Part shown: positions 1 through 64,000 of the stretch, piece by piece
Numbering within the stretch: the stretch's first letter is position 1
How the letters are laid out: each line of letters opens with the position of its first letter
NCBI GenBank assembly: GCA_963805945.1
Contig: CAWDVP010000006.1
Coordinates: 288,001-352,000 of the forward strand
Source: Vulcanimicrobiota bacterium
Lineage (GTDB): Bacteria > Vulcanimicrobiota > Vulcanimicrobiia > Eremiobacterales > Eremiobacteraceae
Reading direction: 5' to 3'
DNA: 64,000 bases
The notes under the pieces: model-generated
Seen by the model: the letters and a program-made list of their open reading frames with translations, nothing else
Databases searched by the model: none
Told to the model about the DNA's origin: nothing
Made by a program: the position numbers and the translations under genes

Positions 1-251
1 ACGGTCGTGTTGATGACGTTGAGGTTCGACGCGCCGGCGAGCTGGTCTTCGATGGGCCGGGCGATGGCATCGCGCATCTCGGTCGGCGACGCGCCTGGAT
101 AGTTCACGTTCACCGTGACCGTCGGCAGGTCGACGTTCGGAAATTGCTGCTGTGTGAGATTCAGAAACGAGATGACGCCTGCCAGCGTCACGAACACGAT
201 CAGCACGAAGACGAGCGCGGGGCGCTGGACGAAGAGCCGCGTCAGCAGCAT
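1..251 (-). CDS. RND efflux transporter permease (AcrB family), N-terminal part, truncated by window edge
   Basis: Manual translation MLLTRLFVQRPALVFVLIVFVTLAGVISFLNLTQQQFPNVDLPTVTVNVNYPGASPTEM matches the AcrB N-terminus; directly downstream of the adaptor gene. Confidence 0.9.
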   Translation of the reverse strand, partial: MLLTRLFVQRPALVFVLIVFVTLAGVISFLNLTQQQFPNVDLPTVTVNVNYPGASPTEMRDAIARPIEDQLAGASNLNVINTT

Positions 252-252
252 G

Positions 253-1464
253 TCATTGGACCTGCACCTCTTGCCCGTCGGAGACGGACAGCGAGCCGTC
301 GCTCACGACCAAGGTGCCGCTTGTGATCCCGGTGACCACCGCGTAATTCGTGCCACGCGCGAGCTCTACGACCGGCGTGATGTGCGCCTTCTTGTCGCCG
401 TCAATCGTGAGCAGCGTCTGGTGGGTGTCGTCGATGAAGGCGCCCACCGGTACGCTCACGCCGGTGACGGTCTGCTTGCTCACCGTGGCGGAGACGGTCA
501 TGCCGGGCAGCAGCGAGCGCTGCGGGTTGGGGATCTCCACCTTGACGATGAAGCCCGCCGACGTCGGCGTGGTCGGCGAAAGCACGGCGACGACGCGCGC
601 CGCGAAGCGCTTGCCCGGCACTGCCGGCGAGGTGAGCACGACGATCCCGCCCTTGCCGATGCCCGAGATCTGGCCGCCGAACGCGTTGAGCGATGCGTAG
701 ACGCTCGACACTTCTTGCAGCGTGAAGACCTGACGGGCGCCCGGATACTCGCCGGGGTTGAGGTTCCGATTGACGACCACGCCTTCGACCGGCGCGACGA
801 TGGTGGCTTTGTCGATCTGCGCCTGCAGCGCTTCGGCCTGGGCGTGCGCAGACTGCGCGGCCGCGATCGCCGCCGCGATGTTCGCCTGCTGCAGGCCCTT
901 GTCTTGATTTCCGTTGACGCGCTGGTTTTCCAGCGCGGAGTTCAGCGCCGAGCGCGCGGCCGTGACCTGGGTCTCTTGGGTCTGCACTTCCTGCGCGGAG
1001 ATGTATCCTTGGCCGACCAACTGCTGATCGCGCTGCAACGTGGTCTCCGCCAGCTGCAACTGCGCTCGCGCGGAGCTCACCTGATCGCCGCCGGACGAGA
1101 TCGCGTACTGCGCCTGGTACCGGGCTTGCACGGCCTTGGCGTCCGCCTCCGCGGCGGCGCGCTGCGCGGCGTCCAACTGGGCCTGGAGGTCGGCGGTCGA
1201 GAGCAGCGCGAGCAGTTGGCCGCGCCGTACGACATCGCCCTCGTTGACGGCGACGGTGGCGGCCGGCTCGAGAAGATCGCTTGTGATGCCGACGTTTTGC
1301 AGCGGCGCGACGACCCCTGAGAGGGATACGACCGGTTGGACCGTGCGCACCACGGCCGACTGTGCGGGAACGATCGGTGCGGTGACCTTCAGACCCGCGG
1401 GGTTGCGCGAGCAGCCGGATATGAAGAGCGCGAGCATGACAAGTGCGACGGCTGCGCGCTTCAC
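253..1464 (-). CDS. RND efflux periplasmic adaptor subunit (lipoprotein)
   Basis: Lipobox ISGC, lipoyl-like VNEGDVVRRGQLL and IVAPVEGVV motifs, coiled coil. Confidence 0.9.
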   Translation of the reverse strand: MKRAAVALVMLALFISGCSRNPAGLKVTAPIVPAQSAVVRTVQPVVSLSGVVAPLQNVGITSDLLEPAATVAVNEGDVVRRGQLLALLSTADLQAQLDAAQRAAAEADAKAVQARYQAQYAISSGGDQVSSARAQLQLAETTLQRDQQLVGQGYISAQEVQTQETQVTAARSALNSALENQRVNGNQDKGLQQANIAAAIAAAQSAHAQAEALQAQIDKATIVAPVEGVVVNRNLNPGEYPGARQVFTLQEVSSVYASLNAFGGQISGIGKGGIVVLTSPAVPGKRFAARVVAVLSPTTPTSAGFIVKVEIPNPQRSLLPGMTVSATVSKQTVTGVSVPVGAFIDDTHQTLLTIDGDKKAHITPVVELARGTNYAVVTGITSGTLVVSDGSLSVSDGQEVQVQ

Positions 1465-1551
1465 GCGGTGTTTCCTTTAGATAGCATGTTCTTGGCGAGG
1501 CTTCGGCAGGCGTCCGCAGAGGTACCTCCGGACCCCGGGTTTTCCCAGGAA

Positions 1552-2730
1552 CTAGTCAAGCATTCGCACCACGAAGCACTTGAGATACGCCGTTTCGGGG
1601 GCCGCCATCGAGATCGGGTGATCGGGCGGCTGGCCGCGATCTTCCAGCAGTTGCAGTTCACGTCGCGCGTCGCGCGCCGCATCGCGCAACATATCGGCGA
1701 ACAGCTCGCGCGTCACCGGTCGAGAGCACGAGCAGGTGACGAGAACGCCGCCCGGCTCCAGCATCGTGAGGGCGCGCAGATTGATCTCCTTGTAGCCGCG
1801 CAACGCGCCCGGCAGCGCGCTCTTGCCGCGCGCGAACGAGGGCGGATCGAGGATGATCAGTTCGAACTTCTGCTCGCGATCGCTCGCGCTACGCAGCCAA
1901 TCGAAGCAGTTCGCGACGATCACCGGCGCGTCGGGGAACCCGTTGAGCGCGAGGTTGCGCCGCGCGAGCTCGCACGCCTCGTCCGAGATGTCGACGCTCG
2001 TGACGGCGCTCGCGCCCGCAAGCGCGGCGTGGACGCTGAAGCCGCCTGTGTAGGCGAAGCAATTGAGCACGCGCCGGCCTCGCGCGTACGCCGCTGCCGC
2101 TTCGCGGTTGAGGCGCTGATCCAAGAACAGGCCGGTCTTCTGCCCGTGCGACACATCGACCAGCAAGCGCGCCGCGCCCTCACGTATTTCGATGAGCTCC
2201 GGCGGCGCCGCACCAGCGACCACGCCGGTGTGCGGTTCGAGACCTTCCAGTTTGCGTTCCGGCATGTCGCTGCGCTCGTAGATGCCGAGCGGTGCGACGA
2301 GCGTTTCGAGCGCACTCACGATATGCTGCTTGGCGCGTTCGACGCCGAGCGTCGAGAGCTGCATCGCCAGCCAGCCGGCGTACGAATCGACGATGAGCCC
2401 CGGCAGGCCGTCACCCTCGGCGTTGATGAGGCGCCGTCCGGCAGCCACGTCGAGCGGCCCACGGGCGCCGACGGCGGCGGCGATGCGCCGCTGCCAGAAG
2501 GCAGCGTCGATCGGCTCGTCGTGCCAGGAGATGACGCGCAGGCGTATCTTCGATGCGCGGTTGAGGTAGGCGATCGCGAAGAAGCGCCCGCGGTGATCGA
2601 GGACGCGGACAGCTTCGCCATCGACGGCGCCTGCGGGCAGCGAGTCGACCTCGCCCTCGAACAGCCACGGGTGGCGCAAGCGTTCCGGGCGCCGCGCTTT
2701 GATGCGGGCGGCCTCGGGTGCCGCGATCAA
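1552..2730 (-). CDS. RlmI-like SAM-dependent rRNA m5C methyltransferase with PUA domain
   Basis: HPWLF PUA start, [28 protein letters not shown] motifs. Confidence 0.88.
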
Positions 2731-5342
2731 ACCTTCTCCTTCGAAGCCTTCTTGCGCATGACGACCTCGCCGTTCTTGCTGTCCACCACCACCGTATCGC
2801 CCGGCACGAAGTCGCCGCTGAGCGCTTTGAGCGCGAGCGGATCGACGACTTCCTTCTGCAGCGCGCGCTTGAGCGGCCGTGCGCCGTACACGGGATCGTA
2901 GCCGCGGCCGGCGATGAACTCCTTGGCGGCGTCGGTGAGCTCCAGGCTGATGCCGCGCTCCGCCAGGCGCTTGCGCAGCGTGCCGAGCTGGATCTCGACG
3001 ATCTGCTTGATGTCCGCCAGCGAAAGATTGCGGAAGATGATGATCTCGTCGATGCGGTTGAGGAACTCGGGCCGGAAGTGCGCGGTGACGACCTCCATGA
3101 CCTCCGTGCGCATCTTCTCCGGATTGCCGGCATTCTCGGCGATCGCCGCCGAGCCCAGATTGCTCGTCATGATGATGACGGTGTTCTTGAAGTCGACGAG
3201 GCGGCCTTGACCGTCGGTGAGCCGGCCGTCGTCGAGGATCTGTAGCAGCACGTTAAAGACGTCGGGGTGGGCCTTCTCGATCTCGTCGAACAGGATCACG
3301 CAGTACGGCCGCCGCCGCACCGCCTCGGTGAGCTGGCCGCCCTCGTCATAGCCGACATAGCCGGGCGGCGCGCCGATCAGCCGCGCGACGGTGTGCTTCT
3401 CCATGTATTCCGACATGTCGATGCGGATCATCGAATGCTCATCGTCGAACAAGAACTCGGCGAGCGCGCGCGCCAGCTCCGTCTTGCCGACGCCGGTGGG
3501 ACCGAGGAACAAGAACGAGCCGAGCGGCCGGTTGGGATCTTGCAGACCCGCCCGAGCGCGCCGCACCGCTGCGGCGACCGCCTTCACCGCGTTCTCCTGG
3601 CCGACCACCCGGACGTGCAGCCGCTCCTCCATCTGAAGAAGCTTCTGCACCTCGCCCTCGACGAGCTTCTCGACCGGGATGCCGGTCCATTTGGCGACGA
3701 CCTCGGCGATGTCGTGCTCGTCCACTTCTTCTTTGAAGAGCTTGGGGCCGGCGGACGGTTTTTCAAACCGCTCCTCGATCGCCTGCGCCTTCTTCTGCAG
3801 TTCCGGCAGATCTTTGTACTTGAGCCGCGAGATCTCTTCGAGGTCGACGTTCGGATCGTAGCCCTGCTCGGCTCGCTCGATGCGCGTCTTCATCGCCTCG
3901 ATCTTCTCTTTGATGCCGCTCACCTCGCCGACGGCGTTCTTCTCCGATTCCCATAGTTTCTTGAGGCGGGTCGTCTCCGCGTCGAGCTCCGCGATCTCTT
4001 TCTCGATGTCGGTGAGCCGCTTGCGCGAGCCGGCGTCTGACTCTTTCTTGAGCGCCTCGCGCTCGATCTTGAGCATGTTGTTGCGGCGCTCGACCTCGTC
4101 GAGCTCCACAGGCCGCGAATCCATCTCCATGCGGATCTTCGACGCGGCTTCGTCGACGAGATCGATGGCCTTGTCGGGCAGGAAGCGGTCCGTGATGTAG
4201 CGCTTCGAGAGGACGGCGGCCGCCACGAGCGCTGAGTCCTTGATGCGGACGTGGTGGTGCGCCTCGTAACGCTCGCGTAGGCCGCGCAGGATCGAGATGG
4301 TGTCCTCCACCGTCGGCTCGCCCACCATGACCGGCTGGAAGCGCCGCTCGAGCGCGGCGTCCTTCTCGATGTACTTGCGGTACTCGTTGAGCGTCGTCGC
4401 TCCGATGCAGTGGAGCTCGCCGCGCGCGAGCATCGGCTTGAGCAGGTTCGAAGCGTCCATCGAGCCTTCGGCCGCGCCCGCGCCGACGACGGTGTGCAGC
4501 TCGTCGATGAACAGGATGATCTCGCCCTGGCTGCTCGTGATCTCTTTGAGCACGGCCTTGAGGCGGTCTTCGAACTCGCCGCGGTACTTCGCGCCGGCGA
4601 TGAGCGCGCCGAGGTCGAGCGAGATGATGCGCTTGTTCTTCAGACCCTCCGGCACGTCGCCGCGCACGATGCGGTGGGCCAGGCCCTCCACGATCGCCGT
4701 CTTGCCGACGCCGGGCTCGCCGATGAGCACCGGGTTGTTCTTGGTGCGCCGCGAGAGCACTTGGATGACGCGGCGGATCTCCTCGTCGCGACCGATGACC
4801 GGATCGATCTTGTTCTGCCGTGCGAGCGCGGTGAGATCGCGGCCGTAGCGCTCGAGCGCCTGGTACTTGCCCTCCGGATCTTGGTCGGTGATACGCTGGC
4901 TGCCCCGTACCGGTGCAAGGCCGGCGAGGATCTTATCGGGCGTCGCGCCGGCTTTGACCAGCAGTTCCTTGGCCTCAGATCTGCCGGGCGCGTCCGCGAT
5001 CGCGATCAGGAGGTGTTCGGTCGAGACGTACTCGTCTTTGAACTTCTCGGCCGCCTCGCCGGCTCGGCTTATGAGCGCCGTCATCTCGCGGCCGAAGCGC
5101 GGCTCTGCGCCGCCGTACACCTTGGCGCGGGCATCGAGCCTCGCGACCGCCTGCTTCTCGAGCTGGCCGACGTCTATGCCCAGCTGGCGCAGCACGATCG
5201 CCGGGGTGCCCTCAGGGTCGCTCAGCAGTGCGACGAGCAGGTGTTCGGCGTCGACCTCAGCCGCGTGGCGCTCCGCTGCGATGCGTTGCGCCTCGACGAG
5301 CGCCTCCTGCGCTTTGCGCGTGAGCTTGTCGAAGTTCGTCAT
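2727..5342 (-). CDS. clpB: ATP-dependent chaperone ClpB
   Basis: Two AAA+ modules ([16 protein letters not shown]), middle coiled-coil domain, 871 aa. Confidence 0.97.
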
Positions 5343-5357
5343 CGGCCGCCTCTCACG

Positions 5358-5394
5358 TCATCCACAGTGTCCACAGTTTCAAAAGTTCTCCACA
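5358..5394 (+). promoter_or_regulatory. Three DnaA-box-like 9-mers upstream of clpB
   Basis: TCATCCACA 5358-5366, GTGTCCACA 5367-5375, TTCTCCACA 5386-5394; 1-2 mismatches to TTATCCACA. Confidence 0.4.
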
Positions 5395-5507
5395 GGCTAG
5401 TTTGGTCGATGTCCGGCCGGACCCTTGTCGCGCGCAGTCGCACGCGTGATTGCATTGCCGTCATGCCGGCTCTGCGGTAGAATCACGCTAGTCTCGTTCC
5501 TCAAAGG

Positions 5508-7058
5508 ATGAACGCCATGCCGCATTTCCGTACGTGCGGGCTGCGCGTTGCACCGCTTCTCATCCTCGTCTGCTGCGCTCCGTCATACGGCGCGGCCCTT
5601 CCGAGCGCGCCTCGGCAACCGGTCCCCTCGGTCTTGGCGCGCTTCGCCGGCTTCGAAGGCCGGATCACCTATGCCGGCCATCGCATCGATATCGTCTCCG
5701 CGCCGGAAGTGACCGGCACCGCCATTGTCTCGCGCAACGGCTTTGTCATCGAAGAACGCGGTCCGCGCTACGCTTTGCGCGCCGATGCGAGCGGCGTCGT
5801 CGTGCGTTCGGGCGCGACGGCTGCGCGCGCGGCGGATCCGCTCGACGCGGACGCGTTCGTCTATCCGTGGGCCATCGCGCTCGCCGCGCTCGCGAGCGGC
5901 GATCTTCGCGCCGGCGGGCATGCGGCGTGGCGCACGCCGATGGGCATGACCGTGTATACCGACGCCAGCGGCGCAGAGATCGAAGGTTTCGTCGGGCAAG
6001 CCGGCGCGCGGCTCTCCTTCACATTCGCCGGCTGGAGCGACGTCGCGGGTCTGCCGTTCCCGACGCGCGTCTTGCGCCTGCGCGACGGCGTGAGCGATGC
6101 GGCTTTTCAGATCGACCGCCTCTATGTCGCACGCGCGCCGGGGCCGGGAGACCGGCCGGTCGACGGTGCGCCGGTGGCGGCTGTGACCACCGGTCGAGTG
6201 AATTCGACCGCTCCAGCCATCATGGAAATGCGGCCGGCGCCGCCGTTTCCGTCGCGGCTCGTGCTCACATTCTTCGGCTTGATGCTGCTGGCGGTGGCGA
6301 TGGTCGCGTGGCTGCGGCGCGACGCGTTCACCTCGCGTCTGTGTGCGCGCGCGTCGCCCGACGCGCGAGGATGGCGGACGTCGTCGGCGGCTGCGTATGT
6401 CACGCCCGACGGTATCGTCCGGATCGAGGGCAACGACTACCACGTCGGACCTGAGTTCTTCGCGCGCGCGGTCGAAGTGAGCTTCTCCGCGCTCTTCTTG
6501 CGGGTGTCGGCGCCCGGCCTGTCACGTGCGGTCGTCCTGCCGCGGCGCCTGCCGCGCATCGGCACGCCGCCGCGCCGTCGCCGCGCCGCGTCGGCGGGCT
6601 TCAGCCTCGTCGAGTCGCTCGTCGCCGTGGGCTTCTTGTCCGTCGTGATCGTCGGCGCGATCTATCCGGCGCTCGTCGCGGTTGCGCACGCGGATCTCGT
6701 CGCCGGCCAAAAGCGTGCCGCGATCGCGGCCGCTGCCAACGCCCTCACGGACGAGGAGATGGCGTGCGCCTACGGCACGAGCGCGCCGACCGGCGTCACC
6801 ACCACCACGGTCGACGGCATGACGGTGACGGTCAGCGTCACAAGCTCATCCGTGGCCGGCGCGCGCGATATCCGCGTCACGGTCGCGAATGCGTCGGGCC
6901 GGACGCTCGCGGCGCTGGCCACCACCGTGGGTCCGCCGGTGCCGCCGCCCGGTTCGAGCGGCGCGGCGACGCCTCCACCTACGGCCGCGCCGACCGCGGC
7001 GCCGACGACCGCACCCGGACCTTCGGCGACCCCACCGTCTTCGTTCGGCGGCCGCTGA
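5508..7058 (+). CDS. Multidomain membrane protein with an internal type IV prepilin motif
   Basis: N-terminal signal-like segment, central TM (LVLTFFGLMLLAVAMVAWL), RRRRAASAG|FSLVESLVAVGFLSVVIVG at aa 364/365, Pro/Thr-rich tail. Confidence 0.7.
   Translation: MNAMPHFRTCGLRVAPLLILVCCAPSYGAALPSAPRQPVPSVLARFAGFEGRITYAGHRIDIVSAPEVTGTAIVSRNGFVIEERGPRYALRADASGVVVRSGATAARAADPLDADAFVYPWAIALAALASGDLRAGGHAAWRTPMGMTVYTDASGAEIEGFVGQAGARLSFTFAGWSDVAGLPFPTRVLRLRDGVSDAAFQIDRLYVARAPGPGDRPVDGAPVAAVTTGRVNSTAPAIMEMRPAPPFPSRLVLTFFGLMLLAVAMVAWLRRDAFTSRLCARASPDARGWRTSSAAAYVTPDGIVRIEGNDYHVGPEFFARAVEVSFSALFLRVSAPGLSRAVVLPRRLPRIGTPPRRRRAASAGFSLVESLVAVGFLSVVIVGAIYPALVAVAHADLVAGQKRAAIAAAANALTDEEMACAYGTSAPTGVTTTTVDGMTVTVSVTSSSVAGARDIRVTVANASGRTLAALATTVGPPVPPPGSSGAATPPPTAAPTAAPTTAPGPSATPPSSFGGR
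6191..6215 (-). repeat. REP-like palindromic element family A, in frame in CDS (GRVNSTAP)
   Basis: cggtcgagtgaattcgaccgctcca. Confidence 0.85.
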
Positions 7059-7741
7059 TGCGCCGGCGCCGAGGCATGGCCCTCATCACCGCGCTGCTCG
7101 TCGCCACGCTGGTGCTCGCGGTCCTTGCGTTCGTCGTCACCGTCGGCACGTCGCAGTTGCGGCGCGCCACCGAAGAGCTGTGGGAACTGCAGGCGCAAGC
7201 CGGCGCCGACGGAGCGGTGGGGTGGACGCGCGCGCTCATCGCGAATCGCCAGGGCGACATCGTCGCGGCGCTCGGCGACATGGCTGCGGCGAAGAGCACG
7301 TACGTGCTGACCATCGACGAGAACACGGAGGTGGATGCGTCGGTCACCTTCCATCTCGCGAACGTGGGAGCGGCGAACGATCACGTCGACGTCTTCTTGC
7401 AGCAGGACCCGTCGGTGGCCGAGACGCCGCTTCAGGTGAGCGTCACCGCGACGGTCGTCGTGGGCGGCAATGCGGTGGCGAGCCGCAGCACGACGGCACT
7501 GGTCCGCGTGTTCCGGCAGGCCGCTCCCTATTCGGAGATCACCGGCTTCATCGATAACTCGGGGCCGGTGGGTATCGATAGTCCCGGTGATCCCGCCGGT
7601 CAGGCCGGCAGCGCGACGGCGACCGAACTGCGTATCCACGTGTTCAAGACGGACGCCTCCGGCAACCCGATCGCAAACGATACGTTCGGCGATCAGACCT
7701 GGTCGGACGGCAACTCCGCGCCCTCCGGCGCGCTTCCATGA
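7058..7741 (+). CDS. PilX/GspK-like minor pilin
   Basis: MRRRRG|MALITALLVATLVLAV class III signal lacking Glu5; ATG overlaps the upstream TGA. Confidence 0.7.
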   Translation: MRRRRGMALITALLVATLVLAVLAFVVTVGTSQLRRATEELWELQAQAGADGAVGWTRALIANRQGDIVAALGDMAAAKSTYVLTIDENTEVDASVTFHLANVGAANDHVDVFLQQDPSVAETPLQVSVTATVVVGGNAVASRSTTALVRVFRQAAPYSEITGFIDNSGPVGIDSPGDPAGQAGSATATELRIHVFKTDASGNPIANDTFGDQTWSDGNSAPSGALP

Positions 7742-8277
7742 GATCCCGTATGGAGCGGTCGAATCTATTCGACCGCGGGATGACGCTGATCGAGTTGCTC
7801 ATCGTCGTCGCCATCCTCGCGATCGCGTGCGCGCTCATCTTCCTCTCGCCCGTGCGCGCGTATCTGCACGCTCGCGCCGCAGCCGACGCAGCGCAGACTT
7901 TTGCGCAGGACGTGGCGCTGCTGGAACGCGTGGCGCAGAACGGCGGCGCCAACGACGGCGCCACGCTGCAGATCGTCTCGACCAGTCCGCTCGTCTACGA
8001 ATGCTACTACGGGCGCCCGAACGCGATCGATCCGAACTCCGCGCTCGGCGCGTTGATCGTCCGCCGTAGCTACGATGACGTGACGCTGTCCGGCGGACCC
8101 ATCGACGCCACCACGCCGTTGCTGTTCGCGAGCAACGGAAGCGCGCAGTACGTCGCGGCCGGAGTCTGGGCGGACCAGCATCAGACGATCGAGATGACGC
8201 TCGCGCCGTCCGGAGACGAAGAACGCTCTTCCGCCATCGACCTGGACCTTTTCACCGGCGGGGTCTCACTGCGGTAG
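7738..8277 (+). CDS. Prepilin-type N-terminal cleavage/methylation protein (FimT/GspH-like)
   Basis: G|MTLIELLIVVAILAI motif. Confidence 0.85.
   Translation: MRSRMERSNLFDRGMTLIELLIVVAILAIACALIFLSPVRAYLHARAAADAAQTFAQDVALLERVAQNGGANDGATLQIVSTSPLVYECYYGRPNAIDPNSALGALIVRRSYDDVTLSGGPIDATTPLLFASNGSAQYVAAGVWADQHQTIEMTLAPSGDEERSSAIDLDLFTGGVSLR
7751..7776 (+). repeat. REP-like palindromic element family A, forms the prepilin leader (MERSNLFDR)
   Basis: tggagcggtcgaatctattcgaccgc. Confidence 0.85.
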
Positions 8278-8289
8278 CGCGACGACCTT

Positions 8290-11200
8290 CTAGCGGAAAT
8301 CACGCGTGGTCAACCCGTCCGTGAGGCGATCCAGGTCGAGCTTCCAGAAACGGCGAGCCAGCACGTTGATGTGGCCCTCATCCTTCTGGATGACGCCCTC
8401 CACGATGACCGCCGGCTCGTCGCGCGCGATCGGACGGTACTTCTGATAGATGTCCGGCCGGATGATCACGTTGACGAGCCCGGTCTCGTCCTCGAGCGTG
8501 GCGAAGACGAAACCTTTGGCGGTGCCCGGACGCTGACGCGTCGTGACCAGGCCTGCGACTTTCATGACCAGGCGATTGGGAAGACGCTCGAGGTCGGCGG
8601 CGCTGTAGATGCGCCGCGCGGTGAGCTGCTCGCGATAGAACTGCATCGCGTGGTAGGTGGGCGACAGGCCTAAGCCCCACAGGTCCGCACCGGCTTCTTC
8701 CACTTGATGCATGCGCGGCAGCGCCACCGGCGGTTCGTCGAGCGTCATGCCCCGTTCGAGCGCGCCGACGCGGGGCAAGATCGCGAGCCGCTGCACCTCC
8801 CACAGCGCCTGCCGGCGCGACAGCCCGAAGCACGCGAACGCGTCCACCGCGGCCAGCGACTCCAAGATCTCTTTGGAGAGCTGTGTCCTCAAGACGAAGT
8901 CGCGCAGATCCATGTACGGCCCCTTCTCTCGCTCAGCATTCAACATCGCTTTGTGCTTTTCGCCGATACCGCGCACTTGACTGAGCCCGATACGAATGGC
9001 ATAGCCGCGCGTCTCGAGCGGAAGCACGCGGCTCTGCGAAGCCGGGGCCTCTGAGGAGGCGAGAGCCGACGAAGGAGCCGCGGAGTCAAAATCTCCCTTA
9101 GCTCCGCGAGCGTGCCCCGGCGGCAGAGCCGCGTGCGCGCTCGCGACGGGCAGCCTCTCCGACGTGCATTCGTAGCGCGAGACGTTGACGTCCGGCGCCA
9201 GCACGGTGACCTTATGCCGGCGCGCATCCGCGATCAAAGATTCAGGCGAATAGAACCCCATCGGCTGCGCGTTGAGCAGCGACGCGTAGAACTCCGGCGC
9301 GTAACGCAGCTTGAGATATCCGGAGATGTAGACGATGAGCGCGAACGACGCGGCGTGCGATTCGGGGAAACCGAAGTCGGCGAACGCGCTGAGCATCTGG
9401 AAGAGCCGCTCGGCGACCTCGCGTGTGATGCCGTTGCGCGCCATGCCTTCGAGCAAGCGCGCGTGCAGGCGCTCCATCTTCTCGCGCGAGCGCTTGTGCC
9501 CCATCGCGCGGCGCAGCTCGTCCGCCTGGCCGGCCGTGAAGCCCGCGGTCTCGACGGCCATGCGCATGCCTTGTTCCTGGAAGAGCGGCACGCCCAAGGT
9601 GCGCTCGAGCACCGGCTTGAGCTTCGGATGCGGATAGGTCACCGGCTCGAGGCCTTTGCGCCGGCGGATGTAGGGATGCACCATATCGCCCTGGATGGGG
9701 CCGGGCCGGATGATCGCCACCTCGACGACGATGTCGTAGAAGCAGCGCGGCCGCAGGCGCGGCAGCGTCGCCATCTGCGCGCGCGACTCCACTTGGAACA
9801 GCCCGACCGTGTCCGCGGCGCACAGCATGTCGTAGACGCCCGGATCGTCGCACGCGCGCAGGTCCGCCAGATCGAGCGTCTCTCCGCGCACGCGCGCGAT
9901 CTCCTTGATCGCGAGCTCGATGGCGTCGAGCATCCCGAGCCCGAGCAGGTCGATCTTGATGAGCCCGAGCGCGGCGCAATCATCCTTATCCCAGCACAGG
10001 ATGGTGCGGTCGGGCATAGCCGCTTTCTCCAGCGGCGCCACTTCGATGAGCGGCGAGCGCGTGATCACCATGCCGCCGACGTGCTGGCTCAGGTGGCGCG
10101 GGAAGCTGTCGATGCGGCGGCACAGCTCGTAGAGCCGCTCCGCGGTGTCGCCGGCCAGATCCACGTGCAGCGCCGGCGGCAGCGCGGCGACCGCGCCCGC
10201 CACCTCAGCCGCCGACAGCGCCGGCGGCTCGCCGTGCGCGTCCAAGGACGGCAGGTGGGATGCGTTCCCCGAGCTTCGCTCGGGCACCACAGGCTCAGGC
10301 ACCACAGACCCGCGCGCGACGTCCGAGAGAGCGCGCGCCGCGCTGTAGCCGTCGAGCGACTTCGCGAGCGCGTCCACCTGATCGAGCGAGAGACCGATCG
10401 CCTTGCCGATATCGCGCACCGCGGAGCGCGCGCGGTAGCTGATGACCTCCGCGACCATCGCGCTATGCTCGCGGCCATAACGTTGATAGACGTATTGGAT
10501 GATCTGCTCGCGCTTCTCGCCCGAGGGGCAATCGAGGTCGATGTCGGGCAGTTCGGCGCGCTCTTCCGACAAGAAGCGCTCGAAGAGCAGCTTCAAGCCG
10601 ACCGGGTCCACGCTCGTGATGTTGAGCGCGTAGCAGACGGCCGAGTTGGCGGCCGACCCGCGGCCTTGCACGAAGATACCGCGCTCCATCGCGAAACGCA
10701 CGATATCCCAGACGATGAGGAAGTAACCGGCCAGATCTAGCTTCTCGATCACCGCGAGCTCATGCGCGATTTGCTTGCTCACCTCGGGCGTCACCGGACG
10801 GTAGCGCCGCCGCACGCCTTCTTGCACGAGCGCGTAGAGATACGAAAAGGCGGTCTCACCGCTCGGCAGCGGAAAATCGGGAAACTCGTTGCGTAGGCGC
10901 TCCAAGCGGAACGAACAGCGCTGCGCGATGGCGGCGCTGGCCGCGATCGCGCGCGGATGCTCGGGGAAGAGCCGCAGCATCGCCTGCGCCGAGCGCAAGG
11001 CGTATTCGCCGTTGGGCCGCAGCCGCGCGCCCGCGTCGTCAAGCGTGGTCTTGAGCCGGATGCAGGCGAGCACGTCGGCGAGCTCGCGGTGCTCCGGCAG
11101 CGCGTAGTGCACGCCGCCGGTGGCGACCAGTCCGAGCTCGAGGTTCTGCGCCACCGCCGCGAGCGCGCGGATGCGCGGGCCGTCGTCGGGCAGCAGATGC

Positions 11201-11691
11201 CGCTGCAGCTCGATCCAGAAATTGCCCCAGCCGAAGATGTCGCGGAACGCGGCGGCGCGTTCGCATGCGCCGCGGACGTCATCGCGCGCGAGCGCCTGCG
11301 GGACCGCGCCATGCTCGCAGCCGGACAGCGCGATGAGCCCCTTGGCGTAGCGCGAGAGGTTGTAGTAGGACGTGCGCGGCGCGCCGCGTTCGTTGTCGAG
11401 ATGGGCGCGGCTGAGCAGCCGCGAGAGATTGCCGTACCCCTCCTTCGTCTCGGCGAGCACGACGAGATGGCTGTCGTCCTCGAGCGTCAGCTCGGCGCCG
11501 ATGACGGCGGGCAGCTGCGCTTCACGCGCGGCTTGGGCGAAGCGCACGGCGCCGTAGAGGCCGTCGCGATCGGTGATCGCGCAGCCGGCCAGGCCGAGCT
11601 GCGCTGCGCGCTCGACCAGCTCTTCGGGGTGCGAGCCGCCCTCGAGCAGGGTGAAATTGGAATGACAGTGGAGCTCGGCGTACGGCAGCAT
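8290..11691 (-). CDS. dnaE2: Error-prone DNA polymerase III alpha, DnaE2/ImuC
   Basis: PHP HCHSNF, GRGSAANS, PDIDLD, C-terminal TRDFR motif; downstream of imuAB. Confidence 0.95.
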   Translation of the reverse strand: MLPYAELHCHSNFTLLEGGSHPEELVERAAQLGLAGCAITDRDGLYGAVRFAQAAREAQLPAVIGAELTLEDDSHLVVLAETKEGYGNLSRLLSRAHLDNERGAPRTSYYNLSRYAKGLIALSGCEHGAVPQALARDDVRGACERAAAFRDIFGWGNFWIELQRHLLPDDGPRIRALAAVAQNLELGLVATGGVHYALPEHRELADVLACIRLKTTLDDAGARLRPNGEYALRSAQAMLRLFPEHPRAIAASAAIAQRCSFRLERLRNEFPDFPLPSGETAFSYLYALVQEGVRRRYRPVTPEVSKQIAHELAVIEKLDLAGYFLIVWDIVRFAMERGIFVQGRGSAANSAVCYALNITSVDPVGLKLLFERFLSEERAELPDIDLDCPSGEKREQIIQYVYQRYGREHSAMVAEVISYRARSAVRDIGKAIGLSLDQVDALAKSLDGYSAARALSDVARGSVVPEPVVPERSSGNASHLPSLDAHGEPPALSAAEVAGAVAALPPALHVDLAGDTAERLYELCRRIDSFPRHLSQHVGGMVITRSPLIEVAPLEKAAMPDRTILCWDKDDCAALGLIKIDLLGLGMLDAIELAIKEIARVRGETLDLADLRACDDPGVYDMLCAADTVGLFQVESRAQMATLPRLRPRCFYDIVVEVAIIRPGPIQGDMVHPYIRRRKGLEPVTYPHPKLKPVLERTLGVPLFQEQGMRMAVETAGFTAGQADELRRAMGHKRSREKMERLHARLLEGMARNGITREVAERLFQMLSAFADFGFPESHAASFALIVYISGYLKLRYAPEFYASLLNAQPMGFYSPESLIADARRHKVTVLAPDVNVSRYECTSERLPVASAHAALPPGHARGAKGDFDSAAPSSALASSEAPASQSRVLPLETRGYAIRIGLSQVRGIGEKHKAMLNAEREKGPYMDLRDFVLRTQLSKEILESLAAVDAFACFGLSRRQALWEVQRLAILPRVGALERGMTLDEPPVALPRMHQVEEAGADLWGLGLSPTYHAMQFYREQLTARRIYSAADLERLPNRLVMKVAGLVTTRQRPGTAKGFVFATLEDETGLVNVIIRPDIYQKYRPIARDEPAVIVEGVIQKDEGHINVLARRFWKLDLDRLTDGLTTRDFR
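10268..10305 (-). repeat. REP-like palindromic element family C plus partial duplicate, in frame in dnaE2 (VVPEPVVPERSSG)
   Basis: Minus strand gtggtgcccgagcgaagctcggg preceded by gtggtgcctgagcct; near-identical to 44592-44614. Confidence 0.75.
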
Positions 11692-11692
11692 G

Positions 11693-13246
11693 TCAATCGA
11701 ACACGCCTTGCACGTACCAGCCGCCGTCGCGGCGGTCGCAGAACACGAGCAGCAGCGCGCCGGTGCTATCGACGAGCTGGTAGTAGTCGCGCTCGATCGG
11801 ACGCTCCCACCAGCTCTCGCTCAAGCGGAACGGGCCGGCGCGTGCGGCTGCAAGCGGCGGCGCGCTGATCGGCGCGGGCGGATCGACCAGGCGCAGCGCC
11901 GGCGCCCACGCGCCGTGCGAGGTCAACGTCGTCATACCTGACACATATGGAGCGGTCGAGTTCACTCGACCGTTTAGGGAGGTCGAATGTATTCGACCGT
12001 TGAGAGTGCTCCGGCCGTTCGGCTTTCGCGCCCGCGCGCCGTCGCGCGGCGAATCTAGGATGTCGCGCGGCGATTCGATCGGCGTCGCCCGCTGCATGCG
12101 CTCGGGCAGACGGGAACGCGACGGCGTAGATGCCAGCAACACCACCTCCTCACGCTGCAGCGCGGCCTGCAGCCGCGCGAGCGTCGCCGCCAACGCGGCA
12201 CGGCGCGATGCCGCCGTGCCGTCGAACAGCGAGAGCTGCGGCAGCGCCTGGCCGCACGGCGTGACGCGTGCCGTCACCGCCGCCACCGATTCCAGCATCT
12301 CGCGCGACTCGAGCGCGATGCGCGCGAGATGGAACATCGTCTCCGCATTGGCGCTCGGCTCGGCGAGCAGCACCGGCACGGTCGTCGACTCGGTGGAGAA
12401 CTCCAGCTCGATGTCGAGCCGATCGCACGTCTGCGCGCCGCCCGCCAGCCGCGCGGTGACGGCCGCGATGCAGCCGCGCGCGGCGACCAGCACCGGCTCG
12501 AGCCGGTCCACGGCGCCGTCGAATGCGAAGCGTTCCTGGAAGACGGCGGTCTCGTGCCGGGGCTGCAGACGCTCGTCGTCGTCGCCGCGGGCGAGCCGCT
12601 GATAGCGGCGCGCTCGCTCGCCGAAACGCAGGGCGAGCGGCCCGGTCGGCAACGCGGCGAGCTGCCCGAGCGTGCGCAAGCCGAGCAGATCGAGGCGATC
12701 GGCATCGCCAGGCGCGAGCGCAAGCAATGCGATGGGCAGCGGCGCGAGAAACGCCGTGCTGCCGCCCGGCGGCACGATGCTCACCCCGGCGCCCGCGACA
12801 AGCGCTGCGCACCGCGCGGTGAACTTATCGTCGGCGATGCCGGCGGCGCACGAAAAGCCGAGCGCGCTGACGAGCGAGAGCGCGGCGCCGATCGCGCCGG
12901 CTTCGCCCGACGGCAGCGAGGCCGCATCGAAGTAGCAGACGCCCGGCGCCGCGCCCTCCACGAGCGGACCGCACGTCTCGAGCGCCTCGAGCAGCTCGCG
13001 CGTGGCAGCAAGCTCCGCGGCGACATCGCGTGCGATGACCACCAGGCCCGGGCAGGCGGCACGCGCCTGCTTGGGCGTCATGCCGGCCACGACGCTGCCG
13101 GCGTTGCGGCTCGCACACGCAATCTCGCGCCGCGACTCGCCTTGCGCGATGGCGATCGGCCGGCCGCGTAAGGACGGCTTCGCGCGCACGCAGACCTCGA
13201 CCGAGAATTGCGGCAGGACCAAGCATGCGATGCGGCTGGCGATCAA
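11693..13246 (-). CDS. imuB: ImuB, catalytically inactive Y-family polymerase homolog
   Basis: IACLVLPQF, GMTPKQARAACPGL, LGLRTLGQLA, C-terminal GPFRLSESWW...RDYY...WYVQGVFD; TTG start overlapping the imuA stop is inferred. Confidence 0.88.
   Translation of the reverse strand: MIASRIACLVLPQFSVEVCVRAKPSLRGRPIAIAQGESRREIACASRNAGSVVAGMTPKQARAACPGLVVIARDVAAELAATRELLEALETCGPLVEGAAPGVCYFDAASLPSGEAGAIGAALSLVSALGFSCAAGIADDKFTARCAALVAGAGVSIVPPGGSTAFLAPLPIALLALAPGDADRLDLLGLRTLGQLAALPTGPLALRFGERARRYQRLARGDDDERLQPRHETAVFQERFAFDGAVDRLEPVLVAARGCIAAVTARLAGGAQTCDRLDIELEFSTESTTVPVLLAEPSANAETMFHLARIALESREMLESVAAVTARVTPCGQALPQLSLFDGTAASRRAALAATLARLQAALQREEVVLLASTPSRSRLPERMQRATPIESPRDILDSPRDGARARKPNGRSTLNGRIHSTSLNGRVNSTAPYVSGMTTLTSHGAWAPALRLVDPPAPISAPPLAAARAGPFRLSESWWERPIERDYYQLVDSTGALLLVFCDRRDGGWYVQGVFD
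11948..11999. repeat. Two tandem family A palindromes in frame in imuB (NGRIHSTSLNGRVNSTAP)
   Basis: tggagcggtcgagttcactcgaccg (11948-11972) and ggtcgaatgtattcgaccg (11981-11999). Confidence 0.85.
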
Positions 13247-13995
13247 TGCAGCGCTCTTGGCGGTCGAATAAATTCGACCGCTCCATGGACCGCGTCGACC
13301 GCTCCATAGGTGTCGTGGGTCAGCGCCACGCGGACGCTGCGGCCCGGTGCGATGGCGCGCGATTTGGCCACGTCGACCGACGTGACGCACCCGGCCAGGC
13401 GCCCGGCGCCATCGCCACCCTCTTCCCACAGCGGCGCGAGGCCGTGCGCGTGCAACCGCAGCGATGCGAACGACGCCACCGCCTGCACGTCGCCGTTCGA
13501 GACGATCACAAGCGCCGTGCCCGTCTTCTCCGCTTGCGCCGCGAGCCGCGCGCAGTGATGGGTCTGCAACGCAGCGGGCGAGCCGCTGCAATCGAGCACG
13601 ACGACCGCGCATGCGCCGCCGCGCACCAACGCATCCGCGGCGCGGCGCGCTGCGGCCGCAGCGCGCGGACGCACCACCACGAGCCGGCGCAGATCGACGC
13701 CCGCGGCTTCCGCCACCGGCGCGAAGAACGTCCTTTGAGGATCGATATACGCGCCGATGCCGCCGCCCTGCGTGCAGGCCGCGAGGGCGGCCAGCGCGAG
13801 CGTCGTCTTGCCCGAGGAAGGGGCGCCGAAGATCTCGGTCAGGCGGCCGATGGGTATGCCGCTCGGCCCTAAGAGATCGTCCAAAACGGCGATGCCGCTC
13901 GGCGTGCCGGCCCGCGCAGGAGCGATGGCGTGGGGTACGGCTCCCTGCCAACGGCGCTCGAGCGCAGCCCGTAACTGCACGATAGAGGACGACAT
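13243..13995 (-). CDS. imuA: ImuA, RecA-like protein
   Basis: RecA-like fold with EIFGAPSSGKTT; first gene of the imuA-imuB-dnaE2 cassette. Confidence 0.85.
   Translation of the reverse strand: MSSSIVQLRAALERRWQGAVPHAIAPARAGTPSGIAVLDDLLGPSGIPIGRLTEIFGAPSSGKTTLALAALAACTQGGGIGAYIDPQRTFFAPVAEAAGVDLRRLVVVRPRAAAAARRAADALVRGGACAVVVLDCSGSPAALQTHHCARLAAQAEKTGTALVIVSNGDVQAVASFASLRLHAHGLAPLWEEGGDGAGRLAGCVTSVDVAKSRAIAPGRSVRVALTHDTYGAVDAVHGAVEFIRPPRALH
13260..13308 (-). repeat. Family A palindrome plus a half copy at the imuA C-terminus (YGAVDAVHGAVEFIRPP)
   Basis: gcggtcgaataaattcgaccgctccat (13260-13286) and gtcgaccgctccata (13295-13308). Confidence 0.85.
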
Positions 13996-14003
13996 GGGAG
14001 ACT

Positions 14004-14032
14004 AGTATAATCGAACATACGTTCGATATCAA
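14004..14032 (-). promoter_or_regulatory. Sigma70-type promoter of imuA containing a LexA SOS box
   Basis: Minus strand TTGATA-17 bp-TATACT; the spacer holds TCGAAC-ATAC-GTTCGA (14011-14026), the GAAC-N4-GTTC box. Confidence 0.9.
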
Positions 14033-14076
14033 GACTCTCGTAAGGTTGCCCCAAAGCAGGCACGAAAGCCCCGGAG

Positions 14077-15714
14077 ATGAGCGATTTCGCCGCCACAGCC
14101 GAGGCTATCATACGCGCTCGGCTCAAAGACGACCCCATCGACGCCACCCGGGCCGGCATCCACGACTACGACGGCGAGTTGCCCGATATCACGGCCGAGG
14201 GCGTCGCCCAGTCGCATGAAGACATCAAAGCGCACCTGGCGAGTCTCGCCCGCTTCGCGCCGGGCGATCTCACGCCCGCCGAGCGCATCGACCATCGCCT
14301 GCTCGGCTCGACGCTTGACGTCGAATCGCGCGAACAGACCGAGCTGCAGCCGGAGAAACACGATCCGTCGCTGTACCCGTCGATCGCCGCCGAAGGCGTC
14401 TACTCCCTCCTGGCGCGCGACTTCGCGCCGCTGGCGGAGCGGCTGCCGTCGATCGTGTCGCGCTTGCGCGGCATCCCCGAGATGCTGGCGGCCGGCGCGC
14501 GCAATCTCGTCCGTTCGCCGCGCATCTGGACGGAGATCGCGCTCGAAGAGACCGCCGGCGTCGTCGAATTCTTCGAGCAGACGGTAGCGCCGCTCGTCGA
14601 CGATCGAAGCGGTCGAATGAATTCGACCGCTCCAAAGGCCTTGCACGACGCCATCGCCGCTCTGCACGAGTACGGACGTTTCCTCAAGGAGCAGCAGCTG
14701 CGCCGCGACGGCATGCCGTTCGCCATCGGGCGCGACTTCTTCGACTACAAGCTCAAGCACGAGCATTTCTTGCCGTACACCGCGGAGACGCTGCTCGCAT
14801 TCGGTGAAGGCGCAGTGCGCGAGACGGAGCTCCGTCTCCAAGAGGTCGCTGCGCTCATCGAGCCTGATGCGCAATGGCCGGCGCTCGTCGAACGGCTGCG
14901 CGAGGACCATCCGGCGGAGGGCGATCTGCTATCCGAATATCGGCGTGGACTCGCGGAGGCGCGCCGCTTCGTCGTCAAGCGGGACCTGGTGAGCATTCCC
15001 GCCGGCGAATCGCTGGAGATCGTCGAGACGCCCATCTTCGTGCGTCCGACGATACCGTATGCGGCCTACGTACAGCCCGGCGTCTTCGATGCGCGCCAAC
15101 AGGGGCTGTATTACGTCACGCCGGTGAGCGAGCACGGCGACGCGACCGAGCGCCACGAGCAGCTGCAGGGCCACAACCGCTTCGGCATGCTGCTCACCAA
15201 CGTGCATGAAGGCTACCCCGGACACCACCTGCAGCTCGTCATCGCCAATCGTGCGCCGTCGCTCGTGCGCCGTTTCCACGACAGCACCGTCTTCTGCGAG
15301 GGCTGGGCGCTGTATTGCGAACAGCTCGTGCTCGACGAAGGCATGAGCGACGACCCGCGCAGCAGGCTCTTCCAGCTCAAGGACCAGCTCTGGCGGGCGT
15401 GCCGCGTGGTCATCGACGTCAAGCTGCAGACCGCTCAGATGACGTTCGACGAAGCCGTCTCGATGCTCGTCGACGTGGCCAAGCTGGAGCATGTCAACGC
15501 GGTGGGCGAGGTGCGCCGCTACACGCAGTCGGCCACGCAGCCGATGTCGTACCTGGTGGGCAAGCAGCAGATCATGGAACTGCGGAACAGCGAGCGTCGG
15601 CGGCTCGGGGCGGGCTTCGGGCTGCGCGATTTCCACGACCGTCTCTTGGCGCAGGGTTCGCTGCCCGTGGCCCTGATCGAAGAGTCTTTCGCGCCGATGG
15701 CGCAAGGGAGATAG
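14077..15714 (+). CDS. DUF885 family putative metallopeptidase
   Basis: HEGYPGHHLQ, EGWALYCE, RVVIDVKL, SYLVGK motifs. Confidence 0.88.
   Translation: MSDFAATAEAIIRARLKDDPIDATRAGIHDYDGELPDITAEGVAQSHEDIKAHLASLARFAPGDLTPAERIDHRLLGSTLDVESREQTELQPEKHDPSLYPSIAAEGVYSLLARDFAPLAERLPSIVSRLRGIPEMLAAGARNLVRSPRIWTEIALEETAGVVEFFEQTVAPLVDDRSGRMNSTAPKALHDAIAALHEYGRFLKEQQLRRDGMPFAIGRDFFDYKLKHEHFLPYTAETLLAFGEGAVRETELRLQEVAALIEPDAQWPALVERLREDHPAEGDLLSEYRRGLAEARRFVVKRDLVSIPAGESLEIVETPIFVRPTIPYAAYVQPGVFDARQQGLYYVTPVSEHGDATERHEQLQGHNRFGMLLTNVHEGYPGHHLQLVIANRAPSLVRRFHDSTVFCEGWALYCEQLVLDEGMSDDPRSRLFQLKDQLWRACRVVIDVKLQTAQMTFDEAVSMLVDVAKLEHVNAVGEVRRYTQSATQPMSYLVGKQQIMELRNSERRRLGAGFGLRDFHDRLLAQGSLPVALIEESFAPMAQGR
14608..14634 (-). 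repeat. Family A palindrome in frame in the DUF885 gene (SGRMNSTAP)
   Basis: agcggtcgaatgaattcgaccgctcca. Confidence 0.88.
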
Positions 15715-15717
15715 CAC

Positions 15718-16200
15718 GTGTATATCGCTTTCAAACTCCTGCACGTCTTGGCGGTCATCATCTTCCTCGGCAACATCACCGTCGGAGGGTTCTGGAAGGC
15801 GTGGGCCGATCGCACGAAGGATCCGCGCATCATCGCCTATACCATCGACGGCATCATCCGAGCCGACAGGATCTTCACGATTCCGAGCATCTTCTTGTTG
15901 CTCATCGGCGGGATCGGAGCGGCGCTCGCCGGGCACATCCCCATCGTGAGCACCGGTTGGATCCTGTGGTCGATCGTGCTCTTCATGATCGCCGGCCTGG
16001 CGTTCGCTCCGGTGGCCCGAGCGCAGCGCCTGCTCTCCGCCACCGCGCACGAAGGCGTCGATTCCGGCACGATGAGCGCGGAGCTCTATGCGCGCTTCAG
16101 CCACGTGTGGAACTTCTGGGGCATGATCGCGCTGCTCGCGCCCGCCGCTGCGGCGGTGCTGATGATCGTCAAACCGGCGCTGCCGGCCTTTCACGCGTGA
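15718..16200 (+). CDS. DUF2269-like membrane protein
   Basis: KLLHVLAVIIFLG start, four TM segments, LMIVKP end. Confidence 0.8.
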   Translation: MYIAFKLLHVLAVIIFLGNITVGGFWKAWADRTKDPRIIAYTIDGIIRADRIFTIPSIFLLLIGGIGAALAGHIPIVSTGWILWSIVLFMIAGLAFAPVARAQRLLSATAHEGVDSGTMSAELYARFSHVWNFWGMIALLAPAAAAVLMIVKPALPAFHA

Positions 16201-16212
16201 AACTGCATCCAC

Positions 16213-16677
16213 GTGCGCAGCGGCCTGCTGCGCCGGGGCGAGCGCGTGCTGTTGACGCAGTGCCGATATCCAGGCCAAAACGAGGCGCTGTGGACGCTGC
16301 CCGGCGGCCGGCCCGAAGCTGCTGAGAGCAGCACGGCCACCGTGGTGCGCGAGTTCTTGGAGGAGACGTCCCTGCGCGTCGAGGTCGGTCCCCTCGCCTA
16401 CGTCAGCGAGTCGCTGGACGCCGCGCTTGGGATGCATGTCGTCAACCTGACCTTCCACGTCGAGGAGCTCGGCGGGCCCGTAGAGCCGCGCGCGCAGGAT
16501 CCCGCCGTCGTGCGGGTCGAGTTCGTGCCGGTCGCGCAAGCGCCGGCGCTGCTGCGCGCCGACGTGCTGCGCATCCCCGTCGCGGCGGCGCTCGCCGGAA
16601 CGCGCGAGCGCTACTTCTCGTTCCGCAGCGAGGACATCGTGGAACCGTTCTTCCGCACCGCCATGGGTAACGCGTGA
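16213..16677 (+). CDS. NUDIX hydrolase
   Basis: Nudix box variant WTLPGGRPEAAESSTATVVREFLEETSL; start uncertain. Confidence 0.85.
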   Translation: MRSGLLRRGERVLLTQCRYPGQNEALWTLPGGRPEAAESSTATVVREFLEETSLRVEVGPLAYVSESLDAALGMHVVNLTFHVEELGGPVEPRAQDPAVVRVEFVPVAQAPALLRADVLRIPVAAALAGTRERYFSFRSEDIVEPFFRTAMGNA

Positions 16678-16982
16678 TGGGATATCTGATCGATCCGCCG
16701 CAACACGTGGAAGGCGAGTACGTCGCCGTGTTCGCGCAGTCCGATCTCGCCGACGCGCTCGCGATCGAGTTCCTGAAGAGCCATGGGCTGCATCCGGTGG
16801 CGATGCCGCAGATGGGCGACCTGGGCGCCGCGCTCGGCGGCGCTTTCGCAGGCGGCTCCGATCTCTTCGGCGGCGACGCCCTGCTGTGCGTGCCCGCCGC
16901 CGAGGCAGAGCAGGCGCTGGACCTGCTCGAGTTCGATTCCGGACTTGTCGACGAGGACGAAGCGGATGAGGACGACGCGTGA
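16674..16982 (+). CDS. Small hypothetical protein (DUF2007-like)
   Basis: Operon-coupled ORF with LCVPAAEAEQALDLL pattern and acidic tail. Confidence 0.6.
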   Translation: MMGYLIDPPQHVEGEYVAVFAQSDLADALAIEFLKSHGLHPVAMPQMGDLGAALGGAFAGGSDLFGGDALLCVPAAEAEQALDLLEFDSGLVDEDEADEDDA

Positions 16983-16988
16983 ACTATA

Positions 16989-17960
16989 GTGGCTGAACTG
17001 CGCAACGAGTTCGCGTTCTCCTGGTCGCGCCACCAGTCGTTCTACTCCTGTCCGCGTAAGTTCTACTGGCAGCACTACGGCTCGTGGCAGGGCTGGGATG
17101 ACGACGCGCCGCGCGAGGCGCGCATCGCATATCGGCTCAAGAAGCTGCAAAGCGTCGCGATGCTCATCGGCGACACGTTCCACGCCGAGCTGAGCGAAGT
17201 GCTGCGCCGCCGGCCCGATCGGCCGAGCGGCGTGCCGGCCGACCATTTGCGCGAGACGATGGAGCGGCGGCTCCTCAAGCACGTCCGCGAATCCCGCGAC
17301 AAGGATTGGCAGCGTTTCGGCAACGTCAAAGACTATGCGATCCTGTTCGAGGACTACTACGGCGCCGGCTTGACGGCAGCAGACGAGCAGCGGGCGCTCG
17401 GCATGCTGCGCGAGTGCGTCGAGGGTTTCGCGCGCAGCGGCTTCGGCAAGCGGGTCTTCGGCGTCGAGAAGGCGCGGCTGCGGATGATCGACCCCAAGGG
17501 TTTCGAGGAGAAACGCGCCGTGCTCGACGGCTTGCAGGTCTACGCCGCGCCCGACCTCATCGTCGCCAGCGAGAACGGCGATCTGCACGTCATCGATTGG
17601 AAGACCGGTTCGCCGCACAAGCAGAATCTCGCCCAGCTGTCGATCTACGGTCTCGTCGTGTCGGAGAAACAGGGCGTGCCGCTGGAGCGGCTCACCGCGC
17701 ATCTCGTCTACGTGCGCGCCGGCGTGCACGAGCCCTATGCGAACCTCGCGGCCGGCGTCGAGGAGGCCCGCCGCTACATCTCGACGTTCGTCGACGACGT
17801 GCGCGGGCGGCTCACCGACATCGAGGCGAATCGAGCGGACGACATCGAGGCCTTCCCCATGACCACGGATCTATGGAAGTGCCGCAGCTGCAATTTCCGC
17901 GAGCTGTGCGGCCGGGCCGGCGAGCCTGCCTTGCCGCCGGATGACGAGGCCGCCTCCTAG
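16989..17960 (+). CDS. PD-(D/E)XK nuclease, Cas4/AddB-like with four Cys
   Basis: SCPRKFY ... PDL ... IDWKTG ... QLSIYG ... CRSCNFRELC. Confidence 0.85.
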   Translation: MAELRNEFAFSWSRHQSFYSCPRKFYWQHYGSWQGWDDDAPREARIAYRLKKLQSVAMLIGDTFHAELSEVLRRRPDRPSGVPADHLRETMERRLLKHVRESRDKDWQRFGNVKDYAILFEDYYGAGLTAADEQRALGMLRECVEGFARSGFGKRVFGVEKARLRMIDPKGFEEKRAVLDGLQVYAAPDLIVASENGDLHVIDWKTGSPHKQNLAQLSIYGLVVSEKQGVPLERLTAHLVYVRAGVHEPYANLAAGVEEARRYISTFVDDVRGRLTDIEANRADDIEAFPMTTDLWKCRSCNFRELCGRAGEPALPPDDEAAS

Positions 17961-18745
17961 GGCTCCGAGTCCATGCTCTCCGCTCCGGCCGGCGGCGTCG
18001 ATTCCGCGTGCACGCCGAGCGCGATCAGCTCGGGCACGGTGACCAGATGGTAGCCCTCATGCTTCAGCGCTTCCACGATGAGCTTGGTCGCCTCGACGGT
18101 GGGTTCTCGATCGCCGCCGCGGCCTCGATTCCCGTCGTGGAGCACGATGATGCTGCCGTCGCGGACATACTTGAGCACCCGATCCGCGATCACTTGCGGC
18201 GCGGGCCGCTCCCAATCGCGCGGCAAGGGGACGGACCACATGATGACCTGATAGCCCAGGTCGTGCGCGACCTCGATCACCGTGTAGTCGCGCGCGCCGA
18301 ACGGCGGCCGGAAGAGATCCGTCCGCTCGCCCGTCGCCTTGACGATCGCATCCTGCGTGCTCTGCAGCTCGCGCGCGATGTGCCCGCGCGATTCGAGGAC
18401 GAGGTGCGCGTGGTCCCATGAGTGATTGCCGATCGCATCGCCGTAGCGGGCTTCGCGCGCGACCGACTCCGGGTACTTCTCGACCGCCGAGCCGACCACG
18501 AAGAACGTCGCGCGCACCTTCTGCTGGTGGAGATACTCGACGATCTCGTCCGTGTACGGCGGGTTCGGACCGTCATCGTAGGTGAGCGCCACATACTTGC
18601 CCGGCATGGGCACTTGGGTGACGGTGGTGCCGAAGGTCTGGTTGTAGGGGTTCTCGAGCAGATACCAGACCGCCGCGCCCATCGCCGCGACGACGAGGCC
18701 CGAGATGCACAGCTCGCGCCAGCGTGTGGCGATCCAATCGCGCAT
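17957..18745 (-). CDS. Polysaccharide deacetylase (CE4/NodB), membrane anchored
   Basis: TYDDGP, NHSWDH, FRPPFG, IIVLHDG motifs. Confidence 0.93.
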   Translation of the reverse strand: MRDWIATRWRELCISGLVVAAMGAAVWYLLENPYNQTFGTTVTQVPMPGKYVALTYDDGPNPPYTDEIVEYLHQQKVRATFFVVGSAVEKYPESVAREARYGDAIGNHSWDHAHLVLESRGHIARELQSTQDAIVKATGERTDLFRPPFGARDYTVIEVAHDLGYQVIMWSVPLPRDWERPAPQVIADRVLKYVRDGSIIVLHDGNRGRGGDREPTVEATKLIVEALKHEGYHLVTVPELIALGVHAESTPPAGAESMDSEP

Positions 18746-18753
18746 CGCGCCCG

Positions 18754-19428
18754 TCAGCGGCCTGCGTTCGAGGCGTGCACGGGGTTGTCGCTCGCGGCCA
18801 GCTCAGCCCTGATCTTCGCCTGCGCCTGCTGCACGCTTGGCGGGCCGAACGACTCCACAGATTCGACGATGTTGAGATAGCGCTTGTCCTGCAGCGGCGT
18901 GCTGCTGACGCCGACCGGCGAGTTCGGAGTTCTTCAGATTGAGCGGATACTCGCGGCCTTTCGTCATCGCCCAGAAGAGCGGATCGGAAAAGCTCGAAGA
19001 CACGATAGCCGCCTTCGTCGCCGAGCGTCTGCGCGATATAGATGACGTACTCGTCACGCGGGTGGGCGCGGATCGGCTTATCGGGCACTCCCCAGATGTC
19101 CTCGGCGCGCAGCTGCTCGTAGAGGAACGTCGCTTGCTGGTCCGCTCAGCGGCACGTCGAACTGCTTGGTGACGCTGCCGTCGCGATTGGTCGCCGAGTA
19201 GAACATCATCACCTTGCCGTCGTCGTTGCTGATGCGATAGGTCTGCTCGGAGAGCGGCCCGGCCTGCAGGTATTGCTGCATCGTCACGGTCCACGTGCTC
19301 CTCGCGTCGCGCACCTGCTTGACGGCGCGCTGCTGGTCGAAATAGGGCTTTAGGAAGACGAAATACGCGGTGGCGAGCAGACTCGCCATTATGAAGAGGA
19401 CGACGATCGAGCGTGTGCGTTCGTTCAC
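18754..19428 (-). pseudogene. Membrane-anchored hypothetical protein split by several frameshifts (likely assembly errors)
   Basis: GGAG then GTG start, MNERTRSIVVLFIMASLL...; coding-like text continues across three frames. Confidence 0.55.
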
Positions 19429-19521
19429 CTCCGTTGTTTCGCGGCGCGGCGCGGCAAACGCTTTTGCGCGCGGAGGGCATCTGCCGCCGTATCCGCAAAT
19501 GGGGCGCGGGGGACGCCGCTT

Positions 19522-21376
19522 TTGGAACCTATCTCGCTTCGCTGGACCTCGAGAGTCGTGCTCGCCGACGGCGCGATGGGCACCCTGTTGCTCGAGCGCG
19601 CGCCGGAGGCGACCGCGTGCGTCGAACGGCTCAACCACGACCATCCCGATATCGTCGAACGCGCGCACGCGGACTACATCGCCGCGGGGGCCGAACTCAT
19701 CACGGCCAACACGTTCGCAGGCAATCGGCTCAAGCTCGCGGCGCACGAGCTGCGCGAGCAGCTTGAGGCGCTCAACGCCGCCGGCGTGAGCATCGCACGC
19801 GCGGCGGCCGGCGGGAAGGCGTACGTCGCCGGCTCCATCGGCCCGCTCGGCGCGCTGATGCGGCCGCTCGGGCTCATCGACCACGACGAAGCGCTCGATG
19901 TCTTCGCGGAACATGTCGCCGCGGTCGCCGCCGGAAGGCCGGACTGCCTGCTGCTCGAGACCTTCGGGGGCGTCGAAGAGGCGCTGCTTGCGCTGTCGGC
20001 GGCCAAGCAATACGGATCCTCGCTCCCCGTCGTGGTGTCGCTCTCCGTCGTCGAGGACGGCAAGACGCCCGCCGGCGATCCTTTGCTGCCTGCGCTGCTG
20101 CGGCTGCGCTCTGCCGGCGCCGATGGCGTCGGAGTGAATTGCGCCGTCGGACCGCAGGCGGTCTACGACGCGCTTGCGCCGGCCATCGCGCAGATCGAGG
20201 GTCCGATCTTCGTCATGCCCAACGCGGGCTATCCGCATCGCGTGCACGACCGCGCCGTCTACGAATCGACGCCCGAATATTTCCGACGCTATGCGCGCGA
20301 CTTCGTTGAGCTCGGCGCTAGCGTGGTGGGCGGCTGCTGCGGCACGACGCCCGCGCACATCGCCGCCATGCGCGCGGAGGTGTCTGGATCGGTGCGGCCG
20401 CGCGTCAAGCACGCGCCGGCGATCGGTCGACGAGCGACGAGTTCCCGAGATCAAGCGAGTGCTGTTGCCGGCCGAGCGGCCGCTCACGGCGTTCGAGCGC
20501 AGGCTCGGCAAAGAGTTCGTGACCACGGTCGAGGTATCGCCGCCGCGCGGCGTCGACTACTCCGCGAGCCTGGCGGGCGCGCGGCTGCTCGAAGCCGCCG
20601 GCGCCGACGCGATCGACATCTCCGATAATCCCACCGCGCGGCTGCGGATGTCGAGTTCGGCGCTCGCGCACCTTGTGATGCGCGAGACGTCGCTAGCGAC
20701 GATCCTCCATTTCACCTGTCGCGATCGCAACCTGCTCGGCTTGCAGAGCGAACTGCTCGGCGCGGCGGCGCTCAACGTGACCGCGATCCTCGCGCTCACC
20801 GGTGACCCGAGCAACGTGGGCGATTTCCCAAAAGCCACGTCGGTGTTCGACGTGACCTCGGTCGGACTCACCGAGATCATCAACTCGCTCAACCACGGCA
20901 AGGACCATGCGGGTAATGACGTCGGCGCGCCGACGCGCTTCCGGGTCGGCGTCGCGGTGAATCCGCTGGCCCGCGATCTAGACGGCGAGTTCCAGAAGTT
21001 CGACGAGAAGCTGGCGGCGGGGGCCGACTTTGCGATGACGCAGCCGATCTACGACGTCGCGCAGATCAAGCCGTTCCTCGATCGCATGGCCGCGCTCGCG
21101 TTCCCCGTGCTGGTCGGCGTGCTGCTGCTGCGTAGTCACAAGAACGCGGAGTTCTTGCATAACGAAGTCCCCGGCATGACCGTCCCCGAACACGTGCGGG
21201 AACGCATGCGCGGCGCACAAGACCAGCGCGGCGAGGGCATCGCCATCGCGCGCGATCTGCTGCTCGAATTGGCCGCGACGCCGGGTGCGGCGGGCGCCTA
21301 CCTGATCCCTCAGGACCGCTACGACACCGCTGCTGAGGTGCTCACGCAGTCACTACGCAGGCGTGCGACCGCCTGA
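19522..21376 (+). CDS. Bifunctional homocysteine S-methyltransferase / methylenetetrahydrofolate reductase (YitJ-like), frameshift near 20425
   Basis: DGAMGT, GVNC, GGCCGTTP in ORF 19522-20628; EVSPPRG, HFTCRDRN, ALTGDP, MTQPIYD in ORF 20174-21376. Confidence 0.88.
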
Positions 21377-21490
21377 CCGACGAGCGCTCAAGGGGGAAGC
21401 CGAAACCGACGGGAACCTACTATTCCGGGTTTTCGTTAGCCCGGTAATACGTGCATTTGCACGCGTCCACGCTCGTTGGGGGAGACGCTG

Positions 21491-22309
21491 ATGAGATCGA
21501 CTGCGAAAGCCATTCTTCTTAATTCATTGCTCGCGATCGCGTTCTGCGCGACGACGGTGGCGATCGGCGCCGCGCCGGCTGCCGCCAAGTGTCCGCCGGG
21601 GACGATGCTGACCGAGATCCACCGCAACATCGACACCGGAAAAACCGCTCCCGGTTCCGGGTCGCAGCTGTGCTTGGAGTCCGGCAAGACAGCGCACCTG
21701 GTGGCAGACGCCTCGCTTACCGCCGCCAAAGGCACTTATACGTTTCTCTTCTGGGATGTGTACGGGAAACTGCACACGACGCCTGGCGTGACGGTCAAGA
21801 CGTGGAAGAGCGAACCCGCATTTAACGCCACTGCATGGTACTTGTTCCAGCCGAAATGCAAGACGCCGGGGCATTGCGGCGGCGGCAATACCAACGTGAG
21901 GACGCTTGGTTTCGAGGTCGACACGAACAAAAGACTGCCGGGAACGCCGATCGCTTCGGTGACTCCGACCACCAATGGTTGGGCGACGCCGCAGACGGTG
22001 GTGTACACCAACACGTCCGCGGTCACCATCACCGCCGCCAACCCGCTGGACTTCATCTACTGGAAGATATTTCCACCGAATCCCGCCGTGACGGTCAAGA
22101 GCACGGTGCTCAGCGCCCCGCAGAACGCCGAAGTGCTGTTGGCGATCGCGTTCTACGGACCGAATCCGTGCCACCAGATCTCACCGCCCGCTCCTGGTGA
22201 GCTCGGACCTGGCGCAGGGACCTCGGCGTACGAGGCCGCGGCGAAATACGACACGGAGATGTACAACGAATGCGTCGCCCGACATGGCGGCGCCACGCCG
22301 GCGCCGTAG
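21491..22309 (+). CDS. Secreted hypothetical protein
   Basis: Signal peptide ending APAAA, Cys pairs, beta-rich; GGAG upstream. Confidence 0.7.
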   Translation: MRSTAKAILLNSLLAIAFCATTVAIGAAPAAAKCPPGTMLTEIHRNIDTGKTAPGSGSQLCLESGKTAHLVADASLTAAKGTYTFLFWDVYGKLHTTPGVTVKTWKSEPAFNATAWYLFQPKCKTPGHCGGGNTNVRTLGFEVDTNKRLPGTPIASVTPTTNGWATPQTVVYTNTSAVTITAANPLDFIYWKIFPPNPAVTVKSTVLSAPQNAEVLLAIAFYGPNPCHQISPPAPGELGPGAGTSAYEAAAKYDTEMYNECVARHGGATPAP

Positions 22310-22316
22310 GTCGAGC

Positions 22317-22733
22317 ATGAGGCGCATCGCGTCGATACTGCTTGGGGGCTTGCTTGCGAGCGTGCTCGCGGCGAGCCCCGCAACCGCGATCACCTATACG
22401 TGGAGTCTTGGCAAGCCTTCACAGATCGTCGCGTACCAGGTCGGCAACGGCGTCATCACCGTCGCCACTGCCGTGGTCCTGTGCCAGCCGATCAAACTCG
22501 CCCTGGACACTACGAAGCCGTTCGTGTACGACTTCAAGATCGGAACGGCGAAAGGCGTGTATTGCTCGTGGCCAGCGCTGAGCCCGCCTCCGTACACCGC
22601 CCCGATCGCCGCGTACTATCAGGTGGGCTCTCCCTCGAGCGTCACGGTGCACACAAAGACCGGCGTGATGACGATTTCCGTCCAACCCGCTCCGCCCTCG
22701 AATCCCGCGATCGGCCACTTACCGTTCCACTAG
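22317..22733 (+). CDS. Secreted hypothetical protein
   Basis: MRRIASILLGGLLASVLAASPATA signal peptide. Confidence 0.7.
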   Translation: MRRIASILLGGLLASVLAASPATAITYTWSLGKPSQIVAYQVGNGVITVATAVVLCQPIKLALDTTKPFVYDFKIGTAKGVYCSWPALSPPPYTAPIAAYYQVGSPSSVTVHTKTGVMTISVQPAPPSNPAIGHLPFH

Positions 22734-23188
22734 GACGTGGCGTCGTCCAAGCGTTTTTGAGCAGCGGCCGCATCTAACGCGGCGTTCACGAGCTTGTCTG
22801 CCCGGCCGTTCTGCTCGCGCCGGATGTGCGTCACGTGCGCTTCCTCGAAGCGCCGCAGCAGGTGTTTGGCGCGCGCATGCAGCGGGATGATCTTCTCGTC
22901 CTTGACGCGGTACTCGCCGCCGATCTGCTTGACGATCAGCTCGCTGTCCATGCAGATGTCCGCGCGCGCATAGCCGGCGGCCAGCGCTCGATCGAGCGCG
23001 AGCAGCAGCGCTCGATACTCGGCGACGTTGTTGGTCGCGACGCCGAGATATTCGCTGATCTCGTCGACGACGGCGCCATCGTCCGCGAGGATGACCGCGC
23101 CCGCGGCCGCCGGGCCTGGATTGCCGCGCGCGCCGCCATCGGTGTAGATCACGCAATGGGCGCCATGTCCCAGCTTCGCGTCGCTCAT
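22730..23188 (-). CDS. rnhA: Ribonuclease HI family protein
   Basis: YTDGGARGNPG, TNNVAEY, DSELIVKQ, REQNGRAD motifs. Confidence 0.9.
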   Translation of the reverse strand: MSDAKLGHGAHCVIYTDGGARGNPGPAAAGAVILADDGAVVDEISEYLGVATNNVAEYRALLLALDRALAAGYARADICMDSELIVKQIGGEYRVKDEKIIPLHARAKHLLRRFEEAHVTHIRREQNGRADKLVNAALDAAAAQKRLDDATS

Positions 23189-23189
23189 A

Positions 23190-23214
23190 GTCGGGCGGAC
23201 CTTTAGGGCCGCAC
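23190..23214 (+). repeat. Degenerate intergenic REP-like element (family B)
   Basis: gtcgggcggacctttagggccgcac resembles the reverse complement of 41239-41264. Confidence 0.4.
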
Positions 23215-23265
23215 GACGCGCTTGCCTGCCAGGGTGCGCGCGCCGCGAGGTCGTATACCGGACTC

Positions 23266-23847
23266 ATGTTCAAACGTCTGCGCGAGCTTTCATTGCTCGG
23301 ACTCGCGGTCGCCGCCATCATCGCCGGATCAGGCACCGCATCGACCGTCATCGCCGTCGCGGCGGAACCGTCACCGTCCCCGACGCCCACCCCTGTGCCC
23401 ACGCCCTATATGGCGCTCGAGATGATCCCGAACGGCACCTGGCAGATCATCGTCGAGACGCAGGACATCCAATATTCCAGCATGACGCTCAAGGCGAAGG
23501 GCAACGCCATCGACGGCGTCTGGAAGGTGGACAAGAAGACGATCTACGTCGTGAGCGGCGTGCGCGACGGCGCGCACCTCAAGCTCGATCTCAAAGCGAC
23601 GGACGCAGCGGATGCGCCGCTGCTCGGCAAGATCGACGCGACCCTCGACGGCATCGCCGACATGTACGGCACGATCACGATCGCCGGCGTCGAGAAGCCG
23701 TTCCAGGGCGCCCAGCACTCGCGAGTGCCACCGCCGGTCGACGTCGCCTCGCCTGGAGGCCAGGGCGTACCCGGCGGCCCCGGCCAGCCGGGCGGACCCG
23801 GCCAACCCGGCATCCCCGGCGGCGGGATCCCGACGCCGTATCATTGA
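23266..23847 (+). CDS. Secreted hypothetical protein with Pro/Gly-rich tail
   Basis: Signal peptide, PSPSPTPTP linker, repeated PGGPGQ at the C-terminus. Confidence 0.75.
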   Translation: MFKRLRELSLLGLAVAAIIAGSGTASTVIAVAAEPSPSPTPTPVPTPYMALEMIPNGTWQIIVETQDIQYSSMTLKAKGNAIDGVWKVDKKTIYVVSGVRDGAHLKLDLKATDAADAPLLGKIDATLDGIADMYGTITIAGVEKPFQGAQHSRVPPPVDVASPGGQGVPGGPGQPGGPGQPGIPGGGIPTPYH

Positions 23848-23874
23848 TCGCCGATCTGCGAACGCAGAACAAAG

Positions 23875-23905
23875 AAAAAACGCCGCATCTCGCATGCGGC
23901 GTTTT
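23875..23905. terminator. Bidirectional intrinsic terminator
   Basis: aaaacgccgcat-ctcgc-atgcggcgtttt between convergent genes. Confidence 0.85.
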
Positions 23906-23933
23906 GCTTGGGGTTGCTGAGACCCGCTTCTGA

Positions 23934-24266
23934 TTAGTTGTTGTGCTTGCCGGACTTGGAAGCGCGGACCGACGCGTCGGTGGCCTGCTTGCTCGCCGTC
24001 TCGATGAGCTCGGCGACCTTCAGCGTGTAGTCCTTGCGCAGTTCCCAGAACTTGCGCGCGAACTCGAAGCTCTGCTCGATCACTTCGTGGGCGGTCGGGA
24101 AGCCTTCGAGCTTCGGCATCGCGGGCAGCGACGGCACGCTGGTCGGGTAGCTCGCGGCGATCTCGCGGAACGCGTTCATGCTCTTGAGGCTGGCGTCTTG
24201 CGCCTCTTTGATCGTGTTGAGCACGTCTTCTTGGACCTTGGTGAGTTGTTCGGTGTATGTAGGCAT
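23934..24266 (-). CDS. Putative phasin-like PHA granule protein
   Basis: 110-aa amphipathic helical protein downstream of phaC, strong SD (AAGGAG). Confidence 0.6.
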   Translation of the reverse strand: MPTYTEQLTKVQEDVLNTIKEAQDASLKSMNAFREIAASYPTSVPSLPAMPKLEGFPTAHEVIEQSFEFARKFWELRKDYTLKVAELIETASKQATDASVRASKSGKHNN

Positions 24267-24296
24267 GAGTTGTCTCCTTAGCGGTTGGTTGAATAC

Positions 24297-24332
24297 GTGC
24301 TAAGTATACCAAGCACTTGCATGGTCTGTCAA
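24297..24332 (-). promoter_or_regulatory. Promoter of the phasin-like gene with an overlapping palindromic operator
   Basis: Minus strand TTGACA-18 bp-TATACT with TG extension; GTGCT-aa-GTATAC-ca-AGCAC at 24297-24316. Confidence 0.7.
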
Positions 24333-24396
24333 TGGCCGCAGGGCGGGACAGAAGACCTCATTGGGATGCTGGTCGCAGGGATGGACAGCCGGGGTT

Positions 24397-24750
24397 CTAG
24401 CGCTCCGTGAAGCCCTTGTAGATCCGGATGAGGGTCTCTTTTTGATCCTGGCTGAGGGCCGGATCCAGCTTGATCGCGGACTCGACGCCGTGCGGCGCCG
24501 CCCCCTTGCTGTCTTCGTCCAGCAGCCCGGCTTGCGAGTACATCGTCTCGGCGGACATGTGCAGCGCGTTGGCCAGATTCTTGAGCACTTCGGCTGACGG
24601 CTTGTAGAGCCCGCGTTCGACCTGGCTCAGATACGGATTGGAGACCTTGGCGAGGTCCGCGAGCTGACGCAGCGACAGATTGGCGAGCTCGCGCTGCGCC
24701 TTGATGAACTCGCCGAGACCCTTCCAGACCTCGTCGTCGCGCGCGCTCAC
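24397..24750 (-). CDS. XRE-family HTH regulator (Rv0474-like)
   Basis: LGEFIKAQRELANLSLRQLADLAKVSNPYLSQVERGLYKPSAEVL. Confidence 0.88.
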   Translation of the reverse strand: MSARDDEVWKGLGEFIKAQRELANLSLRQLADLAKVSNPYLSQVERGLYKPSAEVLKNLANALHMSAETMYSQAGLLDEDSKGAAPHGVESAIKLDPALSQDQKETLIRIYKGFTER

Positions 24751-26558
24751 GAGCGAGCCTTCTTCTTCTGTTTGCGACGAGCCGCTGCGACCGGCTTGCG
24801 CGCTATCGCCTTGGACGAGGGTGTTCTCGCGCTCGGTCTGCTCGGTCTGCTGGGATCAAACGCCGGCCCTGTCTCGCCTTTGACATAGCGCCCGGGGGCG
24901 GCTTCGCCGTCGGGCAGCGCATACGGCGTCACGAGCTTGCCTGCGCGCGGCTCGAACCACTTGGTCCAATCCTCCCACCAACTGCCCTCGCGCCGCGTGG
25001 CAGATCCGAGCCACGCTTCGGCGTTCTCACCTTTGACGGCGCGCGGTTTGGTCCAATACGAAGCCTTGGCGTTGCCCGGCGGGTTGACGATGCCGGCGAC
25101 GTGGCCTGAATTGGTGAGCGTGAACTTCGCTTCGCCGCCGACGAGCTGCGTCGCGGCGTAGGTCGAGCGCCACGGCGCGATGTGATCGCCTTCGGCGCCG
25201 AGCACGAACAGCGGCGTGCGGATGCGGGCGAGATCGATCGGCGTCCCCTCGATGACGAAAGCGTTGCGTGTGGCGATCGCGTTGTGCAGGTAGCAGGCGC
25301 GCAGGTACTGCGAGTGCATGAGAGCCGGCATGCGCGTGCTGTCGCCGTTCCAGGCCAAGATGTCGAACGCGGGCGGGGTCTTGCCCATGAACCAATTGCT
25401 GACCACGTAGCTCCAGATCAGGTCGTTGGCGCGCATGGCGTTGAACGTGCCGGCCATGTCGCTCGACTCGAGGAAGCCGAGTTCGCCCATCTTCTGCTCG
25501 AGCCGCGAGATCGTCGTCTCGTCGGTGAAGACGCCGAGGTCGCCGGGCTCGGCGAAATCGATGAGCGTGTTGGTCACGGCGGCGGTGCCGATGCGATCCG
25601 CCTTGCCCTTCGCCGCCAGATAGGCGAGCGCGATGAGCGCCATCGTGCCGCCGAGGCATAGCCCGTGGAGGTTCACTTTCTTCGCCTTGGTGATGCGCTG
25701 GACGGCGTCGAGCGCGGCGAGCAGGCCTTCGCGCAGATAGTCGTCCATGGAGAAGGCGCCCATCGTCTCATCAGGATTGCGATAGCTGATCATGAAGGTC
25801 TGGTGGCCGTGGCGCACCGCCCATTCGACGAACGACCGCCCCGGCGCCAGATCCATGATGTAGAACTTGTTGATCCAGGGCGGGCTGCATAGTAGCGGCG
25901 TCTCGTGCACCTTCGCCGTCTGCGGCTCGTAGGCGATCAGCTCGATGAGCGCGTTGCGAAACACGACACGGCCCGGCGTCGCGCCGAGATTGCGCCCGAG
26001 CACGAACGATGAGGTGTCCACCTGGCGCGGCTGGCCGTTGTTGTGCTCGACGTCGTCGAGGAAATTCTTCAGCCCCTGGACCAGGCTCGAGCCGCCGGTG
26101 TTCATCGCCTCTTTGACCACGGCGGGATTCATCCACGGCACGTTGCTCGGCGCGATCGCGTCCATCATCATCCTGATGGCGAAACGCGCCTTGCGCCGCG
26201 TCGTCTCCGGCAAGCGCGATGCGTCCACCAATTGCAGCGCGGCCTGCGAGCGCACGAAGTAATCCTCAAGCGCGCCGTGCAGGAACGGATTGGACTTCCA
26301 GGCGGGGTCGGCGAAGCGTTTGTCGCCGTGCAACGGCGCGGCGACGGGGTCTGGGGTCTCGCCGTTCATGCGCCGCAGGGTGTTCAGGCCGACCGTCTGT
26401 TCGGCGATCGAGAGCCCCGCGAGCCAGGTCGCGAGCAGGGTCGGGTTCATCATCACGTCGGCGGCGACTGCGCGCACCGCATCGCCGAGCGACGCCGGGT
26501 CGAAGCCTGCGACGTCGAGGCCGTAGCCGAACTCCTCGGGCGGTATCGAGCCGATCAC
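24747..26558 (-). CDS. phaC: Polyhydroxyalkanoate synthase (class I/II-like)
   Basis: PPWINKFYIMDL, lipase box GLCLGG, WNGD, DHIAPW, SGHVAG, SWWEDW. Confidence 0.93.
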   Translation of the reverse strand: MIGSIPPEEFGYGLDVAGFDPASLGDAVRAVAADVMMNPTLLATWLAGLSIAEQTVGLNTLRRMNGETPDPVAAPLHGDKRFADPAWKSNPFLHGALEDYFVRSQAALQLVDASRLPETTRRKARFAIRMMMDAIAPSNVPWMNPAVVKEAMNTGGSSLVQGLKNFLDDVEHNNGQPRQVDTSSFVLGRNLGATPGRVVFRNALIELIAYEPQTAKVHETPLLCSPPWINKFYIMDLAPGRSFVEWAVRHGHQTFMISYRNPDETMGAFSMDDYLREGLLAALDAVQRITKAKKVNLHGLCLGGTMALIALAYLAAKGKADRIGTAAVTNTLIDFAEPGDLGVFTDETTISRLEQKMGELGFLESSDMAGTFNAMRANDLIWSYVVSNWFMGKTPPAFDILAWNGDSTRMPALMHSQYLRACYLHNAIATRNAFVIEGTPIDLARIRTPLFVLGAEGDHIAPWRSTYAATQLVGGEAKFTLTNSGHVAGIVNPPGNAKASYWTKPRAVKGENAEAWLGSATRREGSWWEDWTKWFEPRAGKLVTPYALPDGEAAPGRYVKGETGPAFDPSRPSRPSARTPSSKAIARKPVAAARRKQKKKARS

Positions 26559-27349
26559 ATGTACAAGCCTCCGTTGACGTCGTACACTGATCCCGTGATG
26601 TAGCCGGCGCTATCGTCGATCAGGAAGCGCACCACGCGAGCCACTTCGTCGGGCTGGCCGAGCCGACGCTCGGGCGATCGCTGGATCGCCGCCGCTAACG
26701 CTTCTTTCGGCATCGCCGCGACCATGTCCGTATTGATGAAACCGGGCGCGACCGCGTTCACCGTGATGCCGCGGCTGGCCACTTCCAGCGCGACCGTCTT
26801 GGTCAAGCCCATCACCCCGGCTTTGGCGGCTGCGTAGTTCGCTTGGCCGATGTTCCCGGTATGGCCGACGACCGAGCTGATGTTGACGATGCGGCCGTAC
26901 TGGCGCTCCGTCATCGAATCGAGCGCCGCCTTGATCATGAAAAACGGCCCCGACAGATTGACCTGCAGGACCGCTTGCCACTCTTCGATCGTCATCTTGC
27001 GGACCGTGTGGTCCGCGGTGATGCCGGCGTTGTTGACGAGAAAATCGATGCGTCCGAACTCGGCGACCACGCTATCCACGACGCGCTTGCACGCCTCGTA
27101 TTGCGCGACATCGCCTTCTTGGAAGTGCACGAGACTGGCGGCGCCGTTGAGGGAACTGCGCAAGGCGTCGGTGCGCTGCCGATCCGGCTCGAGCCCCATG
27201 ACGATGACGTTCGCGCCGTCGGCCACGAGCATATTGGTGATGGCGGCCCCGATGCCGCGGGCACCGCCCGTGACGATGCCGACCCTGTTGGAAAGAGGTT
27301 TGAGTGCCATGCCGCTAGGTTTACCTAGCGCCTGCTGTGTCCCCTCCAT
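26555..27349 (-). CDS. phaB: Acetoacetyl-CoA reductase / 3-oxoacyl-ACP reductase (SDR)
   Basis: TGGARGIG, NNAGIT, YAAAK; adjacent to phaC; start could be 27310. Confidence 0.82.
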   Translation of the reverse strand: MEGTQQALGKPSGMALKPLSNRVGIVTGGARGIGAAITNMLVADGANVIVMGLEPDRQRTDALRSSLNGAASLVHFQEGDVAQYEACKRVVDSVVAEFGRIDFLVNNAGITADHTVRKMTIEEWQAVLQVNLSGPFFMIKAALDSMTERQYGRIVNISSVVGHTGNIGQANYAAAKAGVMGLTKTVALEVASRGITVNAVAPGFINTDMVAAMPKEALAAAIQRSPERRLGQPDEVARVVRFLIDDSAGYITGSVYDVNGGLYM

Positions 27350-27365
27350 GCCGGTGGGACTGGTG

Positions 27366-28114
27366 TCACATGTCGAGGCCGCCGTTGACCGTGTAGACGG
27401 CGCCCGTGATGTACGCCGATTCGTCGTCGAGCAAGAACTTCACAACGCGCGCCACTTCGTCGGGACGGCCGAGCCGGCGCTGCGGGATCTTCTCGATCAC
27501 TTTGTCGAGCGCGGCTTTCGGGATCGCGCCGACCATCTCGGTTTCGATGAAGCCTGGTGCGACGCAGTTTACCGTGATGCCGCGCTGCGCCATCTCAAGC
27601 GCGAGGCTCTTGGAGAAACCGATCAGGCCCGCTTTCGATGCGGCGTAGTTGGCCTGGCCGATGTTGCCCGTCTCGCCGATGACCGAACTGATGTTGACGA
27701 TGCGGCCGGAGCCGCGCTCGATCATGTGCTCGAGCACGGCCTTGGTCATGTTGAAGGCGCCGGAGAGATTGACGGCGAGCACCTGGCGCCAATCGTCGAT
27801 GTTCATCCTGCGCACGGTCTTGTCGAGGGTGATGCCGGCGTTGTTGATCAGAAAGTCGATCCGGTGGTAGCTGGTCGAGCACCTCGCTGATGACGCGGTC
27901 GCAATCGCTCGGGTCGTCGACGCGGCCCTGATGGACGGAGACCGACGCGCCCTCCGCCGTCAGCTTCTCGCGCGAGCTTGCCGGCGGTCTCCTCGCCTTT
28001 GCTGTAGCCCGCCGCGACATGCACGCCGCTCTTGGCGAGCATCGCCGAGATCGCGGCACCGATGCCGCGCGTGCCGCCCGTGACGATCGCCACTCGCCCT
28101 TCCATGATGCCCAT
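27366..28114 (-). CDS. phaB: Second acetoacetyl-CoA reductase (SDR), two frameshifts near 27972 and 27870
   Basis: TGGTRGIG, NNAGIT, YAASK spread over three frames. Confidence 0.78.
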
Positions 28115-28123
28115 AATCCTTTT

Positions 28124-28816
28124 CTATTCCACCAGCGTCGGCGGACCGGTCGATATCGAGAACGCGAGATTGTCGGCGTATCCGTCGTTCGCGGAGCCTT
28201 CCGTCCGTATCATCGCGATCATCACGCGGACCATCGTCGCGTGGGCAGGCACGAATCCATCGGCCGAGCGCCAGAGCAGCGACGTCTTGCCCTCGCGTTG
28301 CGCCTCGGTCACCGGGCCGATCGTCACGCTATCGAGCACGGTGGCGCCGTTGAAGAACGTCGCCTTCACATAGGCGTGATCCGCTTGCGTGGAGAAGCCG
28401 CCGAGCCACGCGGAAAGCCGGAAGTGCGCTTTGTTCTGATCGATAAGCACGGCGAACGCGCTCAGATCGACGTCCTGGGTGGCCATGGAAAGCGCGTCTG
28501 CGGCGCCGCCGCAGAAGAAATTCAGACCGCGGTTCTTCGGTCCACCGTCTGTGAGGCTCGGATAGCAGCCGCCGCCGGTGCACGAGCCGTACATGACGGC
28601 AGTGGCGTGGCCGGTCGTCGACCACGAGGGCACCGGAACCACCGATCCGTCCTTGCTGCCCGCGCCGGCCTCGGCTCCGGGGTTGTGTATCAGATTCTGC
28701 CCAAGCGGAGGACCGGACGCCACAGGCGCCGTGGCCGCGGCGCCCACCGTCACGCTTGCCATCAGCGTTGCGGCGAGCACGAGCACGAATGGTAAAAATG
28801 CCGACGTCTTGCGCAC
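28124..28816 (-). CDS. Secreted hypothetical protein with a carbohydrate-binding-like beta-sandwich
   Basis: Signal peptide, NLIHNPGAE ... QDVDL ... ADNL pattern. Confidence 0.7.
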   Translation of the reverse strand: MRKTSAFLPFVLVLAATLMASVTVGAAATAPVASGPPLGQNLIHNPGAEAGAGSKDGSVVPVPSWSTTGHATAVMYGSCTGGGCYPSLTDGGPKNRGLNFFCGGAADALSMATQDVDLSAFAVLIDQNKAHFRLSAWLGGFSTQADHAYVKATFFNGATVLDSVTIGPVTEAQREGKTSLLWRSADGFVPAHATMVRVMIAMIRTEGSANDGYADNLAFSISTGPPTLVE

Positions 28817-28913
28817 AGCGTCTCCTCATTCACAGCGAGTCCCCTCCCATTTGCGGTGACGAAGGAGCGGCGACCTGCTTCACATGGCATGGCCGGCCGA
28901 GCGAGGCGAGGAC

Positions 28914-29987
28914 CTACGCTCGCCCGCTCTTGGCGGCCGCCCGCTCGTGGTCGATGATCGCCCGTTTGCGTTCCAGGCCCCAGCGGTAGCCGCCCAGTTC
29001 GCCTGAACTGCGGATGACGCGGTGGCACGGTATGGCGATGGCGACGGCGTTGCTGGCACAGGCGTGCGCGACCGCGCGCACCGCGCGCGGCTTGCCGATG
29101 CCTTGCGCGACCTCGCTGTAGGACTGGACCTCGCCGTAGGGTATCGAGCGTAGATAGCTCCACACGCGCATCTGGAACGCCGTCGAGCGGATGTCGAGCG
29201 GCAGGTCGATGTGCGGCTGGACGCCTGCGAGATGCCGGCGCAGCGCTTCGACCCATTGCTCGAAATCCGGGTGGTGCGGCTCGCGCATCGGCTCGAGCGT
29301 CGCACGCGGATATTCGGTCCGTAACCGGCGCAGCAGTTCGTCCGGCGAGTCGCCGAACTGCACGAAGGCCAGACCGCGATCGGTCGCGCCGATCATCATG
29401 CGGCCCACAGCCGTCTCGATCGTCACGTGCGTGATGGTGACGCCTTCGCCGTCTTTGCGGTACTGCAAAGGCGTCATGCCGAGTCTCGTGTCGGCCTGTT
29501 CGTAGACGCGGCTCGACGACGCGTAGCCCGCGTCGTAGACCGCGGTGGCGACGTCCTTCGCGCTCTTGAGACTCGTACGCAGTTTGGCGTGACGCAGGGC
29601 GTCGACGTATTGCTTGGGGCTCAGCCCCACCACCGCCTTGAAACTGCGCTGGAAGTGCGACGGGCTCAAGCCTGCATGCGCTGCGAGGTCAGGCAGCGAG
29701 TGCGGCGCGTCAAGATCCGCCTCGATAAGCCGGCACACGTCGCGGATGCGCTGTGCGTTCGGATCGGCGCCGACCTCCAACGGATGGCAGCGCAGACATG
29801 CCCGCAGGCCATCTTTCGCGGCAGCGGCGGGGGTCGGGTAGAACCGGACGTTCTTACGCAGAGGCAGCCGCGACGGGCAGGAGGGACGGCAATACACGCC
29901 CGTCGTCACCACACCGTAGAAAAACGCTCCGTCCTCGGTCGCGTCGCGCCCCTGCACCGCTTGCCAGCACCGTTCCGCTTGTAGCAT
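28914..29987 (-). CDS. ada: Bifunctional regulator / O6-methylguanine-DNA methyltransferase Ada
   Basis: CRPSC..RACLRC Zn site, AraC-type HTH, IPCHRV active site. Confidence 0.95.
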   Translation of the reverse strand: MLQAERCWQAVQGRDATEDGAFFYGVVTTGVYCRPSCPSRLPLRKNVRFYPTPAAAAKDGLRACLRCHPLEVGADPNAQRIRDVCRLIEADLDAPHSLPDLAAHAGLSPSHFQRSFKAVVGLSPKQYVDALRHAKLRTSLKSAKDVATAVYDAGYASSSRVYEQADTRLGMTPLQYRKDGEGVTITHVTIETAVGRMMIGATDRGLAFVQFGDSPDELLRRLRTEYPRATLEPMREPHHPDFEQWVEALRRHLAGVQPHIDLPLDIRSTAFQMRVWSYLRSIPYGEVQSYSEVAQGIGKPRAVRAVAHACASNAVAIAIPCHRVIRSSGELGGYRWGLERKRAIIDHERAAAKSGRA

Positions 29988-30115
29988 GACTCGATTTTCC
30001 TTCCATAGCCGGGCGACAGCACCTATCGCTCTGCACCTATGGTAGCGCGGCTTGAGCCGGGGAATCTATCGAAAAGACGCTGCGCAATTCGTGGCAAACT
30101 GGGCTCTGTGGCTAC

Positions 30116-30412
30116 CTAGCCGCCCGACATCGCTCCCACCACGAGAAACGGCTCGGTGCCGGCTGCGACCGCGTCCGGCAGCGGAGCATCGGCCGATTCG
30201 TGCGACAGGTCTTCTTCGCAGGCGAAGAACCGCACGAATGCTCGGCGCTGCTGCGTGACATGGTCGCGGATCGTGCCGCGCAGCGTCGGATAGCGAGCCT
30301 CGAGCGCGTCGAGCACCGACCGCTGCGTCACCTGGCCCTTGACGTCGAGCTTCACCTCGCCGTCGACATGCGCCAGCACCCGCAGATGCGCGGGCAGGAC
30401 GACGCGGATCAT
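30116..30412 (-). CDS. MoaD/ThiS family ubiquitin-like protein
   Basis: [11 protein letters not shown] ... AMSGG C-terminal diglycine. Confidence 0.88.
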
Positions 30413-31524
30413 GCCAGCGTCTGGACCTCGACCGAGAGCACCGCCGGAAGATCGCGCACGATAGGAGCCCAGTTGTCGCCCGCGTCCGCCGACGCGTACA
30501 CCTGACCGCCCGTCGTGCCGAAATACACGCCGCACGAATCGAGCGAGTCGACGGCCATCGCGTCGCGCAGCACGTTGACGTAGCAGTCGCTCTGCGGCAA
30601 GCCCTTGGTGAGCGCTTCCCATTCATCGCCGCCGCTGCGGCTGCGGTAGACGCGCAGCTTCCCATCGGGCGGGTAATGCTCCGAGTCGCTCTTGATGGGC
30701 ACGACGTAGACGGTATTCGGCTCGTGCGCATGCACGTCGATCGGGAAGCCGAAATCGGTCGGCAGGTTGCCGCTGACCTCGTGCCACGATTCGCCGGCGT
30801 TGTCGCTGCGCATGACGTCCCAGTGCTTCTGCATGTAGAGCACCTCCGGGCGCGACGGGTGCATCGCGAGCCGGTGGACGCAGTGGCCGACCTCGGCGTC
30901 CTGGTCGGGGATCTGTTCTGAGCGCAGACCCTTGTTGATGGGCCGCCATGTGGCGCCGGCATCGTCGCTGCGGAACGCGCCCGCTGCGGAGATGGCGACG
31001 AACATGCGCCCCGGATTCTTCGGATCGAGCAAGATCGTGTGCAGGCACATCCCGCCCGCGCCGGGCTGCCACGCGCTTCCGGTGCTATGGGTGCGCAGTC
31101 CGGGCAGCTCCTGCCAGCTCTTGCCGGCGTCGGTGGAGCGGAAGAGCGCTGCGTCTTCGACACCGGCGTAGACAGTGTCCGGATCGGTCAGCGACGGTTC
31201 GAGGTGCCAAACGCGCTTGAATTCCCACGGGTGCGGCGTGCCGTCGTACCACTGGTGGGTGCCGGTGGCGCCGTCGTAGGTGAACTGGTTGCCGACCTGC
31301 TCCCACGTCTTGCCGCCGTCGTCGGAACGCTGGATCACCTGGCCGAACCAGCCGCTGGTCTGCGACGCATAGAGCCGATTCGGGTCGGCGGGCGATCCCT
31401 TGACGTGGTAGATCTCCCAGCCGCCGAAATGCGGACCGTTGACATCCCAGCGTTGGCGCTTCCCATCAGACGTCAGCACGAACGCGCCTTTGCGCGTGCC
31501 GACCAGGACTCGAACTCCGCTCAT
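30409..31524 (-). CDS. BNR/Asp-box repeat beta-propeller protein
   Basis: Repeated SxDxGxxW boxes, LVGTRKG start, no signal peptide. Confidence 0.88.
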
Positions 31525-31579
31525 TGCTTACCCCTTCAAGTTGTTGAGTCGGGACTTTGCAATCAGTGCGTCGCCTCCT

Positions 31580-33058
31580 CTACACCGGAGGGAGGAGTTC
31601 GCGCAGCCGATGCTTTTCGATCTTGCCGAGCGCATTGCGGGGCAGCGCCTCGATGACGATGATCCGCTTCGGCACCTTGAAACTCGCCACGCGGCCGCGG
31701 AGATGTTCGAGCAGCGCCGCCGGGTCGAAGCCCTCGCCCGCCTCGACGAAGGCGATCGGCAGCTCGCCGCGCGCCCGATCGGGCAGGCCGACGACCGCGC
31801 TCGCCTTCACGGCCCGGAATCGATCGATCTCGATCTCGATCTCGCGCGGGTATATATTGAAGCCTCCGCTGATGATCAGTTCCTTCAGACGCCCGACGAT
31901 CCTATAGACGCGCCGCTCGCGGTCGTACGTGGCGAGGTCGCCGCTGCGATACCAGCGCATCCCTTCTTCATCCGTCAGGAACGCGGCCGCCGTGGCATCC
32001 TGGTCCCTCCAGTACCCCTTGAAGACCGAGGCGCCCTCGACGAGCAATTCGCCGACCTCGCCCGGGGCCACGGGATCAGATGCGCCCGGGACCACGATAC
32101 GCACGCGCATCGCCGGGAACGGCACGCCGACGCTGCCCGCGACCCGCGGACCGCCGTAGCGATTGGTGAGCGCGAAGCCGAACTCGCTGGCGCCATACCG
32201 TTCGAGGATGTCCGCGCCGAAGCGCGTGCGAAACGCCTCGAACACATCCGCCGCTAACGCGGCTGAGCCAGAGACCCACAGGCGCAGGGCAGGCGGCGCG
32301 TCGGTGCCGAGCTGCTCGAGCAGCCGCACGTACATCGTCGGCACGCCGAAGAACATCGTGACGGCGCTGTCGCGCATCTCCCGCAGCGTCGCCGCCGCGT
32401 CGAAGCGCTCGTGGATGATGATGCGACCGCCGGACGCCAGTGAGGAGTTCAACGCGGCGCAGAGGCCGTGCACGTGGAACAGCGGCAGCGAGATGAGCAA
32501 CGTGTCGCGCTCGTCCCAGCGCCACGCGGTGGCGATGCTCGCGCAGATGGCCGCCAGATTCCCATGCGTGAGCATCGCGCCTTTGCTCCGCCCCGTGGTG
32601 CCGCTGGTATAGATGATCGTGGCGACGTCTTCGGCCCCCGGATCGTGCGGCGACGCCGTGGCCGGGAGCGACGGGTCGATCGCCCAGCGCTCGACGTCAT
32701 CCATGTCGAGACGCTCAAAGCGTCCGCCTTCGGTGACGTGTGCGCGCGTCTGTCCGCTCGCGAGCACAAAACGCGCGCCCGAGTCAGCGAGGATGTGCTC
32801 GAGGTCTGCGGTACGGTAGAGGACGTTCACGGGGACGACGATCGCACCAAGGCGCAGCGCGGCGAGATAGGCGTAGACGAACCCGATGCGATTCTCGCAG
32901 TACAGGGCGACGCGGTCGCCGGCCGCAACGCCGCGCGCCAGCAGCGCGCCCAGCACGCGCAGCGACCCGCGATGCAGCGCATCGTAGCTGACGTCGTTGA
33001 CCGCGAGCGCTTCCCGCCGAACGCTTCGCGACGCGTCGAACAGGTCGAGCACCGTCAT
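31580..33058 (-). CDS. Acyl-CoA synthetase (MatB/malonyl-CoA ligase-like)
   Basis: YTSGTTGRSKG, LPLFHVHGL, ERYGASE, LPRNALGKI. Confidence 0.85.
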   Translation of the reverse strand: MTVLDLFDASRSVRREALAVNDVSYDALHRGSLRVLGALLARGVAAGDRVALYCENRIGFVYAYLAALRLGAIVVPVNVLYRTADLEHILADSGARFVLASGQTRAHVTEGGRFERLDMDDVERWAIDPSLPATASPHDPGAEDVATIIYTSGTTGRSKGAMLTHGNLAAICASIATAWRWDERDTLLISLPLFHVHGLCAALNSSLASGGRIIIHERFDAAATLREMRDSAVTMFFGVPTMYVRLLEQLGTDAPPALRLWVSGSAALAADVFEAFRTRFGADILERYGASEFGFALTNRYGGPRVAGSVGVPFPAMRVRIVVPGASDPVAPGEVGELLVEGASVFKGYWRDQDATAAAFLTDEEGMRWYRSGDLATYDRERRVYRIVGRLKELIISGGFNIYPREIEIEIDRFRAVKASAVVGLPDRARGELPIAFVEAGEGFDPAALLEHLRGRVASFKVPKRIIVIEALPRNALGKIEKHRLRELLPPV

Positions 33059-33086
33059 GCGCCGGTCGCTCCGCGATCCTGTGTGA

Positions 33087-33803
33087 TCACAACCCGAGAT
33101 ACGCTTTCTGGATCTCGTCGCTTCCGAGCAGCTCATCGCGTGAGCCGGATGCGGTGATCCTGCCGCCTTCAAGCACGTAGCCGCGCGTCGCGAGCTCAAG
33201 CGCTTGCTTGACGTTTTGTTCGACGAGCACGACGGCGACGCCGCTGCCCTGGATGGTCTGGACCGCCGCGAAGAGCTCACCCATGACGACCGGCGCCAGG
33301 CCGAGCGAGGGCTCGTCGAGCATCAAGACCGTCGGTCGCGACATCAGCCCACGCGCGATGGCCACCATCTGCTGCTCGCCGCCCGACAGCGTGCCGGCGG
33401 TCTGACGCCGCCGTTCCTTTATCCGTGGGAACAGGGTGAAGACGCGATCCAGCTCTGCGCCCAGGCCCGCACGGGCGCGCGGCGTGTATGCGCCGAGCAT
33501 GAGATTCTCCTCGACGCTCATCTCAGGCCACAGCCTGCGTCCTTCTGGCACGTGCGCGAGCCCGCGTTCAACGACGCGTGCGGATGAAGCGCGCGTGATA
33601 TCCTCACCGTCGAGCACGATGGCGCCGGCGCTCGCGTCGACGAGACGCGAGATGGTCAACAGCATCGTGGTCTTGCCGGCGCCGTTCGCGCCTAGGATCG
33701 TGACGAGCTCGCCCGCATGCACCTCGAGGGACACGTCGTCGAGCACTCGGACGTCGCCGTAGCCGCTGGACACGTGGTCGAGCGCGAGCAGCGGCCGACT
33801 CAT
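33087..33803 (-). CDS. Liv-type ABC transporter ATP-binding protein (LivF-like)
   Basis: GANGAGKT, LSGGEQQ, DEPSLGL. Confidence 0.92.
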   Translation of the reverse strand: MSRPLLALDHVSSGYGDVRVLDDVSLEVHAGELVTILGANGAGKTTMLLTISRLVDASAGAIVLDGEDITRASSARVVERGLAHVPEGRRLWPEMSVEENLMLGAYTPRARAGLGAELDRVFTLFPRIKERRRQTAGTLSGGEQQMVAIARGLMSRPTVLMLDEPSLGLAPVVMGELFAAVQTIQGSGVAVVLVEQNVKQALELATRGYVLEGGRITASGSRDELLGSDEIQKAYLGL

Positions 33804-34549
33804 GCGTGGGCGGTCCCGAGATAGGCGTCGATCACGCCCTGGTCTGCGAGCACGCTCGCCGGATCTCCATCGGCGATCTTCTTGCCCTGCGCCATGACGG
33901 CGATGCGCGAGCACAGCCCCCGCACGGCGCGCAAGTTGTGCTCGACCATGACGATCGTCGTGCCGCGCGCGAGGATCGAGCGGACGAGCTCGATCGTGCG
34001 GTCCGTCTCGGTGTGGTTCAAGCCGGCGAGCACCTCGTCGAGCAGCAGCACGGTCGGGCCGGTGGCGAGCGCGCGTGCGATCTCGAGCCGCTTGCGTCCG
34101 GCCAGCGTGAGCACGCGCGCCGGATCGCCCGCGCGCCCCGCCAGACCGCAGAACTCCAGCACGTCGAGGGCGATCTGACGGGCGTGTTGCGGGTCGTGCG
34201 GGCGGGGCACGCGGCCGTAGAAGGCGCCGACCATCACGTTCTCGAGCACGCTCATGTGCGGGAAGGGCCGCACGATCTGGTGCGTGGAGGCCACGCCCAT
34301 GCGACAGACGCGGTCCGCGCGTCGGCCGGAGATCCGCGCGCCGTTGAAGTCGATCGTGCCGGCATCGGGCGCGTCGATGCCCGCGATCAGCTTGAACAGC
34401 GTCGACTTGCCCGCACCGTTGGGGCCGATGAGCCCGAGTATCTCGCCGGCAGCGACGTCGAGGTCGACATCGGACACCGCGACGAGGCCGCCGAAGCGCC
34501 GGGTGACGCCGCGGACGGAGAGCAACGGTTGCAGCATCGGTTCAACCAT
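33800..34549 (-). CDS. Liv-type ABC transporter ATP-binding protein (LivG-like)
   Basis: FGGLVAV, GPNGAGKS, LLDEVLAGL, AYLG end. Confidence 0.92.
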   Translation of the reverse strand: MVEPMLQPLLSVRGVTRRFGGLVAVSDVDLDVAAGEILGLIGPNGAGKSTLFKLIAGIDAPDAGTIDFNGARISGRRADRVCRMGVASTHQIVRPFPHMSVLENVMVGAFYGRVPRPHDPQHARQIALDVLEFCGLAGRAGDPARVLTLAGRKRLEIARALATGPTVLLLDEVLAGLNHTETDRTIELVRSILARGTTIVMVEHNLRAVRGLCSRIAVMAQGKKIADGDPASVLADQGVIDAYLGTAHA

Positions 34550-35504
34550 CGGCGTGCGCGCCGGCGGTGCGCCTCCCGATGCTTCGCCTCTTCGTGAACG
34601 CGTGCCACGCGCCGACGATGCCCTTCGGCTCGAACAGCACGATCGCGATGAGCAGCAGGCCGAACGCGAGCAGGTCGGCGTTGGCGAGCTTGGCGGCGAA
34701 CTCTTCGCGGATGAAGGTGTAGACGATCGCGCCGATGAGCGGGCCCCACACCGTGCCGACGCCGCCGATGATCGGCATGATGACGAGCGCGATCGCGGTC
34801 GAGAAGCCGAACACCGAGTCGGGACTGATGAAGAGGTAGTGCATCGCATAGACGCTGCCGGCGATGCCGACGAGCGCCGCGGAGATCGCGAGGGCCTGCG
34901 TCTTGACGAGCGTCGTCGGCACGCCGAGCGTCTGCGCCGCATCCGTGTCCTGCTTGATCGCCGCGAGCGCGAAACCGAAACGCGAGCGCACGATCCACCA
35001 CGAGATCCCGAAGGCGGCGACGCACAGCGCGAGCGCGCTGAGATATTGGACCGCGGGCGACGGCCCCTCGGCCACGGTGAGCCCCGACGCGCCGCCGGTG
35101 AGTTTGCTCCAGTTGAGGGCGATGAGGCGGGTCGCCTCGCCGATGCCGATCGTGGCGATCGAGAAGTACGGACCGCGCAGCCGGAACGACGGCACGCCGA
35201 CGATGATCGAGAAGAGCGCCGCGAGCGCGCCGGCGAGAGGCAGCGTCGCCCACGGCGACCAGCCCGCTCCCCACAGGATCATCGTCGTGTACGCGCCGAC
35301 ACCGAGGAAGGCCGCGTGCCCGAACGAGATCTGACCGGCGAAGCCGCCGATGATGTTCCACGCCGAGCTCATCGCGCCGTACAGGAAGACGAGGAAGAGC
35401 ACGTCGAGCACGTACTCGGCGTGCGGCGCCGCGAACGGCAGGGCGACGGCGACGAGCAGGATGGCCGCGCCGATCAGCTGCGAGACGAGCCCTTCCTTAG
35501 ACAC
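34542..35504 (-). CDS. Liv-type ABC transporter permease (LivM-like)
   Basis: GFAGQISFGHAAF, RLRGPYF, GGVGTVWGP. Confidence 0.9.
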   Translation of the reverse strand: MSKEGLVSQLIGAAILLVAVALPFAAPHAEYVLDVLFLVFLYGAMSSAWNIIGGFAGQISFGHAAFLGVGAYTTMILWGAGWSPWATLPLAGALAALFSIIVGVPSFRLRGPYFSIATIGIGEATRLIALNWSKLTGGASGLTVAEGPSPAVQYLSALALCVAAFGISWWIVRSRFGFALAAIKQDTDAAQTLGVPTTLVKTQALAISAALVGIAGSVYAMHYLFISPDSVFGFSTAIALVIMPIIGGVGTVWGPLIGAIVYTFIREEFAAKLANADLLAFGLLLIAIVLFEPKGIVGAWHAFTKRRSIGRRTAGAHADG

Positions 35505-36372
35505 CGCTTTTGCGCCGCAAGAGCCCGGCGATGCCTTTCGGGAAGGCGATGAGCACGACGACGAGCAGGACGAAGGAGATGAGGTTCTGCAGCGACGCCG
35601 GCATGTAGCGGACCCCGAACGCTTCAGCAATCGCGAGCGTGATCGATCCGAACGCCACCCCGGCGAACGAGTCGAGACCGCCGAGCACGACGATGCAGAA
35701 CGACTTGAGCGTGAGCGTCCGGCCGAAGTCCGGATTGAACGAGTAGAGCAGCGAGAACAGCGATCCGGCGAGGCCGAGCAGCGCGATCCCGATGCCGAAC
35801 GCGATCGCATTGACCCGCTTCACGTCGATGCCGACGAGGCGCGACGCGTCGCGGTCCTGCGCGATCGAGCGGATCGCGCGTCCGAGATGCGTGCGCGTGA
35901 GCAGCAGCAGCATCGCGACGAGGGTGAGCGTGCCGATCGCGAACACGTACACGCGCGCCCACGGGATGACGATATCCCCGCGCTGGAAGACGGCGTCCGA
36001 CAGCGGGATGGTGATCGATCTGGTGTCGCCGGTGAACAGCAGATACGCGACGTTCTGCAGCACGAGCCAGACGCCGAACAGGAGCAGCAGCGAGATGATC
36101 GGCTCCTGGTCGACGACGCGTTGGATCATGGTGCGTTCCATGGCCACCCCGATGAGGAAGAACACCGGGATGATGATGAGCGGTGCGAGCAGCGGGCTCA
36201 AGCCGAACGCCGACCACATCCACCAGGTCGCATAGGCGCCTATCATAAGGAAGCCGGCGTTGGCGAGGTTTACGATCTTGAGGACGCCGTAGATGAGCGC
36301 GAGGCTGTATGACATCGTCGCGTACAGACCGGCGACGAGCAACGCTGAGATGAGAGTCGATACGGTGTCCAT
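35497..36372 (-). CDS. Liv-type ABC transporter permease (LivH-like)
   Basis: LIYGVLKIVNLA, GRAIRSIAQD, VVLGG. Confidence 0.9.
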   Translation of the reverse strand: MDTVSTLISALLVAGLYATMSYSLALIYGVLKIVNLANAGFLMIGAYATWWMWSAFGLSPLLAPLIIIPVFFLIGVAMERTMIQRVVDQEPIISLLLLFGVWLVLQNVAYLLFTGDTRSITIPLSDAVFQRGDIVIPWARVYVFAIGTLTLVAMLLLLTRTHLGRAIRSIAQDRDASRLVGIDVKRVNAIAFGIGIALLGLAGSLFSLLYSFNPDFGRTLTLKSFCIVVLGGLDSFAGVAFGSITLAIAEAFGVRYMPASLQNLISFVLLVVVLIAFPKGIAGLLRRKSGV

Positions 36373-36395
36373 CTCCGCCCGGCTACGGTCAGCGA

Positions 36396-36430
36396 GGCGC
36401 GCCGACCTGCGCTGGACAGGTCAACGCGCC
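36396..36430 (-). other. Intercistronic mRNA stem-loop after the substrate-binding protein gene
   Basis: Minus strand ggcgcgttgacctg-tccagcg-caggtcggcgcgcc, 14-bp stem with two G-U pairs. Confidence 0.6.
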
Positions 36431-36449
36431 GAGCTGAACCCGTTCGCTG

Positions 36450-37688
36450 TCACGGCATCGGGAGAACGGGTTTCCCGGTCGCCTCGCTCAGGGGCCAGAC
36501 CACGATCACCGATCCGGCCGGCAGATTCTGCGTCACCACGAACGGCAAGTTCACCTGGCCGTCGGCCTGGAACTTGACGACGCCGGTGGGCATGAGCGTG
36601 CCCTTCAGGTCGGTCCTGCGCAGCGCATCGACCACCTGGGCTTTGTCCGTCGTCCCCGCGGTCGTGAGGCCTAAGAATAAGACCTGTGCCGTCTCGTAGG
36701 GGAGCGCCGAAAACCACTCCGGGGACATGGTCGGGTATGCGGCGGCCCACTTCGCCACGAACGCCTTCACGGCGGGTCCGGGCAACTGATTGCTCCACCA
36801 GCTCGCCGCGACGATGTAGTCGACCCCGTCGCCGAGCGCCTCGCGCGCCGCCTTCTCGGGACCACGCGCGCCGTAGGTGACGAACTTGTTATGCAGGCCG
36901 GCCTGCTTGTATTGCCGCTGCATCGTGATGTAATCGTCGAGGTGCGCGTCGGCCATGAACGCGTCGGCGTTCGCGGCCTTCACTTTGGAGAGCAGCGGCG
37001 AGAAGTCTTTGCCGTGCAGGTCGAACGCCTCGCTCATCGCGATCTGGAAGTTCTGCGGATACTTGCTGGCGCATTGGCCGAGACCGTCGTTGAAATCGAC
37101 GCCGTGCGGCGTGTTCTCGTACACGATCGCCATCTTCAGCGGCTTCGGCAGCTTGCCGTCCGCCTGCATCTTCTCGATGAAGTCGCATTCGGTGAGAGCG
37201 AGCGATTGGATCGAGGCGAGCAGGCCGAAGATCGTGGTGAAGCCGCGCTGGTAGATCTTGGTGGCCGCGCCGCCGCCGTTGACATACGGGATCTTGTCCT
37301 GCTGCGCGACGACGGTCTGCGCCATGATGAGGTCGGTCGAGTATCCGCCCAAGAACGCGTCGACGTGATCCTGCACCGCGAGCCGCTCGTAGAGATCGCG
37401 CGAGGTCGCCGCATCCGTCTTGTCGTCATAGGTGATGAGCCTGACCGGCAGCTTCTTGCCGTACGTCTTCATATACAAGCCGCCTTGGTCGTTGACTTCT
37501 TTGACGGCGAGCTCGTACGCGGCCTTGAAATAGGTGCCGACGCGGCTCTCTTCTCCGGTCAACGGAAGGGCGGCGCCGATGACGATCTCGGTAGGGCCGC
37601 TCGACGTGTCCGCCGCTCTGACCGCGTTGGCGGCGGGAAGCAGCGCACATGCGAGAACGATGCAGACACTGACTGCGCGGCGTATCAT
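36450..37688 (-). CDS. Liv-type ABC transporter substrate-binding protein
   Basis: Signal peptide, IGAALPLTG, YDDKTD; SD GAGGAGGG before ATG. Confidence 0.9.
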   Translation of the reverse strand: MIRRAVSVCIVLACALLPAANAVRAADTSSGPTEIVIGAALPLTGEESRVGTYFKAAYELAVKEVNDQGGLYMKTYGKKLPVRLITYDDKTDAATSRDLYERLAVQDHVDAFLGGYSTDLIMAQTVVAQQDKIPYVNGGGAATKIYQRGFTTIFGLLASIQSLALTECDFIEKMQADGKLPKPLKMAIVYENTPHGVDFNDGLGQCASKYPQNFQIAMSEAFDLHGKDFSPLLSKVKAANADAFMADAHLDDYITMQRQYKQAGLHNKFVTYGARGPEKAAREALGDGVDYIVAASWWSNQLPGPAVKAFVAKWAAAYPTMSPEWFSALPYETAQVLFLGLTTAGTTDKAQVVDALRRTDLKGTLMPTGVVKFQADGQVNLPFVVTQNLPAGSVIVVWPLSEATGKPVLPMP

Positions 37689-37720
37689 AGGTCCCTCCTC
37701 GACGGGTGAGAGAGTGCGAA

Positions 37721-37746
37721 AACCGGCGGTCTCCTGACCCCGGTCA
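37721..37746 (-). repeat. Partial direct repeat of the tRNA-Pro anticodon/T-arm region (att-like)
   Basis: 37721-37741 matches 38959-38979 at 20 of 21 nt, including 16 contiguous (gcggtctcctgacccc). Confidence 0.6.
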
Positions 37747-37920
37747 CCCTTCAGGGGATGGTTTTGCAAAGCGCACCCCGGTCCTTCACGACGCAGATAG
37801 GCACCTTGTCAAGCGGGTCGCCGCATATCACAGTCGTCGCGAAGCGGAGGTGGGGCCGCGCGGACGAGCAAAGGGAATCAGCCTTGCCGGCAAACGGCCC
37901 GCTTTCTTTGGGAGTGCTAT

Positions 37921-38877
37921 ATGATCGTGCGAACGGCCTTGGTTTCGAGTCTGATGCTTGTACTCGTCGCTTGCAGCTCCAGCTCGACATCGACGTCACC
38001 CACGCCCACGCCAATCCCGCAGATGCTGTACGTGGGCAACACGAACGTGGCTGCGCGGAGCATAGTGACATTTCCGCTGACGGCGAGCGGCAACGCAGCG
38101 CCCGCAACGACCATCAGCGGCGCGCTCACAAATGTGACCGATCCGCTGGGCGTCGCCGTGGATTCCGCCGGTTTCATCTACGAGGCCGATTACAACGGCA
38201 ACAAGAACATCCAGGTCTTCAGCCCGGGCGCGACAGGCAACGTCGCCCCGGCGCGGACGATCACCGGCCTGAGTGATCCCCTCGGCCTTGCGGTCGATAG
38301 CGCGGGGGATCTCTATGTCGCGGATCGCGGCGCCACAGACGTGAAGGTGTTCGCGCCCGGCGCGAATGGAGCTGCGGTTCCCATCCGGACGGTCAGCGTC
38401 GCGGCGGCCGGTCTCACCGACGTCAGCTACGTCGCGCTCGACGGCGTGGGCAACATGTACGTCTCGGGCGAGAACAGCGGCCACATCGCCGTCTACCCGA
38501 CCTCGGCGAACGGCAATCCAGTGCCGCTGCACAACATCGGCGGAGCTCTCACCACATTGGTCAACCCGTACGGCATGGCGTTGGATGCGGCGAACAACCT
38601 CTACGTCGCGGACTACAACACGCTCAAGATAAGCGTCTTCCCGCTCGGAGCCGACGGGAACGTCGCGCCGGCGCGCTCGATCACCAGTTCCGGGCCTGCG
38701 TTCGTCAACATCTACGTGCCGGCCGTCGACAATCTGGGGAACATCTGGGTCGACGACAACAACACTAACACGATCTTCGAGTTCCCTGCGGGCGCGAATG
38801 GTGCGACCGCGCCGACGAAGACCATCACCGGTGCCGCCACGGGTCTCAGTGCGCCGTGGGGGATGACTATCCACTGA
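37921..38877 (+). CDS. NHL-repeat beta-propeller lipoprotein
   Basis: Lipobox LVAC, repeated PxGxAxD...LYVAD and GNVAPARTI units. Confidence 0.85.
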   Translation: MIVRTALVSSLMLVLVACSSSSTSTSPTPTPIPQMLYVGNTNVAARSIVTFPLTASGNAAPATTISGALTNVTDPLGVAVDSAGFIYEADYNGNKNIQVFSPGATGNVAPARTITGLSDPLGLAVDSAGDLYVADRGATDVKVFAPGANGAAVPIRTVSVAAAGLTDVSYVALDGVGNMYVSGENSGHIAVYPTSANGNPVPLHNIGGALTTLVNPYGMALDAANNLYVADYNTLKISVFPLGADGNVAPARSITSSGPAFVNIYVPAVDNLGNIWVDDNNTNTIFEFPAGANGATAPTKTITGAATGLSAPWGMTIH

Positions 38878-38897
38878 TCTCGCGCGACAGCGCTCAT

Positions 38898-38932
38898 AAA
38901 AAAGCCCGCATCGCTTCACGCGCTGCGGGCTT
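38898..38932 (-). terminator. Intrinsic terminator downstream of tRNA-Pro
   Basis: Minus strand aagcccgcagcgcgtgaagcgatgcgggctttttt. Confidence 0.8.
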
Positions 38933-38940
38933 CGTTTCTT

Positions 38941-39015
38941 TCGGGCCGACTGGATTCGAACCAGCGGTCTCCTGACCCCCAGTCAGGCGCGATAACCAAG
39001 CTTCGCTACGGCCCG
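38941..39015 (-). tRNA. tRNA-Pro(GGG), CCA not encoded
   Basis: cgggccg acceptor stem, anticodon arm cctga-ctGGGgg-tcagg, T-loop ggttcgaatcc. Confidence 0.95.
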
Positions 39016-39071
39016 ATAGATTGGCATGCGGTTTTCCGCCTGCGGGAACATCCCACCTTTCCGCCCTTCTG

Positions 39072-39638
39072 CTACGGCTTGGACTCACCGAAGTATTGGA
39101 GCATGAAGCTGGTGACGTCATCGACCCCCGCTTGGTCGTGGCGTTTGTTGTACTCCACCGTCGCCGCGACGAGGTCCGCCCTCGCGGCATTCTCGTCGTG
39201 CAGCATCGCTTCGCATTTCCCGCGCGCGAACAGCCCGTCGGGGTCATCGGGTTGCAACTGCAACTGCACGTTGAAATCAGCTATCGCGGACTTGCAGTCG
39301 CCGAGGTGGGCGTACGCCATGCCTCGATTGTAGTGCGAGTCCGGATCGTTGGGGAAATGCTGCAGATACAGCGACAGATCCGCGATGGTGTTGCGCCAAT
39401 CCGCCATCTTGTAGTACACTTCACCGCGCGCGAAGTAGGCTTCCCAGTAGTCGGGAGCCAGCTGCATCGCACGTGCGCAGTCGGCCTCCACGCCGGCGAA
39501 GTCGCCGCTGTTCATCTTGGCAGGCGTGCTCGCGAGACACGGGGACGCAACGGGACTGGTCGAGCCGTTGCCACCGCTCGCAGCGGTCGTCAACAGCAAG
39601 ACCAGCGCCAGTCCGAAGCCCTGGACCATGCGCCGCAT
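39072..39638 (-). CDS. Secreted TPR-repeat protein
   Basis: Signal peptide; AYFARG, HYNRG, LFARG TPR units. Confidence 0.85.
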   Translation of the reverse strand: MRRMVQGFGLALVLLLTTAASGGNGSTSPVASPCLASTPAKMNSGDFAGVEADCARAMQLAPDYWEAYFARGEVYYKMADWRNTIADLSLYLQHFPNDPDSHYNRGMAYAHLGDCKSAIADFNVQLQLQPDDPDGLFARGKCEAMLHDENAARADLVAATVEYNKRHDQAGVDDVTSFMLQYFGESKP

Positions 39639-39687
39639 GAACCGTGCTTACCTCTCGTGCCCGAGGACGCCTTTTCGGAGCAGGAGC

Positions 39688-41010
39688 TCAGCTGCCCAGC
39701 GCGGGGAAGATCACCTGAAGCGTCGACACCACGGTGAGCAGGCCGACGATGATCACCGTCGCCCACGCGATGATATTGAAGAGCAGCGAGTTCGTGTAGT
39801 TCCCCATCAGGGTGCGGTTGTTGATGAGGATCAGCATGAGCACGAGCACCAACGGCAGCAACGCGCCATTGAACACCTGCGAGTAGAAGATGATCCCTAG
39901 CAGCGGCGCGTGCGGGATGAGCACGACGCTCGCGCCGATGACGATGAGCGCCGCATAGAGCCCATAGAAGAACGGCGCTTCCCGGAACTTCTTGCTGACG
40001 CCGGATTCGAAGCCGAACGCCTCGCAGACGTAGTACGCGGTGGAGAGCGGCAGGATCGAGGCGGTGAAGATCGCCGCGTTGAGCAACCCGATCGCGAACA
40101 GGATCGACGCGTACTTGCTCGCCAGCGGCGCGAGCGCGGCGGCGAGCTTCGCGACGTCGTCGACCACGATCTGACCCTGCGGCGCGGCGTGCACGTTGTG
40201 CACGTAGATGGTCGCCGCGCTCGCGACCATGATGAAGAACGCGATGAAGTCGGTGAAGAGCGCGCCCGTCACCACGTCGATGCGCGAATACGTCAGCTCA
40301 GACGCCTTGACGCCTTTCTCGACGATCGCCGATTGGATGTAGAACTGCATCCACGGCGAGATGGTAGTGCCGATGATCGCGATCACCATGAGCAGGTACG
40401 CCTTGCTCGGCGTGAAGTGCGGCCACACGAACTGCGTGAGCACCTCGTGCCAGTCCGGCCGCACAAGGATGCAGCTCACCACATACGTGAGGTAGACGAA
40501 GCAGAAGAAAAAGAACACCTTCTCGACGGCCGCGTAATTGCCGCGCGTGACGACGACGAAGACGAAGATGGCCACCACCGGCACGAGCAGATACTTGGTC
40601 ATCCATGGAAGATAGGCGTGGAAGACGCCGGCTGCCGACGCCGCGCCGGCGAACTCCGAGGTGATCGTGCCGATGTTGCCGAGCACGAAGAGCAGCAGCA
40701 CCCAAAAAGTGAGCCTCACGCCGAAGTTCTCGCGGATGAGATCGGCGAGGCCTTTGCCGGTCACCGCGCCCATGCGCGCGCACATCTCCTGGATGACGAG
40801 CAGCGCCACCGTCACCGGGATGAGGATCCATAGCTGCGTGTAGCCGAACTGGGCGCCGGAGAGCGAGTACGTCGTGATACCGCCGACATCGTTGTCCGCG
40901 TTCGCGGTGATGATGCCGGGTCCGACCACCGACAGGAACATGAGAATCGAGCGCCAGACGCTTGGTCTGGGCGCTGCGAGTCTATCGCCGGCCTTTTGCG
41001 CTATTGCCAT
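39688..41010 (-). CDS. Nramp-related divalent cation (likely Mg2+) transporter, NrmT-like
   Basis: TM1 ANADNDVGG instead of DPGN, GTTISPWMQFY; M-box upstream. Confidence 0.88.
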   Translation of the reverse strand: MAIAQKAGDRLAAPRPSVWRSILMFLSVVGPGIITANADNDVGGITTYSLSGAQFGYTQLWILIPVTVALLVIQEMCARMGAVTGKGLADLIRENFGVRLTFWVLLLFVLGNIGTITSEFAGAASAAGVFHAYLPWMTKYLLVPVVAIFVFVVVTRGNYAAVEKVFFFFCFVYLTYVVSCILVRPDWHEVLTQFVWPHFTPSKAYLLMVIAIIGTTISPWMQFYIQSAIVEKGVKASELTYSRIDVVTGALFTDFIAFFIMVASAATIYVHNVHAAPQGQIVVDDVAKLAAALAPLASKYASILFAIGLLNAAIFTASILPLSTAYYVCEAFGFESGVSKKFREAPFFYGLYAALIVIGASVVLIPHAPLLGIIFYSQVFNGALLPLVLVLMLILINNRTLMGNYTNSLLFNIIAWATVIIVGLLTVVSTLQVIFPALGS

Positions 41011-41013
41011 GAG

Positions 41014-41173
41014 ACCTCATACGTTGAGTTTTGGCACGACGCGCCATAAAGTCAGCCTGACTTAGCCGTCATAGATACCGCCTTATTTCGGCGGTGCCTG
41101 GTCACCCATTGGGGTCTCTCGACCTTTCCGGGTAGCGGCCTCTCTGCGTGTCGACGCCTCACCTAACGAGGTG
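41014..41173 (-). ncRNA. M-box (ykoK) Mg2+ riboswitch
   Basis: Minus strand ctcgttaggtgaggc...cccggaaaggtcgagagaccccaatgggt...ataagg...gtgccaaaactcaacg, matching ykoK conserved blocks. Confidence 0.92.
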
Positions 41174-41238
41174 TTTCCTCGACGATTTTACCTCTGGCCC
41201 GCGCGGGGCGTCAACCCCGCGTTTCGCGGACACGAAAA

Positions 41239-41264
41239 GGGCCGACCTAAAGGTCGGCCCCTAC
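41239..41264 (-). repeat. Intergenic GTAG-type REP (family B), also a likely terminator of HU
   Basis: Minus strand gtaggggccgacctttaggtcggccc followed by tttt. Confidence 0.75.
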
Positions 41265-41284
41265 ATGCCATCGGCGTGGGATGA

Positions 41285-41572
41285 CTACTTCTTTTTGCCC
41301 TTGTTGACGCTCTCGCGCAGATCCTTACCGGGATGGAACGCCGGCACCGTCCGCGCCGCGATGACGAGCTTCTCGCCGGTCTTCGGGTTGCGGCCTTCGC
41401 GCGCCTTACGCTTGCGTGTCTCGAAGCTGCCGAACGGGATGAGCTGCACTTTTTCGCCCTTTTGCAGCGCCCCTTTGATGGACTCCAGCAGCGTATCGAC
41501 GATGTGCGTCACGTCGCGCTTGGTCAGCTCCGTCTTCTCCGCAACTTCCTCGATCAGCTCAGCCTTGGTCAT
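41285..41572 (-). CDS. hup: DNA-binding protein HU
   Basis: MTKAELI ... FGSF ... GRNPKTGE ... PAFHPGK. Confidence 0.95.
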   Translation of the reverse strand: MTKAELIEEVAEKTELTKRDVTHIVDTLLESIKGALQKGEKVQLIPFGSFETRKRKAREGRNPKTGEKLVIAARTVPAFHPGKDLRESVNKGKKK

Positions 41573-41661
41573 CGGTTACCCTCCACATAGATGATGTACT
41601 CAATAAAGTGCGTGTACCTGCTCTTAGCCGCAGCGCCCGTGATTCCTGCCCTTGCGAGCGC

Positions 41662-42111
41662 TCAACGCTTTATTTCATCGAGCATTCCCGCTGCCGCGCG
41701 CAACGCGAGGAGGTAGGAATCGACGCCGAAACCGGCGACGGTGCCGTGCACCACGGGCGCGATCACCGAACGTCGGCGGAACGCCTCACGCGCGTAGATA
41801 TTCGTCAGGTGGACTTCGATCACGGGGACGGGGACCGCCGCGATCGCGTCGCGCAGCGCGTAGGAGTAGTGGGTGTACGCCGCCGGGTTGATGATGATGG
41901 CGCGATCCTGCGAGGCCGCCAGGTGGATCGCCGCGATGAGCTCTCCCTCCCCCTGGTGCTGCTCGATGCTCACTTCGAGCTTCAGCTCGCGCGCGAGCGT
42001 GCGGATCGCCGCATCGACCTGGGCGAGGGTGAGCGGGCCGTAGACCTCCGGTTCCCGGCTGCCGAGCGCGTTGAGATTTGGGCCGTGGAGGACGACGACA
42101 TGACGCTGCAT
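41662..42111 (-). CDS. aroQ: Type II 3-dehydroquinate dehydratase
   Basis: HGPNLNALGSREPEVYG, INPAAYTH, EVHLTN. Confidence 0.95.
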   Translation of the reverse strand: MQRHVVVLHGPNLNALGSREPEVYGPLTLAQVDAAIRTLARELKLEVSIEQHQGEGELIAAIHLAASQDRAIIINPAAYTHYSYALRDAIAAVPVPVIEVHLTNIYAREAFRRRSVIAPVVHGTVAGFGVDSYLLALRAAAGMLDEIKR

Positions 42112-42188
42112 CGCGGCGCATTTCGCGCGGCCGCTGTGCGACACCTCGACAAGAGGGAGCCGCACCGCCGGCCGAAAAATCCGCTGCT

Positions 42189-43079
42189 ATGCCTCGCGAC
42201 TATGCAGTCCTGAGCCTCGCGGCCGGCGACACCGTACGCATCGTGGCGGCGCGCACGACCGGTCTCGTCCGCGAAGCGCAGGCGCGTCACGGCTGCTCGC
42301 CGACCGTGACCGCGGCTTTGGGTCGCTTGCTCACCGGTGCCGCGCTCATCGGCGTCGGCCTGAGCGAGCACCAGCGGCTCACGCTGCAGGTCAACGGCGA
42401 TGGTCCCGTGCGATTCATTGTGGCCGAGGCGTCGCCCGGCGGCAAAGTGCGCGGCTACCCGGGACGGGCGCGCGCGGAGATGCCGCTCAACGCCGCGGGC
42501 AAGTTCGACGTCGGCGGCATCGTAGGCCGCGGCTCGCTGCACGTGACGCGCATCTACGACACCGGCGTGCCGTACACCAGCGCTGTGCCGTTGCGCAGCG
42601 GCGAGATCGGTGAGGATATCGCGCATTTCTTCGCGCACTCCGAACAGGTGCCATCGGTCGTCGCGGTGGGCGTGCTCGCCAATCCCGAGGGCGTGGTCGC
42701 CGCGGGCGGCATCCTGGCGCAATTGCTGCCTGGGGCCGAGCCGTCGTCCATCGATGCGCTCGAGGCGGCCGCGCGCGCGCTGCCGCAGGTGAGCTCGCTC
42801 TTGCGATCCGGCCTGACGCCGGAGCAGATGATCGAGCGCCTCGCGGCCGGACTGGAACCGCGCTTCAGCCACCTCACGCCGCTCGTCTTCGCCTGCCCGT
42901 GCGATCGGTCTCGAGTCGCTCGCGCCCTCATCACGCTGGGGGCGGATGCGCTCACAGAGATGTCGCACGCCCAGGAGGACACCGAGGCGACCTGCGATTA
43001 CTGCGGTCAGCGGTACTACTTCTCACCCGCTGAGGTGGGAGAGATACTGGGGCAGGGGAGCCGCGAGAGCAGCGCCTAA
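42189..43079 (+). CDS. hslO: Hsp33 redox-regulated chaperone
   Basis: ALGRLLTG, SEQVPS, CPC ... CDYC Zn motif. Confidence 0.93.
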   Translation: MPRDYAVLSLAAGDTVRIVAARTTGLVREAQARHGCSPTVTAALGRLLTGAALIGVGLSEHQRLTLQVNGDGPVRFIVAEASPGGKVRGYPGRARAEMPLNAAGKFDVGGIVGRGSLHVTRIYDTGVPYTSAVPLRSGEIGEDIAHFFAHSEQVPSVVAVGVLANPEGVVAAGGILAQLLPGAEPSSIDALEAAARALPQVSSLLRSGLTPEQMIERLAAGLEPRFSHLTPLVFACPCDRSRVARALITLGADALTEMSHAQEDTEATCDYCGQRYYFSPAEVGEILGQGSRESSA

Positions 43080-44266
43080 CGGCGCTCGACGATCCGCACG
43101 AACTGCCGGTTGCCCTTCTGCAGCACCGCGCCGTGCCACGACACTTTGGTCAGCGCCGGATCGTCTGCCCGTGCTCCGTCGACCTTGATCGCGCCCTGCT
43201 CGATGAGCCGTTGACCCTCGCGGTTGGATCCGGCCAGCCCCGTCATGACCAGCAGCTTCAAGAGGCCGATGCCGGGGTCTGCGTCGAGCGGATATTCGCG
43301 CATCTCCTCCGGTAGCTCTTTGCGCACGACGGTCTTCTCGAAATGCGCGCGTGCCTGGTCTGCGGCGGCGGCGCCATGGTAGAGCCGCACGATCTCGCCG
43401 GCGAGCTGGACCTTCGAGTCACGCGGTGAGAGCGCGAGCTTCGCTTCGATCTCCTTGTCGTCCGCCGCGGTCGCGAGCTGCCAGTAGCGCGACAGCAGCG
43501 CATCCGGCAGCGACATGACCTTGCCGAACATCTGCTCCGGCGCCTCGCGCAACGCGATGTAGTTGTTCAGGCTCTTGCCCATCCGCTGCACGCCGTCCGT
43601 GCCTTCGAGGATCGGCAGCGTCATGCAGATCTGCGGCGGCTGGCCGAACTCCTCTTGCATGCGGCGGCCCATCATGAGGTTGAAGAGCTGCTCGGTGCCG
43701 CCGAGTTCGATGTCCGCTTTGACCGCCACGGAATCATATGCCTGACCGATCGGGTAGAGGAACTCGTGCAGGCCGATGGCCGCGCCGGTCTGATAGCGCT
43801 TGGTGAAATCGTCGCGTTCGAGCATGCGCGCGACCGTGACCTTGGCGCACAGTCCGATGAGGTCGGCGAAATCCAGTTTCGCGAGCCACGAGCTGTTGTA
43901 GACGATCTCGGTGCGCGGCAGGTCGAGGATGAGCGCCGCCTGCTCGGCATACGTCTGCATGTCGTGTTCGATATCCGCGCGGGTGCGCGGCTTGCGCGCA
44001 TCCGCCCTGCCGGTCGGGTCGCCGATCTGCCCGGTGAAGTCGCCGACGATGAGGATCGCGTGGTGGCCGAGGTCCTGGAACTGGCGCAGCTTGCGCAGCA
44101 CGACGGCGTGGCCGAGATGCAACAGCGGTCCCGATGGATCGATGCCCAGCTTCACGCGCAACGGCCGGCCCAGAGCTAAGCGCTTGAGAAGGTCCTCTTG
44201 GGTGACGACGTCGACGCATCGCTCGCTGACGAGCTCGAGCGTGCGGGCTGCGGTCGTATCTGCCAT
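43076..44266 (-). CDS. tyrS: Tyrosine--tRNA ligase
   Basis: HLGH, RMGKS (KMSKS-like), C-terminal S4 domain. Confidence 0.95.
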   Translation of the reverse strand: MADTTAARTLELVSERCVDVVTQEDLLKRLALGRPLRVKLGIDPSGPLLHLGHAVVLRKLRQFQDLGHHAILIVGDFTGQIGDPTGRADARKPRTRADIEHDMQTYAEQAALILDLPRTEIVYNSSWLAKLDFADLIGLCAKVTVARMLERDDFTKRYQTGAAIGLHEFLYPIGQAYDSVAVKADIELGGTEQLFNLMMGRRMQEEFGQPPQICMTLPILEGTDGVQRMGKSLNNYIALREAPEQMFGKVMSLPDALLSRYWQLATAADDKEIEAKLALSPRDSKVQLAGEIVRLYHGAAAADQARAHFEKTVVRKELPEEMREYPLDADPGIGLLKLLVMTGLAGSNREGQRLIEQGAIKVDGARADDPALTKVSWHGAVLQKGNRQFVRIVERR

Positions 44267-44320
44267 TGCGACCTTGCTACGGGAGTCGACGCGCGTTACC
44301 CTCGGACCGCACGCGTCCGC

Positions 44321-46736
44321 TCACTTCAACGTCACGACGCTGACGCCGGAACCGCCCTCGCGGTCGCCCGCGTTCGCGATGGCGGCGACCTGCGCGTGGC
44401 CTTTGAGCATTTGGCGGATGCCTTTGCCCAGCTGGCCGGTGCCCTTTCCGTGGATGATACGCAGTTCGGCTGCGCCGGTGAGCAGCGCGCTATCGAGCGC
44501 TTTGTCGACGAGCGGCATCGCTTCGTCGACGCGCATGCCGCGCACGTCGATCTCGGTGGGAGCGTCCTGGGCGAGCGGGATTCCCGAGCGACCCGAGCTG
44601 CGCTCGGGCACTACCGCGCCTCCTGCGGGTGCGATATCGGCGGTCAGCTCGGCGCGCGGCACCACCACCTTCACGCTGCCCATCGTGATGAGCGCGTCGC
44701 GATCGTAGAGCTCGCTGATGATGCCGGGCGCATTGAAGCTGCGCACGAACACCCTGTCGCCGGCGCCGAAGTCCGGGCGCGCCGGATCGCCTGGTGCCGC
44801 CGCTTCCAGCCCGAGGCTCTTGCGCATGTCCGACAGCGTCTGCTGCAGGTCCGGCGCTGCTGCCGCGCCGGTCTGCCGGCGGCGAGATTCGCCGCTGCGC
44901 GCCGCCTTCTCCATCAATTCGGTGCGGACTTGACGCACTGCGTCGTCGAGCACGACGGCGGCGCGGCGTTCGAATTGCGTCCGTTCCCGTGCGAAGGCCG
45001 CCGCCTGCGCCTGGAGCTCGCGTTCGAGTCCAGTGGCGCGCGCGGCGAGCGCGTCAAGTTCGGCTTGCTTCTTCTGCATCGCCGCCCGGTCGGCGGCCAG
45101 GGCCTCGAACGCCCCCTCGAGCCGCCTGCCCTCTTCGCCCAGCAGGGCTTCCGCCCGCGCGATCATCGGCGCCGGGAGCCGCAGCGCCCGAGCGAGCGGA
45201 AACGCGAGGGACTGCCCCGGCACGCCGAGCGCGAGGACGTAGGTCGGCGCATTCGTCTCGGCGGCGAAGAGCATCGAGGCGTTGGCGACGCGCGGCGCGG
45301 CCGCGGCGAAGACCTTGAGCTGGGTGTAGTGCGTCGTGACGACGACGCGCGCGCCCACGATCAAGAGGGCTTCGACGAAAGCACGAGCGAGCGCGGCGCC
45401 GGCCACGGGCTCGGTGCCGCTGCCGATCTCGTCGACGAGCACGAGCGACGCGTCGGTGGCGCGCGTGAGCGCGCCGCGCAGCGCCTCGAGATGCGCGGAA
45501 AACGACGAGAGGTTCTGCGCGATCGACTGCTCGTCGCCGAGCGAGCACTCGATGCGATCGAACCAGCCGATCTCCGTGCCCGGCTTCGCGGGCAATGGCA
45601 CCCCCGCGTATGCGAGCAGGCAGAACAAACCCATCGTCTTGAGCGCGACGCTCTTGCCGCCCATGTTCGGCCCGGAGATCACCAGCGCATCGAAGTCGTA
45701 GCCGATCTCCACGTCGAGCGGCTGCGCGGTGCGCGTGAGCAGCGGATGGCGGCCGCCGACGATGCGCAGTGCGTGCGCGCTCGTCATGGTCGGGCCGGTG
45801 CGCCTCAAGCGCGATGCCCCAGCGCGCACGCGCACCGAGCCCATCCAATCGCGCGACGAGCGCGGCGTTCGTGCGCAGCTCGTCCGCGCGTCCGCCTACC
45901 TGTGAGGTCAGCTGCGCGAGGATGCGCCCGATCTCACGCTCTTCCGCCGATTCGAGCGCGCGCAGCTTGTTGTTCGCTTCGAGGCATGCCATAGGCTCGA
46001 TATAGGCGGTCGAGCCCGACGAGGATTCGTCGTGCACGACGCCGGGGAACTCGCCCGCGAACTCCTTGCGCACCGGCACGACGTAACGGCCGGCGCGCAC
46101 GGTGACGACCGGCTCCGACAGCATCTTGGCGGTGCCGGGATTGCGGACGATCTGCGCGCAGCGGTCGCGGATCTCGTCGTGCAGTTTGCGCTGCTGCCGA
46201 CGGATGCGATCGAGCTCCGCCGAAGCGTTGTCGGCGACGCGTCCGTCCGGTTCGATGGCCGCTTCGATGCGCCGCGCGAGGTCGGAAGTGTCGAGCCGCT
46301 GCGAGAGCAGCGCCTTGAACGCGCCGCGCGGCTGCGCGCTGGCGTCTGGCGTGACGGCCTTGGAAGATCGACCCGTCGGTCGAATGAATTCGACCGCTCC
46401 AGCTCGTGTGGGCGTGGCGGCGCGGGCGACGTCGCGCAACGCGCTCTCGGCGGTCGCGATCGCCCGCAGATCCGCGCCCGGCAGCGCTGCTCCCTTTTCG
46501 GCGCGGACGAGCAGCTCGCCGACATCCACGACGCCCCCGAAGGCGATATCGCCGCCGGCGTGGAGGAACGCGCCGGCGTCTTCGGCGAGCGCCTGCTCGG
46601 CATCGGCGGCCGCTAGGCCTTCGAGCGGGGCGAGCGCGAGCGCGGCGTTCTTGCCGGGCTCGCATGTGGTCTGTGCGGCGATCCGCTCGACGACCTCGGT
46701 GAACTCGAGCGCCTCGAGCGCGTGCGCGTCAGCCAA
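44321..46736 (-). CDS. mutS2: Endonuclease MutS2, frameshift near 45793
   Basis: LEALEF start, VHDESSSGST, GPNMGGKS, LSSFSAH, DEIGSGT, Smr IIHGKGTG; split in two ORFs. Confidence 0.9.
44592..44614 (-). repeat. REP-like family C element in frame in mutS2 (VVPERSSG)
   Basis: Minus strand gtagtgcccgagcgcagctcggg. Confidence 0.78.
46377..46401 (-). repeat. Family A palindrome in frame in mutS2 (GAVEFIRP)
   Basis: cggtcgaatgaattcgaccgctcca. Confidence 0.88.
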
Positions 46737-48180
46737 GACGCTCCTTGAGCAGCCCGCGCACCATCTCGACGTTCGCCTTGCCCCGGCTCAGCTTCATGAC
46801 CTGGCCGACGAGGAACTCGAGCGCTTTCTCTTTGCCGGCCTTATATGAGGCGACCGAGTCGGCGTTCCCCGCAAGCGCCTGATCCACGAAGCCCGCGACC
46901 GCAGACGTGTCGGATGTCTGGGCGAGGCCGCGCTGTTCGACGATCGTCTTCGGATCGGCGCCGTCGATCACGAGCGGCTCGCACACCTCTTTCGCCGCCT
47001 TGCCGGAGATCGTGCCGGCGGCGACGAGGGCGATGAGGGCGGCGAGCTGCTGCGGCTGCATCTTCGAATCCGCCAGCGCCAGCTCGTGTTTTTGCAGCAC
47101 GCGGCGCACGTCGCCCATCATCCAGTTCGCCGCCTGCTTGGGGTTGCCCGACGCGACGGCGACCGCCTCGAAGAACTCAGCGGTGCCGCGCTCTTCGGTC
47201 AGCACGCCGGCGTCGTATGCCGTCAGCGCGAACTCGCGCACGTAGCGCTCGCGTCTGGCAGCCGGCAGTTCGGGCAGTTCGGCCGCCCAGCGCGCGAGCG
47301 TCGCCGGCTCCATGGTCAGCGGCACGAGATCGGGTTCCGGGAAGTAGCGGTAGTCGTGCGCCTGTTCCTTCGAGCGCATCGAATGCGTCGAGCCGGTCGT
47401 CTCATCCCAGCCGCGCGTCTCTTGGATGATGCGCTCGCCCGCGCGCAAGCACGCCTGCATGCGTTCGATCTCGTGGTTGATGGCGCGCCCGACCGAACGG
47501 AACGAATTGAGGTTCTTCACCTCGACCTTGGTGCCGAGCGCATCGCTGCCGGCGGGGCGGATCGACACGTTGGCGTCGCAGCGCAGCGAGCCTTCGTGCA
47601 TCTTCACGTCCGAGACGCCGATGTACGAGAGCACGGCCTTGAGCTCGGTGAGATACGCCTCCGCCTCGGGCGCCGACGAGATGTCCGGCTCGCTCACGAT
47701 CTCCATGAGCGGCACGCCGGCGCGGTTGTAGTCCACCAGCGTGTGCGTCGAGCGCGCGATGCTCTCGCCGCCGTGGATGTTCTTGCCGGTGTCCTCCTCG
47801 AGATGGATGCGGTTGAGACGCACGCGCTTGCCCGACGGCAGGCTCACGCCGCCGCCCGTCGTCAGCGGCATGTCGTACTGCGTGATCTGATAGTTCTTGG
47901 GCATGTCTGGATAGAAGTAGTTCTTGCGGTCGAACTTCGAGTGCGGCGCGACCGCGCAGCCCAACGCCGTGCCGGCCTTGCACAAGAACTCCACCGCGCG
48001 CGCGTTGATCACCGGCAGGCTGCCGGGGAAGCCCAAGCACACCGGACACACGTGCGTGTTCGGGGACGCGCCGAACTCGTTACGGCAGCCGCAGAACATC
48101 TTGCTCGCGGTCGACAGCTCGACGTGCACCTCGAGGCCGATGACGGCTTCCATAGGGGTCTCGACCGCGGTGCCGCTCAT
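46729..48180 (-). CDS. gatB: Asp/Glu-tRNA amidotransferase subunit B
   Basis: IGLEVHVEL, RKNYFYPD, HLEEDTG, DYRYFPEPDL. Confidence 0.97.
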   Translation of the reverse strand: MSGTAVETPMEAVIGLEVHVELSTASKMFCGCRNEFGASPNTHVCPVCLGFPGSLPVINARAVEFLCKAGTALGCAVAPHSKFDRKNYFYPDMPKNYQITQYDMPLTTGGGVSLPSGKRVRLNRIHLEEDTGKNIHGGESIARSTHTLVDYNRAGVPLMEIVSEPDISSAPEAEAYLTELKAVLSYIGVSDVKMHEGSLRCDANVSIRPAGSDALGTKVEVKNLNSFRSVGRAINHEIERMQACLRAGERIIQETRGWDETTGSTHSMRSKEQAHDYRYFPEPDLVPLTMEPATLARWAAELPELPAARRERYVREFALTAYDAGVLTEERGTAEFFEAVAVASGNPKQAANWMMGDVRRVLQKHELALADSKMQPQQLAALIALVAAGTISGKAAKEVCEPLVIDGADPKTIVEQRGLAQTSDTSAVAGFVDQALAGNADSVASYKAGKEKALEFLVGQVMKLSRGKANVEMVRGLLKERLG

Positions 48181-49650
48181 CGCGCGCGGCTCCCTTCGGC
48201 GCGCACCGTCGGCTCGCGCTGCCAGGCGAATTTGGTCGCCTGCTCGTAGGCGTGCGCGACGCCCAGCATGCGGCCCTCTTCGAACGCCGGCGCGACGATC
48301 TGCAGGCCGACCGGCAGATCACCCACATACCCGGCCGGCACCGAGAGCGCCGGCAGACCGGCGAGGCTCATCGGGATGGTGAAGTAGTCCATGAGATACA
48401 TCGCGACCGGGTCCTGCGATCTTCGCGCCGAGCTCGAACGCCGGGCACGAGACCGCAGGCGCCGCGATCACGTCGCAGGCGGCGAACGCCTCGTCGAAGT
48501 CCTGCTTCATCAGAGTGCGCACTTTTTGTGCGCGCACGTAGTAGGCGTCGTAGTAGCCCGAACTCAGCGCGTAGGTGCCGAGGATGATCCGCCGTTTCAC
48601 CTCCGGGCCGAAGCCGGCGGCGCGCGTCGCCTCGAACATCGCGAACACGTCGTGCCCGTCCACCCGCACGCCGTAGCGCGCGCCGTCGTAGCGGGCGAGA
48701 TTCGAAGAGCATTCCGCCGGTGCGATGAGATAGTACGTCGCAAGACCGTATTTGGCGTGCGGCAGCTTCACGCGCACGAGCTGCGCGCCGAGCTGCTCGA
48801 GCTGCTTGTACGCCGCGCCGTAGAGCGCCGCGAGCGCGGCATCGCCTTTGATGCTCTCCTCGAACTCATCCACGATGCCGACGCGCACGCCGCGCAGATC
48901 GCTGCGCAGCATGTCCGCGTAGTGCGGCACCGGGACGTCGACGCTCGTCGAATCCATAGGGTCATGACCGGCGATGGCCTCGAGCGTGTCGGCGCTATCG
49001 CGCACGTCTGCGGTCATCGGCCCGGCCTGATCGAGCGATGAGGCGAACGCCACGATGCCGTAGCGCGACACGCGGCCATACGTCGGTTTGACGCCGACGA
49101 TGTTGCAGAACGACGCCGGCTCTCGGATCGAGCCTCCGGTGTCGGTTCCCAGCGCGATCGCCACGCTGCGCGCGCCGACGGTGGCGGCGCTGCCGCCTGA
49201 CGAGCCGCCGGGCACACGGTTCTCGCCCCACGGATTGCGCGTCGGGTGGAAGCCCGAGTTCTCACACGACGAACCCATCGCGAACTCGTCCATGTTCGTC
49301 TTGCCGACGATGACCGCGCCTGCCGCTTCCAATCTACGCACCACCGTCGCCGAGTACGGCGGCACGAAGTTCTCGAGGATCTTCGACCCCGCCGTCGTCC
49401 GCACGCCCTCGGTGCAGAACAGATCCTTGACCGCGACCGGCACGCCCGCCAACAAGCCCGGATCCTCGCCTTTCGCGATACGCGCGTCGATCGCGGCCGC
49501 GCGCGCGAGCGCGCGTTCGGGCGTCAGCTTCAGGTAGGCGCGCAGGCGCGGTTCGAGCGCGTCGATCGAAGCGAACGCCGCCGTGGCGGCTTCGACGGCG
49601 CTGCGCTCGCGCTTGATGACGGCGTCGCGGATCTCGTGACCGGTCTGCAT
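48177..49650 (-). CDS. gatA: Asp/Glu-tRNA amidotransferase subunit A, frameshift near 48414
   Basis: [28 protein letters not shown]-terminus (MYLMD...GLPALS) in another frame. Confidence 0.93.
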
Positions 49651-49652
49651 CG

Positions 49653-49940
49653 CTACTCGAGGATCCGCGGCATCTTGAAGAACGGCCCTTCTTTAGCAGG
49701 CGCATTGGCGAGCGCCGCTTCGTGCGAAAGCGAAGGGCTGACGACATCCTCGCGCGTCACGTTGCGCAGCGGGATGACCTGGGCGGTCGGGTCCACGTGC
49801 TCGACGTCGAGGCCCTGCAGCTCGCGGATGAAATCGAAGAGCCGCCCGAACTGCGACGAGAAGCGCGTCGCCTCTTCTTCTGTCAGCGGCAGCCGCGCGA
49901 GCTTCGCCACGTGTGCGATATCGATGGGGACTTCAGCCAT
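49653..49940 (-). CDS. gatC: Asp/Glu-tRNA amidotransferase subunit C
   Basis: HVAKLARL ... REDVV ... NAP ... FFKMPRIL. Confidence 0.93.
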
Positions 49941-49951
49941 TATGTTGTTCC

Positions 49952-51313
49952 TCAGCCTAGTGTGAAAGTCGTCAATACCTCGACGTGTCCGGTCTGCGGG
50001 AACATGTCGTACGGCGTCACCCGCTCGAGGCGGTAGCCTCGCTCCACGAGTATCTTGGCGTCGCGCGCCAATGTCGCGGGATTGCACGAGACGTACAGCA
50101 CGCGCGGCACTCGATGCCGTGCCAGCGCGTCGAGCACCTCCGGCTCGCAGCCCTTGCGGGGCGGGTCGAGGATCACCGCGTCGGCGCCGCGCAGCAGCGT
50201 GCCGCCACGCTCTCCGCCGACCGCCTCGCGCGCCGTCGCGTTCTCGAAGGCCGCGTTGACCACCTGATTTGCAGCCGCGTTGGCTGCGCCTTCTTCGGCT
50301 GCCGGCTTGAACCATTCGACGCCGGTCGTCGCGATGCCGCGCGTGCCGAGCACGACGCCGAAGGTCCCGACGCCGCAGTACAGATCGACGACGCGCGCTG
50401 CGCCGGCGAGCTCTTCGACGACGCGGCCGGCGAGCAGCTCGAGCACCGCGGTGTTGATCTGGAAGAACGACGCGACGCCGAAGCTCAACGTGGCGCCGGC
50501 GATCGTCTCTTCAAGCACCGGCGATCCCCATAGCGTCGCGAAGCGCTTGCCGAACAGCGCGTTCTCTCCCTCGATATCCCAATTGCTCACCAGTCCGGTC
50601 ATGTCCGGTATGCGGCTGCGGACCTCGTCGGTGAGCGCGCCCAGCGCTTTGTTCGCCTTGCGCCCGTTGAACGAGATGACGAGCTGTTCGCGGGTCGCGC
50701 TCGCCCGTGCGACGACATGGAGCGCCTGCGAGAACGGCTGCGGCGCTTCTTTCGCGAGAGCGATCAGCGCCTTGACGGCACGATCCAGTTTCGGCAGCAG
50801 CACCGGACAGCGCTCGATGGGCACGACCCGATGCGTGCGGGCGGCATAGAATCCGAGCCGCATCGCGCCGTCGACGTAGTGCATGACCAGGCTGACCTTG
50901 TTGCGATAGCCGGCGTCGACGTCGGGCGTCGGCACGACCTCGTCGACGACGACGCCGTGCAGCCCGCCGAGCCGCGCGAACGCGTCGCCGATCATCCTGC
51001 GTTTCCACGCCAGCTGCGCGGCATACGCGAGGTGGAGGACCTGGCAGCCGCCGCACGTCGGGAACACGGGGCACACCGATGCGATCCGGTCCACGGACGG
51101 CGTTTCGATCTCGGTGACATGAGCGCTGACGTAATTGCGCTTCACCGCATCGACCGCGACGCGCACCGTCTCGCCGGGCAGCCCTCCGGTGACGAAGACG
51201 ACCATACCGCCGGAGCGGCCGACGCCTTGGCCGTTCTCTAGGAGATCGTCGAGGGTGAGCGGTTCGCGGGCGAGTTGATCGGCAGCCGCGCTAGCCGCGG
51301 CGGGTCTCGTCAA
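49952..51313 (-). CDS. rlmD: 23S rRNA (uracil-5)-methyltransferase RlmD-like
   Basis: TRAM domain, CxxxxxCGGC, SFFQIN, DPPRKG, YVSCNP, DMFPQTGHVE; start uncertain. Confidence 0.9.
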   Translation of the reverse strand: MTRPAAASAAADQLAREPLTLDDLLENGQGVGRSGGMVVFVTGGLPGETVRVAVDAVKRNYVSAHVTEIETPSVDRIASVCPVFPTCGGCQVLHLAYAAQLAWKRRMIGDAFARLGGLHGVVVDEVVPTPDVDAGYRNKVSLVMHYVDGAMRLGFYAARTHRVVPIERCPVLLPKLDRAVKALIALAKEAPQPFSQALHVVARASATREQLVISFNGRKANKALGALTDEVRSRIPDMTGLVSNWDIEGENALFGKRFATLWGSPVLEETIAGATLSFGVASFFQINTAVLELLAGRVVEELAGAARVVDLYCGVGTFGVVLGTRGIATTGVEWFKPAAEEGAANAAANQVVNAAFENATAREAVGGERGGTLLRGADAVILDPPRKGCEPEVLDALARHRVPRVLYVSCNPATLARDAKILVERGYRLERVTPYDMFPQTGHVEVLTTFTLG

Positions 51314-51491
51314 GGGTCTTGCGGAGCTGATCGGCCTCATCGATGAGCGCTTGGATGCGGTCCATCGTGGGGTTGGATTGCTCCGGTGCCATGAGGGTGC
51401 GGAAAAGGAAGTATGTGCCCAGCGCCGAGGCGACGAGGACGACCGTCCACACGAGGGGGTAGAGCCCTTTTCGGCTCATCGCGCGCGCCAT
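51291..51491 (-). CDS. Small single-TM hypothetical protein
   Basis: One TM followed by a short helix; operon position. Confidence 0.55.
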   Translation of the reverse strand: MARAMSRKGLYPLVWTVVLVASALGTYFLFRTLMAPEQSNPTMDRIQALIDEADQLRKTLDETRRG

Positions 51492-51512
51492 TCCAGCATG
51501 TTGTGTATGTGG

Positions 51513-51746
51513 TTAGACATCGCCCGACGCGACTTCCTCCCCGGCGCTGCGCGCGTAGGAGGCGAAGAGCGTCAACGCGCCTGGCGCGACCGCGAACACG
51601 AAGCGTGTCCTGTCGACATCAGCGACATACAGCGCGACGCCGGCTTGAAGCGGCCGGCACGCGACGATCTCGAGCGGCAGGCGGGCGCGCGATACAAAGC
51701 GCTGCCGCAACGCGTCCGCGAGCCGTTTGAATATATCAGTCAGCAT
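51513..51746 (-). CDS. FliO-like small protein lacking a TM segment
   Basis: LEIVACRPLQAGVALYVADVDRTRFVFAVAPGALTL resembles the FliO cytoplasmic domain pattern. Confidence 0.45.
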   Translation of the reverse strand: MLTDIFKRLADALRQRFVSRARLPLEIVACRPLQAGVALYVADVDRTRFVFAVAPGALTLFASYARSAGEEVASGDV

Positions 51747-52962
51747 CCGGCGACGACGGGGCGACGGAGCCGGCCATCCACACGGGGACGAGCCACTGCA
51801 GCGTCGCCTCTCGTTGGCCTATGTGGATCGGCGCTGCGATCTCGTAATGCGGACTGCGTGCGGGCAGCGCGCCTTCGGCCAAGCGCACGAAGCGCGCGCC
51901 GGCACCTGCGATGGCAGGCAGCTTCTCCGCAAAACCGCGCATCGCGCCGCGCAGCACCGCCTCGACCGCGTCCATGGTCACCACGCCCGGTTCAGCGTCG
52001 AGCGGCACGTCCGCACCGACCGCAGCCGCCGCGACGCAGGCGACCGCCGCCCGGTTGGCGCTCAGCACGAGCGAGCCTTGGCCGCCGGCGATGAGCGCGA
52101 GCTTGAGGTCGCCCCGCGTCAGCGTCGGGGACTCGACGCGAGTGACGTGCAGCGCCTCGACGGCGGTCGGGCACTTGGTGAACTCGGCGAGCTGCCGGCA
52201 TGCGGCATCGACGGCGGTTGCGAACGCGTCATCCGGGCCTTGCTGACGTTTGCCGAGCACGCGCTCTCGGGGAGCGCCGGTCGCAGGACGCACCTCGGCC
52301 GATTGCGCTTTCCTCTTCTCCGGCTTTTCTGCGCGGCTGCCCGCGGCGACGCGTGGCTGCTGCAGCGGAGCCGCCGCGGGGATGCTCGACGCGCGCGCGG
52401 CTTTGCCGACGCGCCACACGCCGTCGAACTCCCCGATCCCCATGCTGCCGCCCGCGAGCCCCGCGGCTCCCGCGTGCGATGCCGCGCTCAAGCGGGCGCC
52501 GCTCGGCGGATCGAGCCCTGCCGATGCGGCGATCGCTGTGAGCAGCACGCGCGCGAGGGGCTCGAGCAGCCGGCCGACGCGGGCCGGCTTGCCGTGTTTG
52601 ACATTGCGGCCGCTGCCGCCGATGATGATGTCTGCGAGCGACGCCGCGAGCCGCTCGTCGATATCCAAGAGCAACGGCGTGGACCCCACCGCGACGAAGC
52701 GCAGCGATTCGCGCGCGCCGTCATCCGCGGCGAGCGGTTGCAGCGAGATGCGGGCCTGCGGTCCGAGATACGATCGGACTGACGATTCCAACGCCTGCCG
52801 CAACGAACCGTCGCCGAGCGCCTGCTCAAGCGCGCTTGCGGAGGATGCGGCATGCGCCGTCTCTGGATCTGAAGCGATGCTTTGCTCCGGTGCGGGAGCG
52901 CGGTCGGGAGAACGCAGCGCGTCGAGCAGGCGTGCCACGTCCGCGTCGCTCAGCTTCGACAT
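51736..52962 (-). CDS. Divergent FliM/CheC-like protein
   Basis: N-terminal LSDADVARLL resembles the FliM LSQxEIDALL peptide; no clear SpoA domain. Confidence 0.4.
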   Translation of the reverse strand: MSKLSDADVARLLDALRSPDRAPAPEQSIASDPETAHAASSASALEQALGDGSLRQALESSVRSYLGPQARISLQPLAADDGARESLRFVAVGSTPLLLDIDERLAASLADIIIGGSGRNVKHGKPARVGRLLEPLARVLLTAIAASAGLDPPSGARLSAASHAGAAGLAGGSMGIGEFDGVWRVGKAARASSIPAAAPLQQPRVAAGSRAEKPEKRKAQSAEVRPATGAPRERVLGKRQQGPDDAFATAVDAACRQLAEFTKCPTAVEALHVTRVESPTLTRGDLKLALIAGGQGSLVLSANRAAVACVAAAAVGADVPLDAEPGVVTMDAVEAVLRGAMRGFAEKLPAIAGAGARFVRLAEGALPARSPHYEIAAPIHIGQREATLQWLVPVWMAGSVAPSSPDAD

Positions 52963-53306
52963 ACACCGGCCCGTGTGCGCGCGCGGCGGCGCTCCAGCCC
53001 GCGCCGCAACGTTGCCCAGCGCCGCCGTTCTTCGCGCGCGGACAACGCGCGCGCATCAGCGGCGGCTGCGGCGCGCGCGAGCGCCGATGCATCGGTGCTG
53101 CAGCGCTCGCGATACATGGTGAGCGTCGCACAGGCGAATGACGACCACGCGGCATGGGCATGACGCGCATCGACTGCCCGCCTGCACGCGGCAAGCGTCG
53201 CATGCGCCGCGGCGTCGGCACGCCTTGCGCACGCGGCGTGCCATCTCGCCTGAGTCCTGGCATTTGACTCGAGACGTCCGACGAGACGAGCGAGGGCCGC
53301 GCTCAT
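52950..53306 (-). CDS. Ala/Arg-rich helical protein, possibly FliJ-like
   Basis: ATG overlaps the purA stop; about 118 aa, coiled-coil-like, ends AREERRRWATLRRGLERR. Confidence 0.3.
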   Translation of the reverse strand: MSAALARLVGRLESNARTQARWHAACARRADAAAHATLAACRRAVDARHAHAAWSSFACATLTMYRERCSTDASALARAAAAADARALSAREERRRWATLRRGLERRRARTRAGVCRS

Positions 53307-54580
53307 ATGTGTGGCGCGCGAGCGGGAAGCGGCGCGTTGTCGCGCACGATGATCTGCGAGCGTTCCGGTCCCACCGATATATACGCCACCGGCACGCCGA
53401 CGGCTCGCTCGAGCGCGGCGATGTATGCCTGCGCATGCGCTGGCAGCTCGCCGAACGTGCGCGCGCCGGTGGTGGATTCGCTCCAACCGGCGAAACGTTT
53501 GTAGACCGGCTTGGGGTTGGCGTCGACGATGAACGGCAGCGAGCCGACGGCGCTCGTCTCGTACGCATCGCACATGGCGATCTCATCGAATCCATCGAGG
53601 ATGTCGAGCTTCGTGATCGCGAGATGCGAGAGGCCATTGATCTCGGCGGCATAGCGCAGTGCGACCGCGTCGAGCCAGCCGCAACGCCGCGCGCGGCCGG
53701 TGACCGTGCCGAACTCCGCGCCGCGTTCGCGCAGCCGCTCGCCGGTCGCGTCGTGAAGCTCGGTCGGGAAGGGGCCCGCTCCCACGCGCGTCGAGTAGGC
53801 CTTGACGACGCCGATGACGTGATCGACCGCCGTCGGTCCGAAGCCGAGTCCGGCCCCGGCGCCACCTGCCACCGTGACCGACGACGTCACATAGGGATAC
53901 ATGCCGAAGGTGACGTCCAGCAGGCTGCCTTGGGCGCCTTCGGCGATCACCTGCTTGCCCGCGCGAAGCGCGTCGTTGAGAAGGCTGACGGTGTCGCGCA
54001 CGTGCGGCAGGATCGTCTTCGCCTGGAGCTCGAGGTCGCCGACGATCGCAGCCGCATCGGCGTGGATGCCCTCCCGGATCAGTTGCCCGCACCGTTGCGT
54101 GATGTGGTCCCGGCACTTGCGCATGTCGCGCAAGTCGCCCGCGCGCAGACCGCGGCGCGCGGCGCGGTCGACGTAGGATGGTCCGATGCCATTCCCGGTG
54201 GTGCCGATGGCGGCCGCGCCGCGTGCCCGCTCCGCCGCCTTGTCCTGCTCGATATGATATGGAAGGATGAGATGCGCGAGATCGGAGAGCCAGATACGCG
54301 AGACGTCGACGTCCGCTGCGGTGAGCGCGCGCAGCTCCTCGACGAATTGTCCGGGTGAGACGGCGGTGCCCGGCCCTATGATGCAATGGTTCACGCCCGC
54401 CAGCACCCCGCTCGGCACGATGCGCAGCTTATAGGTCGTGTCGCCGACGCGCACCGTGTGGCCGGCGTTCGCGCCACCGCCGAACCTGGCGACGATCTCG
54501 GCGCCGGACGCCAAATAGTCGACGATGCGGCCCTTGCCTTCATCACCCCATTGGACGCCGACGACAAGGGTCACCGCCAT
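53303..54580 (-). CDS. purA: Adenylosuccinate synthetase
   Basis: QWGDEGKG, GGANAGHT, EGAQG, TRVGAGPFPTE, GTVTGRARRCGW. Confidence 0.97.
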   Translation of the reverse strand: MAVTLVVGVQWGDEGKGRIVDYLASGAEIVARFGGGANAGHTVRVGDTTYKLRIVPSGVLAGVNHCIIGPGTAVSPGQFVEELRALTAADVDVSRIWLSDLAHLILPYHIEQDKAAERARGAAAIGTTGNGIGPSYVDRAARRGLRAGDLRDMRKCRDHITQRCGQLIREGIHADAAAIVGDLELQAKTILPHVRDTVSLLNDALRAGKQVIAEGAQGSLLDVTFGMYPYVTSSVTVAGGAGAGLGFGPTAVDHVIGVVKAYSTRVGAGPFPTELHDATGERLRERGAEFGTVTGRARRCGWLDAVALRYAAEINGLSHLAITKLDILDGFDEIAMCDAYETSAVGSLPFIVDANPKPVYKRFAGWSESTTGARTFGELPAHAQAYIAALERAVGVPVAYISVGPERSQIIVRDNAPLPARAPHI

Positions 54581-54596
54581 GGAGGACCTCCGGAAC

Positions 54597-54622
54597 GAGC
54601 CGACCTGAAGGTCGGCCCCTAC
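54597..54622 (-). repeat. GTAG-type REP (family B) whose GTAG supplies the GH125 stop codon
   Basis: Minus strand gtaggggccgaccttcaggtcggctc; near-identical to 41239-41264. Confidence 0.75.
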
Positions 54623-55953
54623 ATACCGCTTGCGAGCGCGGGGACGGGCAGGGGCGACGATCCCATCACCCGGTCGAGCACCAATTCCGAGAACAGCGCG
54701 CACGGCCAACCGAAGTTCGAGCGCGTGAATTTGCTGGGGTCGTTCGGATCGAAGGATTCGTGCAGCAGGTGGTCGCCCGTATCCGACGCCTGCAGCTGGC
54801 CGAGCATCGCCTCGACCTCGTTCGGATCGCTCGCGGTGAGCCCTTCCATGACGAGCGCGAGCGGCCAGACATAGCCGTGCGGCGTGTGCGGGCTGCCGAT
54901 GCCGCGCGCGTACTTGCCCGCGAAATAGTACGGGTTGTCGGGCGAGAGCACGAAGCGCCGCGTGTTGGTGTAGATGCCGGAGTTCGCGGATGCGAAGCCC
55001 ATGTACGGGATCGACAGCAGACTGGGGATGTTCGCGTCGTCCATCAGGACGCTGTGCCCGAGGCCGTCCACCTCGTACGCGTAGATGTAGCCGTATTTCG
55101 CGGTGTAGACGATGCCGTACTTGTTGATGCCGTCGACGATGCCGGCGCGCAGCTGTTCGACCTCGTCGTGCTTGAGGCCGTCGCGCCACACCTGCGCCTC
55201 GATGTCGCGCAGCTCTCCCAGCACGACCGCGGCGAACATCTCTTCGGGGATGTTATAGCCGTAGGTCGCCGGATCGTCGCTGGGCCGGAACGCCGTCCAC
55301 ACCATCCCGGTGACCGCCACGGGCGCGCCCGCGCCGTTGTTGACGAGTTCGCGGTGGCGGTAGGTCGAGTAGCTGTGGTCGCGCTCAAGCTGCATGAGGC
55401 CGAACGCCTTCTCGAACGCCGCCTTCACCTCCGGGGTGAACACCGACGCGTCGTGCGTCTGCTTCCAGTACATCCATGCGAGTTGGATCGGATAGAGCAG
55501 CGAGTCGAGCTCGTACTTCTCCTCGGCGACCTTGTAATCGCGGTTGAACGCGTTCGCATACGGATCGAGCAGCATGTTCTTGGCTTCACGCGCGATGACG
55601 CCGCGCAGCATGTTGCGCACCTCGCCGTCGCCCGCGAAATAGAGGTACGGCCTCACCTGTGCGCTCGCGTCGCGCAGCCACATCGCGCCGATGTCGCCCG
55701 TGATGACGTAAGTGGTGTTGTCCTCTTCGAACGACACGTCGTTGCGCATGGTGGACAGCAAGCACTGGCTGTACAGCTGGCCGGTGTCGATCGTGCCGCC
55801 ATGGTACTCGGCAGCGGCGGCGGAAATAGCTCGCAGCTCGGTCGCGCGGGCCGCGGAGACCGAAGCGAGCACAAAAATGACCCCGGCGAGTGCCGTGGCC
55901 CATATGAACCGGCTGCGGACCAAATCCATCTGGTTCCGGGCGCTCCTCACCAA
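54619..55953 (-). CDS. Glycoside hydrolase family 125 (exo-alpha-1,6-mannosidase-like), secreted
   Basis: ITGDIGAMWLRDAS, KYELDSL, FRPSDD, MDDANIPSLL, IGSPHT. Confidence 0.92.
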   Translation of the reverse strand: MVRSARNQMDLVRSRFIWATALAGVIFVLASVSAARATELRAISAAAAEYHGGTIDTGQLYSQCLLSTMRNDVSFEEDNTTYVITGDIGAMWLRDASAQVRPYLYFAGDGEVRNMLRGVIAREAKNMLLDPYANAFNRDYKVAEEKYELDSLLYPIQLAWMYWKQTHDASVFTPEVKAAFEKAFGLMQLERDHSYSTYRHRELVNNGAGAPVAVTGMVWTAFRPSDDPATYGYNIPEEMFAAVVLGELRDIEAQVWRDGLKHDEVEQLRAGIVDGINKYGIVYTAKYGYIYAYEVDGLGHSVLMDDANIPSLLSIPYMGFASANSGIYTNTRRFVLSPDNPYYFAGKYARGIGSPHTPHGYVWPLALVMEGLTASDPNEVEAMLGQLQASDTGDHLLHESFDPNDPSKFTRSNFGWPCALFSELVLDRVMGSSPLPVPALASGM

Positions 55954-56031
55954 ATCACCGCTTCAACCCCCAAGTCCTCTCGAACGTTCGCAGGTGAGCG
56001 ACATGAAATCCTTCGGTGAGCCGCATCTCTT

Positions 56032-57240
56032 CTATTGTGTGACGCCTGCGGGCAAGCGGATCTCGACGCGCGCACCGCGACGACGCGCGCGCCGGACGGT
56101 CAGCAGCCCGCCATGCGCCTCCACCAGCAGGCGTGCGATGGACAGACCGAGTCCGGCCCTGCCATCCGCTTCGCTCGCGAAGGCTTCGCCGGCCGCGCGT
56201 GCGGCGACGGCCGAGAATCCCGGCCCCTCGTCCTCGACGACCAGCGTGGCGCGAGAGGTCGTCGCGCCGATCGCGATGCTCACCCGCCCGCCGGCCGGCG
56301 AGTGCCGGACCGCGTTGTCCAGCAGGTTGATCAGGACTTGTTCGAAGCGCTCGCGATCGACCTCGGCGCGCCCACGGCCGCGCAGCGCGAGCCGGACGCG
56401 ACCGGCGGCCGCGCGGGGCGCGATGGCGGACCACGCGCGCCCCGCCAGCTCGCGCAGCTCGACCGGCTGCCGCTCAAGCCTGAGCTTGCCGGCGGTCCAC
56501 GCGCCCACGTCTATCAGGCTTTCGACGAGGCGATGCAGGCGTCGGCCTTCATCGGCGACGATGCCGTAGTAGCGGCTGCGCTGCTCCGCCGTCAGTCCCC
56601 GATCGTCACGCAGCCGTTCGGCGTATCCGACGATCGCGGTGAGCGGGGTGCGCAATTCGTGCGTCACCGACGCCAGCACGGCCGCTCGCGCGGCCTCGAC
56701 GCGCGCGACGACGGCGGCTCCCCGTACGGCTTGCCGCAATTCCTCGAGCGGCCTCTCAAGCGATACCGGATCCAACACCGTCCAACCGCAGATCACGCCG
56801 ACCTCGCGGGATATCGCTCCGCCGCGCGCCATCGAGCGCAGCCGCTCTCGGACGGCCGCTTGCAGACGGCCGGCCACAAGACCGAGGTCCGCGTCGTTGA
56901 CGCTCGCGCTCGCGCGCGCGGCGACCGATCTCCCCGCGAGCAGGGCGACAAACCAATGCGCGCGCGGGCCCGCTGCGACGACATCGCTGCCGCGCAGCAC
57001 CGTGCCGACGCTTGCGCGCAGCGCCGCCGCCACTTCGCGCTTGCACGTGACAAGCACGCCAGCGCGACGGGCCGGGGCGACCCGATCGACCCCGATCAGT
57101 TCGAGGTAGAGCAGCGGAGCCGAACGGTCGGCCCGGGCGAGCCGCAGCAGCGCCGGCGTCAGCGAACGCAGCTCGGCGATGCGCGCGACGGCATCGCGCC
57201 GGTCTGCGCCCGCACGGCGTCGTGCGGGCGGAGCCGCGCT
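56032..57240 (-). CDS. Soluble sensor histidine kinase with an N-terminal degenerate GGDEF-like domain
   Basis: VTHELRTPL, NLLDNAVRH, DEGPG, GLGL boxes; start uncertain. Confidence 0.82.
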   Translation of the reverse strand, partial: SAAPPARRRAGADRRDAVARIAELRSLTPALLRLARADRSAPLLYLELIGVDRVAPARRAGVLVTCKREVAAALRASVGTVLRGSDVVAAGPRAHWFVALLAGRSVAARASASVNDADLGLVAGRLQAAVRERLRSMARGGAISREVGVICGWTVLDPVSLERPLEELRQAVRGAAVVARVEAARAAVLASVTHELRTPLTAIVGYAERLRDDRGLTAEQRSRYYGIVADEGRRLHRLVESLIDVGAWTAGKLRLERQPVELRELAGRAWSAIAPRAAAGRVRLALRGRGRAEVDRERFEQVLINLLDNAVRHSPAGGRVSIAIGATTSRATLVVEDEGPGFSAVAARAAGEAFASEADGRAGLGLSIARLLVEAHGGLLTVRRARRRGARVEIRLPAGVTQ

Positions 57241-57244
57241 GCGC

Positions 57245-57964
57245 TCAGACCGGCGACTTGAGTTTGTAGCCAAGCCCGTGCACGGTGTAGAGGTAGCGCG
57301 GCGCGGCGGCATCGTCCCCGAGCGCCCGGCGCAATCGGCGCACGTGCACGTCGACGGTGCGCGGATCTCCCTCGTAGTCGAATCCCCAGATGGTCTCGAT
57401 GAGCTGGTCGCGCGTGAACACGCGGCCCTCGTTGCGCGCGAGCAGGTACAGAAGATCGAATTCGCGCGGTTTGAGCTCGACGGCGGCACCCGCCAGCGTG
57501 ACCTCGCGACGTTCCGCGTCTACGATGAGCTGCCCGACGCTGCAGCATCTGCCGCTGTGCGGCGGCGACTGCCCGCTGCGGCGCATGACCGCGCGCACGC
57601 GCGCGGCGAGCTCGCGCGGTGAGAACGGTTTGGCGAGATAGTCGTCAGCGCCGAGTTCCAGGCCGACGATGCGATCCACCTCCGCGCCGCGAGCCGAGAG
57701 CACCACGATCGGCACCTGCGATTCCTTGCGCAGCGCACGGCACACCTCGAGCCCGTCCAGGCCGGGCAGGCCGATGTCGAGCACGACGATGTCCGGCGCG
57801 TGCTCCCTGGCCCGGCGCAGGGCGGCGACGCCGTCGACCGCCACGCTCACGTCGAAGCCCTCCGCCGCGAGCGTATCCTTTAGAAGGGCGGCGATGTGCG
57901 GCTCGTCGTCCACGACGAGCGCATGGCGGCGCACTGGGGTCTCCGCGGCGGTATGTGGCGTCAT
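57245..57964 (-). CDS. OmpR/PhoB-family response regulator
   Basis: VVDDE, LDIGLP, GADDYLAKPF, RTVDVHVRRLR. Confidence 0.95.
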   Translation of the reverse strand: MTPHTAAETPVRRHALVVDDEPHIAALLKDTLAAEGFDVSVAVDGVAALRRAREHAPDIVVLDIGLPGLDGLEVCRALRKESQVPIVVLSARGAEVDRIVGLELGADDYLAKPFSPRELAARVRAVMRRSGQSPPHSGRCCSVGQLIVDAERREVTLAGAAVELKPREFDLLYLLARNEGRVFTRDQLIETIWGFDYEGDPRTVDVHVRRLRRALGDDAAAPRYLYTVHGLGYKLKSPV

Positions 57965-58785
57965 TTTTCGAGGAACCCGACGGAGGCCATGAGCGGGCCG
58001 CCTTGGCCGTTGCGCCGATATGAGTGCAGCAGCCCCTCGTTGCAGCGCGTGCACGCCGTGGCGATATGGATCGAGCGTTGCGGCACGCCGGCGTCACGCA
58101 GCAGCGCGAACAGCACCGCGCCGAGGTCTAGCGACACCGAGTCGTCGCGCTGCCGCGGCGCCTTGAGCACATCCGGCAGGTCGATCGCCCCCTCGATCTT
58201 GACGAAATGCGCGGCGACTTCCGGGCCGACCTCGAAGCAGCACCGTCCGAGGTGCGGTCCGACCACCGCGACGAAGGCGGCCGGGTCGCCACCCTGATCC
58301 TCGAGCGCCTTCGCCGCAGCGCCGACGATGCCGGCGGCGGCGCCGCGCCAGCCCACGTGCACGAGCGCGAAGCAGCCGTTCTCCGGATCGACGAGCCAGA
58401 GCGGCGCGCAATCGGCGGTGCGCACGATGAGCAGGTCGGCGTTGGACGCGGTCCATACGCCGTCCGCCTCGGGCAGATCCGGGCGGTCGAATGAATTCGA
58501 CCGCTCCATATCCTGCGCGGGAAGAATGATCGCGCCGTGCACTTGCGCGATGCTGCGCAGAATCCGCCCATCGTTCCAGCCATGAGCGGTCGTCCAGCGC
58601 AGCGCGTCCGCGTCAAGGCGCGCATCGATCTCCACCGGGCTGCAGAAGCCGAGGACGCCCGTGTCCACAAGCGCGGTCGCGACGATGAGCGATCCGCCTG
58701 CCGGCGCCTTATGGAGCTCGAAGCCGCCGCCCAGATCCTCGTAGTTCCAAGGATCCGGTACGTCGGCGCCTATCCTGAACTTCAT
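57961..58785 (-). CDS. pgeF: YfiH/PgeF family protein
   Basis: QVHG, TADCAP, HVGWRG, CCFEVG, CTRC, SYRR. Confidence 0.88.
   Translation of the reverse strand: MKFRIGADVPDPWNYEDLGGGFELHKAPAGGSLIVATALVDTGVLGFCSPVEIDARLDADALRWTTAHGWNDGRILRSIAQVHGAIILPAQDMERSNSFDRPDLPEADGVWTASNADLLIVRTADCAPLWLVDPENGCFALVHVGWRGAAAGIVGAAAKALEDQGGDPAAFVAVVGPHLGRCCFEVGPEVAAHFVKIEGAIDLPDVLKAPRQRDDSVSLDLGAVLFALLRDAGVPQRSIHIATACTRCNEGLLHSYRRNGQGGPLMASVGFLEK
58483..58509 (-). repeat. Family A palindrome in frame in pgeF (MERSNSFDR)
   Basis: gcggtcgaatgaattcgaccgctccat. Confidence 0.88.
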
Positions 58786-59282
58786 TCGAGCGCCTCGAAC
58801 TGCGGGATCGGGCCGCGCGTGCGCGCGCGGTTGCGCAACGCCTTGTGGATCTCCGGCGCGGTGAAGCCCTGGCGCTCGAGCCTGCGGCCGAGCTGTTCGT
58901 AGCCGTCCTGCGGCCGCATCGCCTCGAGCTTGGCGAGCGCGCGGTCGATGCGTTCCTCTTCGTCCTGCGAGAACTCATCGAGGATCTCGCGCGCGAGATC
59001 GCCGTCGACGCCCTGACGCAGCAAGTCGTGGAGCAGGCGCATGCGACCCACCGGCTTGCGATCGAGAATGCTCTTGACGTAGAGCTGCGCGAAGGTGCGA
59101 TCGTCGAGGTAGCGGCGCTGCTGGCACACCGCAAGCGCCTCTTCTATGGAGATCGGCTCGTAGCCGCGGTCGCGCAGCTTCTGCGCGAGCTGCGCGGTGG
59201 TCAGCCGTTTGCCCGACAACAGCCGCACCGCGGCTTTGAACGCCGGGCCGGAAGCCTCGCCTGCGTCCGCGGGCTCGGCCAT
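58782..59282 (-). CDS. recX: Regulatory protein RecX
   Basis: AVRLLS..LAQKL..YLDDRTFA..RQGF; immediately after recA. Confidence 0.88.
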   Translation of the reverse strand: MAEPADAGEASGPAFKAAVRLLSGKRLTTAQLAQKLRDRGYEPISIEEALAVCQQRRYLDDRTFAQLYVKSILDRKPVGRMRLLHDLLRQGVDGDLAREILDEFSQDEEERIDRALAKLEAMRPQDGYEQLGRRLERQGFTAPEIHKALRNRARTRGPIPQFEALE

Positions 59283-59289
59283 GAGAGCG

Positions 59290-60333
59290 CTATTTCTCGA
59301 CGACGGCGTAGCGCACGGAAGCGCCGTTGTCCACCGCGCTCGGCGAGCCTTTCTCGATGAGCGCGCGGATCTTGCCCTCGAGCTCGTCCGCGAGCTCCGG
59401 ATGTTCCTCGAGATAGGCCTTGGCGTTCTCGCGACCCTGGCCGATGCGGGTCTCGCCATACGTATACCACGAGCCGGTCTTGCCGATGATGTTGTGCTCC
59501 AGGCCGACGTCGACGAGCGAGCCCGTGCGGCTGATGCCCTTGCCGTAGGTGATGTCGAACTCGGCCACCTTGAACGGCGGCGCGACCTTGTTCTTGACCA
59601 CCTTGACGCGCGTGCGCGAACCCACGACGTCGGTGCCGACTTTGATCGTCTCGATCTTGCGGATGTCGAGCCGCACCGAGGAGTAGAACTTCAGCGCGCG
59701 GCCGCCGGTGGTGGTCTCCGGACTGCCGAACATGACGCCGATCTTCTCGCGGATCTGGTTGATGAACACCATCGTCGTCTTCGATTTGCTGATCGCGGCG
59801 GTGAGCTTGCGCAGCGCCTGGCACATGAGCCGAGCATGCAGGCCGACGTGCGAATCGCCCATGTCGCCTTCGATCTCGGCTTTGGGCACGAGCGCCGCGA
59901 CGGAGTCGATGACGACGATGTCGACCGCGTTGGAACGGATGAGCGACTCAGCGATATCGAGCGCCTGCTCGCCGGTGTCGGGCTGAGACACGAGCAGCTC
60001 GTCGAGATCCACGCCCAGAGTCGTGCGCATACGCGGGGTCGAGCGCGTGCTCGACGTCGATGAATGCGGCGATGCCGCCTTTCTTTTGGGCCTCGGCGAT
60101 GCAGTGGAGCGTCAGCGTCGTCTTGCCCGACGACTCCGGCCCGTAGATCTCGACTACTCTGCCACGCGGCAGGCCGCCGACGCCTAGGGCGACGTCGAGC
60201 GAGATGCGAGCCGGAGGGGATGACCTCGATCTGCATGGCGCCGCGGGCTCCCGAGCTTCATGATCGAGCCCTGGCCGAACTGCCGCTCGATCTGGGCGAG
60301 AGCGTTTTCCAGGGCCTTGTCTTTTTCGGACAC
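59290..60333 (-). CDS. recA: Recombinase RecA, three frameshifts near 60246, 60208 and 60025
   Basis: [25 protein letters not shown] start, [39 protein letters not shown]. Confidence 0.93.
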
Positions 60334-60343
60334 GTATTTCTCC

Positions 60344-61249
60344 TTAGAAGAGAGCGTCGACGTACGACGCCGGGTCGAACGCCTTCAATTGGTCCACTTG
60401 CTCTCCGAACCCGACATACTTCACCGGCAGGTCTGCCTGATCCATGATCGCCACGATTATCCCGCCCTTTGCCGTCCCGTCTAGTTTCGTGAGGACGACG
60501 CCAGTCACTTCCGTCGCCTCATGGAACAGCTGGGCCTGCGAGAGCGCGTTCTGGCCGGTGGTCGCGTCGAGCACCAGCAAGGTTTCGTGCGGCGCGCCGG
60601 GCACCTCGCGCGCGATGACGCGGCCGATCTTCTTCAGCTCTTCCATGAGGTTGTGTTTGGTCTGGAGCCGTCCCGCGGTGTCGATCAAGACGAGGTCGGT
60701 GCCGCGCGCTTTGGCAGCCGCCAGTCCGTCGAACACGACCGCGGCGGGGTCCGCGCCGTCGGCGTGACGGACGATGTCGGCCCCTGTCCGCTTGGCCCAG
60801 ATGTCGAGCTGTTCGCCCGCAGCGGCTCTGAAGGTGTCGGCCGCGACGAGCAGGACGCTGCGGCCCTTGCCGCGCGCTTGGGCGGCGAGTTTGCCGGCGG
60901 TGGTGGTCTTCCCCGAACCATTGACCCCGACCACGAGGACCACGTGCGGCTTGGTGAGCGCAGGTACAGGGGCCAGCTTGGGATGGGTCAGATACTCGGC
61001 GACATCGGACCGGAACAGGGCGATGATGTCGCCGGCGGTGCGCAGATCCTGCTGCTGGGCTGCGAGTTTGAGGTCCGCGATGATCTTGCTGGTCGTGGCG
61101 ACCCCGAAGTCGCAGGAGATAAGCGTCTCTTCGAACTCGTCCCAGAAGCGGTCGTCCACCTGCTGGCGCCCGACCAGCGCGTTCCAGTGTCCGGCGAGGC
61201 TGGTGCGCGTCTTCGCGAGGGCGTCGCGAAGCGACGAAAGCATGCGCAT
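60344..61249 (-). CDS. ftsY: Signal recognition particle receptor FtsY
   Basis: GVNGSGKTT, DTFRAAA, DTAGR, TKLDGTAKGG. Confidence 0.96.
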   Translation of the reverse strand: MRMLSSLRDALAKTRTSLAGHWNALVGRQQVDDRFWDEFEETLISCDFGVATTSKIIADLKLAAQQQDLRTAGDIIALFRSDVAEYLTHPKLAPVPALTKPHVVLVVGVNGSGKTTTAGKLAAQARGKGRSVLLVAADTFRAAAGEQLDIWAKRTGADIVRHADGADPAAVVFDGLAAAKARGTDLVLIDTAGRLQTKHNLMEELKKIGRVIAREVPGAPHETLLVLDATTGQNALSQAQLFHEATEVTGVVLTKLDGTAKGGIIVAIMDQADLPVKYVGFGEQVDQLKAFDPASYVDALF

Positions 61250-61283
61250 AGCGCCTTCATTCGACGTCGGTCGGGACGGTCAT

Positions 61284-61292
61284 TGTGGATAA
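61284..61292 (-). promoter_or_regulatory. Perfect DnaA box upstream of ftsY-recA
   Basis: Minus strand TTATCCACA in the 65-bp intergenic gap. Confidence 0.5.
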
Positions 61293-61314
61293 GTACGAGC
61301 GGAGAGGGAACGGA

Positions 61315-62142
61315 TCAGGAGGCTTGCGGGACCTGCGGTTTCTTGCGCACGTATTTCTGGCGGATGGTCGGATCGCCCTCACGATAGCCCAAGTCCAGGT
61401 GCAGCGTCTTCAACTTGGAGCGCAAGCGGATGACCGCTTGAGCGTGGATCTGCGAGACGCGTGATTCTGAGACGTTGAGCACGCTCTTGATGTCCTTGAG
61501 CGTCAGTCCTTCGAAGTAATAGAGCGAGATGACGGTACGTTCTTGCGGCGGCAGCGAATCGACGGCGGTCGCCAGCGAATCCTTGACCTCGGCCGACTCG
61601 ACCTGGTGGGTCGGACCCGGGCCGCTGTCTTTGAGACTGTCGAGCAGGGAGATGTCGCGGCCCTTCTCGTTGGGCAGGAACTCCTCGAGCGACAGGATCG
61701 AGGTGCCGCGGATCTTGAGCAGCAGCGTGTGGTACTCGTCGCGCGTCAGCCCTAAGGATTTGGAGACCTCGTCGTCGTCGGGCGCGCGGCCGAGCTGGCC
61801 CTCGAGCGACGCGAACGCGCGCTCCAGCTCTCTGGCCTTTTGGCGGACCGCACGCGGCACCCAGTCCATCGCGCGCAGCGCGTCGAGGATGGCGCCGCTG
61901 ATGCGTGTCGTCGCGTAGGTCTCGAACTTCACCCCGCGCGAGTCGTCGTACTTGCTCATGGCGTCGATGAGCCCGAGCACGCCCTCGTTGATGAGATCGT
62001 TGATCTCGACGTGCGAAGGCAGGTTCACCGATATCTTGCCGGCGACGTACTTCACGAGGGGCAGGTATTTGTGGACGATCTCCTCGCGGCTCAGATTGTG
62101 GCCCGCGATGGAGTAGGTCCGGCCGCGCGCGCGGAAGATCAA
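61315..62142 (-). CDS. FliA/WhiG family RNA polymerase sigma factor
   Basis: YLPLVKYVAGK, KFETYA, DWVPR, VSESRVSQIH. Confidence 0.93.
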   Translation of the reverse strand: MIFRARGRTYSIAGHNLSREEIVHKYLPLVKYVAGKISVNLPSHVEINDLINEGVLGLIDAMSKYDDSRGVKFETYATTRISGAILDALRAMDWVPRAVRQKARELERAFASLEGQLGRAPDDDEVSKSLGLTRDEYHTLLLKIRGTSILSLEEFLPNEKGRDISLLDSLKDSGPGPTHQVESAEVKDSLATAVDSLPPQERTVISLYYFEGLTLKDIKSVLNVSESRVSQIHAQAVIRLRSKLKTLHLDLGYREGDPTIRQKYVRKKPQVPQAS

Positions 62143-62375
62143 TGTTTGACCCTCGTGCGCGGCGTGTGGCCGTTGCCGGCCAACATCTGGTCGAGCGCCT
62201 CGCGCCGGAAGCGGTACTGGCCGCCGGGCGTCTTGATCGCTTCGACCAGGCCCTCGCGCGCCCAGCGCCGGATCGCCGCGTCGGTCATGTTCAGCTCGCG
62301 CGCGACCTCACCGGAGGTCATCCAGTCCTTCGCTCGGTTCTTGTGGCGCGCCGTTGCGCGTCGTTCCTCGACCAT
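62139..62375 (-). CDS. BldC-like / excisionase-like MerR-type winged HTH protein
   Basis: MTSGEVAREL...IRRWAREGLVEAIKTPGGQYRF. Confidence 0.85.
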   Translation of the reverse strand: MVEERRATARHKNRAKDWMTSGEVARELNMTDAAIRRWAREGLVEAIKTPGGQYRFRREALDQMLAGNGHTPRTRVKH

Positions 62376-62521
62376 GCGCGAACGTTCTCTCCGTCAGACG
62401 CCGAAACCGCACACGGACAATAGGGAATCGTGCGGACCCCAGGCGGGGTCGGCTCGGTTCACGTTTTTTCGCTTTTATCCCTTTTTTACGAGCTGACCGC
62501 TATTACGCTTATTTCCAACAG

Positions 62522-63127
62522 TCAATCTAGCGGGACAGTCTCGGTCGAGAACGTCACCTTCGTCTCTCCGAACATGATCTTATCGCCATGGCGGAGCGGC
62601 GTCGGTGCGTGGGGCACCAAGCGCTGCGCTCCGTTGAGGGAGGTGCCGTTCGTGCTCTCCAGGTCTTCGATGATGAAACAGCCATGCCGGCGCACGATGA
62701 ACGCGTGCCGCCGCGACACGTAGTTGCCGTGGTCGAACGGCGCCAGATCGATCTCGGGATAGACGCCGTCGGACAGCGAGGCGCGGCCCACCATGACGAC
62801 GTCGCTGTCGACGGGCAGCTCGACTTCGCCGCCGTCTTCCACATGGATGGTGACGCAGCCGCGGATGGCCGGCGCTTCGAGCCTGCGCGTGGCCGACTGG
62901 TCAAGGCTTTCGACCTCGTCGGGCAGCGGCTCGCCGCACATCTTGCAGAAGGTCTCGCCGGCGTAGTTGCGCGCGAAGCAGCGACCGCACAGGCGTGCGC
63001 TTTCGTCGCTTCTCGCCGTCGAGAACGAGCCCGACGTCGAGGGCTTGTGGGCGGGGTTCATCCCCGCGCCGTCCGCTACCATCTTCTTGCTCACCCTAGC
63101 CCGGCTCCCCGCAAACGGGTCTTCCAT
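62522..63127 (-). CDS. Zinc-ribbon plus FHA domain protein
   Basis: CGRC..CKMCG, GR, VSRRHA, DLESTNGT, GDKIMFG. Confidence 0.9.
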   Translation of the reverse strand: MEDPFAGSRARVSKKMVADGAGMNPAHKPSTSGSFSTARSDESARLCGRCFARNYAGETFCKMCGEPLPDEVESLDQSATRRLEAPAIRGCVTIHVEDGGEVELPVDSDVVMVGRASLSDGVYPEIDLAPFDHGNYVSRRHAFIVRRHGCFIIEDLESTNGTSLNGAQRLVPHAPTPLRHGDKIMFGETKVTFSTETVPLD

Positions 63128-63251
63128 CTGACCGCTATATCGTATCACTCTGGCCACCCCGGTAGGTGTGACGAATCCCACACGCGTCTAGTACGTGCGT
63201 CCCCCCTGCCATCTATTGTAGCCTATGAACGCAATCCTGTGCATTGGTGTT

Positions 63252-64000
63252 TCATGAGGCATACCGGATACGGGGATTGAGCACGGCGTAGGCCACGTCG
63301 ATGACGAGGTTGACGAGCACGAAGGTGGTGGCGAACAGCAGGATCGCCCCGTTCACGAGGGGGCTATCGCGGTTGCTGATGGCCTCAAAGGCGAGCCTGC
63401 CGACCCCCGGCCAGGCGAATATATGTTCGGTGAGCACGGCCCCGCCGAGCAGCAGGCCGGTCTGGAGGCCGACCACGGTGACGATCGGGATGAGCGCGTT
63501 GCGCAGGCCGTGCCGGACGACGACCGCGTAGGAGCTCAGCCCCTTGGCGCGCGCGGTCCGCATGTAATCGGTGTTGAGCACTTCTAGCATGCTCGCGCGC
63601 GTCATCTTCGCGACGATGGCGAGCGGAATGGTGCCCAGGGTGATCGCCGGCAGCGCGAGATGCCGCAGCGCGTCGCCGAAAGCGGCCCAGTTCCCGGCCA
63701 GCAGCGCGTCCACGAGCATGAAATGGGTGTGCGGCGGCACCTCGTAGCGCAGCGAGATCCGGCCGCCGATCGGGAAGAGATCCATGCCGGCACGGCTCGG
63801 CTCGTACGCGAAGACGTACAGCATCATCCAGCCGAGCCAGAACACCGGCACGGACACGCCGATGAGCACGCCGATGTTGATGACGGTGTCGAGCGGGCGG
63901 CGGTGGCGCAACGCGGCGATGATGCCGGCCGGGATGCCGAAGACGACCGCGAACAGCATCGCCGCCATCCCCAGCTCCACCGTCGCAGGGAAATACTCGC
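63252..64000 (-). CDS. Peptide/nickel ABC transporter permease (DppB-like), truncated by window edge
   Basis: TRASMLEVL..DYMRTARAKGL, NPRIR end. Confidence 0.92.
   Translation of the reverse strand, partial: EYFPATVELGMAAMLFAVVFGIPAGIIAALRHRRPLDTVINIGVLIGVSVPVFWLGWMMLYVFAYEPSRAGMDLFPIGGRISLRYEVPPHTHFMLVDALLAGNWAAFGDALRHLALPAITLGTIPLAIVAKMTRASMLEVLNTDYMRTARAKGLSSYAVVVRHGLRNALIPIVTVVGLQTGLLLGGAVLTEHIFAWPGVGRLAFEAISNRDSPLVNGAILLFATTFVLVNLVIDVAYAVLNPRIRYAS

Follow-up and report, generated by a model that had tools for sequence, protein, structure and literature searches.

A group 3-type REP family with an unusual GGAG tag, and its in-frame coding copies, in a Vulcanimicrobiota genome

REP families with some copies inside genes are an ordinary, known kind of occurrence. 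The GTAG-REPs of Di Nocera, De Gregorio and Rocco (2013, PMC3733652) include, in the portion of that paper drawn on here, intragenic inserts of 7 to 8 residues in many species, with 70 rows for Opitutus terrae. A first-pass annotation of the DNA discussed below had held that in-frame coding copies are known chiefly from Rickettsia, which these inserts contradict. The Rickettsia elements RPE-1, RPE-4, and RPE-6, as presented in the same portion, are likewise palindromic DNA translated in frame in ordinary genes; they carry a CGTC tag or are much longer, and no transposase dedicated to them is known. A second set of relatives is formed by the REPtrons Mb (Marinomonas) and Sm (Stenotrophomonas) (Corneloup et al. 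2021, PMC8266576) and by subclass 2.5 (Quentin et al. 2018, PMC6006769). In the parts of these two papers used here, a tetranucleotide stands at the foot of a short perfect stem, inverted REPs flank the RAYT gene in group 3 systems, and the group 3 tags read GT[AG]G. REP types also turn over. The excerpted account of Nunvar et al. (2013, PMC3686654) describes a REP orthoswitch and RAYT loss, with species-specific variants and abundant REPs lacking a RAYT, and that of REPORTH (10.1101/2024.10.14.618302) describes orthologous extragenic sites occupied by more than one REPIN type.

How does the present genome, that of a soil bacterium, compare? G000 (82% complete) carries, at 164 loci, an element of 24 to 25 nt with the 25-nt consensus TG(G/T)AG-CGGTCGAA-TTYA-TTCGACCG, here called family A. 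It is a group 3-type REP family with an unusual tag, GGAG. The 8-bp stem is perfect in 135 copies and encloses a T-T-Y-A loop (conservation: T, 0.97; T, 0.83; Y; A, 0.97); 74 of the 164 copies are exact, and single copies give 7- to 8-bp DNA hairpins with z of -3.4 to -5.0. Family A is thus a palindrome within the 20- to 40-nt range of REPs, in high copy number and restricted to a lineage (the exact pattern occurs in 3 of 6 congeners and in 0 of 54 other relatives), with a short perfect stem, a sequence-specific loop, and a predominantly extragenic distribution. The GT[AG]G tetranucleotide expected 0 to 2 nt 5' of the stem is present in the family overall and absent from the dominant variant in G000, where 128 of the 164 tags are GGAG and 20 are GTAG. 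Most copies (114/164) are singlets, and an inverted family partner lies within 130 nt of only 22, so the doublet organization of REPINs does not apply; the window contains no inverted family A doublet.

Family A shares much with the GTAG-REPs as described in the part of PMC3733652 consulted: a tag plus a short perfect stem, a mainly intergenic distribution, and a minority of copies in frame, either alone or as dimers, that encode 7- to 8-residue peptides in several frames. Repair genes and dnaE2 are among the hosts, stop codons can come from the TAG within the tag, and several families coexist per genome. It differs in its dominant tag, the string GGAG occurring 0 times in the main text of that paper, and the portion drawn on holds no within-genome contrast like the one between families A (34% coding) and B (1%) reported below. 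With the group 3 REPtrons it shares the short perfect stem and the tetranucleotide at its foot; its TTNA loop is identical to the tested REP-Mb loop and matches the T12, T13, and A15 that TnpA-Mb requires (PMC8266576, excerpted). GGAG is not among the group 3 tags given in the consulted parts of PMC8266576 and PMC6006769, although it retains the AG selected for CT cleavage in Mb (PMC8266576). Identity with the Rickettsia palindromic elements is ruled out by the length of 25 nt, the G(G/T)AG tag, and the RAYT-linked relatives. Our literature search found no report linking Eremiobacterota with REPs.

The starting point was a window of 64,000 nucleotides of G000, in which the first-pass annotation had reported eight family A copies and a half copy. 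All were located. A close pattern matched 9 times, against a shuffle mean of 0.01. All eight full copies lie in the open frame of the host gene, as had been claimed. The copies use three frames rather than four, as GRIHST and GR(M/V)NSTAP share one. That the conserved unit is DNA and not peptide, REP-like and GGAG-tagged, with some copies translated in frame, is upheld, as is the absence of stops from five of six frames of the GGAG consensus. Two further families also occur: the sister family B, TGTAG-GGGCCGAYC-TTYA-GRTCGGCCC (27 nt), and family C, of the GTAG-TG-CCCGAGC-GAA-GCTCGGG type, whose two in-frame copies in the window were absent from the earlier annotation. The features are as follows.

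6191..6215, minus strand: family A REP with 1 stem mismatch; antisense read GRVNSTAP, in the variable linker of a 516-aa membrane/pilin-like protein (5508-7058, plus).
7751..7775, plus strand: family A REP; MERSNLFDR in the leader of a type IV prepilin (7738-8277, plus), directly before G|MTLIE.
10268..10291, minus strand: family C REP, in frame in dnaE2, read VVPERSSG.
11948..11972, plus strand: family A REP with variant stem CGGTCGAG; GRVNSTAP; ImuB (11693-13222, minus) has two direct copies in its C-terminal linker, of which this is the first.
11975..11999, plus strand: family A REP with decayed tag; GRIHSTSL, in the same frame as GRVNSTAP, second of the ImuB pair.
13261..13285, minus strand: family A REP; GAVEFIRP, which makes up the C-terminal tail of ImuA (13243-13995, minus).
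13294..13306, minus strand: half copy (tag and left arm) in the ImuA tail, directly upstream of the 13261 copy.
14610..14634, minus strand: family A REP; antisense read GRMNSTAP, residues 178-186 of a DUF885 protein (14077-15714, plus), between two helices.
41239..41265, minus strand: family B REP, intergenic.
44592..44615, minus strand: family C REP, read in frame as VVPERSSG; MutS2, C-terminal linker.
46377..46401, minus strand: family A REP; GAVEFIRP; MutS2, N-terminal half, within a variable loop.
54597..54623, minus strand: family B REP, overlapping a gene end.
58484..58508, minus strand: family A REP; MERSNSFDR; PgeF/YfiH (57961-58785, minus), variable loop flanked by QVHG and DGVWT.

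The imuA, imuB, DUF885, mutS2, pgeF, and prepilin labels are backed by Pfam/NCBIfam, several NCBIfam matches being below the cutoff; the 516-aa "pilin fusion" has no Pfam/NCBIfam match, and full-length orthologs of it exist. Three orthologs lack the 6191 peptide and have linkers of similar length. The 7751 copy makes up most of the cleaved prepilin leader, the leaders of four orthologs being short and unrelated, and the ImuA tails of five orthologs differ from the 13261 copy and vary. The MutS2 loop at 46377 is 23 residues shorter in G001 and G003 and holds two family C REPs in the congener G002, whose ImuB linker also holds a family C REP. An AlphaFold model from five sequences, weak at a mean pLDDT of 47, tentatively places the DUF885 copy between helices 149-174 and 184-209.

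Are these elements confined to genes, as had been proposed? They are within the window; genome-wide they are not. By the scan fixed beforehand as the test of a gene-specific element, the 164 family A copies divide into 94 between genes, 15 across a gene end, and 55 inside genes, against a random expectation of 16%, 3%, and ~80%. Addition of copies missed by the gene caller, our own hexamer model, raises the coding total to ~61. Similarly, G002 has 102 of 137 copies with the family A stem outside genes, 35 coding, and 21 internal. Coding shares nonetheless differ sharply between families: 55/164 for A versus 2/146 for B (Fisher p 3e-15), or 30/101 versus 2/75 when only homology-supported genes are counted, with family C at 25/69. 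For the idea that coding copies are older and more decayed, stem mismatches, compared by raw counts, show a slight trend only (13/55 coding versus 16/109 other copies). Could the GGAG tag, which lacks the TAG stop, be what allows internal coding copies? This idea was rejected, as 21 of 137 copies are internal in G002, where most carry GTAG, and as within G000 GTAG and GGAG copies are coding equally often (6/20 and 45/128). The tag's TAG is the gene's stop codon in 15 G002 copies and in 2 in G000, and its loss in GGAG may lie behind some C-terminal read-through. Genome-wide avoidance of GTAGC was likewise discarded, with an observed/expected ratio of 0.96 in both G000 and G002.

The first-pass annotation viewed the coding copies as adding short peptide loops and proposed a check for clean indels. 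Alignments give net length changes of -30 to +63 nt (median, +3 nt), divisible by 3 at 25 of 30 sites; coding copies are not clean +8-residue insertions and often swap out loop sequence instead of lengthening the loop. Such untidy sites reveal neither the inserted unit nor where cutting took place; the nearest genomes compared, ~75 to 80% identical in DNA, are too distant for clean empty sites. Conserved blocks of reciprocal-best-hit genes bracket 39 REPs; of these, 31 fall in variable regions, which make up 5.6% of columns, and the other 8 appear conserved only because G002 also has a REP-derived peptide there. Of the family A frames, the one read as GRINSTAP/T ranks first in loop propensity; it accounts for 15 of the 33 internal copies of G000 and for 15 of the 21 of G002. 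Frame use and loop propensity correlate modestly (rho 0.49, p 0.03, with nonindependent points); family C leaves one loop-like frame unused.

What would move such elements? The single RAYT of G000 (G000:C3:119693-120082) lies away from the window, falls outside the GGAG clade, and is flanked by the family B hairpin. RAYT genes from the same bacterial family, in G009, G018, and G024, have inverted flanks of the form GGAG-CGGTCGAGA-TTYA-TCTCGACCG or GTAG-CGGTCGAGC-TTTA-GCTCGACCG, and two metagenome RAYTs are flanked by GGAG-CGGTCGACC hairpins. The seven RAYTs with G(G/T)AG-CGGTCGA-type hairpins form one clade (support, 99/98). Their hairpins are one base pair longer than family A and identical to it in tag, stem base, and loop, and the GGAG form recurs in 108 to 226 exact copies in each of G009, G018, and G024. 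A RAYT with the exact family A hairpin on its flanks, sought at the suggestion of the first-pass annotation, was not found in G000 or its 6 congeners. A PF01797 search of 7 genomes of the genus and a CGGTCGA-clade protein search of 5 congeners returned none with those flanks; an NF047646 search of 301 genomes of the class gave 24 genomes with a match, 0 of them among the 6 congeners; a two-arm REPtron pattern had 0 matches in metagenome contigs; and the first 7 of 33 metagenome RAYT loci had no such flanks on inspection.

We consider it very probable that family A is a non-autonomous group 3 REP spread by a RAYT through single-stranded DNA, its coding peptides being tolerated passengers. A RAYT (TnpA-REP, an HUH/Y1 transposase) of the G(G/T)AG-CGGTCGA-hairpin clade, since lost or not assembled, would have dispersed the family over the chromosome. 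By analogy with tested group 3 enzymes, it would bind the tag, stem, and T-T-N-A loop and cut and rejoin nearby dinucleotides. Most insertions into genes would be purged; survivors would keep the frame, sit in already variable loops, linkers, leaders, and tails, and mostly use the frame that gives the small, polar, Pro/Ser/Thr-rich peptide GRINSTAP/T, a bias that selection at the protein level may have produced. The peptides are presumably made. In favor of this account are the loop match to TnpA-Mb, the near-identical hairpins beside RAYTs of one clade, the intergenic majority, and the many coding sites empty in G002. The singlet majority counts against a RAYT-REP account, because REPIN doublets have been argued to be the mobile unit (PMC3337134, excerpted), as do the lack of a RAYT with the exact hairpin in the searches above, the untidy insertion sites, and the modest loop-propensity correlation with its unused family C frame.

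Might family A instead be a host-maintained DNA or mRNA signal (a protein-binding site or a determinant of mRNA stability or pausing), kept uniform by selection and gene conversion, with an ancient role for the RAYT? So many exact copies in a genus that yields no cognate RAYT would fit, as would perfect stems in 42 of 55 coding copies, some sites common to species at ~81% protein identity, and the position of 83 of 94 intergenic copies between co-directional or convergent genes. We nevertheless think this unlikely: G002 lacks the element at 22 of the 26 internal sites mapped, the exact consensus is absent from G001 and G003 though each has at least one variant copy, intergenic strand use is even (26 sense, 21 antisense), and the host genes have no common function. 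The first-pass view of a mini-element specialized for coding sequence and supplying useful peptide loops is highly improbable. It draws on the eight coding copies of the window, the excess over family B, and the missing TAG stop, and it founders on a depletion to 34% against 80% at random, on the similar coding frequency of family C and of the GTAG form in G002, on peptides that vary with frame and strand, on orthologs that function with other loops, and on a recognizable REP in at most 28 of 1,225 variable regions.

Miscalled genes, read-through over intergenic REPs, or assembly errors may account for some terminal copies, since a terminus is no more than 25 residues away from 22 of the 55 coding copies, gene calls came from our own model, and at least one assembly frameshift exists (in mutS2 near 45790, at a distance from the hairpin). 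As an explanation of the coding copies generally, artifact has very little chance of being right: 26 of the 55 are bracketed by residues conserved in the G002 ortholog, and congeners show the same pattern. Moreover, contigs from an independent run (X1; relatives ~88 to 95% identical, spanning judged by alignment and not by hairpin letters) span the DUF885 copy gap-free and the imuB pair with 3 gap letters, without deletion.

Beyond dispersal by a RAYT, a more tentative possibility, which we hold to be somewhat short of even, is that REP sites, those in essential genes included, are rewritten in place by the species' current variant; GGAG would then serve as a novel guide tag paired with a RAYT clade of its own. 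A resident hairpin would draw the RAYT or templated repair and be replaced by the currently amplified variant, often with loss of adjacent bases. In G002, which shares the stem, 114 of 137 copies are tagged GTAG, and at orthologous G000/G002 sites the tag differs (GGAG versus GTAG) in 11 of 16 clean pairs, close to the 0.76 that independent draws give; a third species, its loci chosen by the GGAG pattern, was left out. One loop can hold different families, strands, or frames by species (ImuB and both MutS2 loops), and another is read three ways. Overwriting would explain this, the tracking of species by tag, and the near-zero net length change. It would also let a newly arrived 27-nt family B take over intergenic and not coding sites, because exchanging a 25-nt for a 27-nt unit would break the reading frame; G002 has A or C at the positions of 14 of 74 mapped family B copies (background, 8%). 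Cross-family loop reuse is weak, at 2 observed versus 0.27 expected (p 0.03; frameshifted mutS2 not included). Species-specific variants, REPs without a RAYT, and differing types at one orthologous site recall the excerpted accounts in PMC3686654 and REPORTH, whereas the switch here also affects coding orthologous sites, altering the encoded residue (T/P, V/G). If overwriting is true, certain protein loops would be under continual mutation by REPs.

Overall, family A makes three modest additions, the first a GGAG-tagged class of REP, tied to one RAYT clade, that lies beyond the published GT[AG]G definition, so that REP-finding rules built on GT[AG]G would miss it. One genome also offers a natural contrast, with families A and C ~35% coding and family B 1%. 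Finally, orthologous coding sites that track the species' variant make the mode of REP spread, insertion versus overwriting, testable across strains.

A scan of the window with the pattern TGGAG-CGGTCGAA-N4-TTCGACCG matched eight copies of the hairpin called here family A, plus a half copy, as the first-pass annotation had described. Each of the eight sits within a coding sequence and in an open frame. That account had the hairpin translated in four frames, of which three were found: one antisense and two sense. Its host-gene labels fit, with several NCBIfam scores below cut-off. Matches to a close pattern number 9, against 0.01 in shuffled sequence. Folded on its own, a single copy forms a hairpin that leaves the 5-nt tag unpaired (z -3.4 to -5.0).

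Family A copies and family C REPs (a third hairpin family, described below) in the window
6191-6215, minus strand, family A copy (pattern scan), antisense GR(V/I/M)(N/H)ST frame
7751-7775, plus strand, family A copy (pattern scan), sense MERSNxFDR, a prepilin leader before G|MTLIE
10268-10291, family C REP, in frame in dnaE2
11948-11972, plus strand, family A copy (pattern scan), antisense GR(V/I/M)(N/H)ST frame
11975-11999, plus strand, family A copy (pattern scan), antisense GR(V/I/M)(N/H)ST frame
13261-13285, minus strand, family A copy (pattern scan), sense GAVEFIRP, the ImuA tail
13294-13306, minus strand, family A half copy
14610-14634, minus strand, family A copy (pattern scan), antisense GR(V/I/M)(N/H)ST frame
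44592-44615, family C REP, in frame in the MutS2 C-terminal linker
46377-46401, minus strand, family A copy (pattern scan), sense GAVEFIRP
58484-58508, minus strand, family A copy (pattern scan), sense MERSNxFDR

The leader encoded by the 7751 copy is presumably cleaved off, following the known prepilin peptidase rule. The base before the tag is A in 63% of family A copies; in the resulting ATGGAG a start codon overlaps a ribosome-binding-like GGAG, and a few genes begin within a copy (C3:93708 and the window's 7751 region). The 516-aa protein at 5508-7058 (plus strand) has no Pfam or NCBIfam match; its one ORF joins an N-terminal domain, a membrane segment, an internal prepilin-like motif (AGFSLVESLV), and a pilin-like tail, and long ORFs at 53-56% identity occur in three related genomes (G002, G003, and G006). 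A one-base frameshift at 45780-45800 (minus strand), after ...EAHRP and before TMTSAHALRIVGGRHPLL, splits mutS2; the gene is a single ORF of ~800-840 aa in five congeners, and the split reflects either an assembly error or a recent pseudogene. Two 300-nt copies with 72% identity (26555-26854 and 27366-27665) mark tandem short-chain dehydrogenase-like genes.

Is family A confined to genes, as the first-pass annotation held? The whole genome says otherwise. Within 3 mismatches, the source genome (G000; 2.3-Mb assembly, 82% complete) carries 164 loci, 74 of them exact: 94 fall between genes, 15 run across a gene end, and 55 lie inside genes (33 internal, 17 C-terminal, and 5 N-terminal), while random placement predicts 16%, 3%, and 80%, respectively. 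The window is an unusual sample of family A placement. Genes were called with our own hexamer caller (2267 genes, 82% coding), which overlooked the copies in the prepilin gene and mutS2 plus four more that map inside genes of G002, the main congener compared, so that ~61/164 is an upper estimate of coding copies. The G002 genome (2.39 Mb) has 35 of 137 copies in genes. Records with the exact pattern belong to Candidatus Eremiobacterota, with 23 of 69 copies in genes across 58 of 61 exact-pattern loci; the pattern occurs in 3/6 congeners and 0/54 other relatives, and variant copies occur in G001 and G003. Inverted doublets at C2:471321-471391 and C8:35983-36045 fall inside G002 genes and were not called as coding in G000; more frameshifted genes possibly lie behind them. 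Another, at C8:47629-47684, is in frame within ribH.

What kind of element is this? Family A is a RAYT-type REP. Its loop, T-T-Y-A, has the same T12, T13, and A15 that TnpA-Mb is described as requiring in PMC8266576. The same stem bears GTAG in 114/137 copies in G002 and GGAG in 128/164 in G000. The source genome has one RAYT (NF047646, 87 bits; cut-off, 80), flanked by two inverted pairs of sister family B, TGTAG-GGGCCGATC-TTTA-GATCGGCCC.

G000:C3:119549-120181 (L001 1340-1975), intact REPtron whose RAYT exceeds the NF047646 cut-off, with flanking family B REPs, 2+2

A third family, C, was also found; none of 30 NF047646 loci inspected has family C flanks. Among these loci, GGAG-CGGTCGAGA-TTYA-TCTCGACCG borders a RAYT in each of G009, G018, and G024, genomes with 108-226 exact copies of that hairpin, and GTAG-CGGTCGAGC-TTTA-GCTCGACCG borders second RAYTs in G009 and G018. 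GGAG-CGGTCGACC hairpins stand at two metagenome RAYTs. The seven RAYTs beside GGAG/GTAG hairpins form one clade (99/98), with the G000 resident outside, in a tree of 26 rows that omits weak or truncated matches and gives G016 one row, which none of the conclusions depends on. The first-pass annotation saw no mobilizing transposase in the window, and no RAYT flanked by the exact family A hairpin was found in the genus genomes, the 301-genome class search, or metagenome contigs; abundant REPs without their RAYT are a situation described in PMC3686654. NF047646 matches occur in 24/301 genomes of the class, 17/31 in the family, and 0/6 congeners.

Coding copies are not clean insertions. G002 homologs exist for 49/55, with residues conserved on both flanks in 26, on the left only in 18, and on the right only in 5. 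At the 26 of 33 internal sites mappable in DNA, G002 is empty at 22 and has family A at 2 and family C at 2. Across 1580 reciprocal best hits between G000 and G002, 31/39 internal REPs occupy variable regions (5.6% of columns), and at the other 8 G002 also has a REP-derived peptide. At 30 sites that map within G002 genes, the net difference in length spans -30 to +63 nt (median, +3), and at 25 of them it is a multiple of three. In the window, the DUF885 protein is longer by 5-7 residues than three orthologs (0 versus two) and MutS2 by 23 than two; each of the five ImuB orthologs has a longer linker than ImuB here. A weak structure model predicts the DUF885 peptide to lie between two helices. 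Contigs of relatives from an independent sequencing run (88-95% identical) cover both imuB copies, with 3 gap letters in the alignment, and the DUF885 copy, with 0, making an assembly artefact less likely.

The GRINSTAP/T frame accounts for 15/33 internal copies in G000 and 15/21 in G002, and it has the top loop propensity among family A frames on a scale derived from these genomes. Over families A and C, propensity tracks frame use (rho 0.49, p 0.03; nonindependent points, one exception). The cut site may also favor one codon phase. Intergenic family A copies show no strand bias (26 versus 21). Coding copies number 2/146 for B, 55/164 for A, and 25/69 for C in G000, or 2/75, 30/101, and 12/40 by G002 gene calls alone. 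The three stop-bearing frames of B explain only part of this gap. Family B is probably young: it was found in 0/5 congeners searched, and its own RAYT is still present.

Are sites reused? Orthologous family A sites that match on both sides give 11 pairs in which the G000 tag is GGAG and the G002 tag GTAG, and 5 in which both tags are GTAG; another 3 pairs, whose tags are decayed, are not counted. If each species drew its tags independently at its own frequencies, 76% of pairs would be discordant in this way; a model in which tags are inherited and each site changes with a probability of 10-25% gives p 3e-8 to 3e-4. In G002, the ImuB and MutS2 loops that bear family A in G000 hold family C REPs, and three genomes translate one loop in three different frames. 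Of the 74 mapped B copies, 14 coincide with an A or C copy in G002, versus 8% of gaps (p 0.002). The REPORTH preprint describes different REPIN types occurring at orthologous extragenic spaces. Opposite orientations could arise without new events if an ancestral doublet had lost one half in one species and the other half in another, and a formal test of loop reuse is weak (2 observed versus 0.27 expected). REP sites may be overwritten in place; several pairs are offset by ≤30 nt, at which distance overwriting and nearby reinsertion look alike.

Intragenic GTAG REPs are catalogued in many species by Di Nocera et al. (2013, PMC3733652), with 70 rows for O. terrae by our count of the supplement; the peptides have 7-8 residues in several frames, hosts include dnaE2 and uvrA, and flexible linkers were suggested. 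Its family consensus sequences and totals, outside this comparison, could include a GGAG-like family or coding fractions. Quentin et al. (2018, PMC6006769) define the tag as GTAG or GTGG, and in the available text of PMC2817692 and PMC3337134 GGAG appears only within REP sequences, never as the tag. A search of literature outside subscription papers found no report of REPs in Eremiobacterota.

The family A repeat is real and explained. A RAYT of the clade beside G(G/T)AG-CGGTCGA hairpins most likely copied it, by single-stranded cleavage and strand transfer as group 3 biochemistry would suggest, into gaps and genes without distinction. Selection would then have retained frame-preserving events in tolerant segments and favored the loop-like reading, the peptides probably being passengers. 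RAYTs are common in this family (17/31 genomes) and rare among the remaining genomes of the class sample (6/269), and nearly every one among loci L019-L048 has its own hairpin; these loci are a rich set for RAYT-REP coevolution.

Follow-up and report, generated by a model that had tools for sequence, protein, structure and literature searches.

A family-wide fusion of a membrane protein and a PilV-type minor pilin with a candidate internal prepilin peptidase site

Introduction

Can a prepilin peptidase release a pilin from the middle of a longer membrane protein? The leaders described for this enzyme are short: the one that PilD takes off P. aeruginosa PilA has six residues (PMC3584216), and the one removed from FlaB2 has 12 (PMC4985597). 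The question is raised by a gene at 5508-7058 on the + strand of the window, that is, of the whole 64,000-nucleotide stretch of DNA analysed here. In this gene, an intact class III site lies 364 residues into the chain, behind an exported domain and a transmembrane (TM) helix. From sequence comparison and structural models, we consider it likely that PilD cuts this precursor internally, between G364 and F365, giving a PilV-type pilin and a membrane protein made of a LolA-fold domain, a TM helix and a barrel.

Results

A single frame with three folded parts

The 516-residue frame runs without a break from the membrane-protein part into the pilin part. The initial annotation had described one uninterrupted frame with an internal RRRRAASAG/FSLVE (the slash marks the predicted cut), its Gly at 6597-6599 and a hydrophobic helix after it, and all of this was confirmed. 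The true start is probably ATG 5517, giving 513 residues rather than 516: the database call for this protein (P0002) has 513, sequences in the genus alignment usually begin with MPH, and this ATG is preceded by an AAGG at a distance of 9 nt. Residue numbers follow the 516-residue frame, and all features of the gene are on the + strand.

The chain begins with a probable Sec signal peptide (5517-5597, residues ~4-30), assigned on the basis of its hydropathy and of AxA-like ends; a hydrophobic N-terminal window is present in 21 of 23 orthologues. It is followed by an exported LolA/LolB/RseB-fold domain (5613-6137, residues 36-210), a poorly conserved disordered linker (6144-6242, residues 213-245, 13% identity), and a TM helix of predicted N-out/C-in orientation that ends in a conserved WxRRD (6252-6311, residues ~249-268). 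Next come a basic, predicted cytoplasmic domain (6312-6551, residues 269-348), made of a helix and a small beta-barrel weakly resembling transposase domain II-beta, and a basic disordered linker (6552-6599), the putative internal class III leader, which ends at G364 (-1). The PilV/GspI-type minor pilin occupies 6600-7058, with F at +1, E at +5, helix alpha1 at 365-421, a four-strand head at 422-480 and a Pro/Ala/Thr tail.

An AlphaFold model of the whole protein (27 sequences, mean pLDDT 72.7, pTM 0.42) consists of three folded parts with disordered linkers, 213-245 and 351-365, between them. The exported domain of about 220 residues proposed initially stands as an exported part, but only about 36-210 is folded, and the disordered linker follows. 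Similarly, the domain of about 95 residues proposed behind the TM helix is right in length (96 residues between helix and site), but it is in fact divided into a helix, a small beta-barrel at ~290-346 and, at 351-365, a basic linker that is disordered (pLDDT below 50).

The first linker carries one copy of a palindromic repeat, at 6192-6209. Further copies in the window are at 7757, 11954, 11981, 13262, 14611, 46378 and 58485, and 168 sites were counted genome-wide against 0-1 in three shuffles. The repeat, which we take to resemble Rickettsia-type palindromic elements, is often in frame within genes, as in the fusion linker and in the FimT-like and PilW-like pilins, where it lies in the leader.

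Fold assignments

Foldseek matched residues 36-210 to LolB (E 3e-5), and structural alignment with 3bk5 gave Z 11.4 (rmsd 4.2, 169 residues aligned). Feature-level matches of 0.90-0.93 were obtained to lipoprotein-sorting-like clusters; neither a Pfam nor an NCBIfam family matched this domain, and no NCBIfam family matched the fusion protein. The half-barrel fold is common to the LolA/LolB/RseB(MucB) superfamily, from which the fusion domain differs by its identity of at most 17%, its lack of a Pfam match and its predicted tethering to the inner membrane.

Folded alone, the middle domain reached a pLDDT of 82.4. Its top 11 Foldseek rows were IstA or TnsB (E 0.09-0.31), VIA-align ranked IstA (Z 5.9) and TnsB (Z 5.2) first, and Pfam Mu-transpos_C_2 matched the barrel at E 2e-4, with 21.6 bits against a cut-off of 27; 7 of 26 members match that family at E up to 0.1. 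Each of these signals is weak. On these profile and model grounds, we regard the domain as a probable distant barrel of the kind found in the transposases IstA, TnsB and MuA, with which it shares a basic surface. Unlike those proteins, the fusion is membrane-anchored, and neither a DDE catalytic nor a DNA-binding HTH domain was found in it, the rest of the chain being assigned to other folds.

In structural alignment, residues 395-476 resemble pseudopilins of the GspI type, namely XcpV (Z 9.6, rmsd 1.6, 78 aligned), EpsI (Z 9.4, rmsd 2.0) and GspI (Z 8.9). This head fold (Z 8.9-9.6, rmsd 1.6-2.1) and the G/F-x-x-x-E motif are shared with the PilV/GspI proteins (XcpV, EpsI) of type IVa pili and type II secretion systems, whose leaders are a few residues long, whereas that of the fusion is a 360-residue exported, membrane-spanning, multidomain protein.

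The pilin operon and its surroundings

As in PilV/GspI systems, PilX/GspK-like and FimT/GspH-like genes stand in operon with the fusion, and the translational coupling noted initially holds: the fusion stop overlaps the next start in TGATG at 7056-7060, and 7058-7741 in turn overlaps 7738-8277 (both +). The first of these genes encodes a PilX/GspK-like minor pilin with an ordinary short leader (T2SS_GspK at E 3e-9, below cut-off) and was found downstream of the fusion in 23 of 23 loci. The second, present in 21 of 23, encodes a FimT/GspH-like minor pilin, also with an ordinary short leader, and has profile matches. Unlike in PilV/GspI operons, no PilW-like gene is adjacent.

A PilW-like minor pilin gene stands alone on contig C1 of the same genome (G000, ~167,985-169,075; L123 7985-9076). 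In a genome from outside the family (L025), a PilV-like gene is directly followed by a similar PilW-like gene. On contig C6 of G000, a second minor-pilin cluster (364,500-368,600; L124) holds two near-duplicate PilV/PilW-like pairs; in some of these genes the frame seems to shift behind the first domain. An ImuA/ImuB/DnaE2-like mutagenesis cassette at 8290-13995 (-) of the window converges with the pilin operon. On the other side, clpB (2727-5342, -) is divergently upstream of the fusion in 17 of 23 loci. A functional link to clpB was considered and dropped, because 6 of 23 loci have no clpB within the 1.5-kb flank or contig.

The class III site

The G/FSLVE motif is more than a chance occurrence, since a GspI/XcpV-fold domain directly follows it and 72 distinct fused sequences (79 rows with duplicates included) conserve it. 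Position -1 is always either G (69 sequences) or A (3); position +1 is F in 44, L in 25, M in 2 and V in 1; position +5 is E in 70 and D in 2. A at -1 occurs together with D at +5 in two loci of genus g8 (L010 and L014), one of these two genomes being unpublished. At least three K or R are present among the 12 residues before the site in 49 of 52 sequences, and a long hydrophobic alpha1 comes after it. The site is kept in sequences whose overall identity is about 35%. Identity is 23-27% in the linker that leads up to the site, compared with 51% in the barrel region and 54% in alpha1. In 5 of the 72 sequences, the barrel is just 7-13 residues away from the site.

The N_methyl motif of the fusion scores below the Pfam cut-off (14.3-16.2 bits against 21.2), and TIGR02532 gave no match over cut-off. 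At residue 364, with no conserved start nearby, the site also lacks the short N-terminal leader of type IV pilins. For the other ten N_methyl matches in the genome, a start codon is at most about 30 residues away from the motif.

Membrane topology

All 23 orthologues have a TM segment near residue 251 and the pilin helix. K and R are commoner after the TM segment than before it in 22 of them and equal in one, and the loop from TM segment to site has 91-104 residues and a net charge of +7 to +12. LolA-fold proteins are periplasmic. From this and the positive-inside bias we infer, with good support, the order out, TM, in, TM, out, which would put the G/F bond at the cytoplasmic face. The out-TM-in-TM arrangement first proposed from the letters of the window fits the LolA fold, the charge bias in 22 of 23 orthologues and the AlphaFold model. 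PilD's two aspartates are thought to be active near the interface of cytoplasm and inner leaflet (PMC3584216).

Recurrence of the fusion

The search covered 32 genomes, including the one under study, of a family which we infer, from source names attached to homologues, to be Candidatus Eremiobacteraceae, soil bacteria of the phylum Vulcanimicrobiota. An intact fusion was found in 29 of them, from 10 genera (23 in one search and 6 added later); the gene thus recurs in relatives, as the initial annotation had proposed to check. The stop or frameshift between two genes that would speak against a fusion was seen in none of the 29 genomes with the whole gene, and no stop between the two parts was found in any family genome. 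In the remaining three, contig ends interrupt the fusion (G258 and G016, the former still having TM segment to pilin in one frame) or no match was found (G019, 79% complete). Stops inside six family matches were considered as signs of split genes and rejected, all domains being in one open frame. Three genomes, G010, G013 and G016, are unpublished; two of the 29 fusions, some tree rows and one A-1/D+5 case come from them, and no conclusion rests on them.

Against 1.84 billion representative sequences, the barrel profile gave 32 strong matches, of which 30 run on into the pilin and two are a truncated paralogue described below. Six weak matches in this library, multi-stretch matches in long proteins, were discarded as noise. 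The barrel profile had no match in PDB sequences or the Atlas. In 232 genomes of the phylum that do not belong to the family, no match to the barrel profile or to the LolA-fold profile was found among the best 14-21 candidates per genome. The pilin profile matched weakly in 45 of the 232, and at the loci listed (10 of 12) the upstream open frame was at most 139 residues long. A search for split forms among shorter proteins (best 8,000 candidates) returned three matches, none of them a split gene. In a search of DNA reads for the genome under study, the best run contained 0.12 of the words, with no piece across the junction.

A truncated paralogue that ends at the site

In four of the six other genomes of genus g1, a second gene elsewhere encodes a low-complexity stretch, a TM segment and the barrel, with neither the LolA-fold domain nor the pilin. 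Eight copies were collected, from these four genomes, two protein clusters and two metagenome contigs (loci L028, L029, L030, L119, L126 and L127; proteins P0058 and P0060, the former with no Pfam family). The complete copies have an N-terminal hydrophobic segment; the copy of G004 is cut by a contig end.

All eight copies terminate at the position that corresponds to -1 of the fusion, with G in five, S in two and N in one. Six of these ends were verified by DNA stop codons and two by the protein record only. From R346 to the end, the six measured paralogues have 17-19 residues, equal to R346 to -1 in the g1 fusions. No pilin motif was found within 600 nt downstream in the three paralogues checked. 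The first +1-frame stop (TGA) is at the boundary in 5 of 7 g1 fusion genes, where a stop is mutationally easy. An upstream frameshift as origin of the paralogue end was nevertheless rejected, because all eight tails fit the in-frame fusion tails far better than those read in the +1 frame; the lesion thus struck the site itself.

Since the paralogues group with the g1 fusions (support 100/99 in one tree, 99.7 in another), and g1 is nested inside the family in an RpoB tree, as sister to g6 (100), the paralogue probably derives from the fusion. An origin older than the g1/g6 split was not rejected, at a p-AU of 0.051 with about 120 columns and a long branch. The eight copies count as one event, and by a rough estimate a stop would land on that codon, among about 16 linker codons, with a chance of 1 in 10. 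The tail length retained in the paralogue suggests that the working C-terminus of the upstream protein is G364. This end at -1 is the best indirect evidence for a cut by PilD.

Candidate internal starts

No conserved start codon was found between the TM segment and the site in 23 genes. Start codons are present at column 324 in 15 of 23, at 331 in 13 and at 343 in 9. The GTG at V324 was rejected as a conserved start, 15/23 being matched by the codon-context rate of 62%. The GTG at 6504 (column 333), which the initial annotation had put forward, is kept in just 5 of 23 genes and is preceded by no SD-like motif in its own genome; the same absence of an SD-like motif holds for all three candidate starts there. 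In L020 there is no start codon within 61 codons of the site. At column 331, Leu is encoded by TTG in 10 of 11 cases against a codon-context rate of 43.5%, but 10 of 23 genes have no start codon at this column. Some in-frame ATG, GTG or TTG occurs at columns 338-358 in 19 of 23 genes, and a 3-4-nt SD-like motif precedes a start at 338-344 in 8 of 23. Synonymous identity before the site is not raised (0.49 and 0.36, against 0.43-0.49 elsewhere). As there is no intervening stop, translation from the upstream start always yields the full-length chain; an internal start would therefore remove the need for a cut, and not its substrate.

PilD and pilus genes

The genome encodes PilD (contig C6, ~40,010-40,790), over both Pfam cut-offs and beside major pilin genes, as well as secretion ATPases, PilC, a secretin and ComEC. 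All components looked for in a type IVa pilus system (PilD, assembly ATPase, PilC platform, secretin and major pilin) are thus present. The PilD N-domain is over cut-off in 30 of 32 family genomes, including 18 of 18 good-quality ones. The cultured member of the phylum makes type IV pili (PMC9758169). At 38,281-39,615 on contig C6 of G000, three tandem major-pilin genes precede pilD. Two of them appear to switch frame mid-gene, which may reflect an assembly error or inactive copies.

Discussion

How could a pilin leave such a precursor? With an internal cut, Sec would export the LolA-fold domain, and the TM helix at 249-268 would stop transfer, so that the barrel and the basic linker would remain in the cytoplasm. 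Helix alpha1 of the pilin would re-enter the membrane like an ordinary prepilin anchor, and PilD would cut between G364 and F365 at the cytoplasmic face and methylate the new N-terminus. One product would be a PilV/GspI-type minor pilin of about 150 residues, joining the co-transcribed PilX-like and FimT-like pilins in the pilus initiation complex. The other would be a membrane protein of about 335 residues, with the LolA fold outside, the barrel inside and a free basic C-terminus. The upstream protein would thus double as the pilin leader, fixing a 1:1 supply. The location of the site in a predicted disordered stretch, the conserved -1 and +5 residues amid a variable linker, and PilD in 30 of 32 genomes count for this internal cut. 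The short spacing between barrel and site in 5 of 72 sequences could possibly block PilD sterically. In the literature searched, which included few subscription journals, we found no case of PilD accepting a leader that carries both a folded domain and a tether to the membrane.

Conservation of the site is equally expected if the pilin were mainly translated from an in-frame start in the barrel or linker and matured as an ordinary prepilin, the full-length chain being cut incidentally or not at all. Such an internal start would account for the -1 and +5 residues without new enzymology, and the TTG enrichment at Leu331, the starts at 338-358 in 19 of 23 genes and the SD-like motifs in 8 of 23 speak for it. 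We nonetheless find it unlikely: no single start is conserved, the best being at the codon-context rate, L020 has none within 61 codons, the three candidates of the genome under study are without SD-like motif, and synonymous conservation shows no excess. It also leaves unexplained why no genome has split the two genes and why the paralogue ends at -1. Alternatively, the pilin might stay uncut, as a two-TM hairpin whose PilV fold remains held by the inner membrane, serving there as scaffold, primer or sensor, and does not become part of a filament. The short leaders described for prepilin peptidases would be in keeping with this, as would the short barrel-to-site spacing in a few homologues, A-1/D+5 in one genus, and the other PilV-like genes of the genome (C6, 365-368 kb). 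We judge it improbable, because G or A at -1 in 72 of 72 sequences and the upstream basic residues, kept at about 35% overall identity, would have no obvious use, and the paralogue is the upstream part persisting alone with exactly the C-terminus of a cut.

Two-step processing, with a different protease first cutting in the basic linker or taking off the barrel and PilD left to remove a short leader of the ordinary kind, would avoid the steric problem and suits a disordered, basic linker. No conserved second site was seen in the linker, however, and the paralogue end at -1 fits a single cut better, which leaves this route very improbable. An artefact of assembly or sequencing, or a one-off stop loss, is refuted by recurrence, as the same fusion recurs in a further 28 genomes (10 genera), and 30 of the 32 best protein clusters contain it too; we give this reading practically no weight.

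If the internal cut by PilD is accepted as the likely reading, what would the upstream product do? The AAA+ ATPase IstB of IS21 takes up the IstA barrel between its domains and depends on it for stimulation, and TnsB engages TnsC by the same barrel domain (PMC11208146; PMC10122671). By analogy with these barrels, we tentatively suggest, with some doubt, an envelope sensor or chaperone whose barrel would dock on a cytoplasmic ATPase as IstA does on IstB; DNA binding by the barrel is our second guess. A more speculative, and rather doubtful, extension is that PilD acts as a polyprotein-processing, activating protease, freeing both the pilus-priming pilin and the C-terminus of a membrane sensor composed of a LolA fold and a domesticated II-beta barrel. 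The barrel might then bind DNA or dock on a cytoplasmic ATPase, either the pilus motor or ClpB from the adjacent gene, which would link pilus initiation to the state of the envelope, and the truncated paralogue might be the pre-cut version.

With usual class III processing by PilD (TFPP, family A24), the fusion has in common the site consensus, the predicted cytoplasmic-face position and the presence of the enzyme. It differs in that the site is internal and that both predicted products look functional. Bradyrhizobium FbcH (cytochrome b-c1) is a bacterial polyprotein split by signal peptidase: one gene with an internal signal gives two membrane proteins. FbcH is cut on the outer face, at a site of the signal peptidase I type, and not by prepilin peptidase. 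A pilin fused behind a membrane protein with an internal class III site was not found in the literature searched, with the same gaps in coverage as above, and the parts seen of a 2026 survey of archaeal type IV filaments contain no such case (PMC13705601). As far as that literature extends, the pilin is of a known kind, and the route through an internal site is apparently undescribed.

A cut by PilD at this site would mean that class III signals are not confined to the N-terminus. Prepilin peptidase could then be an internal endoprotease, bacteria could encode pilins as polyproteins, and pilin predictors that read only the first residues would miss such genes. In the fusion, a membrane protein may also have acquired its barrel from a transposase. 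As a family-wide protein of 516 residues with a natural, seemingly pre-cut paralogue, it offers an easy substrate for testing which leader lengths and what folding PilD tolerates.
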